From Felis catus (Eukaryota): a DNA stretch of 59,649 nucleotides. Every line of letters begins with the position of its first letter. Positions within the stretch are counted from its first letter, which is position 1. Below are positions 1 to 59,649 of the stretch, one piece after another. The position numbers and the translations under genes were made by a program. A model generated the notes under the pieces. The model made no database searches. It was not told where the DNA came from and saw nothing but the letters and a program-made list of their open reading frames with translations. The stretch lies in contig NW_025408533.1 of NCBI RefSeq assembly GCF_018350175.1, positions 1 to 59,649 on the forward strand, written 5' to 3'.

Positions 1-2888
<2,888 letters not shown>

Positions 2889-3469
2889 CTGGGGGAGGGA
2901 CAGCCCGTCAGGGCTGCCACAGCAGAGGGCAAAGCGACCGGGGAGCTGTCGCCGGGGCGTAGGTACTCCCCCGTGCCGCTGCCCTCGGGTCCAGCTGGGT
3001 CCCCCTGGGCCCCTGGGCCCCCGGGCCCCCGGCCCAAGCCCGCAGCCATTGCGGTGTGGGAGGCGGGAGCCCGGGAGCCCCCGGCCGGAGGCCGGTCGCG
3101 CCCTCGGCGGTGTGTACCCTCCCCCAGGCTGGCAGGCACTAGGGGACTGACGGCGCCTGGGACCTACAAATGGTGAGGGAGCCAGGCCCGTCCCTTCCTT
3201 CCAGCTCCCCTAGGGGCCGTGCGGGCGCTCGGTGCTCCCTGAGGAGGACAGGCAGGGCCTGGGAGTGGCCCCTGCTCGGCATCCCGCGTCGCCCCCTCCC
3301 CCCCCCCCGGCCCCCGGGGACGGGTCCAGGCACACGCAGACCCGAGCCGTACGGGGAGCCCACAGACAGGGACAGGCACGGTGCTGTCCAGAAGCGCCTG
3401 AGCACGGCCCACGCCTCGATGCCCGGGACCCGGCGGGCGGCGGTCAGCTGGCTGCTGGCACGTGCGCCG

Positions 3470-3620
3470 CTGCTGGCGCCTGCGCAGAACACACGCTTGG
3501 GGGGAGGGGCGGGCCGGGCCGGAAACAGTCACGTGCCAGTGGCCTACAGGAGGGGATTCTGGGCATTAGCCTCCGGCCGGTTTGCGCAGGTGCGCGGGGA
3601 GCGCAGGTGACGTCACCCGC
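3470..3620. promoter_or_regulatory. CpG-island promoter between the head-to-head SLC6A8 fragment and CTAG copy 1
   Basis: NRF1-like GCGCCTGCGCA (3476-3486), GC box, ETS CCGGAA (3519), E-box TCACGTG (3529), perfect CRE TGACGTCA (3608-3615); same motif set at 21959-22071. Confidence 0.65.
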
Positions 3621-3639
3621 TTCCCGAGGGAGCCTCGTT

Positions 3640-3676
3640 AGTTCGTGCGTTCGTTCGTTCGTTCGTTCGTTCGTTC
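3640..3676 (+). repeat. (TTCG)n microsatellite in the predicted 5'UTR of CTAG copy 1
   Basis: gttcgtgcgttcgttcgttcgttcgttcgttcgttcc. Confidence 0.9.
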
Positions 3677-3713
3677 CCTCGGCGGTTCAGCCGAAGTCCA
3701 GGCCGGGGGAACC

Positions 3714-4831
3714 ATGGAGGCCACAGATCGAGGCGCAGGCGGTGGGGCCGGCGGTCCCGAGGGTCAGCGTGGCCCGGGAGACCCCGGTGTCCCAGATGGC
3801 CCCGGAGGCCACGAGGGCCCCGGCGGTGGAGGTGGTGAGGGAGAGGAGTGTGCCGCGGCCGGTGCGGCCCCGCGGGTCGCGCAGGCGCCATGTGCTCCCG
3901 TCCCGGGCGCAGCTGCCGTGCCAGGGCTTGGCGGACACCCTTTGCCGGGACCCCGTGGGCACAGCGGGCCCACAGCCGGAGGGCCGGGGAGCCAGCCGCT
4001 GCAGTTGTATCCTCTTGGCCGAGTGGCGGGTGGCCGGGGCGATGGGCCTAGAGGAGGCGACGGGGCGGGGAGCGGAGGGGAGGGGGTTCAGCCTGGGGGT
4101 CCAGGGCAAGGAGGGGAGGGGGGGACCGGGGCACCGGAGGGACCGGCCCGGGGGGCGGATGGGCCAGGGGTGGCCGGGAGGGGTGGCGGGGAGAGGCGGC
4201 CTCCTGATGGACCAGCAAGGAGGGGAGCGGACCGGAGAGGATGGAGAGGGGGGAGAGTGGCCGTGGGGAAAGCAGGCCTCGGAGTGGTCAGGACGCCTGA
4301 GGCACCGACGCGATCGGTTTTCGATGATGCCTTAACCGAATGGCTACCAGCTACGTCACCATGCCTTTCCCGTCACCCACGGAGGCACAGGTGGCCCACC
4401 AGTGTCTGGCAACACAGGGCCAGCCCCAGGTCGGGGCAGTTCGGAAGGAGTTCACGGTACTCGGCAACGTCCTAATTATGTTAGTTCCAAACGGGTCCCT
4501 CGTGGGGGGTGGTGTCAGGTCGCTAGGGCCTATCTCCTGAGGGCCGTTCTAATAGTGAATTGGAGACACCAAAGGTTAGGTCCAAAGAGGTAGGTGTGGC
4601 ACCCTGAGCCTGCGGCCACCTGAGGGGGGGCAGAGAGATAGGGGCAAGAGTGATGACATTTCATTTGGATTTTCTTTTTCCCTCACTTTTAGACGACTGA
4701 CTGCCGAAGACCCTGGCCAACTCCAGGTTTCCATCGCCTCCTGTCTTGACCAGCTTTCCCTGTTGGTTTGGACCATGCAGCGCTTCGTGCCCCCGTTTTT
4801 CACATTGCCGGAGCCAGGCAAAAGGGGCTAA
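3714..4831 (+). CDS. CTAG1B-like: Cancer/testis antigen 1 (NY-ESO-1)/LAGE3 family gene, copy 1; exons 3714-4006, 4351-4479, 4693-4831; 186 aa
   Basis: Spliced product MEATDRGAGGG..GPGSQPLQF-YVTMPFPSPTEAQVAHQCLATQGQPQVGAVRKEFTVLGNVLII-RLTAEDPGQLQVSIASCLDQLSLLVWTMQRFVPPFFTLPEPGKRG* parallels NY-ESO-1 (SRLLEFYLAMPF..KEFTVSGNILTIRLTAADHRQLQLSISSCLQQLSLLMW). Kozak ACCATGG, consistent phases, AATAAA at 4973. Confidence 0.92.
4007..4350 (+). other. U12-type (minor spliceosome) GT-AG intron
   Basis: 5' site GTATCCTC; branch box GCCTTAAC at 4329-4336 just upstream of the AG; no polypyrimidine tract. Confidence 0.85.
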
Positions 4832-5019
4832 TTGTAACCTAGCGTCCCTTCCTTCCCTAGGGCGTCCATTCCGATGCTGGTTGCCGCTTTATTACGGGGG
4901 TCTAATTGTTCGTATTGGACTTTGGGCCTTGTTTTTCCCCATTGCTGGAGGAGGGGCGTTCTTACAGCAGAAAATAAAACTATTTTTCCGCATCTGAGTG
5001 TATTTTCAGCTACAGTGTC

Positions 5020-5177
5020 AGAGCAAGGGGAGAAGGCAGAGAGAGAGAGAGAACCCAAGCAGTTCCTGCGCTGTGAGTGCAGAGCCCGACGCAGTGCTTG
5101 AACCCACCAACCGTGAGATCATGACCTGAGCCGAAACCGACTCAGGTGCTTACCTGACTGAGCCACCCAGGCGGCCC
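5020..5177 (-). mobile_element. Can-SINE (SINEC)
   Basis: Reverse-complement tRNA-derived head (gagccacccagg, gagatcatgacctgagccga) plus GA tract. Confidence 0.85.
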
Positions 5178-5351
5178 TCGTTGATTAATTTTTCAATTGG
5201 AATAGTCATATTTTACTTATTGATTGGTGAATGCTCTTTATATACAAAGATACCAAATCTTGGCCAAAGTAATTGAAAATACTTTCCTTCCTCATTGCTT
5301 CACTGAATTCTTGTTTATAGTTCTATTCTGTACTGGAGGGTTTTTAACTTT

Positions 5352-5540
5352 TTCTTGTATTTAAATATGAAGTTTATTGTCAAATTGGTTTCCATACAAC
5401 ACCCAGTGCTCATCCCGACAGGGGCCCTCCTCAATACCCATCACCCACCCTCCCCCCCATCAACCCTCAGTTTGTTCTCAGTTTTTAAGAATCTCTTATG
5501 TTTTGGCTCCCTCCCTCTCTAACCTCTTTTTTTTTTTTTA
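5352..5540 (-). mobile_element. L1 3'UTR end, felid L1_Fc type
   Basis: ttattgtcaaattggtttccatacaacacccagtgctcatccc..caaccctcagtttgttctcag; reverse complement of the element at 33900-34070. Confidence 0.85.
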
Positions 5541-6197
5541 ATGTATGCAAGTGGTACATTTTTGTCATTATGATCTTTGTAGTTTATGTCCAAGGGAAAG
5601 CCATCCCCACTGTAAAATTATAAAATTTGTCCCTCGTGCCATCTTCTAGTACTTTGAAATGTTAACACACAAGGAATTTATTGTGGTGTGAAAGATGACA
5701 TTGGTCTAATTTTGTCCCCTTCCCCCCAAGGTTCCTCAGGTGTCTCAATGTCATTTATTGACTAATCCATATGTCTCCGCTGAATTGAAATGTCGCCTTC
5801 ACCAGGGTCTAAACCTGCATCTTCATTTCTTCTTGCACATTTGTTTCTCCAGCAAATTTGGGCTAGGTGATCTGGGATGGCCTCTCTGAGGAAACGGCCC
5901 GAAGGTTACAGTAGAGAAAGTTGGGATTGGTGTGGGAGAAGGGACAGACAGAGACAGAGGAGGACAGACAGACCGACCGACAGAGAGATTTGATTGGCTC
6001 AGCTTGGATTGCCCTTCGAAGGGCGCAGGGAGAAACATGAGGACAAGAACGAGATGAAAGAGAGAGAGGCTAGGGCATCAGTGCATTAGAGGACTGTTGC
6101 ACTGGGGATACCGGAGCATTTGGGGTTTTCTTCTTTCGTTAAGAAAAACCTATTATAAATAATACTACCATGAATATTTTGTTTAAAAAGATTGTAC

Positions 6198-6326
6198 AGG
6201 GGCACCTGGGTGGCTCAGTTGGTGAAGCGTCTGACTCTTGATTTTGGCTCAGGTCATGATCTCACAGTTCTTGGCATCGAGCCCTGCATAGGGCCCTGTG
6301 CTGAGCATGGAGCCATCTTGAGATTC

Positions 6327-6363
<37 letters not shown>

Positions 6364-6430
6364 TTCTGCTTCCCCAACCCCCGCTCACGTGCATGTGTGC
6401 GCGCTCTCTCAAAAGAAATAAAAGAAATTG
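6198..6430 (+). mobile_element. Can-SINE
   Basis: ggggcacctgggtggctcagttgg head, (CT)n, A-rich tail. Confidence 0.9.
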
Positions 6431-7219
6431 AAATATATTTCTATATATGTTTAAATACACACAACCCTAGTTTCAGTGGTGATGGAGTTTTCAGGTTATT
6501 GAGTTCACGATCTTGTAGGAACTGTACATTCCCCCATGACCTACTGATCCAGGTTTCTGTAATTACGGCATATTACCTGGTTAGCGGCTGAGGGAGCATT
6601 ATTCTACTATGTAGGAGAGTGAAGGATATGGGGAGAAAGGCCCAGATGGGTGGCTGCAAAGTTGATGTCCAAAGTCGAGCACAAGTCCCATGTCCTCATG
6701 GGAGGGTAAGGTTTCTCAGCCAGGACACAAGCAGTGTTCTAAGGGACCAAGCCAGAGCTGTGCCTGGAGAAAGAGATGTAAAATGAAGAGCCAGAAGCCA
6801 GAGTCAAACCCAACTTGAAAGAGTACGTAAAGAGCAATGGTGAAATTATTTGGGTTACTCGAGTCAGAAGAAAAAGAAAGCCGGTCTTGACCTTATTCCT
6901 AAGTCAAACAGTAAACAAAGCAGGGTGCGAAATCCAGAAGCAAACAGCCACAACCACAAATAAACCAACACCAGTGTCTAATTACACAAAGGTGTTAAGC
7001 TCTGTTAGGGAAGAAAACATCATAAACAAAATGGAAAGACAAGTTAGGAAGACATTAGTAACCCAAAGGGCAAACTAAAGTGAGTATCTTCAAAACACAA
7101 GTGACCCTTAGCAAATAAATCCATAAAAGACACAAACAGCCCAGTAGAAGATTGTACAAATGACAGGACCATGGGATTCCTGGAATAAGGATTATAAACA
7201 GCCAATTTGGTACAGGGTA

Positions 7220-7845
7220 TTGTTTACCAGTGGGAGCGTCTACATAGCGTGAATGGAAGCCTCCACTCTTGGATCCCCCACGGAACGTTTCCATGAGGAT
7301 CTGCGCTCAAATAAGGACAGCCAGAAGGAAAGTAGCAAGCACAAAGCAGTTTATTAAGGACAGTGCACTCTCCAGGTGGCAGAGCGGACAGGCCCAGAGG
7401 TGTCTGGGGTTTGGGGTGTCTTTTCTCTGTATGTTTGCATAGGTTCCGGATGGGTCACAGCTAGGGGGGTCTCCCACTGAGGGTGCTTCCCATCATGTGG
7501 GCAACTCCTCCTACCGGTTGGGAGGGGGAGTTTTTCTGGCCCCGCCCACAAGGTTCTGGCCAGAAGAGTCCATGGCCATCTTCCCTTGGGCGGGGAGAGT
7601 TGAAAACAAAACGAGGTAAATCTAGTATAATGAAGCTGTAGGTTACCCTGAGGCCAAGGTTGAAGAGGAGAGCCCCTGTTCTGCACCTGTGGCCCTTGGT
7701 CTGTCAACCTGGGGGTGTTGGAAGCCATAGGACCAGGATGTTAACAGCCACAAAGTCAGGACATTGTGCCCTCAGGCTTCTAACGTGTCACCTATTTAAC
7801 ACCGCCTTTGCCTCTGGCTCATGTCTAACCAACTGCCTACTTGAT
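7220..7845. mobile_element. Possible solo LTR (family unassigned)
   Basis: LTR-like composition and termini judged by eye only. Confidence 0.35.
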
Positions 7846-8154
7846 CGGTATGATCCTATGTATGCAAACAAGCAAAAGAAAAACCGTTATAAACGCAGAT
7901 GAATATATCCTAGGAAAAAGTCTGGGAGGACGCACGTAAAACTGGTCATAATGGTTACTGCAGACACTGAGTTTATGGGAAATGTTTACTTTCTAACAAC
8001 ACACCTTTGTGTAAGGCATGAATGATTTTATAACACGCATACATTATAGTGGAAAAAAATTTAAATATCTAAGCGTTCGGAGCTGTAAGTGCACTATGAT
8101 TCCAGTTTTGCTTGCCTACTTTATATGTGTATGCACGTACATTTGGTTTTTTAA

Positions 8155-8387
8155 AAATTTTTTAAGTATATTCATTTTTTTTGAAAGACAGAGAGAGACA
8201 GAGAGACAGAGAGACAGAGCACAGCAGGGGTGGGGCGGAGAGAGAGGGGGACACAGAATCCAAAGCAAGGCTCCAGGCTCTGAGCTGTCAGCACCAGAGC
8301 CCGACGTGGGACCCGAACTCACGAACCGCAAGATCAGGACCTGAGCCGAAGTCGGACGCTCAACCGGCTGAGCCACCCAGGCGCCCG
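8155..8387 (-). mobile_element. Can-SINE
   Basis: ctgagccacccaggcgccc end with GA tract. Confidence 0.9.
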
Positions 8388-8752
8388 TGCACATACATTT
8401 GTAGTGCAAGAAGAAACCTGAAATAAACCATCAAAATGTTTACAGTGAGGTTCTCTCGCGGTGGTGAGGTTATAGAGGGCATTTTTTTCTTTTTTGGTCA
8501 CTTTGTAAGTTTCTGTAACTGCACAACCTATGCAATGACCATGTTTTACTTCCATAAATAGAAAGCAGTGTTTTAGAAAGAGGGGGGGGAAAAAAAGAGC
8601 AACAGAAATATTTGATCGTTGCTGAAAATGGGGGGAAACCTGGCACCCAAAATAGGATTCACCAAATGGATCACGTGCATGACATTTCAAACTCCTGTGT
8701 GATTGGATTCACCCCCAAAGCACTGGCATGTGCCAGCCCCACCCTGGAGAAG

Positions 8753-9338
8753 ATCTTCATGAGCTTACACACATGGGGGGAAATGCCTGGTGGGATGGTA
8801 GGCCGAAGGCCTTCCAGTGCCACCTTCATTCCAATNNNNNNNNNNNNNNNNNNNNNNNNNNNNNNNNNNNNNNNNNNNNNNNNNNNNNNNNNNNNNNNNN
8901 NNNNNNNNNNNNNNNNNNNNNNNNNNNNNNNNNNNNNNNNNNNNNNNNNNNNNNNNNNNNNNNNNNNCCAGGCAGGTGCATACCTGCGCCCAGGGCATTG
9001 GAAGGAGAACCTGACGTCGGCCGTGCTGGTTCGGGCAGTCATGTCCTCATCAATCATTACACTACGGCTGCTGAGCGCGTGTCGTGGGATGAGGGGCTCT
9101 AGAGTGTGTACGAGGGCCATGCCCCTTGCCATGTCCAATGCAAACGTCACAGCCTGGCTCTGGTCCACAGCAAAATTGGTGCCTTCGTGTAATACATTGT
9201 ACAGGGAGGGATCCATATGGCATCCAGTGTGCGACGAGGGTGGGGTGTGGAGCAGGTGGAGACTGACAGGCACCTAGCACTGGGAGCACATTCGGATGTG
9301 AGAAACTCCTGAGCCGGGGACACTCCTCGTTGATTTGA
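8753..9338 (-). pseudogene. ILK: Processed, 5'-truncated pseudogene of integrin-linked kinase (pseudokinase domain)
   Basis: Intronless [39 protein letters not shown] / [21 protein letters not shown] [N run] [28 protein letters not shown]; 4-nt insertion frameshift near 9205. Confidence 0.95.
8836..8967. other. N run, 132 nt
   Basis: Direct. Confidence 1.
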
Positions 9339-9350
9339 TGTGACCAGTGC

Positions 9351-10284
9351 CTAGGAGGCACTTTCTTTCCCGAGGGCCTTGAACAAAGCCCTCTTCACCT
9401 CCTTGTTTCGCATGCTGTAGATGACGGGGTTGAGCATGGGGGTGAGGACCACGTACAGCACAGGGAGCGCCCGGTCCCGCAAGCCAGAGCACGCAGAGCT
9501 GGGGAGGATGTAGCAGAGGACTGGAGCGATGTAGAAAATGCAGACCACGGTGGTGTGAGCACCACAGGTGGAAAAGGCTTTTCTTCGGCCGTCAGCGGAG
9601 TGAATCCTGAGAATCGCAGCCACAACACGTACACAGGAGATCGCAACCGGGGCACGGGGTGCAAGAGCCACCACGAAACTGAAGACGAACAGGGCAAGCT
9701 CGCTGGCCCACGTGCTTGAGCAAGAGAGTCTGGTCAGTGGAGGGAGGCCACAGGAGAAGTGGGTGATGAGGCGAGGCCCGCAGAACCTCAGTGGAGCTGC
9801 AAGGACGGTGTGGGCGAACGCATCGGCCAAGGCAAGCAGGCGGGAGGTGGAAGCCATTCCTGCCCGGGTCCGTCCGACGGCCCAAGAGGACTAGGTGGTG
9901 CGGTGGCCGGCCGATGGCTGCATAGCGGTCACAGGCCATGGCTGTGAGCAGGAAGCACTCCCAGGGAGCCAGGAAGTGGAGAAAGAAGATCTGGGGAAGA
10001 CAAGCACGATAGGGCACGGTCCGCACTGCTGCCAGCAGGTGTTCCAGCACCTGAGGCCCCGTGCTGGAGATATAGGCAGTGTCCAGCAGTGAGAGGTTGA
10101 CTAAGAAGTCGTACATGGGAGTGTGGAGTCGGGAGTCCATCACAGTAAGGCTGGCAATGCCCAGCCACGCTGTGGACCAGCAGAAAGATCACAAAGAGCA
10201 AGGGCCTCAACTCCTCTGCGTCGGCCAGCCCTTCCAGAAGGAACAGCGACACTCGGGTCTCATTCCCCAGCTGCCCGGAACCAT
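9351..10284 (-). pseudogene. Olfactory receptor pseudogene, class II, OR3-family-like (candidate counterpart of human Xq28 OR3B1P)
   Basis: OR motifs [53 protein letters not shown] spread over several frames (frameshifts). Confidence 0.92.
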
Positions 10285-10814
10285 GCGCAGAAACCTGCAC
10301 CTGTAGAGTCCAACTCAGAGTCAGATGAGGATCCAAGTGTGGAGTTCCAATTTGCACAAGGCAGCAGGGGTGAGGGAAGGTCCAGAGACAACAACAACAA
10401 CAAGAAAAAGAGACAGGTTTCAAGCTTAAGAAAATAAGACTCAGAATTGGGGGAGTGAGGCTAGGTTCAGGAGGCCAGCGGTAAGGTCGAGGCCAGTAGA
10501 ATGGAATCGGTAACCCCACACCAAGACAAGGTGCACAGACCTTGAAGCCACGGTGCATGCACCTCCTGCAAGGATATCAAAGTCGGTCCCTCAGAAGCTT
10601 CTACCTGAATAAGGACCCTAGACCTCGTAATTACCTGCAGTGGTCCCCTTATTTCACCCTCACCAACCCAGCAGAGCCCCAACTCAGGAGCAGTGATAGG
10701 ACACTAGTCAGGTCCCTCCTCCTCCCGCTCTGAACCTTTCAGTGCCTCCCATCTCACTCAGCGTCAAAGCCAAAGTCCCCCCGGCGACCTACCAGGCCCT
10801 CTGTGATACGCTCT

Positions 10815-10860
10815 CCCTCCTCTCCTCTCCTCTCCTCTCCTCTCCTCTCCTCTCCTCTCT
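10815..10860 (+). repeat. (TCTCC)n pentanucleotide microsatellite; one unit longer in the right arm (58344-58395)
   Basis: Direct. Confidence 0.9.
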
Positions 10861-12149
10861 GACCATCGGGCAAGAAGTCTGTCAGCTCCGTGCCCCATAT
10901 CACATCTTCGGACTGGCCCACAGCAGCAAACGCCCTTGCCTATCCCCTGCCTCGGTGGAAGAGAGCCCTGCCCTCCTATCCAAGGCTAGCTTGTCCGATT
11001 TCCCCAGCTGCTCTCTTCATTGTGCCAGCCCTGCTCGGCAACCCTTTTACATGGGAATGTGCTAAATGCCACTCGACTGTTCACTCTCAGATGGTTTATT
11101 TTATGTTATCTCGATTTTACCTCCATGAAAAAAGGAAGCAAAATAAAGACTTTTTCAGACATATAAAAGCTGAGATTAACTCGTTGTCAGCGGAAAACCT
11201 GCACTACAACAAATGTTAAAGGCTGTTCTCCACAAGCAAGGATGATAGCACGTGGGAACTTGGACCTACATGAAGTAATGAAGCGGGTTCCAGAACTGGA
11301 AAGTATGTGGGTAAATGTAAACATTTTTTTCTCCCTTCAAAATGTCTCTCAATCGTCGCAAACCATCTAAAGCAAAATTATTGACAACACGGCGTGGGGT
11401 GTGTAACTGCTATAGAAATAAAAGGTATGACAACAACAGCACAAAGGACACCAGTGGGTGGTTGGAAGGGTACTGCTGTAATGTTCTTACGTTACGTGCG
11501 AAGTGATTTGAAATTACTTGAAGGTGGTCTATAATGAGGTAAAACACATATTAGGATCCCTAGAACCCTAGGGTTAATATGTACACTTCTCTGGCGGAGA
11601 TAAAGTGAATTTCTAGAAATTACTCAATCTGAAAGGAGTCGCGAAAAGACAGAGAGGGGAACGCAGAACACATGGGGCAAACAGAAAATAAATAGCAGGA
11701 TGGTAGATGGAAACTCAACGATACCCCTCGTTACATTTATTCTAAATGGTCTAAACGTGGCAACTAAAACACGGAGATTGCCAGACTGGATAAAAAGGCA
11801 AAGCAAAACTATATGCTACGCGTAAGAAATGTGCTCTATGAAGACACAGATACGGTAAAAGTAAAAAGATGGGCAAAGATACACCATGCAAGTCTTCTAA
11901 TAAGAAAGTTTGAGTAGCTATATTAAGAGCAGGCAGAACAGACTTCAGGACAAGGAATACGATGGGGTGGAGGACGTTTGCTAACGATAGAGGGGTCACT
12001 TTGTGAAGAAGACATAAAATCAAAACCTAAATACACAGTAGGAAAGAAATAATGAAGCTAAGAGGAGATATGAATAAAACGTTAAATGGACAAACAATAG
12101 AGGAAAATCCATGAAGCGGAAAGCCTTTTTTTCCTTTCTTTCTTTTCTG

Positions 12150-12830
12150 TTTTAATGTTTATTTTTGACACAGAGAGAGACAGGGAGCGAGTGGGGGAGG
12201 AGCAAAGAGAGAGGGGGGACACAGAATCCGCAACAGGCTCCAGGCTCCAGGCTCTGAGCCGGCAGCACAGAGTCCGATGCGGGGCTCGAACCGACGGACG
12301 GACCGTGAGATCATGACCTGAGCCGAAGTCAGACCTTTAACCGACTGAGCCACTCAGGCGCCCTCTCCCCCACTTTTTAAAGGTTTTATTCATTTTTGAG
12401 AGAGTGCATGTGGGGGAGGGGCAGGGAGAGGGGGACAGAGGATCTGAAGTGAACTGCGCTGACAGCAGCGAGCCCCATGTGGGGCCTGAACTCACCAACT
12501 GCCAGATCGTGACCTGAGCCAAAGTCGGACGCTCAACCGACTGAGCCACCCAGGTGTCCCTGAAAGCTTCTTTAAAACAAACAAACAAACAAACAAACAA
12601 ACAAAAAACATACCAGGGGCGCCTGGGTGGCTCAGTCGGTTGAGCGACCGACTTCGGCTCAGGTCATGATCTCGCGGTCCGTGAGTTCGAGCCCCGCGTC
12701 GGGCTCTGTGCTGACAGCTCAGAGCCTGGATCCTGTTTCAGATTCTGTGTCTCCCTCTCTCTGACCCTCCCCCGTTCATTCATGCTCTGTCTCTCTCTGT
12801 CGCAAAAATAAATACATGTTAAAAAAATGT
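12150..12830. mobile_element. Cluster of three Can-SINEs: ~12150-12363 (-), ~12375-12560 (-), 12616-12830 (+)
   Basis: Three SINE heads and tails, with (AAAC)n between. Confidence 0.9.
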
Positions 12831-13964
12831 TTTTCTAAAAATACCAATAAAGCTGATTTTGAAAAATAAAGTGTAACCAGGGAATATTAGGAACAATATT
12901 TGTGGGTAAGTTTCCCAATTTAGATGAAATGGACAAATTCCTTGAATGACACAACTTACCAAAACTGACTCAAGAAGAAATAGAAGACCCGAATATCTAT
13001 GAAAGCAATGGAGCCGAAAACTCCAGGCCCCCGTGGCTTTACTAGTGGCTACCTCCAAATACTTAAAGGAGAACTATCACCAATCCTACGCAAATGCTTT
13101 CAGGAAGCAAAGGAGGAGAAACATTTCCCAAATCATCTTATGAGGCCAGCATTACACAACCCCAAAACCAGATGAAGACATTGCAAGAAAAGAAAACCAC
13201 AGGGCAATATCCTTCAGGAAGTCACACACACAAAAGAACTTGATTCGATATTAGCAAATTCAACCCAGCAACATACAAAGAGGATGATACCATCATGGCC
13301 AAGTGGGGTTTATCCCAAGAATTGGTTTTCATTAAAAACAAAAAAGTCAATCAGTGTCATCTGTCATATTAAGAAAATAAAGGAGAAAAAACATGTGATC
13401 ATTTCAACAGACACAGAAAAAAAGCATCAGACAATATCCAACAACCACTCGTGACAAAAACTCTCGGAAAACTAGGACTAGAGGGAAACGTTCTTAATCT
13501 GATAAAGGGAACCTACAAAAATCCTACAGCTAACATGATACTTAATGGTGAAAGATAGAATCACCGCCCCCGCTCCCTCGCCCGCAAAGTTTGAGAAACA
13601 AGGTATGGATGTTCACCACTTCCATTCAACACTGTCCTGGAAATCCTAGGCAGTGCACTAGGCAAGAAAGAGGAATAAAAGTAGTGACACAGATTGCAAA
13701 AAAAGAAAAGGGATTATCTTTATTCAGAGATGACATGCTTGTTTACGTAGAAACCCCTAAGTGATGTACAAAAAAAAGAAGAGTGACATTTTAAAAAATC
13801 ACTACCATTTATAATAGCATCCCCAAACATGAAGTATTTGGGGACACATGTAATAACATATGTGCAAAACCTTTACGGTGAACACTAAAACCTATTGATA
13901 AGTGAAAGAAAGCTTACAAAAATGGAGAAACGCATCCTATGCGTGGAGCGGAAGATCCTGTATT

Positions 13965-14066
13965 CTTTTTTCTTTTAGCGTTTATTTATTTATTTTGGAA
14001 GAGACAGAGAGAGCATGAGCAGGGGAGGGGCAGAGAGAGAGAGAGGGAGCGAGAGAGGGAGGGAGG

Positions 14067-14102
<36 letters not shown>

Positions 14103-14229
14103 CCCAAGCAGGCTCGGAGCTGTCAGTGCACACCCCGACTCTGGGCCCGGTCTCACAAACCGTGAGATCATGACCTGAGCCGTAATCAAGAGTCAGACGC
14201 TTAATCGACTGAGCCACCCAGGTGCCCCA
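13965..14229 (-). mobile_element. Can-SINE
   Basis: Head, (GA)n tract, flanking repeat cctgtattctt. Confidence 0.9.
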
Positions 14230-15404
14230 AGGCCCTGTATTCTTAAGATGTACACTCCCACCACACCATTCTAGAAATTCATTGCAAACCCAGTAAAAAT
14301 CGTGATAACGCAGAAATGGACAAGCTGATTCCAAAGTGTATATCCAAATGCAAAGAACCTGGAATAGGCAGCTCGAACTTGCAAAAGAGGAATAAAGTCG
14401 GGAGACACAGGATGACTAAAAGAGGATACAGACACAATGGAAAGTTCACATGTCACTGGTGGGACTGTAAATTGGTATGATCACATCGGAAAACAGTGCT
14501 TCCGTTTCTTATACAGTCACACTTACGCTTACCATGTGACCCAGAAATCCCACTTCTGCTAGTTACACAAGGGAATTAAAAATATATGTGTGTGCAAAGA
14601 CTTGTACGTGAATCTTCGTATCAACTTGATTAACGATAACCGCAGTTTGGAAACAAGCCAAACGTCCAATAGCAGGTGAGTGGTTAAGCCTAAGTTACGG
14701 TACATCCACGCAATGGAATACCGGTCAGCAACAAAGAAGGATGGACATACTGTGTGATTCCTGGAAATTCCAGAAAAGGCAAAATCTAAGCTGAATTTGC
14801 TGTGTGGGGGCAGACTGTAGAGGAGGACATTGTCTGCACGGAGGCACAAGGGCGACTGTGAGAGCGATGGGAATGTTCTGTATCTCGGCTTTGGCTGTGG
14901 ACACCTTTGTCGTAACTCATGAAACCGTACGCTTAAATGTGTGCAACTTCCCATACGTGCATTTTGCCTCAAATAAGCTGAGCAAAAACAAAAAAAGAGA
15001 GGGGACAAACAAAAACTGAATAGCAAAATGGCAGACTTACATCCGACCATATCGGTAATCGTATTAAATGTGAATTTGCCAAGCAGTCCAATTTAAAAGC
15101 AGACATCGTTAGAAGGGTGCTTTCTTTAAGTGACCAAACTACACGCTGTCTACGTGAGCCACATTCAAGATACAAAGACACCAATAGGTTACAAGTAAGA
15201 GGATGGAAAAGGACTTACGAATAAATAGTGAGCAAAGAAGCCTGATGTGGTTATATCGATATTAGAGAAATCAGACTTCGAGGAAAACTGTGTTACCAAA
15301 GATGAAGGGATGCGTTTCATACTAGTAACAGCAGCAATGAATCCATCTGGAAGAGAAAATGATCATAAATATGTCTGTGCCTAATGACACACCTTCAAAA
15401 TGCA

Positions 15405-15650
15405 CGGGGCGCCTGGGTGACTCAGTCGGTAAGCGTCTGACTTCGGCTCAGGTCATGATGTCACCGTTGGTGAGTTCCAGCCCAGCGTCGGGCTCTCTGC
15501 CCGTCGGCACCGAGCCTGCTTTGGATCCTCTGTCCCCCTCTGTCTCTGCCCCTCCCCCACTGGCTCTCTCTCTCCCCCTCTCTCAAAATAAATAAACTTA
15601 ACACACACGCACACACACACACACGCACGCACGCAGACACACGCGCGATG
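15405..15650 (+). mobile_element. Can-SINE followed by (CA)n
   Basis: ggggcgcctgggtgactcagtcgg head. Confidence 0.9.
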
Positions 15651-16059
15651 CAAGAATTTTTGAGATTAATAGGTGAAAGGGACAAGTCCAAAATCACGGT
15701 TGGAGTTTTTAACATCCTCTCTCAGCAAGCGAGAGAGAGAGACAACACACTCTGTTAAAAGAAATAGAGCAGGGATTGGCAAACTACCGCCTCCTGGCCA
15801 AATCCAGCCCGGGGCCTCTTTTATGTGAAAAGTTTGTTGTCCCCTGACATAGAACATACGATCAGTGGTATCACCTACCTTGACCGATGTCTTTAGAACA
15901 CTAAACAGGAGATCTGAATTTCACATGTGTGTCCACTACACATTGTTTTCAAGTACAAGTATGTTCGCCAAGATAAAGCATTTTCTGAGCCACGGACCAA
16001 TTCTCAACACATTTCAACGTCAAGGATTGAAATTTAACCCGGTACGTCTCTGACCAGCC

Positions 16060-16335
16060 TTGCCTTGTTCTTGATTCTAGAGGGAAAGCTTTCAACCTCT
16101 CACTGTTGCGTATGATGTCAGCTGTGGGTTTTGTCGTATGTGGGCTTTGTGGTATTGAGCTATACAACTTTTCTCTGCCCCCATTCGTGGAGGATTTTTA
16201 TCATGGAAATATGTTCTATTTTGTCAAACGCGTTTTCTGCACCTAGGGAGATGATCATATGGTTTTTATCTTTCATTCTAACGATGCGGTGCTTCGTTTA
16301 TAGACACGCATGTGTTGAAAGATCCTTGTTTTCCG
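16060..16335 (-). mobile_element. Inverted L1 ORF2 fragment
   Basis: ccttgttcttgattctagagggaaagctttc..atgatgtcagctgtggg..gagatgatcatatggttttt. Confidence 0.8.
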
Positions 16336-16640
16336 GCTGCAGGTTCCTCCTGCCCGTGCCCGGAGATGAGAGCTGCCTGCCCCGTAGACAGTGACAAAGA
16401 ACAGGGCAGACAGAGACAGTCCGAGGCTCAGGCTGAGGCGCTCTTTGGTGACACTGCTCATTGAAATGCTTCCACCAGCCACAGGCCGCTCTAGACACTG
16501 GCCACCTTCTTGCTGTGACACCTGCCTCCAGGACAAGGCAGCTGTGCCTTTACTTTCCTCACTTGTCCTGAGGACCTATTCGGAGACGCTCAGGTACAGA
16601 TTCGTGACTATAGAGTCACGGAGTTCTACACAGCTCAGTC
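16296..16640 (+). repeat. 345-bp inverted repeat unit A (pairs with 19158-19502)
   Basis: Reverse complement of 19158-19502 with few mismatches; the same ORF-track peptides appear on opposite strands. Confidence 0.95.
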
Positions 16641-17096
16641 ACGTGCTCAGAGGCTTTAGGAGTTGGGCCATGGCAGTCTGTTTGGGCATGGACAGTGGGG
16701 ACCATGAGCCGCACCACCGTGTGGGGAGTAGTGTCAGGCAGAGGCTTCCTGGATATCGCAGCTGGCGGGCCGTCGAAGGCTCGTGGCACGGCTGGTTCAG
16801 GCAGACGCATCGACGCGGGTGCCCATTTGGGCAGACGCCCTAGGGTGTCGTGGCACTCTAAGGGGTGGAGCTTCATAGGTGAGAACTGATTGGCTACAGA
16901 AGGGACTGCTTGGTGGGAACCAATCACAGGTCAGGAGGCATTACCAGTGGTCCGTGTGGACAGTTGCTCTGGGCATCCGGAATTGCATTGTGGAGTAAAG
17001 GGGTGAAGCATTGTGAGAGAGCGCTTTGTCCTTCAGTGATGCCTTGAGAGGGTGGGCGGATTCAAAGTTGGGTCTCAGGTGGCTGGTGGAGGCCCC

Positions 17097-18253
17097 GTGA
17101 GGGCAGCAGACGAAGGCACGGGTGCCGTGGGCGTGGTGGTGGGCGCAGCAGGTGGTGGCCAGTGTGTGCCAGGTGGACCTCGTGGTGTCAGTGGCCCCAG
17201 AGTCCCTGGTGGTTCGGGTGGTGCCTGTGACCCTGGCCATCCCAGCAACCCCGGAGGCCTGAGCGATCCGGAAAGAACCAGCATTGTGGGAGAGGTAGGT
17301 GCCGCCTCTGGTGGCGCTCTCCAAATGGAGCGGGCACCCTACACACCAGGTCCTGGTGGAGATGCCGCGCCTGGCGCTAGAGGTCCTGGTAACCGACTGC
17401 TTCAGTTGTATCCTATTCAAGGAGTCCCAGCGGGCTGGACGGCAGGGGGATGGGCTGGAGGTGGTCTGGCGCGCGGCGGGGTGGGGTGTGGGGGGGAGAC
17501 TTGGGGAAGTGGAGTTGAAAGGGGAGCAGGAGGGAGCTCCGGGCACCTGGAGGGTATCGGCTAGGGTTTGGCCCGTGCTGACAGAGGATGGGGAGTGGGG
17601 TGGACCGCCTGATGGGACTGAAGCGGTAGGGACAATGCTATCCGGGGTGGCCTGGCTGTATAGGGTGGGAGGTTGTGGACAGCCTGAGGGTCAGCCTGGG
17701 GTGGGGAAGGCAGGCCTCACTGAAGAGGAGGCCTGAGGCACAGGCAAAATTAGTACTGTGGATGGTGCCTTAACCCAGTCTCCACCAGCACCCTCACTAT
17801 ACCTTTCCCCTCGGCCATGGATGCGGAGATTGCCCACAGGTTCCTGACTCCAAACGAGGAGCTCCAGGAGCCAGTTCGGGAGGAGCTCCATGTGAACGGC
17901 AGCATCCTGACTGTGTTAGTTCTAGAACGGTCCAGGGAGAGGGTGGTGGCAGGTGACCAGGGACAAGGTCAATTCCGGAGGAGCTGTAACGGAGACAAGG
18001 GAAACAGGAAAGGAGTGAGTCGAAGGAAGGAGTGTGGTGCTCTAGGATCGTTGCTGTGTGAAGGGGCGGAGCGGGGAATGTGCCCCACCGGCCCTCTAAC
18101 TTGACTTATTTTTTCCTACCTCGTAGCCGCTTGACTGCCGATGACCCTGGCCAGCTCCAAATGTCCATCACCTCCTGTCTTGGCCAGCTTTCCCTAGTGA
18201 TACGGGCCATGCAGATCATCATGCCCCCCTTTTTCACAAAGCCGCAGCAGTGA
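17097..18253 (+). CDS. CTAG-like: CTAG/LAGE3 family copy 2; exons 17097-17407, 17789-17914, 18127-18253; GTG at the ancestral start (187 aa), first in-frame ATG at 17325 (111 aa)
   Basis: ..GARGPGNRLLQF-TLTIPFPSAMDAEIAHRFLTPNEELQEPVREELHVNGSILTV-RLTADDPGQLQMSITSCLGQLSLVIRAMQIIMPPFFTKPQQ*; U12 intron 1 (GTATCCTA, GCCTTAAC at 17767); CCAAT upstream at ~16920. May be a young pseudogene. Confidence 0.82.
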
Positions 18254-19157
18254 AAAGGTGGCTGGACCCAACTCTGTGTCCCCCCCACATGACAGTGATT
18301 CCTGCAGCAGCTGCCGTTTTCTTACTGAGGCCGCATCTTTTGCCTATACTGGCCCTTGGGTGCTTCAGATCCACATTTTTTTTTTTTTTTTTTTTTTTTT
18401 GGTGATCAAATGGTAACTGCTACTATTCTGTGTCTGGGTTTATTTTTAAAGCATCTACGCCTTCTCCTATTCTCGCCTTTGTTCTCAGGTAGGGGGAGAG
18501 ATTCTGACATTCAGATACTCAAGTACTAGAAGGCAATTGAAGAAGACAAGTTAGGCGACGGGAGAAAAAAATTATGTCCTGTTATTCAGGACATTAACTA
18601 CTGTCAACATGTTAGAACTTTTGTTTTAGTTTTATACTAGCATATACATAGTCATGTATAATACCTGCAGAGTAGGACTTTGTGGCTTCTCGGCCTTGAT
18701 TCAGATCTGTGCAGAAGAGCGCTGGGACAGCTGGCTAGGTCGGCCCCACTGCCCATTCTATACTCCCGTGTCATCAGAGGCCTCATTCCCTGAGGTTCCG
18801 AACCCACAATTCTCAGAGCTCCTTGTGGTTGGCTCTCACTTGTATCATCCTTCCCCAAAGTGTTTTTCCAGTTTATTACGCTGCTGCTTGCTTCCCTGAA
18901 GTCCTGACAAGGGTCCTGGAGGAAAACAAAAAGGGGAAGAGGTCTCCCTGAGGTGGGGAGGGGACATGAAGTACATTACCCTTTGCCTTCCCCTCCAAGA
19001 CTCTCTTATTTAGCACAACAGTGGGGCCACGTACAAGGCACCCGAGTGGCTGAGGAGGGGAATGGGCGACGCCCCGGTGCACGAGGTGAGTCTCTAAATC
19101 GGAGAGAGGAGGAACAGAGCCTTGCCTGAGGGAGAATTAGCAGTGTCAGCAGAGAGA

Positions 19158-19502
19158 GACTGAGCAGTGGAGAACGCCGTGACTCTATAGTTACGAATCT
19201 GTACCTGAGCGTCTCCAAATAGGTCCTCAGGACAAGTGAGGAAAGTAAAGGCACAGCTGCCTTGTCCTGGAGGCAGGTGTCACAGCAAGAAGGTGGCCAG
19301 TGTCTAGAGCGGCCTGTGGCTGGTGGAAGCATTTCAATGAGCAGTGTCACCAAAGAGCGCCTCAGCCTGAGCCTCGGACTGTCTCTGTCTGCCCTGTTCT
19401 TTGTCACTGCCTACGGGGCAGGCAGCTCTCATCTCCGGGCACGGGCAGGAGGAACCTGCAGCCGGAAAACAAGGATCTTTCAACACGTGCACGTCTATAA
19501 AC
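19158..19502 (-). repeat. 345-bp inverted repeat unit B
   Basis: See 16296-16640. Confidence 0.95.
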
Positions 19503-19590
19503 CCCGCCCTCGGCCGCCTCTCCAGCAGCTGCTGCCTCTCCAGCGGCTGCTCCCTCACCAATCGTCGCCACGCGCTGTGACGCGTGACCC
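19490..19590 (-). promoter_or_regulatory. Candidate core promoter (CCAAT, GC box, TATA-like) pointing into repeat unit B
   Basis: Minus strand reads gattgg..gagggcggggtttatagac. Confidence 0.35.
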
Positions 19591-20304
19591 CACTGCACCC
19601 ACGCAAACCAGTCCCACCTCAGCTCCACCCCCTCCCCACACCCCTAGCCCCTCCCCAGACCTCGTGGGAGGCCGCCAGGCACCACGGCCTGTTGTCCAGA
19701 GGGCCCTGCCTCTTCCTTGGGCTCAGTGTCCCCAGCACGTGGGGCTCCACGACCTCGCAGCGGTTCGTGGAGGGAGATGGGCCACAGCCCAGACGGACAC
19801 GGCCCCGCACCCCGTCCCCTTCCCCGGTACCGGTGGACACACCACAGCGGCCTTTGGAGGGGGCGACTGAGCACAGGTGCGGATCAGATCGGCGGTCTGG
19901 GAAGGTCACGAAGGGGCTCCCGTCGGGGGGCAAGCCTGCCAGTAGCAGGCAAGGAGGGAAGGGATGGCGACTGGAGCTAAAGTAGTTAGTGGCCACGGAG
20001 AACAGGGATGCGGTCGCATAGGGAAAAACCACAGTGCAAAAGGGAAATCACTAAAATCCCAACTTAGGAAGCTACTGTATATGTGCACGGAAATCCTGCC
20101 ACGGTAGCCTGAAGTGTAAACACCTCGTATGTCTGTGTGGTGGGATTGAGGGTGGTCCCCACTTCTTTTGTGTGCATTTCTCCCCCAAAAGGTTCAGAAT
20201 GACTTTACATGACCTTTGGTGTTTTCAATTCTTTGACATCCTTGTGTGCGTGATCTCTACGCCCCACGTGGTGCGGCACTCACGACCCAGTGAGTGCTTC
20301 CACA

Positions 20305-21402
20305 AGTCAGGCTTGAGAGAGCAGATGATGCCATCCAGGGCGCCGGGCAGCAGCACTCCCCGCACCAACAGCACGACGAGGACCACGCAGGGGAAGGTAG
20401 CCGTGAAGTACACGATCTGGGGCGGGGGAGGGACGGGGGGGGGGTAACCTGCTCAGAAGGGGCCCTGCGGCCCCGCCTCCCCACTTAGGGGTCCCCAGCC
20501 TCAGCAGGGGGGCAGGCGGGCCACACTCCCCCCACTGTGGTACGGTCCGCTCCGAGGTCAAGCGGGAGGCCAGCCTGCAGCCCCCCCTTCTACTCCTCAG
20601 AGCCTGGGCTCCTCCCGAAGGAAGCGGGGTGCTCAGCTGGCCACCGGCCGCCCCCGCAAGGACAGGTCAGCTGTAGAGAGGGAGGGCGGAGGCAGGACCT
20701 TCCCCGGGTGGGGAGCAGGACATCGGCCTGGAGGCAGGTCCCATGCCTCCTGTGGTTCTCTGCACAGAGGCAGGGTCCTGGGCAGGACAGAGTGGACTGG
20801 GCCGGCCGGAGACAGAGGCGACAGCGAGGTGACCGCGAAGACCTCTGCCTCCGTCCCACCCTCAGCAGAGCAGGACAGGTAGGCAAGGGAGGGCCACGGG
20901 CCGGGTCCCCCCAGGCTGGCCGCAAAGCAGAGAGTGAGGAAGTAGTGAGTGAGGAAGAGAGGGAAACTGGGGCAGGGATGCCCGACACAGGCAAGTTCAG
21001 CTGGGGGTCGCCTGGGCCTGTCCCCTCAGGACGGAAGTCGGCTGGGCTGGAGTGTGGAGGTTGCGGAGCACTACCCAGGCACGCGTGGGAAATCCACCGG
21101 GCTGGGTTCAAGGACCTGCCCCCGCCTCAGGCCCTGGCCCGGTCACCTCGCATGGCAGGGTCCACCTGCCCCCCCCTAGCGGAGACACCCCTTCTCCCCA
21201 CCGGCCATGCTGCCCCCACCCCTGCCATCATCACCCACCCCGACCCGCCGGCCTCCAGCTGTACCTTTCCTGTTGACTTGACCCCCTTGCAGACACAGAA
21301 GTAGGCCAGCACCCAGCAGGCCTGCAGACACAGGGTCACCTCCCAGTTGAGGGCCCCTGGCACGTCCAGCCCCCCCACCCCGAGAGCCGAAAGACTTTGT
21401 TC
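20305..21402 (-). pseudogene. SLC6A8: Second SLC6A8 fragment: exon 4 (21265-21402, +5 nt frameshift) and exon 5 truncated at ~20305
   Basis: [35 protein letters not shown] and [37 protein letters not shown], then homology stops; the intron is homologous to 1887-2733. Confidence 0.92.
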
Positions 21403-21954
21403 CTGGGGGGAGGGGGGGACAGCCCGTCAGGGCTGCCGCAGCAGAGGGCAAAGCGACCGGGGAGCTGTCGCCGGGGCGGTGCTCCCCCGAGCCGCTGCCC
21501 TCAAGTCCAGGTGGGCCCCCCTGGGCCCCCGGCCCAAGCCCACAGCCATTGCAGTGGGAGGCAGGAGCCCGGGAGCCCCCGGCCGGAGGCCGGTCGCGCC
21601 CTCGGCGGTGTACCCTCCCCCAGGCTGGCAGGCACTAGGGGACTGACGGCGCCCGGGACCGACAAATGGTGAGGGAGCCAGGCCCATCCCTTCCAGCTCC
21701 CCTAGGGGCCGTGCGGGGTGTGCTCCCTGAGGACAGGCAGGGCCTGGGAGTGGCCCCTGCTCGGCATCCCGCGTAGGCCCCCCCCCCCCGGCCCCCGGGT
21801 CGCAGGGCCCCCGGGACACGCAGACCCGAGCCGTACGGGGAGCCCACAGACAGGGACAGGCACGGTGCTGCCCAGAAGCGCCTGAGCGCGGCCCACGCCT
21901 CGATGCCCGGGACCGGGCGGGCGGCGGTCAGCTGGCTGCTGGCAAGTGCGCCCG

Positions 21955-22240
21955 GCTGGCGCCTGCGCAGACACAGGCTTGGGGGGAGGGGCGGGCCGGG
22001 CCGGAAACAGTCACGTGCCAGTGGCCTCACCAGAATGCTCTCGGGGACGTAGGAGCCCGACAGTGACGTCACGCGTCGGGGGGCGCAGCGTCCGGAACCA
22101 GCCTCCATCTCCTCGGGGTCAGCGTCGACCGGATCCAGGCTCTGCCGGCTCGGTGGGAACCAGCTCCGCGGGGTCTGTCTGCGCAGGCGCCCTGGCCATC
22201 CCCGACAGCCTTGCGCGCCGAGGGGCCGGGCTTCGCGAGG
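21955..22240. promoter_or_regulatory. CpG-island promoter upstream of LAGE3-like copy 3
   Basis: NRF1-like (21959 and ~22180), ETS (22001), E-box (22011), CRE (22064-22071); the proximal block 22170-22260 is homologous to 31438-31530. Confidence 0.65.
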
Positions 22241-22317
22241 CCTGCCAGGGGTCTCAGCGGTCGGCCGACAGTGGGCGCAGCGTAGCGGTGGGCTCTGAGG
22301 AGGCCGGTGCGGCGGCC

Positions 22318-23457
22318 ACGAGGGCCCCGGACGACGAAGCGGCCTCTCCGGCCCCGGACGACGGCGCGGAGGAAGTGGCGGTCACGCAGGCCCCTGACGA
22401 TGACGGCGCGGACGGCGCGGCGGTCACGCGGGCTCCCGAGGGTGGCGCGGAGGACGCGGGGGCAGGCCCACAGGCCTCCGACGGAGGCACGGACGGCCAC
22501 GACCCCCAGCTTAGCCCCCGAGGTCCCGGTTGCCAGGGCAACTGCAGCCGCCACGATGGCGAGGGTGGCCCTGGCAGCAAGGGAGCAGTGGTCGAGGGGG
22601 CCTGCGCCCCTCCCCTGGCCGAACGGGCCCCGAGGGCCCTGGCCCCCGGTGGAGACGCAGCGCCGGCGGCGGCGGCGGTGACCTCCTCAGGACTGCTGGA
22701 GTTGTATCCTTTCCGTGGAGCCTGTCTGGGCAGGGGCCGTGGCGGGGTGGCTGGGGAGCAGGGCGGCAGCCCGGGGACGGGATGGACGGGGGCGGGGGTG
22801 GGCAGCCTGGCGGGCCCCCAGGGTGGGGGAAGCGGCTCAGGGTGGGCAGAGGTGGCGGGAGGGAGCGCGAGTGTCCCGGGGGTAGAGGCGGGCCTCTGAG
22901 TGGTCAGGAGGCTTCAGGCCATGGGAACTCCAGGAGCCCGTTGTGCCTTAACCGGGTGCCTCCCAGCAGGCTCACTGTGTCTTTCCGGTCGCCCCTGGAG
23001 GCAGAGATGGCCCGCAGGGCCCTGACTACACACGTCCAACGCCACCGAGGGTTGGCTCAGAAGGAGCTTTGCGTGAGGGGCAGCGCCCTGGCCGTGTGAG
23101 TCCTCCAACAAGAGTATGCGCGGGACGGGTGGGCGGTGGCGGCGGGTGCCGTGGTCGCATCTCTGCCTTCCAGTGCCGTCGTGGAGGCCCCGACGCACGC
23201 TGTTAGGTGGAAGGCGGGGGGGTGGGGGGTTGTGTGGGGGAAGGGGCTGGTGCCCTGCACCTCCACAGCAGGTCTCCCCTTTAACCGGATTTCCCTCTTC
23301 CCTCACTTCTAGGAGATGGACTACTGAAGACCCCATCTGCTTCCGAGTTTCCGTCAACTCCTTCTTGGACCGGCTTCCCCTGGTGATACGAAACATTCGC
23401 GCCTTGGGGTCCCGGCCTCCGCGGCGCCTAGGTCCGGGAAAGGGGGCCGAGGCCTAA
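22318..23457 (+). CDS. LAGE3-like: LAGE3-like copy 3; exons 22318-22703, 22967-23095, 23313-23457; ACG at the ancestral start; 219 aa if used
   Basis: ..SSGLLEF-RLTVSFRSPLEAEMARRALTTHVQRHRGLAQKELCVRGSALAV-RWTTEDPICFRVSVNSFLDRLPLVIRNIRALG..* parallels LAGE3 (FTLSVPFPTPLEAEIA..VRWKAED..RISVINFLDQLSLVVR); U12 intron GTATCCTTT / GCCTTAAC at 22945. No in-frame ATG in exon 1. Confidence 0.8.
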
Positions 23458-24779
23458 CCTGGTAGCCCTCACTGGGCAAGGCACGGGGCGTTGACACTTG
23501 GCGTCCTCGCCACTTTACTATCGGGGGTCTAACGTTCTGCAGGTCCGGGCCTCGGTGGCTCTTGGCCCACTTCAGTTCCTTCCCTGCGCCCGGAGGGACG
23601 GGCGCTTACGTGTTTGTCACTGCACAACATGAAACTGAGCTACTCTTTTGTGTCCGAGTTTCTTCTCAGTTCCTGCGCCTCCACATTTTCTTACCTTTGT
23701 TCTGGTGTTGGAAGGGAGGTTCTGGGAATCGTAGTCCAGCAGCCCAAGCTTATCGAAGACGACTCAGGGAGAGGAAAATCAGGTCCTATATTCAGCGGTA
23801 AATACTGCTGACGTTTTGGAATACGTTCCTAGTTGTATTTACCCGTTGAATGGATAGCAACGTATAACGTATCCATTTTCCAGTTTAGCGTTAACTTTTC
23901 TCCGGATCCTTTTTGTTTCGTTTTGTTTTGTTTTTGTTTTTCCCCGTTGAACGTACTAGCTTTCCCACTCCCTAAAACCCTTCAAAAACTGTTATCCAGG
24001 AGACACACAAATGTATTATTACATAATGTTGAGCAGTCGGGTCGTTCTCAGCTTTGCCCCTATTATGGGTCGTGTGAGTCAATGGGATTCTTGAACAGAA
24101 GTCTTTGCGCGAACAGTTACTTCCTTCAGATCGTTTCCAAGAGGTAGAATTCCCGCGTTCTATAGCTTCTCGGCACACAAGTGCTCTCCAGAAAAGGCGC
24201 CCCGCCGCCAGAAGTCTGGTCTCCCCGCATCACCAACCAGTAGGGTGGCTTCCTACCGAAGTAGAAGACTCCTTTTGTACCAGGGAAATAAGCACGGAAA
24301 CACTAGAATAGGAATTTTGGGGCTTACTGGCCTTGTTTCCGATGAGCAAGGGGGTGGTGCCACAAGTGGCTACGGGTTTGGGGGCGGGGTGGGGGGTGGT
24401 TAGCTCCCTCTGAGTAGCTTGTGTCTTGGAACCTCGCTAAACAGGAGTGCTAGCCTCACGAGGGTTCCCTCGGAGTTTCTACATGCATGGTCGTGATCTC
24501 TGCAAGCAAACACGGTTTTGGTTCCTTCCTTTCCGGCCTTGCCGGGGCTACGGGGGCGGGGGGAGGGAACAGGCTGACACTGGACAGATGGGAAGCAAGA
24601 GCAAGAAGGCACATGGCAGAGAACCAAATCCTGGATCCAGCCACGCCTGAAGACAGAACTATCCGCCCCCCGCCCCCGCCACGATCGTTCAGTTACACAC
24701 ATCCAGAAACTCTCCCTTTGGTTAAGCCAACATGAATCCTTTTTTTCTTCTTTCTTTCTTTCTTTCCCTTTCTCTTTTG

Positions 24780-24993
24780 TTTGAATGCTTTTATTTAGTG
24801 TTTGAGAGCAAGACAGAGACAGCGTGAGCGGGGAAGGGGCAGAGAGACAGAGAGGGAGACACAGAATCTGAGGCAGACTGCAGGCTCTGAGCTGTCGGCA
24901 CAGAGCTCGACGCAGGGCTCAAACCCACGAACTGTGAGATCGTGACCTGAGCCGAAGTCAGACCCTCAACCGACTGAGCCACCCAGGCACCCC
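24780..24993 (-). mobile_element. Can-SINE
   Basis: Head and tail; the (TTTC)n tail is longer in the mirror copy. Confidence 0.9.
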
Positions 24994-26295
24994 CGTCGTG
25001 AATACTTTTTTTTGCTTTTCTTTTTGTCTGTCTTCACTTGTAATAGAAAAGTCTTGTCCTTTATTGACTCGAGGAACCGTAGGTTTTCTTGTCACTTCAC
25101 CTGAGAACGTGGCTCTCCCTTCTTTTAACGGAGAAACTGGGCTCTTTAAGTTTACAAAGGCATTGGCTCCTAGCTGGTAGGCCTTCAAGCCGTATGGTGG
25201 TAGAGTCTTCTGTGGGTAAGAGTCCAGAGAGGGAGGGGAGGGACTGCAAGGGGCAGCTGGAGGAAAGGGACAAAGAGAAGGGGCACTGGGACCCACCCTT
25301 TCCGGATAGGGCTCCCAAGACTGGCCCGGAATTGTGGGGCCAGATCGTCAAGAGACCGGAACTTAGTGTGAGCCTCCCTCCCTCTCCCAGCAAAGCCCAG
25401 AGTTAGGCCACCGCCCTGGCCCCACAGACGGACTGCTGAAGGCGCCGGGCGGCCTTAACACGTCAGTCAGGTCACAAAACAAGTCGATTCCAACGCGTCC
25501 CCGGGCTCCCCTCCCAGAGACGAGCCAGAGCCCTGCCCCGCGGCCCGCCGCGTCAGATGTGATCCGGCCCGCATCTTCCACGGCCTCCTTCCCTCCCCTC
25601 TCCACCTTGCTCACTCTCGGATCCAGCCACACTGGCCTCCTCCCTTCTCTGAAACACACCAGGCCCAGGCCTGCCTCAGGACCCTTGCACTGCCTCTTCC
25701 CTGCCTGGACCTCTCGTCCCCCGGGGTTCCATCTGGCCCACTCAAATAGCATTCCTGGCCGCTCTCCTTAAGGTTGCGTCCCACGCTCTCCCCACCTGCA
25801 TTACTTTCACAGGTGTCGGGGGGTAAGAAGCAGGTGGGCCCGTCAGCATGGAGGTGCACGTGCGGCAGTAAAGCGTCGTGGGACACGAAGGAGCTTGGGT
25901 GCTGTCGATGACCCTAGGGAGTCTTGAACGGAGCGGGACGGGATGCAGCTTACGTCTTATCAGGTTCCCGGTGCCTGCTGCGCTGGGAAGGGGACGAGGG
26001 CAGGCAGGACAGAAGTGGGGAGACTGGCACGCAGGCGAGAGACCCCCAGGCTGCGGCCAGTGGAGGTGGGGAGAAGGGAACGGGTTCCGACCGGATCTTG
26101 ACGGGAGAGCCACCGGGGTTTGCTGGCACGGATCGGACGTGGCCCTGGACCTCCTCAGATGCGCGGGACCCGTGCAACGGGTCACCCTTCCTCCCACAAA
26201 GGGAGCCCAGCTCCTCCAGAGTCCAACAGCCTCCCCACCTGCCTCCCTGCTCGCCGACCACCCACCTGCCACACACTGCCACCGTTTTCCCGACG

Positions 26296-27346
26296 TTTAA
26301 TTCAGAAACAAGGTTCCAGGAACAACGACAAAGAAGCTCATGCCAAAACAGAGGGGACAGCTGGGTTTCCGGGACCACGCGCCGGGGCCAGATTCCTCGG
26401 AGGGGGAAGAGGGAACAGAGGGGTAAGGCACTGCCGCCTCGGCCACTCGGGGCGGGCGCAGGACAGGGCAGCGGGGGTGAGGGGTCCGGGCTGAGCGGGC
26501 ACCACGCCGAGGAAGCTGGGCGCTCGGGCCTGGAGAAGGAGACTTCCAGAGCCCCCAGGCCCACGTGGGGCCCTGGCACGAACCCGCTCATAGCTCCCCA
26601 GGTGCTGGGGACAGGGCGCCCGAGAAAGGTACGGTCCGACCCCCGAGAAGTCCGGAGGGGATGCCGGGACCCAGCCGCGGGGAGACCCCTGGGCGCAGCC
26701 ACAGTCTGGGGACGGCTTCGCCGCATCACCCTGGGCGCCCCCCTCCTCGCCATCAAGTGCTGCTGGTGTCGGGGGCCCCTGCTCGGACCCGGCGGGGCCG
26801 GCCACGGCCAGGGGCAGGTGCCAGAGGCGAGGCCGAGGCTGACCGTGCCACCAGGGAGCCAGGACGACCCAAGGACAGAAGGGGCGTGAGGTTGTCCACA
26901 TCCCAGAGAAGGGGCACGTGGTGACAGACGGACACGGTGAGGTGCAGATAAATTAAATAAATAGGTGGTTGGGGGTATAAACAGGAAGAGGGGGCAGGGG
27001 CTGGCACGACCCGGGGGCACGAGGGTGGGAGGGCGGGGATATTGCTGCTGCCAGGTCAGGACCCTTGGTCCCGTCACCATCGCCCCCACGCAGGGCCCAA
27101 AGAAAGGCACTAATGAAGGGGGCCCGGGTGTGCGCAGGGCACGAGAGTCCGGTGACCACCCCATCCCCGCCCCCGTGCCACCCGATCCAGGGCTCGGCCC
27201 CGAGGTCATCTCAGGCCTGGGACGCCCCCTCCTCACCGGTTCCGCCACCCTTAGCTGTTGCCGGACAAGAGGCTGATGGTCTGTTCCAGGTTTTGCCCCA
27301 ACTTAGGCTTCCGACAGGAGGCGTCTCGGTCCAGAGCGGTGAGGAC
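26296..27346 (-). pseudogene. PLXNA3: Orphan terminal exon and 3'UTR of plexin A3 (coding 27251-27346; ATTAAA at 26296-26301)
   Basis: Acceptor ctcccccag then VLTALDRDASCRKPKLGQNLEQTISLLSGNS*, matching the PLXNA3 C-terminus (ILTALDRDASCRKHKLRQKLEQIISLVSSDS); no upstream exons seen. Confidence 0.88.
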
Positions 27347-27599
27347 CTGGGGGAGGAGGGCCCCCCCGGAGCCGGGCTGGCGAGGAGGGGCCGCTCCCTC
27401 CCTTGCCAAGCCGTCCTCCCCTGCCTGAGCTCTTTTGTCCCTCCTGCGTCCACGCACCCCGCTCTCTGCGGGTCCCCGGCACGTGGGAAGGGCTACAGCC
27501 CCCCACCTCTGCACACGCTGCGACTTGGCCACCCCGAAGCCACCGCCTTCTCTGCTCGGCGGCCACAGTGCGGCCCTTCCCGGGAGTGGTTTGGACCCG

Positions 27600-28322
27600 C
27601 TGTCCCCAAACGCCCCGTCCCCTCCTGGCCCACACCCCATCTCCCCATCCCCTCCTGAACCCCAAACCCGCACATGATCTCCCCGTCCCCTACTGACCCG
27701 GAATCTGGACCCAACCTCCAGGTCCCCTCCTGATCCCCACCCCGCACCCAATTCCCCATCCTCTCCTGATCCGGAATCTGGACCCAACCTCCACACCTGA
27801 TATTCCTGTGTCTTCCTGACCCCCACCCTACCCCACATCCAACCTCCGCCATCCTCTTGACCCCCACTGCCCACTCAACCTCCACGCCCCACCTGGCCCC
27901 CACCCCACACCAAACCTCATCTTTCCCTGCTGACCCCAACCGCCACCCCACACCCGATCACCTCGTCCCCTCCTGACCCCAACCCCATACCGCACCCGAT
28001 GTCCCCATCCCTTCCTGACAACCACCCCGCACCAGACCTCCTTGTCTTCTCCTGACTCCCACCCAACCGAAACCCGAATTTCCCGGCCCCTCCTGACACC
28101 ACCCCACACCCAACCTCCCATCCCCTCCTGACCCCCACCCTGCACCCCAATTCCCCATTGACTCCTGACCCAGAATCTGCACCCATCCTCCACTTCCCCT
28201 CCTGACCCCTGTTCCTACCAAGCACCCGATCACTTTGTCCCCTTGTGTCCCCACCGCCAACCTGCACCCGACTTCCCCATCCCCTCCTGACACCCACCCC
28301 GCACCAGACCTCCTTGCCCTCC
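27600..28322 (-). repeat. Degenerate ~30-35 bp G-rich minisatellite (C-rich on +)
   Basis: Recurrent cccctcctgacccc / cccgcacccga units. Confidence 0.9.
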
Positions 28323-28959
28323 CTTGAGCCTTTTGATCCCTTCCTCTATACCAAAATGACGTAGGTCCAGCATTTCTAATCTGTTCATGGTGAGCCGCCT
28401 TTAGGTCCATGTTGCAGCCAAACAAACAAACCTTTAGAGACCTTTCTAATTCCTGGAGATGCAATATTAAATGAAGGATGTCTGCTTAGCGAGCCCACGT
28501 CAATAAATTTGGCCCGATCCAACTTTATGTCCCTTCCACCGTCGTCCCACACCCTCAGTATCTATTCCCACACATGCTCCCCAGATTTCTGTCTGTATAA
28601 ATTAGAAAAGTCAAGTCATTCTTTTGGAGTGGAACATACCTCCTCATGTGTCACACTTTGTAACTTGCCTGTAGGGGCCTGCTGGGACTTGAGTCTACTT
28701 ATAGGTCTAGAAGCAAAAAGGGGTGGTGGGGGTAGGTCCTGAAGAGAATCAGCATTATCTTGCATGGCAACTGCCTCGGGGAGGCCATTATGGTTTCCTT
28801 GGGCAATGTGTGGTTAATCCCCTCAGAGGCGGGTGCAGAGGCCCATACCACTGTGAGCTAGGAGGCTGCTGCCACTGGGGGTAAATAGGCCACTTCTTCT
28901 GGGGGTGGGGAGGCCATTTCCACTGGTAAAGAAGACTCATCAGAATTTAGGGGCTCAAT

Positions 28960-29146
28960 GGGGCACCTGGGTGGCTCAGTTGGTTAAGCATCCGACTTCA
29001 GCTCAGGTCATGATCTCGCAGTCCGTGGGTTTGAGCCCCTCATCAGGCTCCGTGCTGACAGCTCAGGGCCTGGAGCCTGCTTTGGATTCTGTCTCCCTCT
29101 CTCTCTGCCCCTCCCCCTCTCACACTCTGTCATTCTCTCCCAAAAA

Positions 29147-29177
<31 letters not shown>

Positions 29178-29440
29178 ACAAACAAACATTTTATTTTTTT
29201 ATTTTTTATTTTTTTCAACATTTATTTTATTTTTGGGACAGAGAAAGACAGAGCATGAACGGGGGAGGGGCAGAGAGAGAGGGAGACACAGAATCGGAAA
29301 CAGGCTCCAGGCTCTGAGCCATCAGCCCAGAGCCTGACGCGGGGCTCGAACTCACGGACCGCGAGATCGTGACCTGGCTGACGTCGGACGCTTAACCGAC
29401 TGCGCCACCCAGGCGCCCCGAAATAAACATTTTAAAAAAA
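28960..29440. mobile_element. Nested Can-SINEs: + element from 28960 with a - element (~29190-29419) inserted in its A-tail
   Basis: Outer target-site duplication agaatttaggggctcaatg (28942 and 29440); inner duplication aaa(c/t)aaacatttta. Confidence 0.9.
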
Positions 29441-29952
29441 GAATTTAGGGGCTCAATGCCCCCAGCCTCAGCAGTGTCTTCCCACATGTAGTCTCCATCT
29501 CAACTTAGAGGATCCCATTGTTTCCCAATCCATGGCCTCAGTTTCACAGCGGGCACACTTCAAGTCTGGGAGTTCAACTTGCATTATAGTTCAGTTAGTT
29601 GCACTTAGGTTCTGCATTTGAATTTTCAGCAGTTTTGGCTCTGTGGCTAAAGAACGTTAGGATTTCTTAAAGGGCACACATAAAAGCCCCTAGGCCGGTG
29701 ATGTGGTGTTTGAGCTGGGAATTCAAATCTCTGAGCTCATCCTTCCATTTAACCACGTTCCCAAACCACATTAGGAGCTACCAACCAATGTCATTATATT
29801 TGTTAGTTTTCCAAAGAGGTTCAAAAGTATCATAGAAGAGTCACCCAGCTCCTTGTTTCTTATAAGTAGTTGATTAGGAGTAGCCAGTGCATATATTTTG
29901 CATATCTCTATCAGCTTATGTCATAGGCTACCAGTGTTCTCTTTGCTACCAG

Positions 29953-30120
29953 NNNNNNNNNNNNNNNNNNNNNNNNNNNNNNNNNNNNNNNNNNNNNNNN
30001 NNNNNNNNNNNNNNNNNNNNNNNNNNNNNNNNNNNNNNNNNNNNNNNNNNNNNNNNNNNNNNNNNNNNNNNNNNNNNNNNNNNNNNNNNNNNNNNNNNNN
30101 NNNNNNNNNNNNNNNNNNNN
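29953..30120. other. N run, 168 nt
   Basis: Direct. Confidence 1.
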
Positions 30121-30127
30121 TTCATTC

Positions 30128-30151
30128 AGATTAGATGATAGATAGATAGAT

Positions 30152-30184
<33 letters not shown>

Positions 30185-30192
30185 GATAGATG
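30128..30192 (+). repeat. (GATA)n microsatellite
   Basis: Direct. Confidence 0.95.
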
Positions 30193-31580
30193 AGAATGGA
30201 AGCTGAGTGGTCCCATGACCTGCTGCCTGCAAGCTGAGCGGGAGACCCGGCAAAGCTGATGGTGTAATTCAGCCTGAGTCTGAAGGTCTGAGAACCAAGG
30301 GAGCTGGTAGCAGTGTAAATGCCAGTCCCAGGGGGCAGGACAAGGTGAGATGTGATGTCACAGCTCAACAGTGAGGCAGAGGAAAGGCCTGGGGGAGAGA
30401 CCAAATTCCTCCTTCATTCCTCCACTTTTTGTTTCATTCGGGCTCTCAATGGATTGGACGATGCCTGCTCAACATTGGGGGTCTACTTTACTGAGTCCAC
30501 AGATTCAAACGCTCATCCCATCCGGAAGTACCCTTGCAGACACACCCAGAAATAACGTTCTGTCAGGGTACCCTATGCCCAGGCAAGCTGATACATAGAA
30601 TTAGCCATCGAACCCAGTGAATGAGCCGCTTTTAGGAGCGTGACCTCAGCATGCACATAGTCACCACTCTTTGACACAGGTGACTGCCCAGTGGGACTGT
30701 GTATTGCACAGAGTATCTGCCTTTCTCCCTATAGAATGGGGGCCAAAAACGTAAGTGACAAAGAAACCATCGATAACCGACTATGTCAAAATTTAAAAGT
30801 TTTGTTCTGCAAACAGTACCAATCAAGAAAGTGAGAAGACAACCCATAAAATGGGCGAATGTATTTTAAAATCATGTGTTTGATAAGGGACTTCTATCCA
30901 GAACATATCAATAGCTCTTGCAAGCGAGGAATGCCGTTATTCTTAGAAACGGGAAAGTTTGAGAGTGGCAGACACTTTGTAAAACGATCCAACTTCCCTC
31001 AGCTTGCCACCCTCCACCCGCCATGTATCGATGGGGCAATTGAGACGCACCGAGGGACCACAGGGATACCGGCAGATTCTTTCCCTCAGTGCACACTTCT
31101 CCAAGTCCTAACCATGGTGGCCAGCGTCCCCACAAAGCTAAGGCAGCCACGTCTTGACCGCATTACCCGCGCCACATTTGCCCCTTTGTCTGTCCCCCTT
31201 CGTCTGGCGTCACTCCACCTTCCGCCAACCCCACGCTCCTACTCTAACCCTCCGTCCAGAATAAGAGGGGCCTGTTTGCACAGGCGCGCGAGGGAGACTG
31301 AGTTGCGTCGCGTACTGGGGGCGGGGCTTCGTCAGGGAGCCCTGGCTCTCCAGCGCTGCCGACGGGGTCTCCCTGGCGGCCCGTGGGCAGCCGGGCCAGC
31401 TTGGCGGGAACCAATCACATGCCAGAAACCTCACCAGAGGTCTGTCTGCGCAGGCGCCCTGGGCATCCCCAGCAGCCTTGCGCACGGAGGGGCGGAGCTT
31501 CGTGAAGCAGTCCCAGCGCCTCAGCGGTCGGTGGGGCGCGCGTTTTGGCGGCGGCCTCTGAGCGGGCGGGTGTGGGGGCC

Positions 31581-32680
31581 ATGCAGGCCCCGGGCGACGG
31601 TGCGGACGGCGCGGACGGCGCGGACGGCGCGCAGATCCTGGACGACGGCGCCGGTGGTGCGACGGGTAGTGCTGGCTCGTCCAGTGGCCCCGGAAATCCC
31701 GGAGGCCGGGACGGCACCGCGACGTCGGGCACCGTGGCTGGGGAAGCTCCCCAGGTCGAGGGGGCATCGCCCTCCCCAAGGCAGGGGGGAGAGGCTTCGG
31801 CCTCGGCCTCGGCCTCCGGGGAAGCCTCAGAAAAGCAAGTGTTGGAATTGTATCCTTTCCAAGGAGCTCCCGAGGTCGGGGGGGCAGTGGGGAATGGCTG
31901 GGAGGGGAGGCAGGTGGGGGCCCCGTTGGATGGGCGGGAGAGGTTTCGGGGACTTGCGGGGGCACAGAAGGGAAGTGGTGGGGGGGGGCTGAGGGAGGCT
32001 GGAGGAAGCAGCTGGGGGTGCCGTGATGCACGTTTCCTGAAGGGGCGGCCGAGGTGGTCTTGGGTGGCCCTAAGGGCGGTCTGGGGGAAGGCGGGCCTCC
32101 GATGGGCAAGGAAGCCTCCTCCATGAGGTCCACCCAGATGTGCCTTAACCGAATGTCCACCAGTGCCCTCACGGTGCCTTTCCTGTGTTACGTGGATGCG
32201 GAGCTGACCTACCAGTACCTGACCTCGAGTGCCGAATGCTACCACGAAGCGGTTCACACGGAGCTCACAGTGATTGGCAGTGACTTGTTTATGTAAGTTC
32301 TAGAAGGGGCTGGCGGGAGGCAGTGGGAGCTGAGGTAACCTCTGCCCGACGGACACTTCGGTTGGAGATGTGCAGACACCAAGGGCTTGGTCTAAGGAGG
32401 CACATGGGGCCCCGGGTCTGTGGCAGCCTCAGGGGTTGCTCTAAGGGAGACACGGAGGAGTAACCTTGAGGGGGGAGATTGGAGTGAGGAGGGCCAGGAG
32501 TTCTCAAATCTAAAGTGATTTCCTTTTCCCCTTACTTTTAGCCGACTAACTGCTGAAGACCCTGTCCTCCTGCAGATTTCCACCGCCTCCTTGCTCAACC
32601 AGCTTTTCATGGTGGTGCAGACCATGCAGCACTTGGTGCCCGCGATTTTTTCTAGGCCTCGGCCTGGAAAAGGGGGCTGA
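31581..32680 (+). CDS. CTAG-like: CTAG/LAGE3 family copy 4 (in the palindrome spacer); exons 31581-31849, 32164-32292, 32542-32680; 178 aa
   Basis: MQAPGDGADG..EKQVLEF-ALTVPFLCYVDAELTYQYLTSSAECYHEAVHTELTVIGSDLFI-RLTAEDPVLLQISTASLLNQLFMVVQTMQHLVPAIFSRPRPGKGG*; GCCATG start, U12 intron GTATCCTTT / GCCTTAAC at 32142, AATAAA at 32839, CCAAT and NRF1-like sites upstream. Confidence 0.9.
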
Positions 32681-33461
32681 GTCCATGACAGTATCCAGTG
32701 GAAGGCCATGTGCCCTTCCCCAGGGGCATGACCTTTGCAGTAGTTGCCACTTTATTTCTGGGGCTTGGTTATTTGCCTGTACTGGCCCTTGGGTGCTCTG
32801 TGCCCACTTGTTTTGGTTGCTGCTTAAAGAATACAGATAATAAAACTGAGTTAATGTTCCGTATCTGAGTTTCTTTTCAGCACCCAGATTTTCTTCCGTG
32901 TGTCCTCAGGTTGGAGGGGAGGTTCTGGTTCTAGTACTCTAGTACAAGGCGATCGGATACAATTGACGAAGTGAAAGGAAATTAAGATTGCTTGGGTCCT
33001 GTCATTCAACATTGACTACTGTCAGGATTTCAGAATACTCTCGTAGCTTTAGGGTTGTAGGAATACGTTAAATGTATAACAATCATAGCAAGGAGTAAGC
33101 TTTTTCAAGTTTAGCATCAGGTTTTAATTCCTGAAACATTTTTGGGCTTTCCCTCTGTCTAAAACTTCTTCAAAAATATCTTATTGCATGGATACGTACA
33201 AGATGTATTATGATGCATTTGTTCAGCACTTCAGTTCTTTGCAACTTTTTTCCTATTACACATAATGTTTCGGTGGGATTCTTGTGTATAAGTCTCTGCG
33301 TGAATGGCTGTTTTCTTAAGATGGATTCCAAGAGGCAGATCTAGCATACAGAGTGGCTCTCCAGAAAATGTGCCAGAATTCTGGCACCAGCAGAATGGTG
33401 GTTTCCCCGCATCCCTGTCGTGGCTGGATCTGTTTTCTGCCACAAGAAGAAACTCAGTTTG

Positions 33462-34072
33462 GGTGCAGCCACTCTGGAAAACAGTGTGGAGGTTCCTCAG
33501 AAAATTAAAAATAGACCTACCCTATGACCCAGCAGTAGCACTGCTAAGAATTTACCCAAGGGATAGGGGAGTACTGATGCATAGGGGCCCTTGTACCCCA
33601 ATGTTTATGGCAGCACTCTCAACGATAGCCAAATTATGGAAAGAGCCTAGATGTCCATCAACTGATGAATGGATAAAGAAATTGTGGTTTGTATACACAA
33701 TGGAGTACTACGTGGCAATGAGAAAGAATGAAATATGACCCTTTGTAGCAACGTGGATGGAACTGGAGAGTGTGATGCTAAGTGAAATAAGGCATACAGA
33801 GGAAGACAGATACCGTATGTTTTCACTCTTAGGTGGATCCTGAGAAACTTAACAGAAACCCATGGGGGAGGGGAAGGAAAAAAAAAAGAGGTTAGGGTGG
33901 GAGAGAGCCAAAGCATAAGAGACTCTTCAAAACTGAGAACAAACTGAGGGTTGATGGGGGTGGGAGGGAGGGGAGGGTAGGTGATGGGTATCGAAGAGGG
34001 CATCTTTTGAGATGAGCACTGGGTGTTGCACGGAAACCAATTTGACAATAAATTTCATATATTAAAAAAAAA
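33462..34072 (+). mobile_element. 5'-truncated young L1 (L1_Fc-like): ORF2 C-terminus, 3'UTR and A-tail
   Basis: VQPLWKTVWRFLRKLKIDLPYDPAV..CPSTDEWIKKLW; degenerate target-site duplication aagaaactcagtttg / aaaaacctcaatttg. Confidence 0.95.
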
Positions 34073-34356
34073 CCTCAATTTGCATGAGCAAAGAACTTAG
34101 AAACACTAGAATAAGAACGTTGTGCTTTCCTGGCCTGTTTCAAATCAGAGAAGACAAGTGCTGGGACAATTGGTCGGTCGGGGTGAGTGAGGCAGAGAGA
34201 GAGGCAGTGTAGCATAGTTTGGGGGAAATATTTTTTGTCACGTAAACTGCTCACCTGTTAGCATCGGTGCTGCGACACAACAGTTCCCAGCAAGTACACC
34301 GAGCTGCGTGGAGGTTGCAGGACAAGGCGAGGCTCAGATGGCCGGGTGGCGGGCTA

Positions 34357-34855
34357 CTGTTTCTTCCACTCGTTTTTGTCGTAGTCCCGCTTGACTGAGA
34401 AGCCGTGGATTGGGCTGGCCTTCCAAGTCGAGCCTCCTCTCGGTCTGCTTGGCCACCCACTCCTCTTCAGAGGTTGCGGGATGGGGCCGTACACGCAGTG
34501 CTTCTCCCAGATCAGAACGAGAGCAGTGGCTGATGGAGAACATGGTGGTGCCTACAACCATCTTCTGCTTGTTTGTGCTCCTGTTCGTTTCAGCCAAGCT
34601 CTCGTTGAGCTGAATGTGGCACGATTCAGCTTTTTCATCAGTGGAGAGGATGCTGCAGGAAGGCCTCTTCTCTTTCAAGGCCTTCTGGCTGGCGGACGTT
34701 GTCGATGTGGGCCACAGCAGGCAGGGGATAGTCACGCCATTCGACATAACTCGAGAGAGCGTAGTTTTCACTCTTCATGACGCTTCCACGTGCTCCAACA
34801 CTGAGGTGGAAATTCCTCACTTGCCAATTAGGCGAACCACTCTGGTAGCCAGAAT
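34357..34855 (-). pseudogene. COX4I1: Processed pseudogene of cytochrome c oxidase subunit 4 isoform 1
   Basis: Intronless; start ATG changed to ATT ([11 protein letters not shown]), [43 protein letters not shown] across frameshifts. Confidence 0.92.
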
Positions 34856-35239
34856 TCTGCCACTGGTGCCTGCTGTGATTGTGGTGACCACGCTGGGAAA
34901 ATAGAATGAAATCAAAATCTTCTGTGTGCAGGCGCTATGCTATGCTCCCGACCCACATCGCCATGTGTAATTCTCAGGACAGCCTGGTGAGCTGGGTACT
35001 GTCGTCTCTACACCGGTTCTAGGTGAAGAATGGAGGCTGACAGAGGCCGGGTCTGTTTGATTCAAGCACCTACTGTCTTAGCCACACTATCCCTCCAACC
35101 TCAGCACGGTTGAGTGGAGCCACCAGGAGACTGGGAGAGTGTTTTTCCTTCTTACGGCTCCAGGGAACATCCATGTGACTAATGAAAAATGCAGAAATGG
35201 GCAAATGCAGGCAAAGTAGGTAAGAATTGAGGAGAACAT

Positions 35240-35472
35240 GGGGCGCCTGGGTGACTCAGTCTGTTAAGCGGCTGACTTTGGCTCAGGTCACGATCTCACA
35301 GTTAGTGAGTTCCAGCGCCTTGTCGGGCTCTGTGCTGACAGCTCAGAGGCTGGAGCCTGCTTCAGATTCTATGTCTCCCTCTGCCTCTCTGCCCCTCCCC
35401 TGCTCACGCTCTGTCTCTCTGTCTCTCTGTCTCTCTCTCTCAAAAATAAATAAACATTTAAAAAAAATTAGA
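35240..35472 (+). mobile_element. Can-SINE
   Basis: Target-site duplication aagaattgaggagaacat. Confidence 0.92.
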
Positions 35473-35989
35473 AAGAATTGAGGAGAACATAAGGTTGATA
35501 AGAATCCCAATCCTGGCTTTGCAGTGGCTTCTCTATGCTCCCAGGTCCTTTTGTACCTTGAAATCTTCATTTGGCCCTCTTTGAAATGGAGGGCACAATG
35601 GGGGTACCTGTTTCCCTCTTCCCCCTGCCCTCTTCCCTCGACTATGAAGAGGGCTCTTCTCAGGCATTTTTCCTAGCTGAGAAAAAAATAGAGCCAAATC
35701 ATCTGCCAACCCAGAAAAAGTCTCCACAATTGTGGAAGCAAAACAGTTTTCTCATTGAGTAGGCATTGCACCAGAATGTGATGCGCACCACAGGCAATCT
35801 GCTAAGAGATTCCAAAGACAGGGAGCTTTCACCCTTTTGTATAGGTAAGCGGGTAGAGCTCATCACGTGTTCTCAACATCCACCATAAGTAGACCTCAAG
35901 TAAGAGGACGTGACGCCACCAGGCCCCGCACATAGTCCATCCTGAATTTCCCTGGGAACTGGGGTGGCCGTGTGTATTAGGTCGTGGCT

Positions 35990-36420
35990 GTTTCAGACGG
36001 TGCGTTTGTGTTCCCTCCCCCACATTAATATGCTGAAGCCCTAAACCCCAGTGTGGCTGTATTCGGAGATGGGACCTTTGAGGAAGTAAGTTTAAATGAG
36101 GTCATAAGAATGGGGCTCTGGTCCAATAAGAGTGGTGTCCTTATAAGAGAGACACCAGAGAGCACCCCCCCTCTTCCTCTCCCTCCCTCCCCGCCCCTAC
36201 TCCCCCGCTCTCTCCTCACCTGCACTGAGGAGAGGCCATGTGAGGACAGAGGAGAAGGTGGACCTCTACAAGCAAGGAAGCAAATTCTCACCAGAAGCTG
36301 AATTTGCTGGCACCTTGATCATGGACTTCTAGCATCCAGAACTGTGAGAAAATAAATTTCTGCTGTGTAAGCCACCCAGTGTGAGGTACTTTGCTATAGC
36401 AGCTTGAGCAGACTAATACA
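35990..36420 (+). mobile_element. MaLR LTR (MLT1A/MST-like)
   Basis: gaagccctaaaccccagtgtggctgtatt..ttaaatgaggtcataag..ccagaactgtgagaaaataaatttctg..gactaataca. Confidence 0.85.
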
Positions 36421-36659
36421 ATTAATCGGCTTTATCCAAGGAAAAAATAAGCTTTTTCATATCTTTATGACAGGAGCTAGTTTTGCAACTTGGAGCAAGG
36501 TGCCTACTGAAGTTAGGCTTCTACCCTCCCACAGAAACTGAAGATCGGGACACAATCTTGCTTGATGTTTACATTCCAAAGAGATGTTTCCCAGGTCCTT
36601 GAAGAACACATTCCTGGGCTATAAAGATGGCAAGGGGCTCTTTTAGCCTTTTGTTCCTT

Positions 36660-36661
36660 AA

Positions 36662-36698
<37 letters not shown>

Positions 36699-36888
36699 TA
36701 TTTATTCATTTATTTATTTATTTATTCAGAGAAGGAGTGGGGGGGGCAGAGAGAAAGGGAGACATAGGATCTGAAGAGTGCTTTCTGCTGACAGCACGGA
36801 GCCCGATGCAGGGCTCAAAGTCATGAGCCATGAGATCATGACCTGAGCTCAAGTCGGATACTCAAGCACTGAGCCACCCAGGTGCCTC
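36660..36888 (-). mobile_element. Can-SINE with (TTTC)n/(TTTA)n tail
   Basis: Head gagccacccaggtgcc. Confidence 0.88.
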
Positions 36889-37019
36889 TACCCTTTAAAA
36901 ATACTACCTGTTTTCAAAGAAACAAAGAAAGAACTTACAAGTCGTGTAAAGTAAATGCTTTAAGGAAGGGGAGGGGACCATCTCTTCCCATATTTTCAAC
37001 AGGGAGAATGAAGCCTTTT

Positions 37020-37640
37020 ACTTTATTCTTTTTTAATAAGCTGTATGGCCAATGTGGGGCTCTAACTCATGACCCCGAGATCAAAAGTCACATGTTCTAT
37101 GGACTGAGCCAGCCAGGTGCCCCTAAGCCTCTTATTTTTAATGTGTACATGTTCTTAAAGCAGCTCTCTCTAAAATATGCTGAATCCTGAAAACTTGCTA
37201 AGGTCCCTGATTAGTTTGACAGCTCTTTTGTAGACGCCACTAGATTTTCTATATACGTAATCATGTCTGAGAATGAGGGGGGGTTTTCTTCTTTCTTGCC
37301 AATCTGGATGCCTGTTATTGCTTGATTTGTCTTCTCATCACGGGTTGGATCCTCCTGCTTCTCTGCATACCTGGTAATGTTGGGCTGGATGCCAGACAGT
37401 GTGATTTTTCCTTGGGTTCTGGATGGCTTTGTATTCCTGTTTTAAAGGTTAGAATTTTCTCTTTTTATTTTGGAGACAGAGAGAGCGGGGGAGAGGGGCA
37501 GAGGGTGAGAGAGAGAATCTTGAGCAGGCTCCACGCTCAGCACAGAACCCGACTCCGGGCTCGAACCCATGACCCTGGAGCCATGACCTGAGCCAAAATC
37601 GAGAGTCAGACGCTCAACCAACTGAGCCACCCAGGTGTCC
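37020..37640 (-). mobile_element. Two Can-SINEs (~37020-37123 short, ~37455-37640)
   Basis: SINE heads at 37100-37123 and 37620-37640. Confidence 0.8.
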
Positions 37641-39887
37641 TTGGATGTCTTTGTATTCCTAAACATAGTCATGAGCTTTGCTCAGGGATGCTGGTAAGTG
37701 AGTGGGAAAAGATTGATCCTTTTGAGTCTTGGCTTTGAAGATTTGCTGCGTGGGACCAGAACAGCTCAGTGGAGGATTCGTTTTTCCCGCTACACTACTG
37801 AGGCAAGACCCTTCTGAGTGCCCTGCCCAAGGCCTCCAGAATTACGCGGTCTGTCCTCCCTGCCGGTGGGGATAGCCACCAGTCTCTGTCCTGCTTGAGG
37901 GGTCGGCACAATTACCTTTCCTCCTTTAAGATGGCTCTTTCTCTGGCTTCACATGGTTTGCTCACACACTTGTGCTGATCAGTGGTGTGCTGCACACTCC
38001 AGCAGGACCCTCTGTGTATACGTGGGCATCTCACCAATCAGCACTTCCCTTCCCACTTAGAGCTGCGTTTTGTCTCTTAGAACCAAAGTACTCCAACTCA
38101 TACAGATGAGAACGGTCAGTGGGTTTCAAGCAACAGACTCAGGAAATGCGGGGTGATTTGGGTGATCCGCAATGACTTACTGGGTGAAGCTGGGGGAGGC
38201 CAACAGACTCCCATTCACATCGCAGGACAGGGAAGCAGAGAACCCAACTGTCACCAGTGCGCAAGCTGGACCATGTGTTCTCCGAAGGCAAACTCTAGGT
38301 AGAGTTTGGGCACACGCTGCCGGGAAACCATTTTTAAAGGTGACCACGTGGTACACGGTCACGTCTGATGGTCTCGGGTAACCCAGAGCCTGGGAACCAC
38401 TACTCCAATCTTGACATGATTGCGTCCAGACCCAGAAGGAACCTTCCGGCCTCTCTCTGACCTTGCTGGTGGGGTCCCTTAGCGCAGGCAGCCAAAGTGT
38501 GGAGACGTCAAGAAAACCCACCTCAGAAAAGGTCCTGAGAGTTGTTGTTACATTGCCATTGCAATGGTAGCTGGGTCTCCAACCTCCCCGCGTCTCTGTC
38601 CTTAATGCAAGAGCACCAAAGAGTGGCTTCCTCGCAGTTGTCGCGAGGATATCTGACATTGTTGGGCAGACTTGGAGAACCACAAATCCCTCTGAAATGT
38701 CACCCGGCTGACTGACACTTCTGTGAGCTTGCCTCCTGGCATTCCAGAAGAAACCAATTTCCTCTGCTTGGGAGAGTTTCTCTATGTCTCCTCTGTCCTT
38801 TTTCCTCTCTTCCTCCCTCCCTTCTCTTCTACTCACTCTCCCCCTCCTCCTCCTCCTCCTCCTCCTCCTCCTTTTCCTCTCCCCTCCTCTCTCTTTCCTC
38901 CCTTCACTCCCAATGTTCCAGACCATGTCCTTCAGATCATTGCCCTAGACAGGCCATCCTGTACCACCCAACCTAAATTAGCTGGAACAACAAAAGTGCA
39001 AGATTAAACTGAAGGGGGGTTTAGAATTTGCTGAAGATGACATTTCACCTCAAGGGAGAAATACAGATTATTCGCTAAGTGGTTTGGGACACCTTGACTA
39101 AAACCTTTTGGAAAGAAAACAAACTTACATACCAATGTTCTTTCTCACGAAAATTACCTCCCAGGATGTTAAAGTTTTAAAGTACTAGAAGATGTTCTCA
39201 GTGAATATTTTTGTAATTTTATACTGAGGAGGGCCTTTCATAGGAAATGCAAACCGCAAATTATACTGAAACAATGGATCACATAAACAAAAAAATTTTA
39301 AGCCACTCTATACCAAAAGACCAGGAGCACAGATAAAATGAAGAAATGGCAAGGAAAGGTATTTTCCAATTATAACAAAACTTTGATATTCTAAACAAGT
39401 TTAAAAAAAAACAAGTATTTATTAACAACAGTGGACCAATGCATATTTAAGTCTTCTTTACAGGTTTCTGTAGCTTCTCTTAGGCTATTTCACTCAGTGC
39501 TATTATTGTTATGGTTAAACATAACAAGAGTGCAAGAGTGGACATCATTTTTTGCGTGTTAAATTTGAGTTATCTTACTCAAATGTGAATAGAGATGTCT
39601 ACTTGGCAGCTGGATACAGGAGTCTGCAGTGTGGGCAATGTCTGCGATGAAGATACAAATCTGGGACCCAGGACACGGCCCAGAGAGCCCCGAGCCTGCA
39701 CGAGCTCGCCACGGGCAGCTGAGAGCCGGTATAGGGGGACAAGTGGCCCACGCACCGAGCCCTGGGGTCCTGGGACACTCCGAGGTGGCAGAGCAGAGAG
39801 GGAGCCGGCGGCAGAGACTGAGGAGGGGAGGGAGGGACCCCAAGACTGCAGGGTGGCCTCCTGGAACAGGAGTCAGACGTGTGCGCC

Positions 39888-39952
39888 CGCACACACACCT
39901 ACCCACCCACACACACACCCACACACACACACACACCCACACACACACACAC
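39888..39952 (+). repeat. (CA)n microsatellite
   Basis: Direct. Confidence 0.9.
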
Positions 39953-40087
39953 GCTGGGGGCAGGAAGGAGGTGGTCAGGAGGGAAGAGAGAATGATCCTC
40001 TCCCTGGGGTGCTGCTGATGGTCAAGAGCGATGAGGCCCTAGATTGCTCACTGTGTTTGACAGCGAGATCCTGGAGACCTGCAAAGA

Positions 40088-41585
40088 CAGGGTCGGGTGT
40101 GGGGTGAGGGTCAGGAGGGGTCGAGGAAGTCAGGCGCAGGGTGGGAGTTGGGAGGGGGCAGGGAGATGGGATGTGAGGTGTGGTTCCGGAGGGGACGGGG
40201 AGACCAGGTGCGAGGTGGAGTCAGGAGGCGATGAGGAGATGGGGTACGGGGTGCAGGGTGGGGGTCAGGAGGAGACGGGAAGGTTTGGCAAGGGGTGCGG
40301 GCTGGAGGTCTGGAGGGGATAAGGAACTCGGGTGCGGGGTGGGGGTGTGTGTCAGGAGGACACAGGAATGTCAGGTGCGGGGTGGCAGTCGGGAAGGGAC
40401 CGGGAAGTTGGGTGGGGGGTGGGGGTCAGGAGGAGTCAGGGAGATCGGGTGCTCGGTAGGGTTGGGGGTCAGGAGTGGATGAGGAGGTCAGGGGAGGAGT
40501 AGGGGTCAGGACGGGACAGGGAGGTCGGGTATGGGATGAGGGTCAGGAGGGGATGGGAGGTTGGGTGCAGAGTGGGGGTCAGGTGGGAACTGGAGGTTGG
40601 GTGCAGATTCCGGATCGGGAGTGGATGGGGATTTGGGGTGTGGGGTGGGGGCCAGGTGGGGCGTGGAGGTTGAGTGGGCAGTGGGGGTCAAGAGGATGGC
40701 GGAGGTTGGATGGGGGGTAGGGTGGGGGTCAGGAGGACACAGGAATATCAGGTGTGGAGTGGGAATCACGAGTGTCCAGCAAGGTGAGTGGAGGGGTGGG
40801 TGTGAGGAGTCATGGAGATCGGGTGCCAGGTAGGGGTGGGGATCAGGATTGGATGGGGAGGTGGGGTGTGGCGGGGGGGTCAGGGGGTGAGAGGGAGATC
40901 GGGTTCAGGGTAAGAGTCAGGAGGGGACGGGGAAATCAGGTGCAGGGTGGCGGTGGGGGACAAGAGAGAACGAAGTGATCGGGTGCTTGGCAGGAGTGGG
41001 GGTCAGGAGGGGACGCAGAGGTTGGGTGCAGATTCCAGGTCAGTAGCAGATGGGGAGATCAGGTGTGGGGTTGGGGTTCAGGAGGGGATGGGGCTTGGGT
41101 GCGGGGTGGGGTCAGGACGGACCGGGAAATTCGGGTGTCGGGTGGGGTTAAGGAAGGGACCAGGTGATCGGGTGCGGGGTGTCAGTGGGAGTCAGGAGGG
41201 GATGGCGAGATTGGGTGGAGGGTGGGGGTCAGGTGGGATCTGGAGGTTGGGTGCCGATTCCGGATCGGGAGTGGATGGGGATTTGGGGTGCGGGGTGGGG
41301 GTCAGCAGGGTACGTGGATGTTGGGTGCAAGGTGGGGTCAGGAGGGGCTGGGAAATTTGGGTGTCGGGTGGGGGTCAGGATGGGACAAGGTGATCGGGTG
41401 CGGGGTGCAGATGGGGTCCGGAGGGGATAGCGACATTGGGTGTGGGGTGGGGTCAGGGGGGGACCTGGAGGTTGGGTCCAGATTCCGGGTCAGTAGGGGA
41501 CGGGGAGATCATGTGCGGGTTTGGGGTTCAGGAGGGGATGGGGAGATGGGGTGTGGGCCAGGAGGGGACGGGGCGTTTGGGGACA
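40088..41585 (+). repeat. Degenerate ~30-35 bp G-rich minisatellite, ~1.5 kb
   Basis: Recurrent GGGGTCAGGAGGGGA(C/T)GGG..(T/C)GGGTG(C/T)GGGGT units. Confidence 0.92.
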
Positions 41586-41839
41586 GCGGGTCCAAACCAC
41601 TCCCGGGAAGGGCCGCACTGTGGCCGCCGAGCAGAGAAGGCGGTGGCTTCGGGGTGGCCAAGTCGCAGCGTGTGCAGAGGTGGGGGGCTGCAGCCCTTCC
41701 CACGTGCCGGGGACCCGCAGAGAGCGGGGTGCGTGGACGCAGGAGGGACAAAAGAGCTCAGGCAGGGGAGGACGGCTTGGCAAGGGAGGGAGCGGCCCCT
41801 CCTCGCCAGCCCGGCTCCGGGGGGGCCCTCCTCCCCCAG

Positions 41840-42890
41840 GTCCTCACCGCTCTGGACCGAGACGCCTCCTGTCGGAAGCCTAAGTTGGGGCAAAACCTGG
41901 AACAGACCATCAGCCTCTTGTCCGGCAACAGCTAAGGGTGGCGGAACCGGTGAGGAGGGGGCGTCCCAGGCCTGAGATGACCTCGGGGCCGAGCCCTGGA
42001 TCGGGTGGCACGGGGGCGGGGATGGGGTGGTCACCGGACTCTCGTGCCCTGCGCACACCCGGGCCCCCTTCATTAGTGCCTTTCTTTGGGCCCTGCGTGG
42101 GGGCGATGGTGACGGGACCAAGGGTCCTGACCTGGCAGCAGCAATATCCCCGCCCTCCCACCCTCGTGCCCCCGGGTCGTGCCAGCCCCTGCCCCCTCTT
42201 CCTGTTTATACCCCCAACCACCTATTTATTTAATTTATCTGCACCTCACCGTGTCCGTCTGTCACCACGTGCCCCTTCTCTGGGATGTGGACAACCTCAC
42301 GCCCCTTCTGTCCTTGGGTCGTCCTGGCTCCCTGGTGGCACGGTCAGCCTCGGCCTCGCCTCTGGCACCTGCCCCTGGCCGTGGCCGGCCCCGCCGGGTC
42401 CGAGCAGGGGCCCCCGACACCAGCAGCACTTGATGGCGAGGAGGGGGGCGCCCAGGGTGATGCGGCGAAGCCGTCCCCAGACTGTGGCTGCGCCCAGGGG
42501 TCTCCCCGCGGCTGGGTCCCGGCATCCCCTCCGGACTTCTCGGGGGTCGGACCGTACCTTTCTCGGGCGCCCTGTCCCCAGCACCTGGGGAGCTATGAGC
42601 GGGTTCGTGCCAGGGCCCCACGTGGGCCTGGGGGCTCTGGAAGTCTCCTTCTCCAGGCCCGAGCGCCCAGCTTCCTCGGCGTGGTGCCCGCTCAGCCCGG
42701 ACCCCTCACCCCCGCTGCCCTGTCCTGCGCCCGCCCCGAGTGGCCGAGGCGGCAGTGCCTTACCCCTCTGTTCCCTCTTCCCCCTCCGAGGAATCTGGCC
42801 CCGGCGCGTGGTCCCGGAAACCCAGCTGTCCCCTCTGTTTTGGCATGAGCTTCTTTGTCGTTGTTCCTGGAACCTTGTTTCTGAATTAAA
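41840..42890 (+). pseudogene. PLXNA3: Mirror copy of the PLXNA3 terminal exon and 3'UTR (coding 41840-41935; ATTAAA at 42885)
   Basis: As 26296-27346. Confidence 0.88.
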
Positions 42891-44192
42891 CGTCGGGAAA
42901 ACGGTGGCAGTGTGTGGCAGGTGGGTGGTCGGCGAGCAGGGAGGCAGGTGGGGAGGCTGTTGGACTCTGGAGGAGCTGGGCTCCCTTTGTGGGAGGAAGG
43001 GTGACCCGTTGCACGGGTCCCGCGCATCTGAGGAGGTCCAGGGCCACGTCCGATCCGTGCCAGCAAACCCCGGTGGCTCTCCCGTCAAGATCCGGTCGGA
43101 ACCCGTTCCCTTCTCCCCACCTCCACTGGCCGCAGCCTGGGGGTCTCTCGCCTGCGTGCCAGTCTCCCCACTTCTGTCCTGCCTGCCCTCGTCCCCTTCC
43201 CAGCGCAGCAGGCACCGGGAACCTGATAAGACGTAAGCTGCATCCCGTCCCGCTCCGTTCAAGACTCCCTAGGGTCATCGACAGCACCCAAGCTCCTTCG
43301 TGTCCCACGACGCTTTACTGCCGCACGTGCACCTCCATGCTGACGGGCCCACCTGCTTCTTACCCCCCGACACCTGTGAAAGTAATGCAGGTGGGGAGAG
43401 CGTGGGACGCAACCTTAAGGAGAGCGGCCAGGAATGCTATTTGAGTGGGCCAGATGGAACCCCGGGGGACGAGAGGTCCAGGCAGGGAAGAGGCAGTGCA
43501 AGGGTCCTGAGGCAGGCCTGGGCCTGGTGTGTTTCAGAGAAGGGAGGAGGCCAGTGTGGCTGGATCCGAGAGTGAGCAAGGTGGAGAGGGGAGGGAAGGA
43601 GGCCGTGGAAGATGCGGGCCGGATCACATCTGACGCGGCGGGCCGCGGGGCAGGGCTCTGGCTCGTCTCTGGGAGGGGAGCCCGGGGACGCGTTGGAATC
43701 GACTTGTTTTGTGACCTGACTGACGTGTTAAGGCCGCCCGGCGCCTTCAGCAGTCCGTCTGTGGGGCCAGGGCGGTGGCCTAACTCTGGGCTTTGCTGGG
43801 AGAGGGAGGGAGGCTCACACTAAGTTCCGGTCTCTTGACGATCTGGCCCCACAATTCCGGGCCAGTCTTGGGAGCCCTATCCGGAAAGGGTGGGTCCCAG
43901 TGCCCCTTCTCTTTGTCCCTTTCCTCCAGCTGCCCCTTGCAGTCCCTCCCCTCCCTCTCTGGACTCTTACCCACAGAAGACTCTACCACCATACGGCTTG
44001 AAGGCCTACCAGCTAGGAGCCAATGCCTTTGTAAACTTAAAGAGCCCAGTTTCTCCGTTAAAAGAAGGGAGAGCCACGTTCTCAGGTGAAGTGACAAGAA
44101 AACCTACGGTTCCTCGAGTCAATAAAGGACAAGACTTTTCTATTACAAGTGAAGACAGACAAAAAGAAAAGCAAAAAAAAGTATTCACGACG

Positions 44193-44420
44193 GGGGTGCC
44201 TGGGTGGCTCAGTCGGTTGAGGGTCTGACTTCGGCTCAGGTCACGATCTCACAGTTCGTGGGTTTGAGCCCTGCGTCGAGCTCTGTGCCGACAGCTCAGA
44301 GCCTGCAGTCTGCCTCAGATTCTGTGTCTCCCTCTCTGTCTCTCTGCCCCTTCCCCGCTCACGCTGTCTCTGTCTTGCTCTCAAACACTAAATAAAAGCA
44401 TTCAAACAAAAGAGAAAGGG
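44193..44420 (+). mobile_element. Can-SINE (mirror of 24780-24993)
   Basis: Head and tail. Confidence 0.9.
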
Positions 44421-44421
44421 A

Positions 44422-44453
<32 letters not shown>

Positions 44454-45744
44454 AGAAAAAAAGGATTCATGTTGGCTTAACCAAAGGGAGAGTTTCTGGA
44501 TGTGTGTAACTGAACGATTGTGGCGGGGGCGGGGGGCGGATAGTTCTGTCTTCAGGCGTGGCTGGATCCAGGATTTGGTTCTCTGCCATGTGCCTTCCTG
44601 CTCTTGCTTCCCATCTGTCCAGTGTCAGCCTGTTCCCTCCCCCCGCCCCCGTAGCCCCGGCAAGGCCGGAAAGGAAGGAACCAAAACCGTGTTTGCTTGC
44701 AGAGATCACGACCATGCATGTAGAAACTCCGAGGGAACCCTCGTGAGGCTAGCACTCCTGTTTAGCGAGGTTCCAAGACACAAGCTACTCAGAGGGAGCT
44801 AACCACCCCCCACCCCGCCCCCAAACCCGTAGCCACTTGTGGCACCACCCCCTTGCTCATCGGAAACAAGGCCAGTAAGCCCCAAAATTCCTATTCTAGT
44901 GTTTCCGTGCTTATTTCCCTGGTACAAAAGGAGTCTTCTACTTCGGTAGGAAGCCACCCTACTGGTTGGTGATGCGGGGAGACCAGACTTCTGCCGGCGG
45001 GGCGCCTTTTCTGGAGAGCACTTGTGTGCCGAGAAGCTATAGAACGCGGGAATTCTACCTCTTGGAAACGATCTGAAGGAAGTAACTGTTCGCGCAAAGA
45101 CTTCTGTTCAAGAATCCCATTGACTCACACGACCCATAATAGGGGCAAAGCTGAGAACGACCCGACTGCTCAACATTATGTAATAATACATTTGTGTGTC
45201 TCCTGGATAACAGTTTTTGAAGGGTTTTAGGGAGTGGGAAAGCTAGTACGTTCAACGGGGAAAAACAAAAACAAAACAAAACGAAACAAAAAGGATCCGG
45301 AGAAAAGTTAACGCTAAACTGGAAAATGGATACGTTATACGTTGCTATCCATTCAACGGGTAAATACAACTAGGAACGTATTCCAAAACGTCAGCAGTAT
45401 TTACCGCTGAATATAGGACCTGATTTTCCTCTCCCTGAGTCGTCTTCGATAAGCTTGGGCTGCTGGACTACGATTCCCAGAACCTCCCTTCCAACACCAG
45501 AACAAAGGTAAGAAAATGTGGAGGCGCAGGAACTGAGAAGAAACTCGGACACAAAAGAGTAGCTCAGTTTCATGTTGTGCAGTGACAAACACGTAAGCGC
45601 CCGTCCCTCCGGGCGCAGGGAAGGAACTGAAGTGGGCCAAGAGCCACCGAGGCCCGGACCTGCAGAACGTTAGACCCCCGATAGTAAAGTGGCGAGGACG
45701 CCAAGTGTCAACGCCCCGTGCCTTGCCCAGTGAGGGCTACCAGG

Positions 45745-46884
45745 TTAGGCCTCGGCCCCCTTTCCCGGACCTAGGCGCCGCGGAGGCCGGGACCCCAAGG
45801 CGCGAATGTTTCGTATCACCAGGGGAAGCCGGTCCAAGAAGGAGTTGACGGAAACTCGGAAGCAGATGGGGTCTTCAGTAGTCCATCTCCTAGAAGTGAG
45901 GGAAGAGGGAAATCCGGTTAAAGGGGAGACCTGCTGTGGAGGTGCAGGGCACCAGCCCCTTCCCCCACACAACCCCCCACCCCCCCGCCTTCCACCTAAC
46001 AGCGTGCGTCGGGGCCTCCACGACGGCACTGGAAGGCAGAGATGCGACCACGGCACCCGCCGCCACCGCCCACCCGTCCCGCGCATACTCTTGTTGGAGG
46101 ACTCACACGGCCAGGGCGCTGCCCCTCACGCAAAGCTCCTTCTGAGCCAACCCTCGGTGGCGTTGGACGTGTGTAGTCAGGGCCCTGCGGGCCATCTCTG
46201 CCTCCAGGGGCGACCGGAAAGACACAGTGAGCCTGCTGGGAGGCACCCGGTTAAGGCACAACGGGCTCCTGGAGTTCCCATGGCCTGAAGCCTCCTGACC
46301 ACTCAGAGGCCCGCCTCTACCCCCGGGACACTCGCGCTCCCTCCCGCCACCTCTGCCCACCCTGAGCCGCTTCCCCCACCCTGGGGGCCCGCCAGGCTGC
46401 CCACCCCCGCCCCCGTCCGTCCCGTCCCCGGGCTGCCGCCCTGCTCCCCAGCCACCCCGCCACGGCCCCTGCCCAGACAGGCTCCACGGAAAGGATACAA
46501 CTCCAGCAGTCCTGAGGAGGTCACCGCCGCCGCCGCCGGCGCTGCGTCTCCACCGGGGGCCAGGGCCCTCGGGGCCCGTTCGGCCAGGGGAGGGGCGCAG
46601 GCCCCCTCGACCACTGCTCCCTTGCTGCCAGGGCCACCCTCGCCATCGTGGCGGCTGCAGTTGCCCTGGCAACCGGGACCTCGGGGGCTAAGCTGGGGGT
46701 CGTGGCCGTCCGTGCCTCCGTCGGAGGCCTGTGGGCCTGCCCCCGCGTCCTCCGCGCCACCCTCGGGAGCCCGCGTGACCGCCGCGCCGTCCGCGCCGTC
46801 ATCGTCAGGGGCCTGCGTGACCGCCACTTCCTCCGCGCCGTCGTCCGGGGCCGGAGAGGCCGCTTCGTCGTCCGGGGCCCTCGT
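45745..46884 (-). CDS. LAGE3-like: LAGE3-like copy 3' (mirror); exons 46499-46884, 46107-46235, 45745-45889; ACG start
   Basis: Exons appear identical to copy 3. Confidence 0.8.
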
Positions 46885-47798
46885 GGCCGCCGCACCGGCC
46901 TCCTCAGAGCCCACCGCTACGCTGCGCCCACTGTCGGCCGACCGCTGAGACCCCTGGCAGGCCTCGCGAAGCCCGGCCCCTCGGCGCGCAAGGCTGTCGG
47001 GGATGGCCAGGGCGCCTGCGCAGACAGACCCCGCGGAGCTGGTTGCCACCGAGCCGGCAGAGCCTGGATCCGGTCGACGCTGACCCCGAGGAGATGGAGG
47101 CTGGTTCCGGACGCTGCGCCCCCCGACGCGTGACGTCACTGTCGGGCTCCTACGTCCCCGAGAGCATTCTGGTGAGGCCACTGGCACGTGACTGTTTCCG
47201 GCCCGGCCCGCCCCTCCCCCCAAGCCTGTGTCTGCGCAGGCGCCAGCCGGGCGCACTTGCCAGCAGCCAGCTGACCGCCGCCCGCCCGGTCCCGGGCATC
47301 GAGGCGTGGGCCGCGCTCAGGCGCTTCTGGGCAGCACCGTGCCTGTCCCTGTCTGTGGGCTCCCCGTACGGCTCGGGTCTGCGTGTCCCGGGGGCCCTGC
47401 GACCCGGGGGCCGGGGGGGGGGGCCTACGCGGGATGCCGAGCAGGGGCCACTCCCAGGCCCTGCCTGTCCTCAGGGAGCACACCCCGCACGGCCCCTAGG
47501 GGAGCTGGAAGGGATGGGCCTGGCTCCCTCACCATTTGTCGGTCCCGGGCGCCGTCAGTCCCCTAGTGCCTGCCAGCCTGGGGGAGGGTACACCGCCGAG
47601 GGCGCGACCGGCCTCCGGCCGGGGGCTCCCGGGCTCCTGCCTCCCACTGCAATGGCTGTGGGCTTGGGCCGGGGGCCCAGGGGGGCCCACCTGGACTTGA
47701 GGGCAGCGGCTCGGGGGAGCACCGCCCCGGCGACAGCTCCCCGGTCGCTTTGCCCTCTGCTGCGGCAGCCCTGACGGGCTGTCCCCCCCTCCCCCCAG

Positions 47799-48895
47799 GA
47801 ACAAAGTCTTTCGGCTCTCGGGGTGGGGGGGCTGGACGTGCCAGGGGCCCTCAACTGGGAGGTGACCCTGTGTCTGCAGGCCTGCTGGGTGCTGGCCTAC
47901 TTCTGTGTCTGCAAGGGGGTCAAGTCAACAGGAAAGGTACAGCTGGAGGCCGGCGGGTCGGGGTGGGTGATGATGGCAGGGGTGGGGGCAGCATGGCCGG
48001 TGGGGAGAAGGGGTGTCTCCGCTAGGGGGGGGCAGGTGGACCCTGCCATGCGAGGTGACCGGGCCAGGGCCTGAGGCGGGGGCAGGTCCTTGAACCCAGC
48101 CCGGTGGATTTCCCACGCGTGCCTGGGTAGTGCTCCGCAACCTCCACACTCCAGCCCAGCCGACTTCCGTCCTGAGGGGACAGGCCCAGGCGACCCCCAG
48201 CTGAACTTGCCTGTGTCGGGCATCCCTGCCCCAGTTTCCCTCTCTTCCTCACTCACTACTTCCTCACTCTCTGCTTTGCGGCCAGCCTGGGGGGACCCGG
48301 CCCGTGGCCCTCCTTTGCCTACCTGTCCTGCTCTGCTGAGGGTGGGACGGAGGCAGAGGTCTTCGCGGTCACCTCGCTGTCGCCTCTGTCTCTGGCCGGC
48401 CCAGTCCACTCCGTCCTGCCCAGGACCCTGCCTCTGTGCAGAGAACCACAGGAAGCATGGGACCTGCCTCCAGGCCGATGTCCTGCTCCCCACCTGGGGA
48501 AGGTCCTGCCTCCACCCTCCCTCTCTACAGCTGACCTGTCCTTGCGGGGGCAGCCGATGGCCAGCTGAGCACCCCGCTTCCTTCGGGAGGAGCCCAGGCT
48601 CTGAGGAGTAGAAGGGGGGGCTGCAGGCTGGCCTCCCGCTTGACCTCGGAGTGGACCGTACCACAGTGGGGGGAGTGTGGCCCGCCTGCCCCCCTGCTGA
48701 GGCTGGGGACCCCTAAGTGGGGAGGCGGGGCCGCAGGGCCCCTTCTGAGCAGGTTACCCCCCCCCGTCCCTCCCCCGCCCCAGATCGTGTACTTCACGGC
48801 TACCTTCCCCTGCGTGGTCCTCGTCGTGCTGTTGGTGCGGGGAGTGCTGCTGCCCGGCGCCCTGGATGGCATCATCTGCTCTCTCAAGCCTGACT
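47799..48895 (+). pseudogene. SLC6A8: Mirror SLC6A8 fragment: exon 4 at 47799-47936, partial exon 5 at 48784-48895
   Basis: As 20305-21402. Confidence 0.92.
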
Positions 48896-49697
48896 TGTGG
48901 AAGCACTCACTGGGTCGTGAGTGCCGCACCACGTGGGGCGTAGAGATCACGCACACAAGGATGTCAAAGAATTGAAAACACCAAAGGTCATGTAAAGTCA
49001 TTCTGAACCTTTTGGGGGAGAAATGCACACAAAAGAAGTGGGGACCACCCTCAATCCCACCACACAGACATACGAGGTGTTTACACTTCAGGCTACCGTG
49101 GCAGGATTTCCGTGCACATATACAGTAGCTTCCTAAGTTGGGATTTTAGTGATTTCCCTTTTGCACTGTGGTTTTTCCCTATGCGACCGCATCCCTGTTC
49201 TCCGTGGCCACTAACTACTTTAGCTCCAGTCGCCATCCCTTTCCTCCTTGCCTGCTACTGGCAGGCTTGCCCCCCGACGGGAGCCCCTTCGTGACCTTCC
49301 CAGACCGCCGATCTGATCCGCACCTGTGCTCAGTCGCCCCCTCCAAAGGCCGCTTTGGTGTGTCCACCGGTACCGGGGAAGGGGACGGGGTGCGGGGCCG
49401 TGTCCGTCTGGGCTGTGGCCCATCTCCCTCCACGAACCGCTGCGAGGTCGTGGAGCCCCACGTGCTGGGGACACTGAGCCCAAGGAAGAGGCAGGGCCCT
49501 CTGGACAACAGGCCGTGGTGCCTGGCGGCCTCCCACGAGGTCTGGGGAGGGGCTAGGGGTGTGGGGAGGGGGTGGAGCTGAGGTGGGACTGGTTTGCGTG
49601 GGTGCAGTGGGGTCACGCGTCACAGCGCGTGGCGACGATTGGTGAGGGAGCAGCCGCTGGAGAGGCAGCAGCTGCTGGAGAGGCGGCCGAGGGCGGG

Positions 49698-50042
49698 GTT
49701 TATAGACGTGCACGTGTTGAAAGATCCTTGTTTTCCGGCTGCAGGTTCCTCCTGCCCGTGCCCGGAGATGAGAGCTGCCTGCCCCGTAGGCAGTGACAAA
49801 GAACAGGGCAGACAGAGACAGTCCGAGGCTCAGGCTGAGGCGCTCTTTGGTGACACTGCTCATTGAAATGCTTCCACCAGCCACAGGCCGCTCTAGACAC
49901 TGGCCACCTTCTTGCTGTGACACCTGCCTCCAGGACAAGGCAGCTGTGCCTTTACTTTCCTCACTTGTCCTGAGGACCTATTTGGAGACGCTCAGGTACA
50001 GATTCGTAACTATAGAGTCACGGCGTTCTCCACTGCTCAGTC
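49698..50042 (+). repeat. 345-bp unit B' (mirror)
   Basis: Direct repeat of 16296-16640. Confidence 0.95.
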
Positions 50043-50948
50043 TCTCTCTGCTGACACTGCTAATTCTCCCTCAGGCAAGGCTCTGTTCCTCCTCTCTCCG
50101 ATTTAGAGACTCACCTCGTGCACCGGGGCGTCGCCCATTCCCCTCCTCAGCCACTCGGGTGCCTTGTACGTGGCCCCACTGTTGTGCTAAATAAGAGAGT
50201 CTTGGAGGGGAAGGCAAAGGGTAATGTACTTCATGTCCCCTCCCCACCTCAGGGAGACCTCTTCCCCTTTTTGTTTTCCTCCAGGACCCTTGTCAGGACT
50301 TCAGGGAAGCAAGCAGCAGCGTAATAAACTGGAAAAACACTTTGGGGAAGGATGATACAAGTGAGAGCCAACCACAAGGAGCTCTGAGAATTGTGGGTTC
50401 GGAACCTCAGGGAATGAGGCCTCTGATGACACGGGAGTATAGAATGGGCAGTGGGGCCGACCTAGCCAGCTGTCCCAGCGCTCTTCTGCACAGATCTGAA
50501 TCAAGGCCGAGAAGCCACAAAGTCCTACTCTGCAGGTATTATACATGACTATGTACATGCTAGTATAAAACTAAAACAAAAGTTCTAACATGTTGACAGT
50601 AGTTAATGTCCTGAATAACAGGACATAATTTTTTTCTCCCGTCGCCTAACTTGTCTTCTTCAATTGCCTTCTAGTACTTGAGTATCTGAATGTCAGAATC
50701 TCTCCCCCTACCTGAGAACAAAGGCGAGAATAGGAGAAGGCGTAGATGCTTTAAAAATAAACCCAGACACAGAATAGTAGCAGTTACCATTTGATCACCA
50801 AAAAAAAAAAAAAAAAAAAAAAAAAATGTGGATCTGAAGCACCCAAGGGCCAGTATAGGCAAAAGATGCGGCCTCAGTAAGAAAACGGCAGCTGCTGCAG
50901 GAATCACTGTCATGTGGGGGGGACACAGAGTTGGGTCCAGCCACCTTT

Positions 50949-52105
50949 TCACTGCTGCGGCTTTGTGAAAAAGGGGGGCATGATGATCTGCATGGCCCGT
51001 ATCACTAGGGAAAGCTGGCCAAGACAGGAGGTGATGGACATTTGGAGCTGGCCAGGGTCATCGGCAGTCAAGCGGCTACGAGGTAGGAAAAAATAAGTCA
51101 AGTTAGAGGGCCGGTGGGGCACATTCCCCGCTCCGCCCCTTCACACAGCAACGATCCTAGAGCACCACACTCCTTCCTTCGACTCACTCCTTTCCTGTTT
51201 CCCTTGTCTCCGTTACAGCTCCTCCGGAATTGACCTTGTCCCTGGTCACCTGCCACCACCCTCTCCCTGGACCGTTCTAGAACTAACACAGTCAGGATGC
51301 TGCCGTTCACATGGAGCTCCTCCCGAACTGGCTCCTGGAGCTCCTCGTTTGGAGTCAGGAACCTGTGGGCAATCTCCGCATCCATGGCCGAGGGGAAAGG
51401 TATAGTGAGGGTGCTGGTGGAGACTGGGTTAAGGCACCATCCACAGTACTAATTTTGCCTGTGCCTCAGGCCTCCTCTTCAGTGAGGCCTGCCTTCCCCA
51501 CCCCAGGCTGACCCTCAGGCTGTCCACAACCTCCCACCCTATACAGCCAGGCCACCCCGGATAGCATTGTCCCTACCGCTTCAGTCCCATCAGGCGGTCC
51601 ACCCCACTCCCCATCCTCTGTCAGCACGGGCCAAACCCTAGCCGATACCCTCCAGGTGCCCGGAGCTCCCTCCTGCTCCCCTTTCAACTCCACTTCCCCA
51701 AGTCTCCCCCCCACACCCCACCCCGCCGCGCGCCAGACCACCTCCAGCCCATCCCCCTGCCGTCCAGCCCGCTGGGACTCCTTGAATAGGATACAACTGA
51801 AGCAGTCGGTTACCAGGACCTCTAGCGCCAGGCGCGGCATCTCCACCAGGACCTGGTGTGTAGGGTGCCCGCTCCATTTGGAGAGCGCCACCAGAGGCGG
51901 CACCTACCTCTCCCACAATGCTGGTTCTTTCCGGATCGCTCAGGCCTCCGGGGTTGCTGGGATGGCCAGGGTCACAGGCACCACCCGAACCACCAGGGAC
52001 TCTGGGGCCACTGACACCACGAGGTCCACCTGGCACACACTGGCCACCACCTGCTGCGCCCACCACCACGCCCACGGCACCCGTGCCTTCGTCTGCTGCC
52101 CTCAC
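50949..52105 (-). CDS. CTAG-like: CTAG/LAGE3 family copy 2' (mirror); exons 51795-52105, 51288-51413, 50949-51075; GTG start or ATG at 51877
   Basis: Exons appear identical to copy 2. Confidence 0.82.
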
Positions 52106-52561
52106 GGGGCCTCCACCAGCCACCTGAGACCCAACTTTGAATCCGCCCACCCTCTCAAGGCATCACTGAAGGACAAAGCGCTCTCTCACAATGCTTCACC
52201 CCTTTACTCCACAATGCAATTCCGGATGCCCAGAGCAACTGTCCACACGGACCACTGGTAATGCCTCCTGACCTGTGATTGGTTCCCACCAAGCAGTCCC
52301 TTCTGTAGCCAATCAGTTCTCACCTATGAAGCTCCACCCCTTAGAGTGCCACGACACCCTAGGGCGTCTGCCCAAATGGGCACCCGCGTCGATGCGTCTG
52401 CCTGAACCAGCCGTGCCACGAGCCTTCGACGGCCCGCCAGCTGCGATATCCAGGAAGCCTCTGCCTGACACTACTCCCCACACGGTGGTGCGGCTCATGG
52501 TCCCCACTGTCCATGCCCAAACAGACTGCCATGGCCCAACTCCTAAAGCCTCTGAGCACGT

Positions 52562-52906
52562 GACTGAGCTGTGTAGAACTCCGTGACTCTATAGTCACGA
52601 ATCTGTACCTGAGCGTCTCCGAATAGGTCCTCAGGACAAGTGAGGAAAGTAAAGGCACAGCTGCCTTGTCCTGGAGGCAGGTGTCACAGCAAGAAGGTGG
52701 CCAGTGTCTAGAGCGGCCTGTGGCTGGTGGAAGCATTTCAATGAGCAGTGTCACCAAAGAGCGCCTCAGCCTGAGCCTCGGACTGTCTCTGTCTGCCCTG
52801 TTCTTTGTCACTGTCTACGGGGCAGGCAGCTCTCATCTCCGGGCACGGGCAGGAGGAACCTGCAGCCGGAAAACAAGGATCTTTCAACACATGCGTGTCT
52901 ATAAAC
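52562..52906 (-). repeat. 345-bp unit A' (mirror)
   Basis: Inverted relative to 49698-50042. Confidence 0.95.
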
Positions 52907-55099
52907 GAAGCACCGCATCGTTAGAATGAAAGATAAAAACCATATGATCATCTCCCTAGGTGCAGAAAACGCATTTGACAAAATAGAACATATTTCCATG
53001 ATAAAAACCCTCCACGAATGGGGGCAGAGAAAAGTTGTATAGCTCAATACCACAAAGCCCACATACGACAAAACCCACAGCTGACATCATACGCAACAGT
53101 GAGAGGTTGAAAGCTTTCCCTCTAGAATCAAGAACAAGGCAAGGCTGGTCAGAGACGTACCGGGTTAAATTTCAATCCTTGACGTTGAAATGTGTTGAGA
53201 ATTGGTCCGTGGCTCAGAAAATGCTTTATCTTGGCGAACATACTTGTACTTGAAAACAATGTGTAGTGGACACACATGTGAAATTCAGATCTCCTGTTTA
53301 GTGTTCTAAAGACATCGGTCAAGGTAGGTGATACCACTGATCGTATGTTCTATGTCGGGGGACAACAAACTTTTCACATAAAAGAGGCCCCGGGCTGGAT
53401 TTGGCCAGGAGGCGGTAGTTTGCCAATCCCTGCTCTATTTCTTTTAACAGAGTGTGTTGTCTCTCTCTCTCGCTTGCTGAGAGAGGATGTTAAAAACTCC
53501 AACCGTGATTTTGGACTTGTCCCTTTCACCTATTAATCTCAAAAATTCTTGCATCGCGCGTGTGTCTGCGTGCGTGCGTGTGTGTGTGTGTGCGTGTGTG
53601 TTAAGTTTATTTATTTTGAGAGAGGGGGAGAGAGAGAGCCAGTGGGGGAGGGGCAGAGACAGAGGGGGACAGAGGATCCAAAGCAGGCTCGGTGCCGACG
53701 GGCAGAGAGCCCGACGCTGGGCTGGAACTCACCAACGGTGACATCATGACCCGAGCCGAAGTCAGACGCTTACCGACTGAGTCACCCAGGCGCCCCGTGC
53801 ATTTTGAAGGTGTGTCATTAGGCACAGACATATTTATGATCATTTTCTCTTCCAGATGGATTCATTGCTGCTGTTACTAGTATGAAACGCATCCCTTCAT
53901 CTTTGGTAACACAGTTTTCCTCGAAGTCTGATTTCTCTAATATCGATATAACCACATCAGGCTTCTTTGCTCACTATTTATTCGTAAGTCCTTTTCCATC
54001 CTCTTACTTCTAACCTATTGGTGTCTTTGTATCTTGAATGTGGCTCACGTAGACAGCGTGTAGTTTGGTCACTTAAAGAAAGCACCCTTCTAACGATGTC
54101 TGCTTTTAAATTGGACTGTTTGGCAAACTCACATTTAATACGATTACCGATATGGTCGGATGTAAGTCTGCCATTTTGCTATTCAGTTTTTGTTTGTCCC
54201 TTCTCTTTTTTTGTTTTTGCTCAGCTTATTTGAGGCAAAATGCACGTATGGGAAGTTGCACACATTTAAGCGTACGGTTTCATGAGTTACGACAAAGGTG
54301 TCCACAGCCAAAGCCGAGATACAGAACATTCCCATCGCTCTCACAGTCGCCCTTGTGCCTCCGTGCAGACAATGTCCTCCTCTACAGTCTGCCCCCACAC
54401 AGCAAATTCAGCTTAGATTTTGCCTTTTCTGGAATTTCCAGGAATCACACAGTATGTCCATCCTTCTTTGTTGCTGACCGGTATTCCATTGCGTGGATGT
54501 ACCGTAACTTAGGCTTAACCACTCACCTGCTATTGGACGTTTGGCTTGTTTCCAAACTGCGGTTATTGTTAATCAAGTTGATACGAAGATTCACGTACAA
54601 GTCTTTGCACACACATATATTTTTAATTCCCTTGTGTAACTAGCAGAAGTGGGATTTCTGGGTCACATGGTAAGCGTAAGTGTGACTGTATAAGAAACGG
54701 AAGCACTGTTTTCCGATGTGATCATACCAATTTACAGTCCCACCAGTGACATGTGAACTTTCCATTGTGTCTGTATCCTCTTTTAGTCATCCTGTGTCTC
54801 CCGACTTTATTCCTCTTTTGCAAGTTCGAGCTGCCTATTCCAGGTTCTTTGCATTTGGATATACACTTTGGAATCAGCTTGTCCATTTCTGCGTTATCAC
54901 GATTTTTACTGGGTTTGCAATGAATTTCTAGAATGGTGTGGTGGGAGTGTACATCTTAAGAATACAGGGCCTTGGGGCACCTGGGTGGCTCAGTCGATTA
55001 AGCGTCTGACTCTTGATTACGGCTCAGGTCATGATCTCACGGTTTGTGAGACCGGGCCCAGAGTCGGGGTGTGCACTGACAGCTCCGAGCTTGCTTGGG

Positions 55100-55137
<38 letters not shown>

Positions 55138-58075
55138 CCTCCCTCCCTCTCTCGCTCCCTCTCTCTCTCTCTGCCCCTCCCCTGCTCATGCTCTCTCTGT
55201 CTCTTCCAAAATAAATAAATAAACGCTAAAAGAAAAAAGAATACAGGATCTTCCGCTCCACGCATAGGATGCGTTTCTCCATTTTTGTAAGCTTTCTTTC
55301 ACTTATCAATAGGTTTTAGTGTTCACCGTAAAGGTTTTGCACATATGTTATTACATGTGTCCCCAAATACTTCATGTTTGGGGATGCTATTATAAATGGT
55401 AGTGATTTTTTAAAATGTCACTCTTCTTTTTTTTGTACATCACTTAGGGGTTTCTACGTAAACAAGCATGTCATCTCTGAATAAAGATAATCCCTTTTCT
55501 TTTTTTGCAATCTGTGTCACTACTTTTATTCCTCTTTCTTGCCTAGTGCACTGCCTAGGATTTCCAGGACAGTGTTGAATGGAAGTGGTGAACATCCATA
55601 CCTTGTTTCTCAAACTTTGCGGGCGAGGGAGCGGGGGCGGTGATTCTATCTTTCACCATTAAGTATCATGTTAGCTGTAGGATTTTTGTAGGTTCCCTTT
55701 ATCAGATTAAGAACGTTTCCCTCTAGTCCTAGTTTTCCGAGAGTTTTTGTCACGAGTGGTTGTTGGATATTGTCTGATGCTTTTTTTCTGTGTCTGTTGA
55801 AATGATCACATGTTTTTTCTCCTTCATTTTCTTATTATGACAGATGACACTGATTGACTTTTTTGTTTTTAATGAAAACCAATTCTTGGGATAAACCCCA
55901 CTTGGCCATGATGGTATCATCCTCTTTGTATGTTGCTGGGTTGAATTTGCTAATATCGAATCAAGTTCTTTTGTGTGTGTGACTTCCTGAAGGATATTGC
56001 CCTGTGGTTTACTTTTCTTGCAATGTCTTCATCTGGTTTTGGGGTTGTGTAATGCTGGCCTCATAAGATGATTTGGGAAATGTTTCTCCTCCTTTGCTTC
56101 CTGAAAGCATTTGCGTAGGAGTGGTGATAGTTCTCCTTTAAGTATTTGGAGGTAGCCACTAGTAAACCCACGGGGGCCTGGAGTTTTTGGCTCCATTGCT
56201 TTCATAGATGTAGGGATATTCGGGTCTTCTATTTCTTCTTGAGTCAGTTTTGGTAAGTTGTGTCATTCAAGGAATTTGTCCATTTCATCTAAATTGGGAA
56301 ACTTACCCACAAATATTGTTCCTAATATTCCCTGGTTACACTTTATTTTTCAAAATCAGCTTTATTGGTATTTTTAGAAAAACATTTTTTTAACATGTAT
56401 TTATTTTTGCGACAGAGACAGAGCATGAATGAACAGGGGAGGGTCAGAGAGAGGGAGACACAGAATCTGAAACAGGATCCAGGCTCTGAGCTGTCAGCAC
56501 AGAGCCCGACGCGGGGCTCGAACTCACGGACCGCGAGATCATGACCTGAGCCGAAGTCGGTCGCTCAACCGACTGAGCCACCCAGGCGCCCCTGGTATGT
56601 TTTTTGTTTGTTTGTTTGTTTGTTTGTTTTAAAGAAGCTTTCAGGGACACCTGGGTGGCTCAGTCCGTTGAGCGTCCGACTTTGGCTCAGGTCACGATCT
56701 GGCAGTTGGTGAGTTCAGGCCCCACATGGGGCTCGCTGCTGTCAGCGCAGTTCACTTCAGATCCTCTGTCCCCCTCTCCCTGCCCCTCCCCCACATGCAC
56801 TCTCTCAAAAATGAATAAAACCTTTAAAAAGTGGGGGAGAGGGCGCCTGAGTGGCTCAGTCGGTTAAAGGTCTGACTTCGGCTCAGGTCATGATCTCACG
56901 GTCCGTCCGTCGGTTCGAGCCCCGCATCGGACTCTGTGCTGCCGGCTCAGAGCCTGGAGCCTGGAGCCTGTTGCGGATTCTGTGTCCCCCCTCTCTCTTT
57001 GCTCCTCCCCCACTCGCTCCCTGTCTCTCTCTGTGTCAAAAATAAACATTAAAACAGAAAAGAAAGAAAGGAAAAAAAGGCTTTCCGCTTCATGGATTTT
57101 CCTCTATTGTTTGTCCATTTAACGTTTTATTCATATCTCCTCTTAGCTTCATTATTTCTTTCCTACTGTGTATTTAGGTTTTGATTTTATGTCTTCTTCA
57201 CAAAGTGACCCCTCTATCGTTAGCAAACGTCCTCCACCCCATCGTATTCCTTGTCCTGAAGTCTGTTCTGCCTGCTCTTAATATAGCTACTCAAACTTTC
57301 TTATTAGAAGACTTGCATGGTGTATCTTTGCCCATCTTTTTACTTTTACCGTATCTGTGTCTTCATAGAGCACATTTCTTACGCGTAGCATATAGTTTTG
57401 CTTTGCCTTTTTATCCAGTCTGGCAATCTCCGTGTTTTAGTTGCCACGTTTAGACCATTTAGAATAAATGTAACGAGGGGTATCGTTGAGTTTCCATCTA
57501 CCATCCTGCTATTTATTTTCTGTTTGCCCCATGTGTTCTGCGTTCCCCTCTCTGTCTTTTCGCGACTCCTTTCAGATTGAGTAATTTCTAGAAATTCACT
57601 TTATCTCCGCCAGAGAAGTGTACATATTAACCCTAGGGTTCTAGGGATCCTAATATGTGTTTTACCTCATTATAGACCACCTTCAAGTAATTTCAAATCA
57701 CTTCGCACGTAACGTAAGAACATTACAGCAGTACCCTTCCAACCACCCACTGGTGTCCTTTGTGCTGTTGTTGTCATACCTTTTATTTCTATAGCAGTTA
57801 CACACCCCACGCCGTGTTGTCAATAATTTTGCTTTAGATGGTTTGCGACGATTGAGAGACATTTTGAAGGGAGAAAAAAATGTTTACATTTACCCACATA
57901 CTTTCCAGTTCTGGAACCCGCTTCATTACTTCATGTAGGTCCAAGTTCCCACGTGCTATCATCCTTGCTTGTGGAGAACAGCCTTTAACATTTGTTGTAG
58001 TGCAGGTTTTCCGCTGACAACGAGTTAATCTCAGCTTTTATATGTCTGAAAAAGTCTTTATTTTGCTTCCTTTTT
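52900..58075 (-). mobile_element. Mirror of the old L1 block, with Can-SINEs at ~53600-53797, 54973-55240, 56385-56591, 56644-56830 and 56841-57055
   Basis: Reverse complement of 11130-16300. Confidence 0.85.
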
Positions 58076-58924
58076 TCATGGAGGTAAAATCGAGATAACA
58101 TAAAATAAACCATCTGAGAGTGAACAGTCGAGTGGCATTTAGCACATTCCCATGTAAAAGGGTTGCCGAGCAGGGCTGGCACAATGAAGAGAGCAGCTGG
58201 GGAAATCGGACAAGCTAGCCTTGGATAGGAGGGCAGGGCTCTCTTCCACCGAGGCAGGGGATAGGCAAGGGCGTTTGCTGCTGTGGGCCAGTCCGAAGAT
58301 GTGATATGGGGCACGGAGCTGACAGACTTCTTGCCCGATGGTCAGAGAGGAGAGGAGAGGAGAGGAGAGGAGAGGAGAGGAGAGGAGAGGAGGGAGAGCG
58401 TATCACAGAGGGCCTGGTAGGTCGCCGGGGGGACTTTGGCTTTGACGCTGAGTGAGATGGGAGGCACTGAAAGGTTCAGAGCGGGAGGAGGAGGGACCTG
58501 ACTAGTGTCCTATCACTGCTCCTGAGTTGGGGCTCTGCTGGGTTGGTGAGGGTGAAATAAGGGGACCACTGCAGGTAATTACGAGGTCTAGGGTCCTTAT
58601 TCAGGTAGAAGCTTCTGAGGGACCGACTTTGATATCCTTGCAGGAGGTGCATGCACCGTGGCTTCAAGGTCTGTGCACCTTGTCTTGGTGTGGGGTTACC
58701 GATTCCATTCTACTGGCCTCGACCTTACCGCTGGCCTCCTGAACCTAGCCTCACTCCCCCAATTCTGAGTCTTATTTTCTTAAGCTTGAAACCTGTCTCT
58801 TTTTCTTGTTGTTGTTGTTGTCTCTGGACCTTCCCTCACCCCTGCTGCCTTGTGCAAATTGGAACTCCACACTTGGATCCTCATCTGACTCTGAGTTGGA
58901 CTCTACAGGTGCAGGTTTCTGCGC

Positions 58925-59649
58925 ATGGTTCCGGGCAGCTGGGGAATGAGACCCGAGTGTCGCTGTTCCTTCTGGAAGGGCTGGCCGACGCAGAGGAGTT
59001 GAGGCCCTTGCTCTTTGTGATCTTTCTGCTGGTCCACAGCGTGGCTGGGCATTGCCAGCCTTACTGTGATGGACTCCCGACTCCACACTCCCATGTACGA
59101 CTTCTTAGTCAACCTCTCACTGCTGGACACTGCCTATATCTCCAGCACGGGGCCTCAGGTGCTGGAACACCTGCTGGCAGCAGTGCGGACCGTGCCCTAT
59201 CGTGCTTGTCTTCCCCAGATCTTCTTTCTCCACTTCCTGGCTCCCTGGGAGTGCTTCCTGCTCACAGCCATGGCCTGTGACCGCTATGCAGCCATCGGCC
59301 GGCCACCGCACCACCTAGTCCTCTTGGGCCGTCGGACGGACCCGGGCAGGAATGGCTTCCACCTCCCGCCTGCTTGCCTTGGCCGATGCGTTCGCCCACA
59401 CCGTCCTTGCAGCTCCACTGAGGTTCTGCGGGCCTCGCCTCATCACCCACTTCTCCTGTGGCCTCCCTCCACTGACCAGACTCTCTTGCTCAAGCACGTG
59501 GGCCAGCGAGCTTGCCCTGTTCGTCTTCAGTTTCGTGGTGGCTCTTGCACCCCGTGCCCCGGTTGCGATCTCCTGTGTACGTGTTGTGGCTGCGATTCTC
59601 AGGATTCACTCCGCTGACGGCCGAAGAAAAGCCTTTTCCACCTGTGGTG
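58925..59649 (+). pseudogene. Mirror OR3-family olfactory receptor pseudogene, cut by the window end
   Basis: Same frameshifted motifs as 9560-10284. Confidence 0.92.

Follow-up and report, generated by a model that had tools for sequence, protein, structure and literature searches.

The LAGE3/CTAG minor intron in human, mouse and cat

In the rows available from the supplements of Olthof et al. (2019, PMC6717393), the minor-intron genes include human LAGE3, CTAG1A, CTAG1B and CTAG2 and mouse Lage3, Ctag2, Gm6880 and Gm6890; a supplement of PMC8034651 likewise gives the four human genes as minor-intron genes. A supplement of PMC11347168, a study in which 263 species including Felis catus were classified, assigns the mouse Lage3 intron to the class "minor" and records a response in 3 of the 6 data sets on U11 loss; according to bioRxiv 2021.03.05.434172, Lage3 is down in the Rnu11 knockout (cKO). 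The initial annotation of the cat locus raised the question of whether intron 1 of human LAGE3/CTAG is already catalogued as U12-type, and these listings of human and mouse members answer it in the affirmative. The minor intron of LAGE3/CTAG is already known, and its presence in the cat copies is not novel. A literature search found no paper whose main text takes up the minor intron of CTAG/LAGE3 or the cat cluster, beyond a passing mention of Lage3; the supplement of PMC3728624 contains no match for the family, and neither CTAG nor LAGE3 is named in the main text of the review PMC6865273. The present result is of small significance: a minor intron already on record for this known family is now described in its cat copies as well, and the cat LAGE3/CTAG paralogs can join the minor-intron lists.

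The window, i.e., the whole stretch of DNA analyzed here, is an entire 59.6-kb contig of Felis catus, much of which is filled by a palindrome with arms at approximately 9560-27772 and 41414-59649 (99-100% identity). Four paralogs lie on its plus strand. Paralog A (3714..4831; exons 3714-4006, 4351-4479, and 4693-4831; 186 aa) and paralog B (17097..18253; exons up to 17407, 17789-17914, and 18127-18253) are identical to the Felis catus records P0017, named cancer/testis antigen 1-like, and P0039, named LAGE3-like, respectively, B from its ATG. The transcript of paralog C (22124..23639; exons 22124-22703, 22967-23095, and 23313-23639) was obtained as a spliced contig from runs X12 and X13, and paralog D (31581..32680; exons 31581-31849, 32164-32292, and 32542-32680; 178 aa) was modelled from homology alone. 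The initial annotation recognized A to D and missed two minus-strand copies in the palindrome arm, whose U12-type first introns were found by a donor+branch+AG scan: a copy of C (46236..46498, donor at 46498) and a copy of B (51414..51794, donor at 51794).

On the basis of their predicted domain, A to D are members of the Pcc1/LAGE3/CTAG family. When exons 2 and 3 of A to D were used as queries, 7 of the 8 matched Pcc1 (PF09341), four of them over the Pfam cut-off (A exon 2, E 2.4e-5; A exon 3; B exon 2; C exon 3) and three below it (B exon 3; C exon 2; D exon 3, E 0.014). D exon 2 had neither a Pfam match nor a usable Atlas match, and D was alignable to A, B, and C across the Pcc1 domain. B matched human LAGE3 (PDB 6gwj_B) with E 3.7e-21. 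A to D share with the Pcc1/LAGE3 subunit of EKC/KEOPS a predicted Pcc1 domain, encoded by exons 2 and 3, and differ from it as diverged paralogs. In a tree that included no human CTAG sequence, each paralog clustered with its counterparts in other cats and the deep order was unsettled; accordingly, none of the paralogs is claimed as the one-to-one orthologue of a human CTAG gene.

Over its first 52 kb the window matches contig C47 at >99%, in three blocks that reach as far as an assembly gap; therefore, the window may be redundant with C47 or fit its gap. We infer that C47 represents the X chromosome from two indications, namely which genes lie nearby and the X linkage of the family in human and mouse. 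The donor+branch+AG pattern occurred 19 times in 430 kb of C47, twice outside the family and 17 times within it (LAGE3, one LAGE3 duplicate, and three A, four B, five C, and three D copies), so that intron 1 is kept in 17/17 of the family copies found there. The gene at C47:126344645 was called the parent LAGE3 because it gave the strongest Pcc1 match and served as the template of a processed pseudogene. Its intron 1 is in the same phase and has the donor GTATCCTAG, CCTTAAC, and a length of 314 nt, compared with 316 nt in human and 322 nt in mouse in the PMC6717393 rows. In those rows, the human and mouse introns share with the cat introns the family, a T-T/GTATCCT-type donor, and the CCTTAAC branch site, and every paralog listed retains the minor intron, as in cat. 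Species and copy number differ, with 17 cat copies on the X contig and 6 in the window, and the cat donors are nearer the consensus than those given there for human CTAG1A/B (GTATTCTGT) or mouse Ctag2 (GTATCTTTT). Inheritance of the intron by paralogs is also what the review PMC6865273 expects of duplicated minor-intron-rich families (sodium/calcium channel alpha subunits, matrilins, E2F); compared with these, the cat genes are short, have three exons, and were duplicated into a local palindromic amplicon that is X-linked. We consider it highly probable that A to D are duplicated LAGE3/CTAG genes carrying the minor-class intron 1 of the parent LAGE3, which they likely acquired by DNA-level duplication and have likely kept because its removal is needed.

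Splice signals of intron 1

GTATCCT and GCCTTAAC were found in the first intron of all four paralogs, with GT-AG ends. The donors are GTATCCTCTT at 4007 (A), GTATCCTATT at 17408 (B), and GTATCCTTTC at 22704 (C) and 31850 (D), and GCCTTAAC is located at 4329, 17767, 22945, and 32142, respectively; every donor (4/4) and GCCTTAAC (4/4) placed in the initial annotation was recovered. On the plus strand, intron 1 occupies 4007..4350 in A (344 nt), 17408..17788 in B (381 nt), 22704..22966 in C (263 nt), and 31850..32163 in D (314 nt), and in each it is a phase 2 intron whose removal joins an open Gly/Ala/Pro-rich exon 1 in frame to exon 2. Positions +1 to +7 of the 5' splice site, RTATCCT(TT), are exact in A to D. 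The CCTTAAC-type branch site lies near the 3' end, with 12 nt between GCCTTAAC and the AG and the AG ending 15 nt after the second A of CCTTAAC (4/4 in both respects). Published rows with the same −3 to +7 strings score 97.07 and 98.35 with the human matrix in the available part of PMC6717393, scores that belong to those rows and not to the cat introns. Six donor+branch+AG sets were observed in the window, compared with a mean of 0.20 and a maximum of 2 in 300 block shuffles; the six are non-independent copies of one ancestral intron, and what the test excludes is chance alone. Lone GCCTTAAC sequences at 25452 and 43734 were rejected as candidates, since the donor+branch scan paired no donor with either.

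The 12 nt before the AG contain 6-9 pyrimidines with 2 T in intron 1 and 10-11 pyrimidines with 5-6 T in intron 2. Intron 1 of B and C is C-rich there (9/12 and 8/12 pyrimidines), without a distinct polypyrimidine tract. The initial statement that intron 1 has no pyrimidine tract is more accurately worded as the lack of a T-rich tract, and the U12-type class is borne out by the donor, the branch site, the branch-to-AG spacing, and the lack of a T-rich tract. Intron 2 is U2-type, as had been proposed, with a weak GTTAGT donor in A and B. The interiors of intron 1 are 47-61% alike over aligned columns, which agrees with the earlier view that the signals were conserved while the interiors diverged; however, the interiors remain above shuffles in 6/6 pairs, and intron 2, which has likewise kept its own splice signals, shows just as much divergence (51-59%).

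In the mechanism we propose, DNA-level duplication of LAGE3 would have passed the minor-class first intron to each copy. U11 would pair with the donor at approximately +4 to +9 and U12 with the CCTTAAC branch site, as is established for the class and presumed for cat, in whose genome U11 and U12 genes were found. How far an AG lies from the branch point would then decide which acceptor is used; the optimum for U12 acceptors is 11-13 nt and the choice is error-prone, according to PMC3584512. Setting by distance would account both for the skipping of a too-close AG in B and for the nearby alternative ends in gene models (3 nt downstream in C, 7 nt upstream in A). This extra AG in intron 1 of B lies 5 nt past the branch A and is out of frame by 10 nt, and it was rejected as an acceptor on these grounds and because it was used in 0 of the 8 records spanning the B junction. 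The minor spliceosome would have to excise intron 1 in order to join the low-complexity exon 1 to the Pcc1 domain. With intron 1 retained, the frame ends after 253 (A), 155 (B), 193 (C), and 181 (D) codons without the Pcc1 domain. Because retention halts translation before this domain in every copy, removal of intron 1 is required for the product. A requirement for minor splicing is distinct from regulation by it. By analogy with mouse Lage3, whose intron responds when U11 is lost, intron 1 of A to D is likely to depend on the minor spliceosome in cat.

Transcript and protein records

A single 1036-nt contig, present in X12 and X13, joins 22703 to 22967 (263 nt, GT..AG) and 23095 to 23313. X12 and X13 do not differ in size or depth and probably represent a single data set deposited twice; their status as RNA is the tool's guess, and the contig nevertheless lacks both introns. 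C was compared with 4 of the 24 listed runs, among which X11 covered the 3' end of C only and the raw RNA run X24 gave 0 reads on C in the approximately 2% of the run that was read. The spliced LAGE3 model aligned to the processed LAGE3 pseudogene on C47 across both junctions (319 nt, 75%), whereas the unspliced gene aligned to it in exon 3 only.

A junction peptide fitting the U12 donor was found in 56 of 60 retrieved public proteins: 15 with the exact A junction (14 identified by script and P0026 by eye), two with an A junction 7 nt earlier, eight with the B junction, 17 with the exact C junction, and 14 with a C junction 3 nt downstream. Of the other four, three start inside exon 2 and one reads through the intron. 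The 60 records are redundant and mostly predicted, so that they reflect annotators' models rather than independent splicing, and in other cat species the junction was read from the peptide only. The 14 records imply a tandem acceptor of C 3 nt downstream (22969), and the two A records imply an alternative GT..GG end at 4343; GT-GG U12 introns are on record in PMC1557818. The initial annotation took the conservation of the signals to support real splicing of all paralogs. This holds for C, in which the contig joint is exact, while for A and B the junction is that of public models. In vivo splicing of A, B, and D would be expected from their sequence signals.

Position +8, rival readings and start codons

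The donors of A (GTATCCTC) and B (GTATCCTA) match GTATCCTTT at 8/9 positions and those of C and D (GTATCCTTT) at 9/9, the sole non-consensus position being +8. In the mouse and human columns available from PMC6717393, the base after GTATCCT is T in 722, C in 62, G in 43, and A in 26 cases (non-T, 131/853), and rows seen there that differ only at +8/+9 have identical scores (for instance, LAGE3 and VPS52; CTAG2 and MCTS1). The +8 base of the parent LAGE3 is A in cat and mouse and T in human. A bare duplex with the 5' end of cat U11 was predicted to have 6 bp and −4.9 kcal/mol for C and D and 4 bp and −3.4 kcal/mol for B; A and the parent LAGE3 were predicted to pair in other registers. The meaningful grading of 5' splice sites proposed initially is not supported: it comes down to one base, which also varies in the parent LAGE3 and leaves the published score unaffected in the rows seen. 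The +8 differences likely represent tolerated drift, and a small effect on splicing is possible, as the duplex model would allow. The natural donor variants of the four paralogs on one short gene scaffold would be a handy minigene set for measuring such an effect.

A tuned control, in which +8 sets U11 binding, the splicing of A and B lags behind that of C and D, and the output mix follows minor-spliceosome activity, is highly doubtful. It draws on the weaker U11 duplex predicted with A or C at +8, on a later published matrix that spans +4 to +9, and on the constancy of each paralog's donor across its copies. A broader version seems very improbable; it would make the cat minor intron a dial, with +8 giving paralog-specific rates, a loose acceptor giving A a second exon-1 frame joined to Pcc1 (GT..GG), and the amplified, spliced, ATG-less C being translated from ACG.

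Decay would mean that B, D, or domestic-cat C are pseudogenes whose splice signals linger for want of time. The absence of an ATG from C in 7/7 assembly copies, the loss of the ancestral start and the CpG depletion (o/e 0.45-0.52) of B, and the long branch (0.86) and Pfam-negative exon 2 of D are in line with this reading. It is nevertheless unlikely, given that the frames are open in 21/21 modelled A to D copies, that the signals persist while the intron interiors are only 47-61% alike, that 7 records ranging from Panthera to Felis annotate B at 111 aa, and that C is transcribed and spliced. That the major spliceosome excises intron 1, using U2-type sites close by, is extremely improbable, even though some minor introns use major components according to published work. 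A simple scan around the site found one U2-like donor in B (17295), one in D (31914), and none in A or C, and no T-rich tract precedes the AG of intron 1. For C the reading is contradicted, because the observed joint uses the U12 ends. Inheritance of the minor-class intron from LAGE3 remains the preferred reading.

The start codons form a separate matter, in which the most promising side lead is the loss of the start codon in C. C has a 219-codon open frame from ACG at 22318 to the stop at 23457 with no in-frame ATG in exon 1, and the first in-frame ATG of the spliced contig is at 23007. At 22318, 7/7 C copies of the cat assembly have the codon ACG. In public records this position is Thr in 8/29 (7 of them named Felis catus) and Met in 21/29, all 21 from other cat genera. 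Cat models of C contain extra upstream exons, are 363-451 aa long, and bear names such as collagen-like and spidroin-like. Because the domestic cat has ACG where other cats have Met, these long models are likely artefacts of the lost start codon. The U12-type intron had been suggested as the cause of mis-annotation; 56 of the 60 records use its donor, and the errors in C trace instead to the lost ATG. In B, the ancestral start (17097) is GTG, an in-frame ATG at 17325 gives 111 aa, and 8/8 records are annotated from the later ATG.

Start positions of paralogs B and C

An ACG was observed at the start-codon position of paralog C, one of the four LAGE3/CTAG copies, at 22318–22320 (+), as well as in its palindrome copy. 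This position lies in the context GCGGCC-ACG-A; ACG was present in all copies in this assembly (7/7), and public protein records of other cat genera show Met here. Despite the ACG, paralog C retains transcription and splicing, and its frame is open. Paralog C carrying ACG may represent either a non-AUG start or a young pseudogene.

Paralog B carries GTG at the position of the ancestral start (17097, +), and an in-frame ATG is located 228 nt downstream at 17325 (+). In addition, the promoter and exon 1 of paralog B were depleted in CpG.

Splice sites of introns 1 and 2

Two public cat protein records, P0014 and P0060, imply a GT..GG intron in paralog A at 4007–4343 (+), whose end precedes the main acceptor by 7 nt. 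The implied end would fuse the Pcc1 domain to a second exon-1 reading frame.

GTTAGT was found as the intron-2 donor at 4480 and 17915 (+), and also in the LAGE3 duplicate on C47, the contig that carries the parent LAGE3. An in-frame stop is located at the intron-2 donor in LAGE3 and in paralogs C and D, and is removed where the donor is GTTAGT. In the tiger record P0012, paralog B is read through past the GTTAGT donor.

Palindrome, contig placement and other gene fragments

The palindrome arms (9560–27772 and 41414–59649) are 99–100% alike, and a G-rich minisatellite with a period of ~37 nt was mapped to their inner ends (40337–41557 and 27648–28209). The first 52 kb of the window were also found on C47, adjoining a 500-N gap. 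Therefore, the window contig may be redundant or misplaced in the assembly.

Copies (98%) of the stretch directly past the 3' end of LAGE3, containing a plexin-A3 C-terminal coding piece, are located at 25971–27761 and 41436–43215. A creatine-transporter (SLC6A8-like) gene fragment lies within the amplicon at ~280–3545 (−), with partial repeats at 20296–22027 and 47175–48904. The integrin-linked-kinase-like sequence at ~8670–9400 (−) is frameshifted, lacks introns and is likely a processed pseudogene; the olfactory-receptor sequence at ~9350–10190 (−) needs two frames and is likely a pseudogene. Elsewhere on C47, LINE-like sequence surrounds a processed pseudogene of LAGE3 (~4100–4800 of stretch L047), which bears a poly(A) tail.

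Follow-up and report, generated by a model that had tools for sequence, protein, structure and literature searches.

The window analysed here, the whole 59,649-nt stretch of Felis catus contig NW_025408533.1 (assembly GCF_018350175.1, positions 1–59,649, forward strand), likely represents a cat X-linked cancer/testis region with four old members of the LAGE3/CTAG family; a palindrome, either young or kept alike by gene conversion, would have duplicated two of them. The X linkage of the window is suggested by the gene family and by the 124–129 Mb contigs that carry the felid homologues. By likeness to human CTAG1/2, the genes are probably germline-restricted.

Six three-exon loci of four types

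Six loci, each made up of three coding exons, were found in the window: one gene of each of four types (A, B, C and D) and mirror copies of two of them (C′ and B′; Table 1). All six have GT donors and AG acceptors, introns 1 and 2 are both in phase 2, and exon 2 measures 129 nt in A, C and D and 126 nt in B. In these respects, as in exon borders and lengths, the preliminary description of the loci and their mirror copies was confirmed. Assembled piecewise, the frames run without a stop for 186 (A), 187 (B), 219 (C) and 178 (D) codons; comparable frames stay open in only 0.3–2.3% of composition-matched shuffles. The layout of each gene is the same, with exon 1 encoding a disordered Gly/Pro/Ala-rich tail and exons 2 and 3 sharing a Pcc1 domain. 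Both assembly gaps lie outside all six gene models and no frame spans either of them, the closest coding base being the ATG of D, 1.46 kb off. The order and orientation of A with respect to the palindrome, and of D with respect to its left arm, depend on assembly joins across gaps. A search for the last exon of PLXNA3 in 22318–27346, based on a motif and on open reading frames of at least 30 aa, gave no match.

Table 1. Positions of genes, palindrome and assembly gaps in the window
Feature	Position	Strand	Remarks
Gene A, exons 1 / 2 / 3	3714–4006 / 4351–4479 / 4693–4831	+	
Gene B, exons 1 / 2 / 3	17097–17407 / 17789–17914 / 18127–18253	+	
Gene C, exons 1 / 2 / 3	22318–22703 / 22967–23095 / 23313–23457	+	
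Gene D, exons 1 / 2 / 3	31581–31849 / 32164–32292 / 32542–32680	+	inside the unique spacer
Gene C′	45745..46884	−	mirror of C; same protein as C; first codon likewise ACG
Gene B′	50949..52105	−	mirror of B; whole gene identical to B
Left arm	9560..28313		outer end defined solely by the window's end
Unique spacer	28314..40893		12.6 kb; holds gene D and the second gap
Right arm	40894..59649		reaches the window's end
Assembly gap	8836–8967		
Assembly gap	29953–30120		

The genes encode Pcc1-fold proteins

Exons were searched singly, and the whole-protein steps used the database proteins P0009, P0196, P0027 and P0164 as stand-ins; in two protein searches a stop-free query extending past exon 1 into the first intron was used, which brought full-length relatives within the length filter, and exon 1 residues alone were scored. 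Against the Pfam Pcc1 profile (PF09341; gathering cut-off 20.9 bits), the whole proteins of A (identical to P0009; 59.3 bits), of the C proxy P0027 (54.5 bits) and of the D proxy P0196 (39.7 bits) all scored above the cut-off. By exon halves, in which form B was assessed, the scores of exons 2 and 3 were 25.1 and 22.7 bits for A, 35.3 and 16.9 bits for B, and 16.9 and 22.3 bits for C; for D, exon 3 alone matched (16.2 bits). At the sequence level human LAGE3 (6gwj_B) was matched with an E-value of 2e-19, the domain being aligned over its full length.

Structure prediction, which among the four types covered A, was in line with these matches. In the model the tail (residues 1–95) is disordered with a pLDDT of 41–54, and the domain (pLDDT 80–94) adopts the order b1-a1-b2-b3-a2, with strands at 96–103, 128–135 and 138–145 and helices at 107–120 and 148–172. 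Its best PDB match was again human LAGE3 6gwj_B (TM 0.86, rmsd 2.0, 48% identity over 81 columns), and all of the top 11 matches were LAGE3, Pcc1 or KEOPS chains. The proposed membership in the Pcc1/LAGE3/CTAG family thus held on the Pfam hits, the LAGE3 alignment and the fold. In Pcc1/LAGE3, two helices bind Kae1/OSGEP, and b1 together with a2 binds GON7 or a second Pcc1 (PMC6722078); the predicted helices of A would correspond to those that bind OSGEP in LAGE3.

The four types are old lineages

Each of the four types grouped with proteins of other orders. The A clade (support 92/85) includes a primate, bats and camels; within it, A pairs with the primate NY-ESO-1-like protein P0037 at modest support (88/76). 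The nearest relatives of A are CTAG1 proteins of other orders, which places A, alone among the types, in the CTAG1/NY-ESO-1 group. Alpaca and deer proteins join B; sloth, squirrel, rhinoceros and dog proteins join C; and squirrel, bat, peccary, camel, badger and walrus proteins join D. Monophyly of the carnivore sequences was rejected by the AU test (p = 0.00015), as was that of the felid sequences (p = 0.0008), and the carnivore or felid expansion that had been proposed for this cluster is therefore not upheld. Judged from these trees, the four types are separate old lineages of placental mammals. The human set of LAGE3 and CTAG1/2 seems to be what is left of an ancestral family with more members.

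True LAGE3 of bear and mustelid forms a fifth clade of its own (support 100/99). None of the window copies belongs to it: the A, C and D proxies fell into three other clades and exon 3 of B grouped with CTAG proteins. B was placed by means of two 41-aa exon pieces, each placed separately, and its exon 2 adjoins two panda models that look chimeric. B was considered as a LAGE3 orthologue, since in the tree its exon 2 falls next to panda 'LAGE3', and rejected: the panda models combine a B-type exon 2 with an exon 3 of true LAGE3, and a one-codon deletion is common to B and the proteins of alpaca and deer. This deletion, in exon 2, marks the CTAG-like subgroup to which B belongs.

A and D are intact, B and C lack a conventional start codon

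Among the four types, only A and D have both an ATG start and an AATAAA signal, and these two are intact genes. Gene A ends in TAA, has AATAAA 142 nt past the stop and encodes 186 aa; all three of its exon peptides are identical to P0009, a Felis catus 'cancer/testis antigen 1-like' protein, and several cat accessions encode the same protein. Gene D ends in TGA, has AATAAA 159 nt past the stop and encodes 178 aa; its exons 2 and 3 are identical to those of cheetah P0196 and 96–98% identical to Lynx and leopard proteins.

The four remaining copies (B, B′, C and C′, of six) are without a conventional start. The model of B begins with GTG and has no in-frame ATG upstream; at the position where alpaca and panda have their Met, B has GTT (17067–17069). 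The first in-frame ATG lies at 17325 (codon 77) and would give a product of 111 aa. C, the 'LAGE3-like' type, opens with ACG at the position of the Met that Leopardus (Geoffroy's cat) keeps in P0027, a protein 94–98% identical to C per exon. Neither exon 1 of C nor the 144 codons that are open upstream of the ACG contain an in-frame ATG. Within 600 nt, neither B nor C was found to have an AATAAA. Of the open spliced frames of 178–219 codons in the preliminary description, the freedom from stops was thus confirmed, but complete frames from a start codon were found only for A and D. Public models are themselves partly misnamed or over-extended; P0027, for instance, is called 'collagen alpha-1(I) chain-like'.

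These start codons bear on how many of the loci work. One reading, to which we give somewhat less than an even chance, is that A and D are the only working genes and that all four copies of B and C are pseudogenes of the unprocessed kind, which the palindrome has taken with it. The GTT/GTG and ACG codons at the ancestral starts, the missing upstream ATG and AATAAA, the Met kept in Leopardus C and the low CpG ratio at the 5′ end of B (0.55, versus 0.83–0.88 in the other types) all agree with it, but neither gene has acquired a frameshift or a stop, splice sites are intact in both, and C retains a CpG-rich 5′ end with a CRE site 254 nt upstream. In addition, the B-type RefSeq models of Panthera (tiger and jaguar; P0164/P0167) begin at the very internal Met that would start the 111-aa product of B, which makes a short B product plausible. 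That neither B nor C has yet lost its open frame is compatible with recent loss as well as with ongoing use. ACG with a purine at −3 can initiate translation weakly, and an upstream exon, coding or non-coding, could supply a start for either gene. Under the preferred reading of four old paralogues, B has lost its ancestral ATG and would at best yield a tail-less 111-aa Pcc1-domain protein from the internal Met. C, with ACG at the ancestral ATG in both arms, would most likely be a young pseudogene in this genome, or else depend on non-AUG initiation.

Divergence of the Pcc1 domain and a possible role in KEOPS

In a comparison made at the protein level only, domain and tail of types A and D were found to diverge at the same pace. 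In true LAGE3, by contrast, divergence at the protein level is 14% in the domain and 48% in the tail, so that the domain changes ∼3.5 times more slowly. We infer that constraint on the domain of the window genes is weak; since the domain keeps its fold but evolves quickly, a conserved role in KEOPS is unlikely. The palindrome offers little help on this point. Between the arms, B shows no difference and C a single, intronic one, where ∼2.3 per gene would be expected; arms so alike, with so few differences, are uninformative on selection. The argument that open frames suggest selection thus falls short as it was made, given also that B and C lack the ancestral ATG and that the domain of A and D diverges like the tail.

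Taken together, these data render decidedly improbable the view that the cluster is a carnivore- or felid-specific expansion of Pcc1-fold proteins whose frames were kept open by selection and which serve in the germline as KEOPS subunits of a variant or competing kind. The fold has indeed been kept, the OSGEP-binding helices are predicted, the frames are open and human CTAG1/2 are testis-expressed (PMC9889334). However, lineage specificity is rejected by the AU tests and by the orthologues of each type in other orders, the ATG is missing in B and C, the domain changes at the pace of the tail, in contrast to true LAGE3, and the literature consulted contains no report of CTAG proteins binding OSGEP. 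A broader proposal drops the lineage specificity: four old Pcc1-fold lineages would exist beside LAGE3 in many non-primate placental mammals, cats included, and in germ cells their products could cap OSGEP or GON7, altering KEOPS assembly and t6A synthesis, with felid B as a naturally tail-less 111-aa competitor. This, too, we consider unlikely.

The palindrome

B and C lie in the arms of a palindrome of the kind that carries ampliconic testis genes on the X, with inverted arms of many kilobases that are >99% identical over most of their length and enclose a unique spacer. The arms measure at least 18.8 kb and are 98.76% identical over 18.8 kb. Over 17.4 kb (9560–27000), where identity reaches 99.8%, there are 35 substitutions between them as well as several indels; the differences are concentrated in 27000–28313, and G-rich minisatellites are present at both inner arm borders. 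From B to C there is no net indel between the arms, and the mirror of position x is found at 69202 minus x. Among the gene copies of the window, only the mirror copies of B and C are recent. A falsely inverted duplicate made in assembly is a very remote prospect: the symmetric arms without a net indel from B to C, the gaps that flank the palindrome and the right arm running off the window would fit such an artefact, but the substitutions and indels over 17.4 kb and the strong divergence of the inner-border minisatellites are unlike copied sequence, several cat accessions encode the identical A protein, and human CTAG1A/B have the same architecture.

Comparison with known systems

The region offers little novelty in itself, as the family is known, felid annotation exists and the palindrome is of a known X-linked kind. 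The genes had been called hidden, a description that does not apply: for A, the Felis catus annotation contains an identical model (RefSeq uses the names 'cancer/testis antigen 1-like' and 'EKC/KEOPS complex subunit LAGE3-like'), and annotations of other felids include the B, C and D types, with 94–100% per-exon identity to cheetah, lynx, leopard, Leopardus and Panthera models. The start of C differs from its Leopardus model, being ACG in the cat and ATG there. For annotation, it is of use that two of the four cat types have no conventional start codon, and that names such as 'LAGE3-like' or 'collagen-like' mask four distinct old lineages, none of which is the KEOPS subunit.

With LAGE3, which forms the Pcc1 subunit of KEOPS (PDB 6GWJ), the window genes have the Pfam domain and the fold in common. 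True carnivore LAGE3 nevertheless stands apart from them by a much higher Pcc1 score (85.9 bits, against 39.7–59.3 bits for the window types), a constrained domain and a separate clade. A close parallel is found in the human X-linked cancer/testis antigens CTAG1A/CTAG1B (NY-ESO-1) and CTAG2 (LAGE-1), which like the cat genes combine a Pcc1 domain with a disordered Gly/Pro-rich tail. As in the cat, the CTAG1A and CTAG1B copies reside in a palindrome of the X whose arms are almost the same in sequence (PMC11890787). Unlike in human, however, it is B and C, and not A, that occupy the cat arms as far as they lie within the window, and the cat keeps the B, C and D lineages, whereas the human family as described consists of LAGE3, CTAG1 and CTAG2 (PMC9889334).

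Structure of the loci and their surroundings

The window (59,649 bases, 56% G+C, two N runs) contains six loci belonging to the known LAGE3/CTAG family: four three-exon gene types, A to D, and mirror copies of two of them, B′ and C′. Gene A was modelled by eye, from its ATG through the splice donors GTATCC (after 4006) and GTTAGT (after 4479) and the acceptors before exons 2 and 3 to the TAA codon at 4829–4831, and a local tblastn search with its three exon peptides returned five further loci. All models were checked piecewise by script: the exons were translated separately, each in its frame, and junctions were crossed only for the two split codons. The check matched the three-exon loci, intron phases and frame lengths of the preliminary description: the introns of all six loci are bounded by GT–AG, both are in phase 2, and the number of internal stops is zero. 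Frames of such models stay open in 0.3–2.3% of composition-matched shuffles. Since neither N run lies inside a model (the closest coding base, the ATG of D, is 1.46 kb from the second gap), the reading frames are independent of continuity across N. What does rest on joins across these runs is how A is ordered and oriented with respect to the palindrome, and D with respect to the left arm. A GATA-type microsatellite at the right flank of the second gap is a likely cause of that gap.

Coordinates of the loci and other features, with the closest relatives of each gene type (best matches per exon)
Feature	Coordinates	Strand	Codons	Closest relatives
A	exon 1 3714–4006; exon 2 4351–4479; coding exon 3 4693–4831	+	186	primate NY-ESO-1-like, bats, camels
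B	exon 1 17097–17407; exon 2 17789–17914; coding exon 3 18127–18253	+	187	alpaca, deer, muntjac, Panthera
C	exon 1 22318–22703; exon 2 22967–23095; coding exon 3 23313–23457	+	219	Leopardus, hyaena, meerkat, dog, sloth, ground squirrel, rhinoceroses
D	exon 1 31581–31849; exon 2 32164–32292; coding exon 3 32542–32680	+	178	badger, walrus, ground squirrels, a bat, peccary, camels
C′ (mirror of C, position = 69202 minus x)	46884..45745	−		
B′ (mirror of B, position = 69202 minus x)	52105..50949	−		
Inverted copies (arms)	9560–28313; 59649–40894			
G-rich minisatellites	27648–28140; 40207–41557			
345-bp repeats around B	16296–16640; 19158–19502			
345-bp repeats, other arm	49698–50042; 52562–52906			
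Block upstream of A	1766–3545			
Block upstream of C (mirror)	20296–22027 (48904–47175)			
CRE sites	3608; 22064; 47131			
SNF matches	388–1883	−		
N runs	8836–8967; 29953–30120			
GATA-type microsatellite	30121–30200			

The two palindrome arms differ by 35 substitutions over 9560–27000 (99.8% identity), and the bulk of the arm-to-arm differences falls within the innermost 1.3 kb, which consists of a G-rich minisatellite. Such minisatellites, with units of about 37, 73–79 and 225 nt, were seen at the inner borders of the arms. As the right arm reaches the end of the window, the measured arm length is a lower bound. The gene sequences of B and B′ are identical, and those of C and C′ differ by a single base, which lies in an intron; with about 2.3 differences expected per gene, this identity is uninformative on selection. 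Inverted repeats of 345 bp (97.4% identical) bracket B and are mirrored in the other arm, and this nested repeat could flip the B segment.

The sodium:neurotransmitter symporter family (Pfam SNF, profile positions 206–365) is matched by a consecutive series of four exon-like ORF pieces at the left end of the window, each scoring 49–57 bits. Judged by these matches, they belong to a creatine-transporter-like (SLC6) gene fragment or pseudogene that is cut off by the left edge of the window, and nothing resembling a 5′ part was seen farther right. A search of 23460–27346 with plexin C-terminal motifs and ORFs of at least 30 aa gave no match to the last exon of PLXNA3.

Family membership and fold

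In Pfam Pcc1 searches with single exons, exon 2 of A, B and C matched profile positions 3–45 and exon 3 positions 47–75, while for D exon 3 alone matched, weakly. For whole proteins, database entries served as stand-ins: P0009 from Felis catus, identical to A in all three exons (59.3 bits), the C-type P0027 from Leopardus (54.5 bits) and P0196 from cheetah, identical to D in exons 2 and 3 (39.7 bits). All three exceeded the cut-off of 20.9 bits, compared with 85.9 bits for polar bear true LAGE3, the KEOPS subunit. The proposed Pcc1 relationship was thus borne out by matches to all four types. P0009 also matched the human LAGE3 of the OSGEP/LAGE3/GON7 structure (E 2e-19), and its AlphaFold model, built from 104 relatives, combines a disordered tail (residues 1–95) with a confident b1-a1-b2-b3-a2 domain. 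The top fold match was 6gwj_B (TM 0.86, rmsd 2.0 Å), followed by yeast, plant and archaeal Pcc1.

The loci are real, and their family and kind of architecture are already known. The genes had been described as hidden, which they are not: A is the annotated P0009, a search with exon 1 of A returned a 15-member felid cluster of 'cancer/testis antigen 1-like' proteins, and one with exon 1 of D returned proteins annotated in bobcat, cheetah, leopard and walrus. A profile search over 1.84 billion representatives gave 507 relatives, among which the alpaca, deer and muntjac proteins share a one-codon deletion in exon 2 with B. P0027 is publicly named 'collagen alpha-1(I) chain-like', and its N terminus is over-extended by 188 residues.

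Age of the lineages and constraint

In a domain-only tree of 34 named proteins, A (92/85), B (91/84), C (91/92), D (100/99) and true carnivore LAGE3 (100/99) formed separate clades. Forcing the carnivore non-LAGE3 copies together cost 120 log-likelihood units (p-AU 0.00015), and forcing the felid copies together 142 (p-AU 0.0008), which contradicts the carnivore or felid expansion initially proposed; the deep branching order is not resolved by this short alignment (84–85 columns). The four types are old lineages; of the six copies, the mirror ones alone are young. In a tree of 155 rows that included the B, C and D exon pieces individually, these fell into the same groups, with B exon 2 adjoining two panda 'LAGE3' models. 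The two models (Ailuropoda P0064 and P0069) combine exon 2 of the B type with exon 3 of true LAGE3 and may be chimeras.

Between cat and seven other felids, A-type proteins differ at 2–6 of 96–97 tail and 3–4 of 89 domain residues; the corresponding counts are 23/71 and 28/89 for D type (cheetah and badger) and 29/61 and 11/81 for true LAGE3 (bear and ferret). The domain of true LAGE3 thus diverges less than its tail, whereas that of A and D is without extra constraint over the disordered tail, a protein-level comparison by which relaxed constraint and positive selection are not separable. The data give no support to reading the cluster as a lineage-specific expansion under selection.

Start codons and 3′ ends

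The first codon of A and of D is ATG, and AATAAA follows the stop by 142 and 159 nt, respectively. The open frames reported for B and C are indeed free of internal stops, but their first codons, at 17097 and 22318, are GTG and ACG rather than conventional starts. Upstream of both first codons the frame meets a stop before any ATG, and the 600 nt past each stop codon contain neither AATAAA nor ATTAAA. In B, a GTT at 17067–17069 aligns with the opening Met of the alpaca and panda proteins, and an in-frame ATG first occurs at codon 77 (17325), the very position at which the 'LAGE3-like isoform X2' models of tiger and jaguar begin. A predicted product initiated there would be 111 aa long, with the domain complete and the greater part of the tail missing. 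The ACG of C, present in both palindrome arms, encodes Thr where Geoffroy's cat has Met, and hyaena and meerkat C-type proteins begin at the same position.

Upstream regions and comparison with known systems

A 1.8-kb block 5′ of A and C is 92% identical although the A and C proteins are only 36–38% identical, indicating that the duplicons are mosaics. Past this block, a TGACGTCA (CRE) site lies 106 nt (A) and 254 nt (C) before the first codon; the window holds three such sites in all, against 0.8 expected. From sequence, these sites hint at CRE-driven germ-cell promoters.

In the KEOPS complex, the two helices of LAGE3 bind OSGEP, and its b1 and a2 bind GON7 (PMC6722078). The Pcc1 paralogues CTAG1/2 show expression in testis, ovary and tumours (PMC9889334); our literature search found no report of a CTAG protein binding OSGEP. 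We infer that the cat genes would encode germline-expressed Pcc1-fold proteins. Like the inverted copies in the window, human CTAG1A/CTAG1B forms a palindromic pair, one of low diversity according to PMC11890787, and PMC6028258 counts it among X ampliconic regions.

Follow-up and report, generated by a model that had tools for sequence, protein, structure and literature searches.

The window that we analysed, a stretch of 59,649 nucleotides of Felis catus DNA (contig NW_025408533.1), contains near-identical inverted arms, which belong to an X-chromosomal array of multi-copy testis-antigen genes. Self-BLAST of the whole window gave a single long inverted alignment, 9560-28313 against 59649-40894, of 18,803 columns at 98.7%. 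Over the 18,031 bp of the arm core (9560-27590) the two arms differ by 36 substitutions, which is an identity of 99.80%, and by nine indel events that mostly fall within simple repeats; transitions make up 27 of the 36 substitutions, and 14 are at CpG. The near-identity stops at 27752/41435 and leaves 13.68 kb in between, so the arms of at least 18 kb and the spacer of about 13.7 kb that were described in the earlier note are real features of the sequence. The 18.0 kb per arm is a minimum, since the right arm runs off the window and the outer end cannot be placed. About 2.2 kb of the 13.68-kb interval is a G-rich minisatellite that is present at both inner ends, and as 123 bp of the left one align at 98% to the interior of the right one, the left one is a shorter, rearranged relative of the right one.

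Large X palindromes have been defined by arms longer than 8 kb and an arm identity above 99% (Jackson 2021), and the values found here are at least 18.0 kb and 99.80%. The X location is indicated indirectly, by a 127.8-Mb F. catus contig on which identical proteins are annotated and by a gene content as in the published X table. Arm genes with a testis-biased expression are usual in such palindromes and are no requirement. A singleton palindrome has exactly two arms and a single-copy spacer, which is not what we found, because L2 and S are represented by multiple accessions and the tiger has at least four L2 loci.

Six three-exon genes were modelled (Table 1), and all six have canonical splice sites and open frames. 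That there are two genes of the CTAG/LAGE3 type in each arm and another in the spacer had been noticed before, and the three-exon models, the Pcc1 domain and the matches to LAGE3 bear it out. Pcc1 (PF09341) was found by Pfam in exons of G0, L1 and L2, and for each of the four types the felid orthologues hit human LAGE3 (6gwj_B) in PDB with E values of 1e-16 or better. In RefSeq the label CTAG1-like is given to G0 and S, and LAGE3-like to L1 and L2; the arm genes are LAGE3-like paralogues, and G0 lies to the left of the arm shown. F. catus model P0023 is the same, residue for residue, as the 111-aa frame that opens at the internal Met77 of L1, and two further F. catus models end in exactly the L2 sequence. 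No F. catus model of S was found among the matches listed, where the closest are from lynx, cheetah and fishing cat. G0 is outside the interval of the earlier note and is probably part of the repeat unit. That note had overlooked both G0 and the larger SLC6A8 partial copy to the left of its starting point, as well as the missing ATG at the ancestral start of both arm genes and the 345-bp inverted repeat around L1.

Table 1. Positions of genes, gene pieces and repeats in the 59,649-nucleotide window
Feature	Position	Strand	Remarks
SLC6A8 duplicate, 5'-truncated	1..2907	-	seven exon pieces; continues beyond window start
G0	3714..4831	+	ATG start, 186 aa; equals F. catus cancer/testis antigen 1-like P0090 (186/186)
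Olfactory receptor (OR) pseudogene	9354..10270	-	frameshifted; crosses the left edge first given for the arm; mate about 58939-59649 (+)
Left arm, minimum extent	9560..27752	+	outer end set only by mate leaving window
Nested 345-bp inverted repeat	16296..19502	unstranded	16296-16640 and 19158-19502, 97.4%; flanks L1
L1, LAGE3-like	17097..18253	+	three exons; GTG at ancestral start
SLC6A8 fragment upstream of L2	20296..22027	-	two exon pieces and sequence upstream of G0
L2, LAGE3-like	22318..23457	+	three exons, 218 codons open; ACG start, Met in other felids
PLXNA3 last coding exon, left-arm copy	27251..27346	-	by coordinate mapping
G-rich minisatellite, left inner boundary	27590..28330	-	~37-bp unit, ~0.74 kb; 9 relaxed G4 motifs
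Spacer	27753..41434	unstranded	13.68 kb between near-identical parts; unique part ~11.8 kb, about 28330-40085
S, spacer gene	31581..32680	+	ATG start, 178 aa; orthologues in other felids named cancer/testis antigen 1-like
COX4 retrocopy, broken	34337..34774	-	in spacer; by Pfam scan
G-rich minisatellite, right inner boundary	40085..41570	+	~1.48 kb; 23 relaxed G4 motifs
Right arm	41435..59649	-	cut by window end
PLXNA3 last coding exon	41840..41935	+	followed by 3' UTR-like sequence; by PDB search
R2, copy of L2	45745..46884	-	coding sequence identical
SLC6A8 fragment, right-arm copy	47175..48904	+	
Nested 345-bp repeat, right-arm mirror	49698-50042 and 52562-52906		around R1
R1, copy of L1	50949..52105	-	coding sequence identical

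The arms had also been said to contain pieces of an OR gene, SLC6A8 and PLXNA3, and the Pfam and PDB searches agree with that. The Pfam scan covered positions 1-42300, where it took in 428 stop-free frames of 55 aa or longer, and three exons in addition. It found a frameshifted OR at 9354-10188 and SNF pieces at 1-2907 and 20228-21426, which a PDB search identifies as the creatine transporter SLC6A8. By self-BLAST, the fragment upstream of L2 is a copy of 1766-3545 and is 91.6% identical to this flank copy. The OR pseudogene is presumably linked to human OR3B1P, a name that was not found in the papers listed by a literature search, and the ESM Atlas returned only generic names for its subfamily. 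The PLXNA3 exon is visibly decayed and was missed by the Pfam scan. Its stop codon and R2/L2 are placed tail to tail about 3.8 kb apart, and the tabulated distance between PLXNA3 and LAGE3, taken from the annotated gene end, is 4.1 kb in human and 4.6 kb in pig (PMC8327908). This similar spacing, together with the decay of the exon, suggests that the PLXNA3 piece arrived with L2; if it is that old it gives no argument for a cat-specific origin of the arms. The SLC6A8 piece is catalogued as a duplication of the cat lineage. Some other candidates were discarded. Rfam gave no matches in its search, and the tRNA calls made by ARAGORN were rejected as parts of what we take to be tRNA-derived SINEs. 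Pfam hits below the cut-off (Sec23 zinc finger, 7tm_2, kinase, Atrophin-1, DUF3915 and MASE8) were rejected as chance.

A cat SLC6A8-like locus has been placed at 129.14-129.30 Mb between IKBKG and GAB3, with a PLXNA3 model that extends to 129,230,860 (Brashear 2021, PMC8327908). Four cat amplicon segments of 21.3, 37.4, 29.1 and 27.0 kb, with at least 99% identity, are tabulated in the interval, and the wider region bears the number 12 among the ancestral ampliconic regions of human, cat and mouse (PMC8327908). Cat region 12 (felCat9 X:129.17-129.30 Mb) resembles the window in its SLC6A8-like gene, in a PLXNA3 model that reaches into it, and in BAC transcripts from close by that hit OR3A3-like and CTAG1-like sequences (PMC8327908). 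The window is thus very probably the published cat region 12 locus, judging from its sequence content, and neither IKBKG nor GAB3 is within it. The sizes of the published segments are also similar to what is seen in the window. A BAC near the cat locus gave OR3A3-like and CTAG1-like transcripts, and one CTAG1-like BAC transcript, which is not assigned to a particular gene, is given with mixed testis values, FPKM 135.9 and 16.2, and with 3.9-27.4 elsewhere (PMC8327908). What the text and tables on region 12 do not describe is the orientation, the four paralogue types and the start-codon changes (PMC8327908). Our literature search, which mostly covered non-subscription papers, found no account of how the felid array is oriented, of which paralogues it consists or of its start-codon sweep, and there was nothing on the locus in the accessible parts of PMC11216403, PMC8662614, PMC7204298, PMC12663436, PMC10656420 and PMC13616518. 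The amplicon is already catalogued and of a known kind, and the new angles are a hotspot in four lineages and a cat-specific start-codon sweep. Both the general phenomenon and the ampliconic status of the locus were known beforehand, which limits the surprise. Bredemeyer 2023 may include the region among felid inversions.

No family of the IKBKG type was found by Pfam in the 428 frames of at least 55 aa, a scan in which some short real exons are missed. As it was blind to exon 3 of S, exon 2 of L2 and the PLXNA3 exon, short decayed IKBKG exons may escape it as well. The cat IKBKG gene ends 61 kb ahead of the first amplicon segment in the published coordinates (PMC8327908), which is in line with the earlier observation that the arms hold no recognisable IKBKG.

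The phylogenetic tree was built from 64 rows, 60 named database proteins and the four window proteins, over 100 columns. It excludes partial models, hits without a name and most of the redundant isoforms, and it has neither human CTAG1/2 nor a true LAGE3. Proteins of deer, tamandua, alpaca and sea lion fall into the clade of L1 (support 92/89), and those of camel, a bat and canids into that of S (100/100). The L2 clade has mouse lemur, rhino, horse, desman and many carnivores (100/99), and the G0 clade has camel, a bat and warthog with a weak support of 85/85. All four clades have members outside the felids, and the paralogues are therefore far older than cats. The genes listed between IKBKG and GAB3 are CTAG1A/B/CTAG2 in human, OR and LAGE3-like genes in pig, and Ctag2-like genes and Olfr1325 in mouse; only CTAG is listed in human, and the OR in the interval is marked as ancestral (PMC8327908). 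A CTAG cluster with an OR is thus ancestral at the locus, and the claim that the family had been newly placed here does not hold. The strict form of that idea, in which the family was moved or copied to a new locus and then independently became palindromic, could appeal to arms with SLC6A8 and PLXNA3 pieces from elsewhere on distal X and to IKBKG not being detected. We consider it largely refuted, with hardly any probability left, by the age of the paralogues, the position of the cat SLC6A8-like locus between IKBKG and GAB3, and the presence of CTAG/LAGE3-like genes in this interval in human, pig and mouse and of OR genes in pig and mouse (PMC8327908). The OR has long belonged to the cluster, as probably has the PLXNA3 piece, and neither bears on whether the origin was independent.

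The number of copies does not fit a single palindrome. In the tiger, a single contig carries at least four L2 loci, each of them with the isoforms X1-X3. Among the matches listed, F. catus has at least four accessions of G0, at least four of L1 and at least seven of L2, counted as accessions and not as loci. S has at least four accessions (again not loci) in each of fishing cat, leopard and bobcat, and several accessions of at least one of the four genes are found in clouded leopard, leopard cat, fishing cat, Geoffroy's cat and leopard. Since each gene type is represented in multiple felids by several accessions of identical sequence, the window is probably two units of a larger array. The simplest reading would be a unit of about 28 kb, with the SLC6A8 partial copy, G0, OR, L1, L2 and the PLXNA3 exon, that is repeated at least four times. 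Such a unit size is consistent with the published segment sizes. Of the palindrome proposed earlier, the inverted arms stand, and its status as a stand-alone structure probably does not, because of the several accessions per gene and the tiger L2 loci; the structure is probably part of a multi-unit array.

A large inverted duplicate could also arise as an assembly artefact, if two alleles or a fold-back read were joined. There are two runs of N in the window (8836-8967 and 29953-30120), the second one within the spacer, and the arm divergence of 0.2% falls in the allelic range, both of which would fit such an error. On the other hand, the left arm agrees with F. catus model P0080 and the right arm with P0079 at 144 of 144 residues each, and each model differs from the opposite arm at four residues. 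Both arm haplotypes are thus annotated as separate genes, although the F. catus models and the window may share one source assembly, and the models would then count for less as independent evidence. In addition, multiple copies are found in several felid assemblies, the minisatellite content differs between the two inner ends, and four segments are given in the published cat amplicon table (PMC8327908). We therefore regard an artefact as very improbable.

The genes differ in their start codons: at the ancestral start position G0 and S have Met, L1/R1 have GTG and L2/R2 have ACG. L1 has GTG where tamandua has Met, and all felid L1 models, as well as one from sea lion, begin at an internal Met and retain the whole domain, so translation of L1 probably begins at Met77, as far as the sequences allow us to say. 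The named L2 models have Thr at the start in seven of seven from F. catus and Met in 20 of 20 from eight other felids; two unnamed rows were dropped from this count, and the site is not covered by a rearranged leopard model or by a lynx model of 77 aa, which starts from an internal Met. The lineage of the domestic cat split from Prionailurus about 6 My ago, and the distribution places the change after that split and in every annotated cat copy. The next two ATGs in L2 are out of frame and the first one in frame lies inside the Pcc1 domain, and RefSeq predicts an upstream exon near 21666. The cat L2 is thus either disabled, started at ACG, or started from the upstream exon. The non-ATG start weakens the case for L2 as an intact gene, and does not affect its membership of the CTAG/LAGE3 family.

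Certain residues are species-specific and common to the accessions of that species, e.g. A97 in cat L1, four residues in cat G0 and two in tiger L2. These, together with the uniform Thr of cat L2, indirectly support a homogenisation between copies, as had been assumed from the start, and either gene conversion or repeated re-amplification may explain it. The L2 pattern points to a start-codon change that may have been homogenised across the cat copies. The differences between the arms are clustered (dispersion p about 2e-4, also without the densest cluster), which is consistent with patchy conversion. The longest arm stretch free of differences, 2,978 bp, is not significant (p 0.054). A cluster of eight substitutions at 20549-20887 was considered as the result of conversion from the SLC6A8 copy in the flank, and this was rejected as only three of the eight sites match.

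In human, the corresponding structure is P25, which has 35-kb arms with IKBKG and CTAG1 and a spacer of 22 kb and is present in macaque too (Jackson 2021, PMC8327919). P25 and the cat repeat share the interval, inverted arms of more than 99% identity, CTAG-family genes and a similar scale. The arms of P25 have IKBKG exons and ATF4 retrocopies and occur once as they are described (PMC8327919), whereas the cat arms, with L1, L2 and pieces of OR, SLC6A8 and PLXNA3, apparently belong to a larger array. The position between IKBKG and GAB3 is the same according to the published coordinates, and no IKBKG exons were detected in the cat arms. Since IKBKG is outside the cat segments, the two sets of arms differ, and their gene content supports that the cat arms are not orthologous to those of P25. 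The suggestion that the cat structure arose independently of the human CTAG1A/B repeat is hence right about the arms and less so about the site, which is the same orthologous interval with an ancestral cluster.

Inverted repeats in this interval are not restricted to cat and human. Palindrome B of the mouse is also located between Ikbkg and Gab3 and has the Ctag2-like Gm6890 between its segments, and it differs from the cat in that its arms carry Gm5640/Gm5936 and no Ctag genes (Kruger 2018, PMC5997626). Its spacer is printed as 11.7 kb (PMC5997626), against 115 kb implied by the coordinates in PMC8327908. Xq-region2 of the Okinawa spiny rat, Tokudaia muenninki, is described as an inverted duplication of about 300 kb between Ikbkg and Gab3, like the cat in its position and unlike it in the inserted Y-derived Zfy and Tspy (PMC12104558). 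The FLNA-EMD repeat (P24) resembles the cat interval in that many mammals have inverted repeats there, at one and the same position of the X, whose arms are not orthologous, and shared versus repeated origin is likewise debated there; P24 flanks broadly expressed single-copy genes, whereas in the cat the arms themselves hold the multi-copy family (PMC8327919).

We find it rather likely that the window holds two adjacent inverted units of a felid ampliconic array, and that inverted repeats have been re-formed independently at an orthologous hotspot between IKBKG and GAB3. The main alternative is a single palindrome that has persisted in the interval since the boreoeutherian ancestor while its arms were turned over, which would be a shared origin and not convergence. 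Inverted or ampliconic repeats in the interval in human and macaque, mouse, spiny rat and cats would be expected from it, the region is classed as ancestral (PMC8327908), and some canid L2-type proteins have two accessions. Primate palindromes also show a fast turnover of spacers and inner arms, with 7 of 12 lacking human-macaque spacer orthology (PMC8327919). Against it, the contents of the arms, as far as they are listed, differ by lineage, IKBKG is outside the cat segments, no amplicon is listed for the interval in pig (PMC8327908), and the human duplication is dated to apes (PMC13587735), although P25 is reported from macaque in PMC8327919. The inverted repeats of mouse and spiny rat in the same interval hold genes different from those of the cat, which speaks for a repeated origin, as does the pig. 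The persisting palindrome is to us the less probable explanation, with a real but minor chance, and repeated origin at one hotspot, which we take to be about twice as likely, is favoured.

Under repeated origin, the cat structure could have formed on an old placental cluster with at least four LAGE3-derived paralogues and an OR, where L2 probably came together with the 3' end of PLXNA3. In the cat lineage an SLC6A8 fragment would have been added beside G0 and later partly recopied beside L2, where the pieces are now found. A block of about 28 kb would then have been amplified in inverted form before the felid radiation, in which the multi-copy state is seen from the accessions, and the G-rich minisatellite in which the inner junction lies may have had a causal role. 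Gene conversion or copy turnover would since have kept the copies near-identical within each species, and it is not unreasonable that the same process spread the ATG-to-ACG change of L2 through the copies of the domestic cat. We propose that the inverted repeats have been retained by selection because they carry genes that are putatively expressed in the germ line.

A bolder and, in our opinion, doubtful idea is that IKBKG-GAB3 is a second site of the FLNA-EMD kind, with an inverted repeat that has surrounded the CTAG cluster continuously for about 90 million years, arm sequence replaced completely in each lineage, and the start-codon change of L2 swept through the cat copies. If this is true, the site captured IKBKG exons in primates, Gm5640 in mouse, Y genes in spiny rat and the SLC6A8/PLXNA3 pieces in cats, and the cat L2 would be a case of gene conversion that fixes a gene-disabling, or start-shifting, mutation across an ampliconic family.

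The spacer was predicted earlier to be an inversion polymorphism, which is a plausible event, and several inversions would be possible in a multi-unit array. Inversions are reported to recur more often on sex chromosomes and where the repeats are long relative to the inverted length, and HsInv0830 is there linked to the NEMO/LAGE2 paper (PMC7263195). The locus is a carnivore counterpart to human P25 in a group where many species have been sequenced, and lets recurrence of X palindromes at fixed positions be tested directly against persistence with changing arms. It also addresses whether conversion between copies purges or spreads damaging mutations, for which the cat-specific ACG of L2 is a ready marker. 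In practical work there is a risk of confusion between paralogues, both in variant calls from short reads near cat IKBKG-GAB3 and in matches to SLC6A8 and the 3' end of PLXNA3.

For L2, the second LAGE3-like gene of the left arm, where cat has ACG in the start position, the RefSeq cat models lengthen the gene upstream by way of a predicted exon at 21666-21960, within the segment derived from SLC6A8 and the CTAG1-like gene G0, and this exon, as modelled, could be the source of a new ATG. The Canada lynx model of L2 begins at an internal Met, and bobcat models of the CTAG1-like spacer gene S have Leu where the start Met is usual (database proteins P0068, P0038 and P0103 make up this lynx L2 and bobcat S set). 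The CTAG/LAGE3 family may have lost its start codon repeatedly.

L1, the first left-arm gene, is enclosed by an inverted repeat that takes in no other gene, and because of this the resulting 2.5-kb cassette could flip independently. The observed/expected CpG ratio near the L1 start (16900-17500) comes to 0.50, compared with values of 0.81-0.88 at G0, L2 and S, which suggests a CpG island that has decayed.

Features in and around the arms
Feature	Position	Remarks
Inverted repeat around L1	16296-16640 and 19158-19502	345 bp, 97.4%; mirrored at 49698-50042 and 52562-52906
Broken COX4 retrocopy	34337-34774	in spacer
N run	8836-8967	132 bases; a short way left of the olfactory receptor pseudogene
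N run	29953-30120	168 bases; in spacer, adjoining TAGA repeat

Eight of the 36 differences between the arms are packed into 340 bp of the arm SLC6A8 fragment (20549-20887); three agree with the flank copy and five disagree, possibly reflecting conversion from a third copy beyond the window. The flank SLC6A8 gene is 5'-truncated and stands head to head with G0. The first SLC6A8 exon of this flank copy (2811-2907) holds a long G/C run, shorter in the arm copy, and the frame of the exon appears broken.

The COX4 retrocopy might serve as a tag by which to count copies of the spacer among felids. PMC5997626 gives the mouse Gm5640 palindrome a spacer of 11.7 kb, whereas the coordinates listed in PMC8327908 imply about 115 kb.
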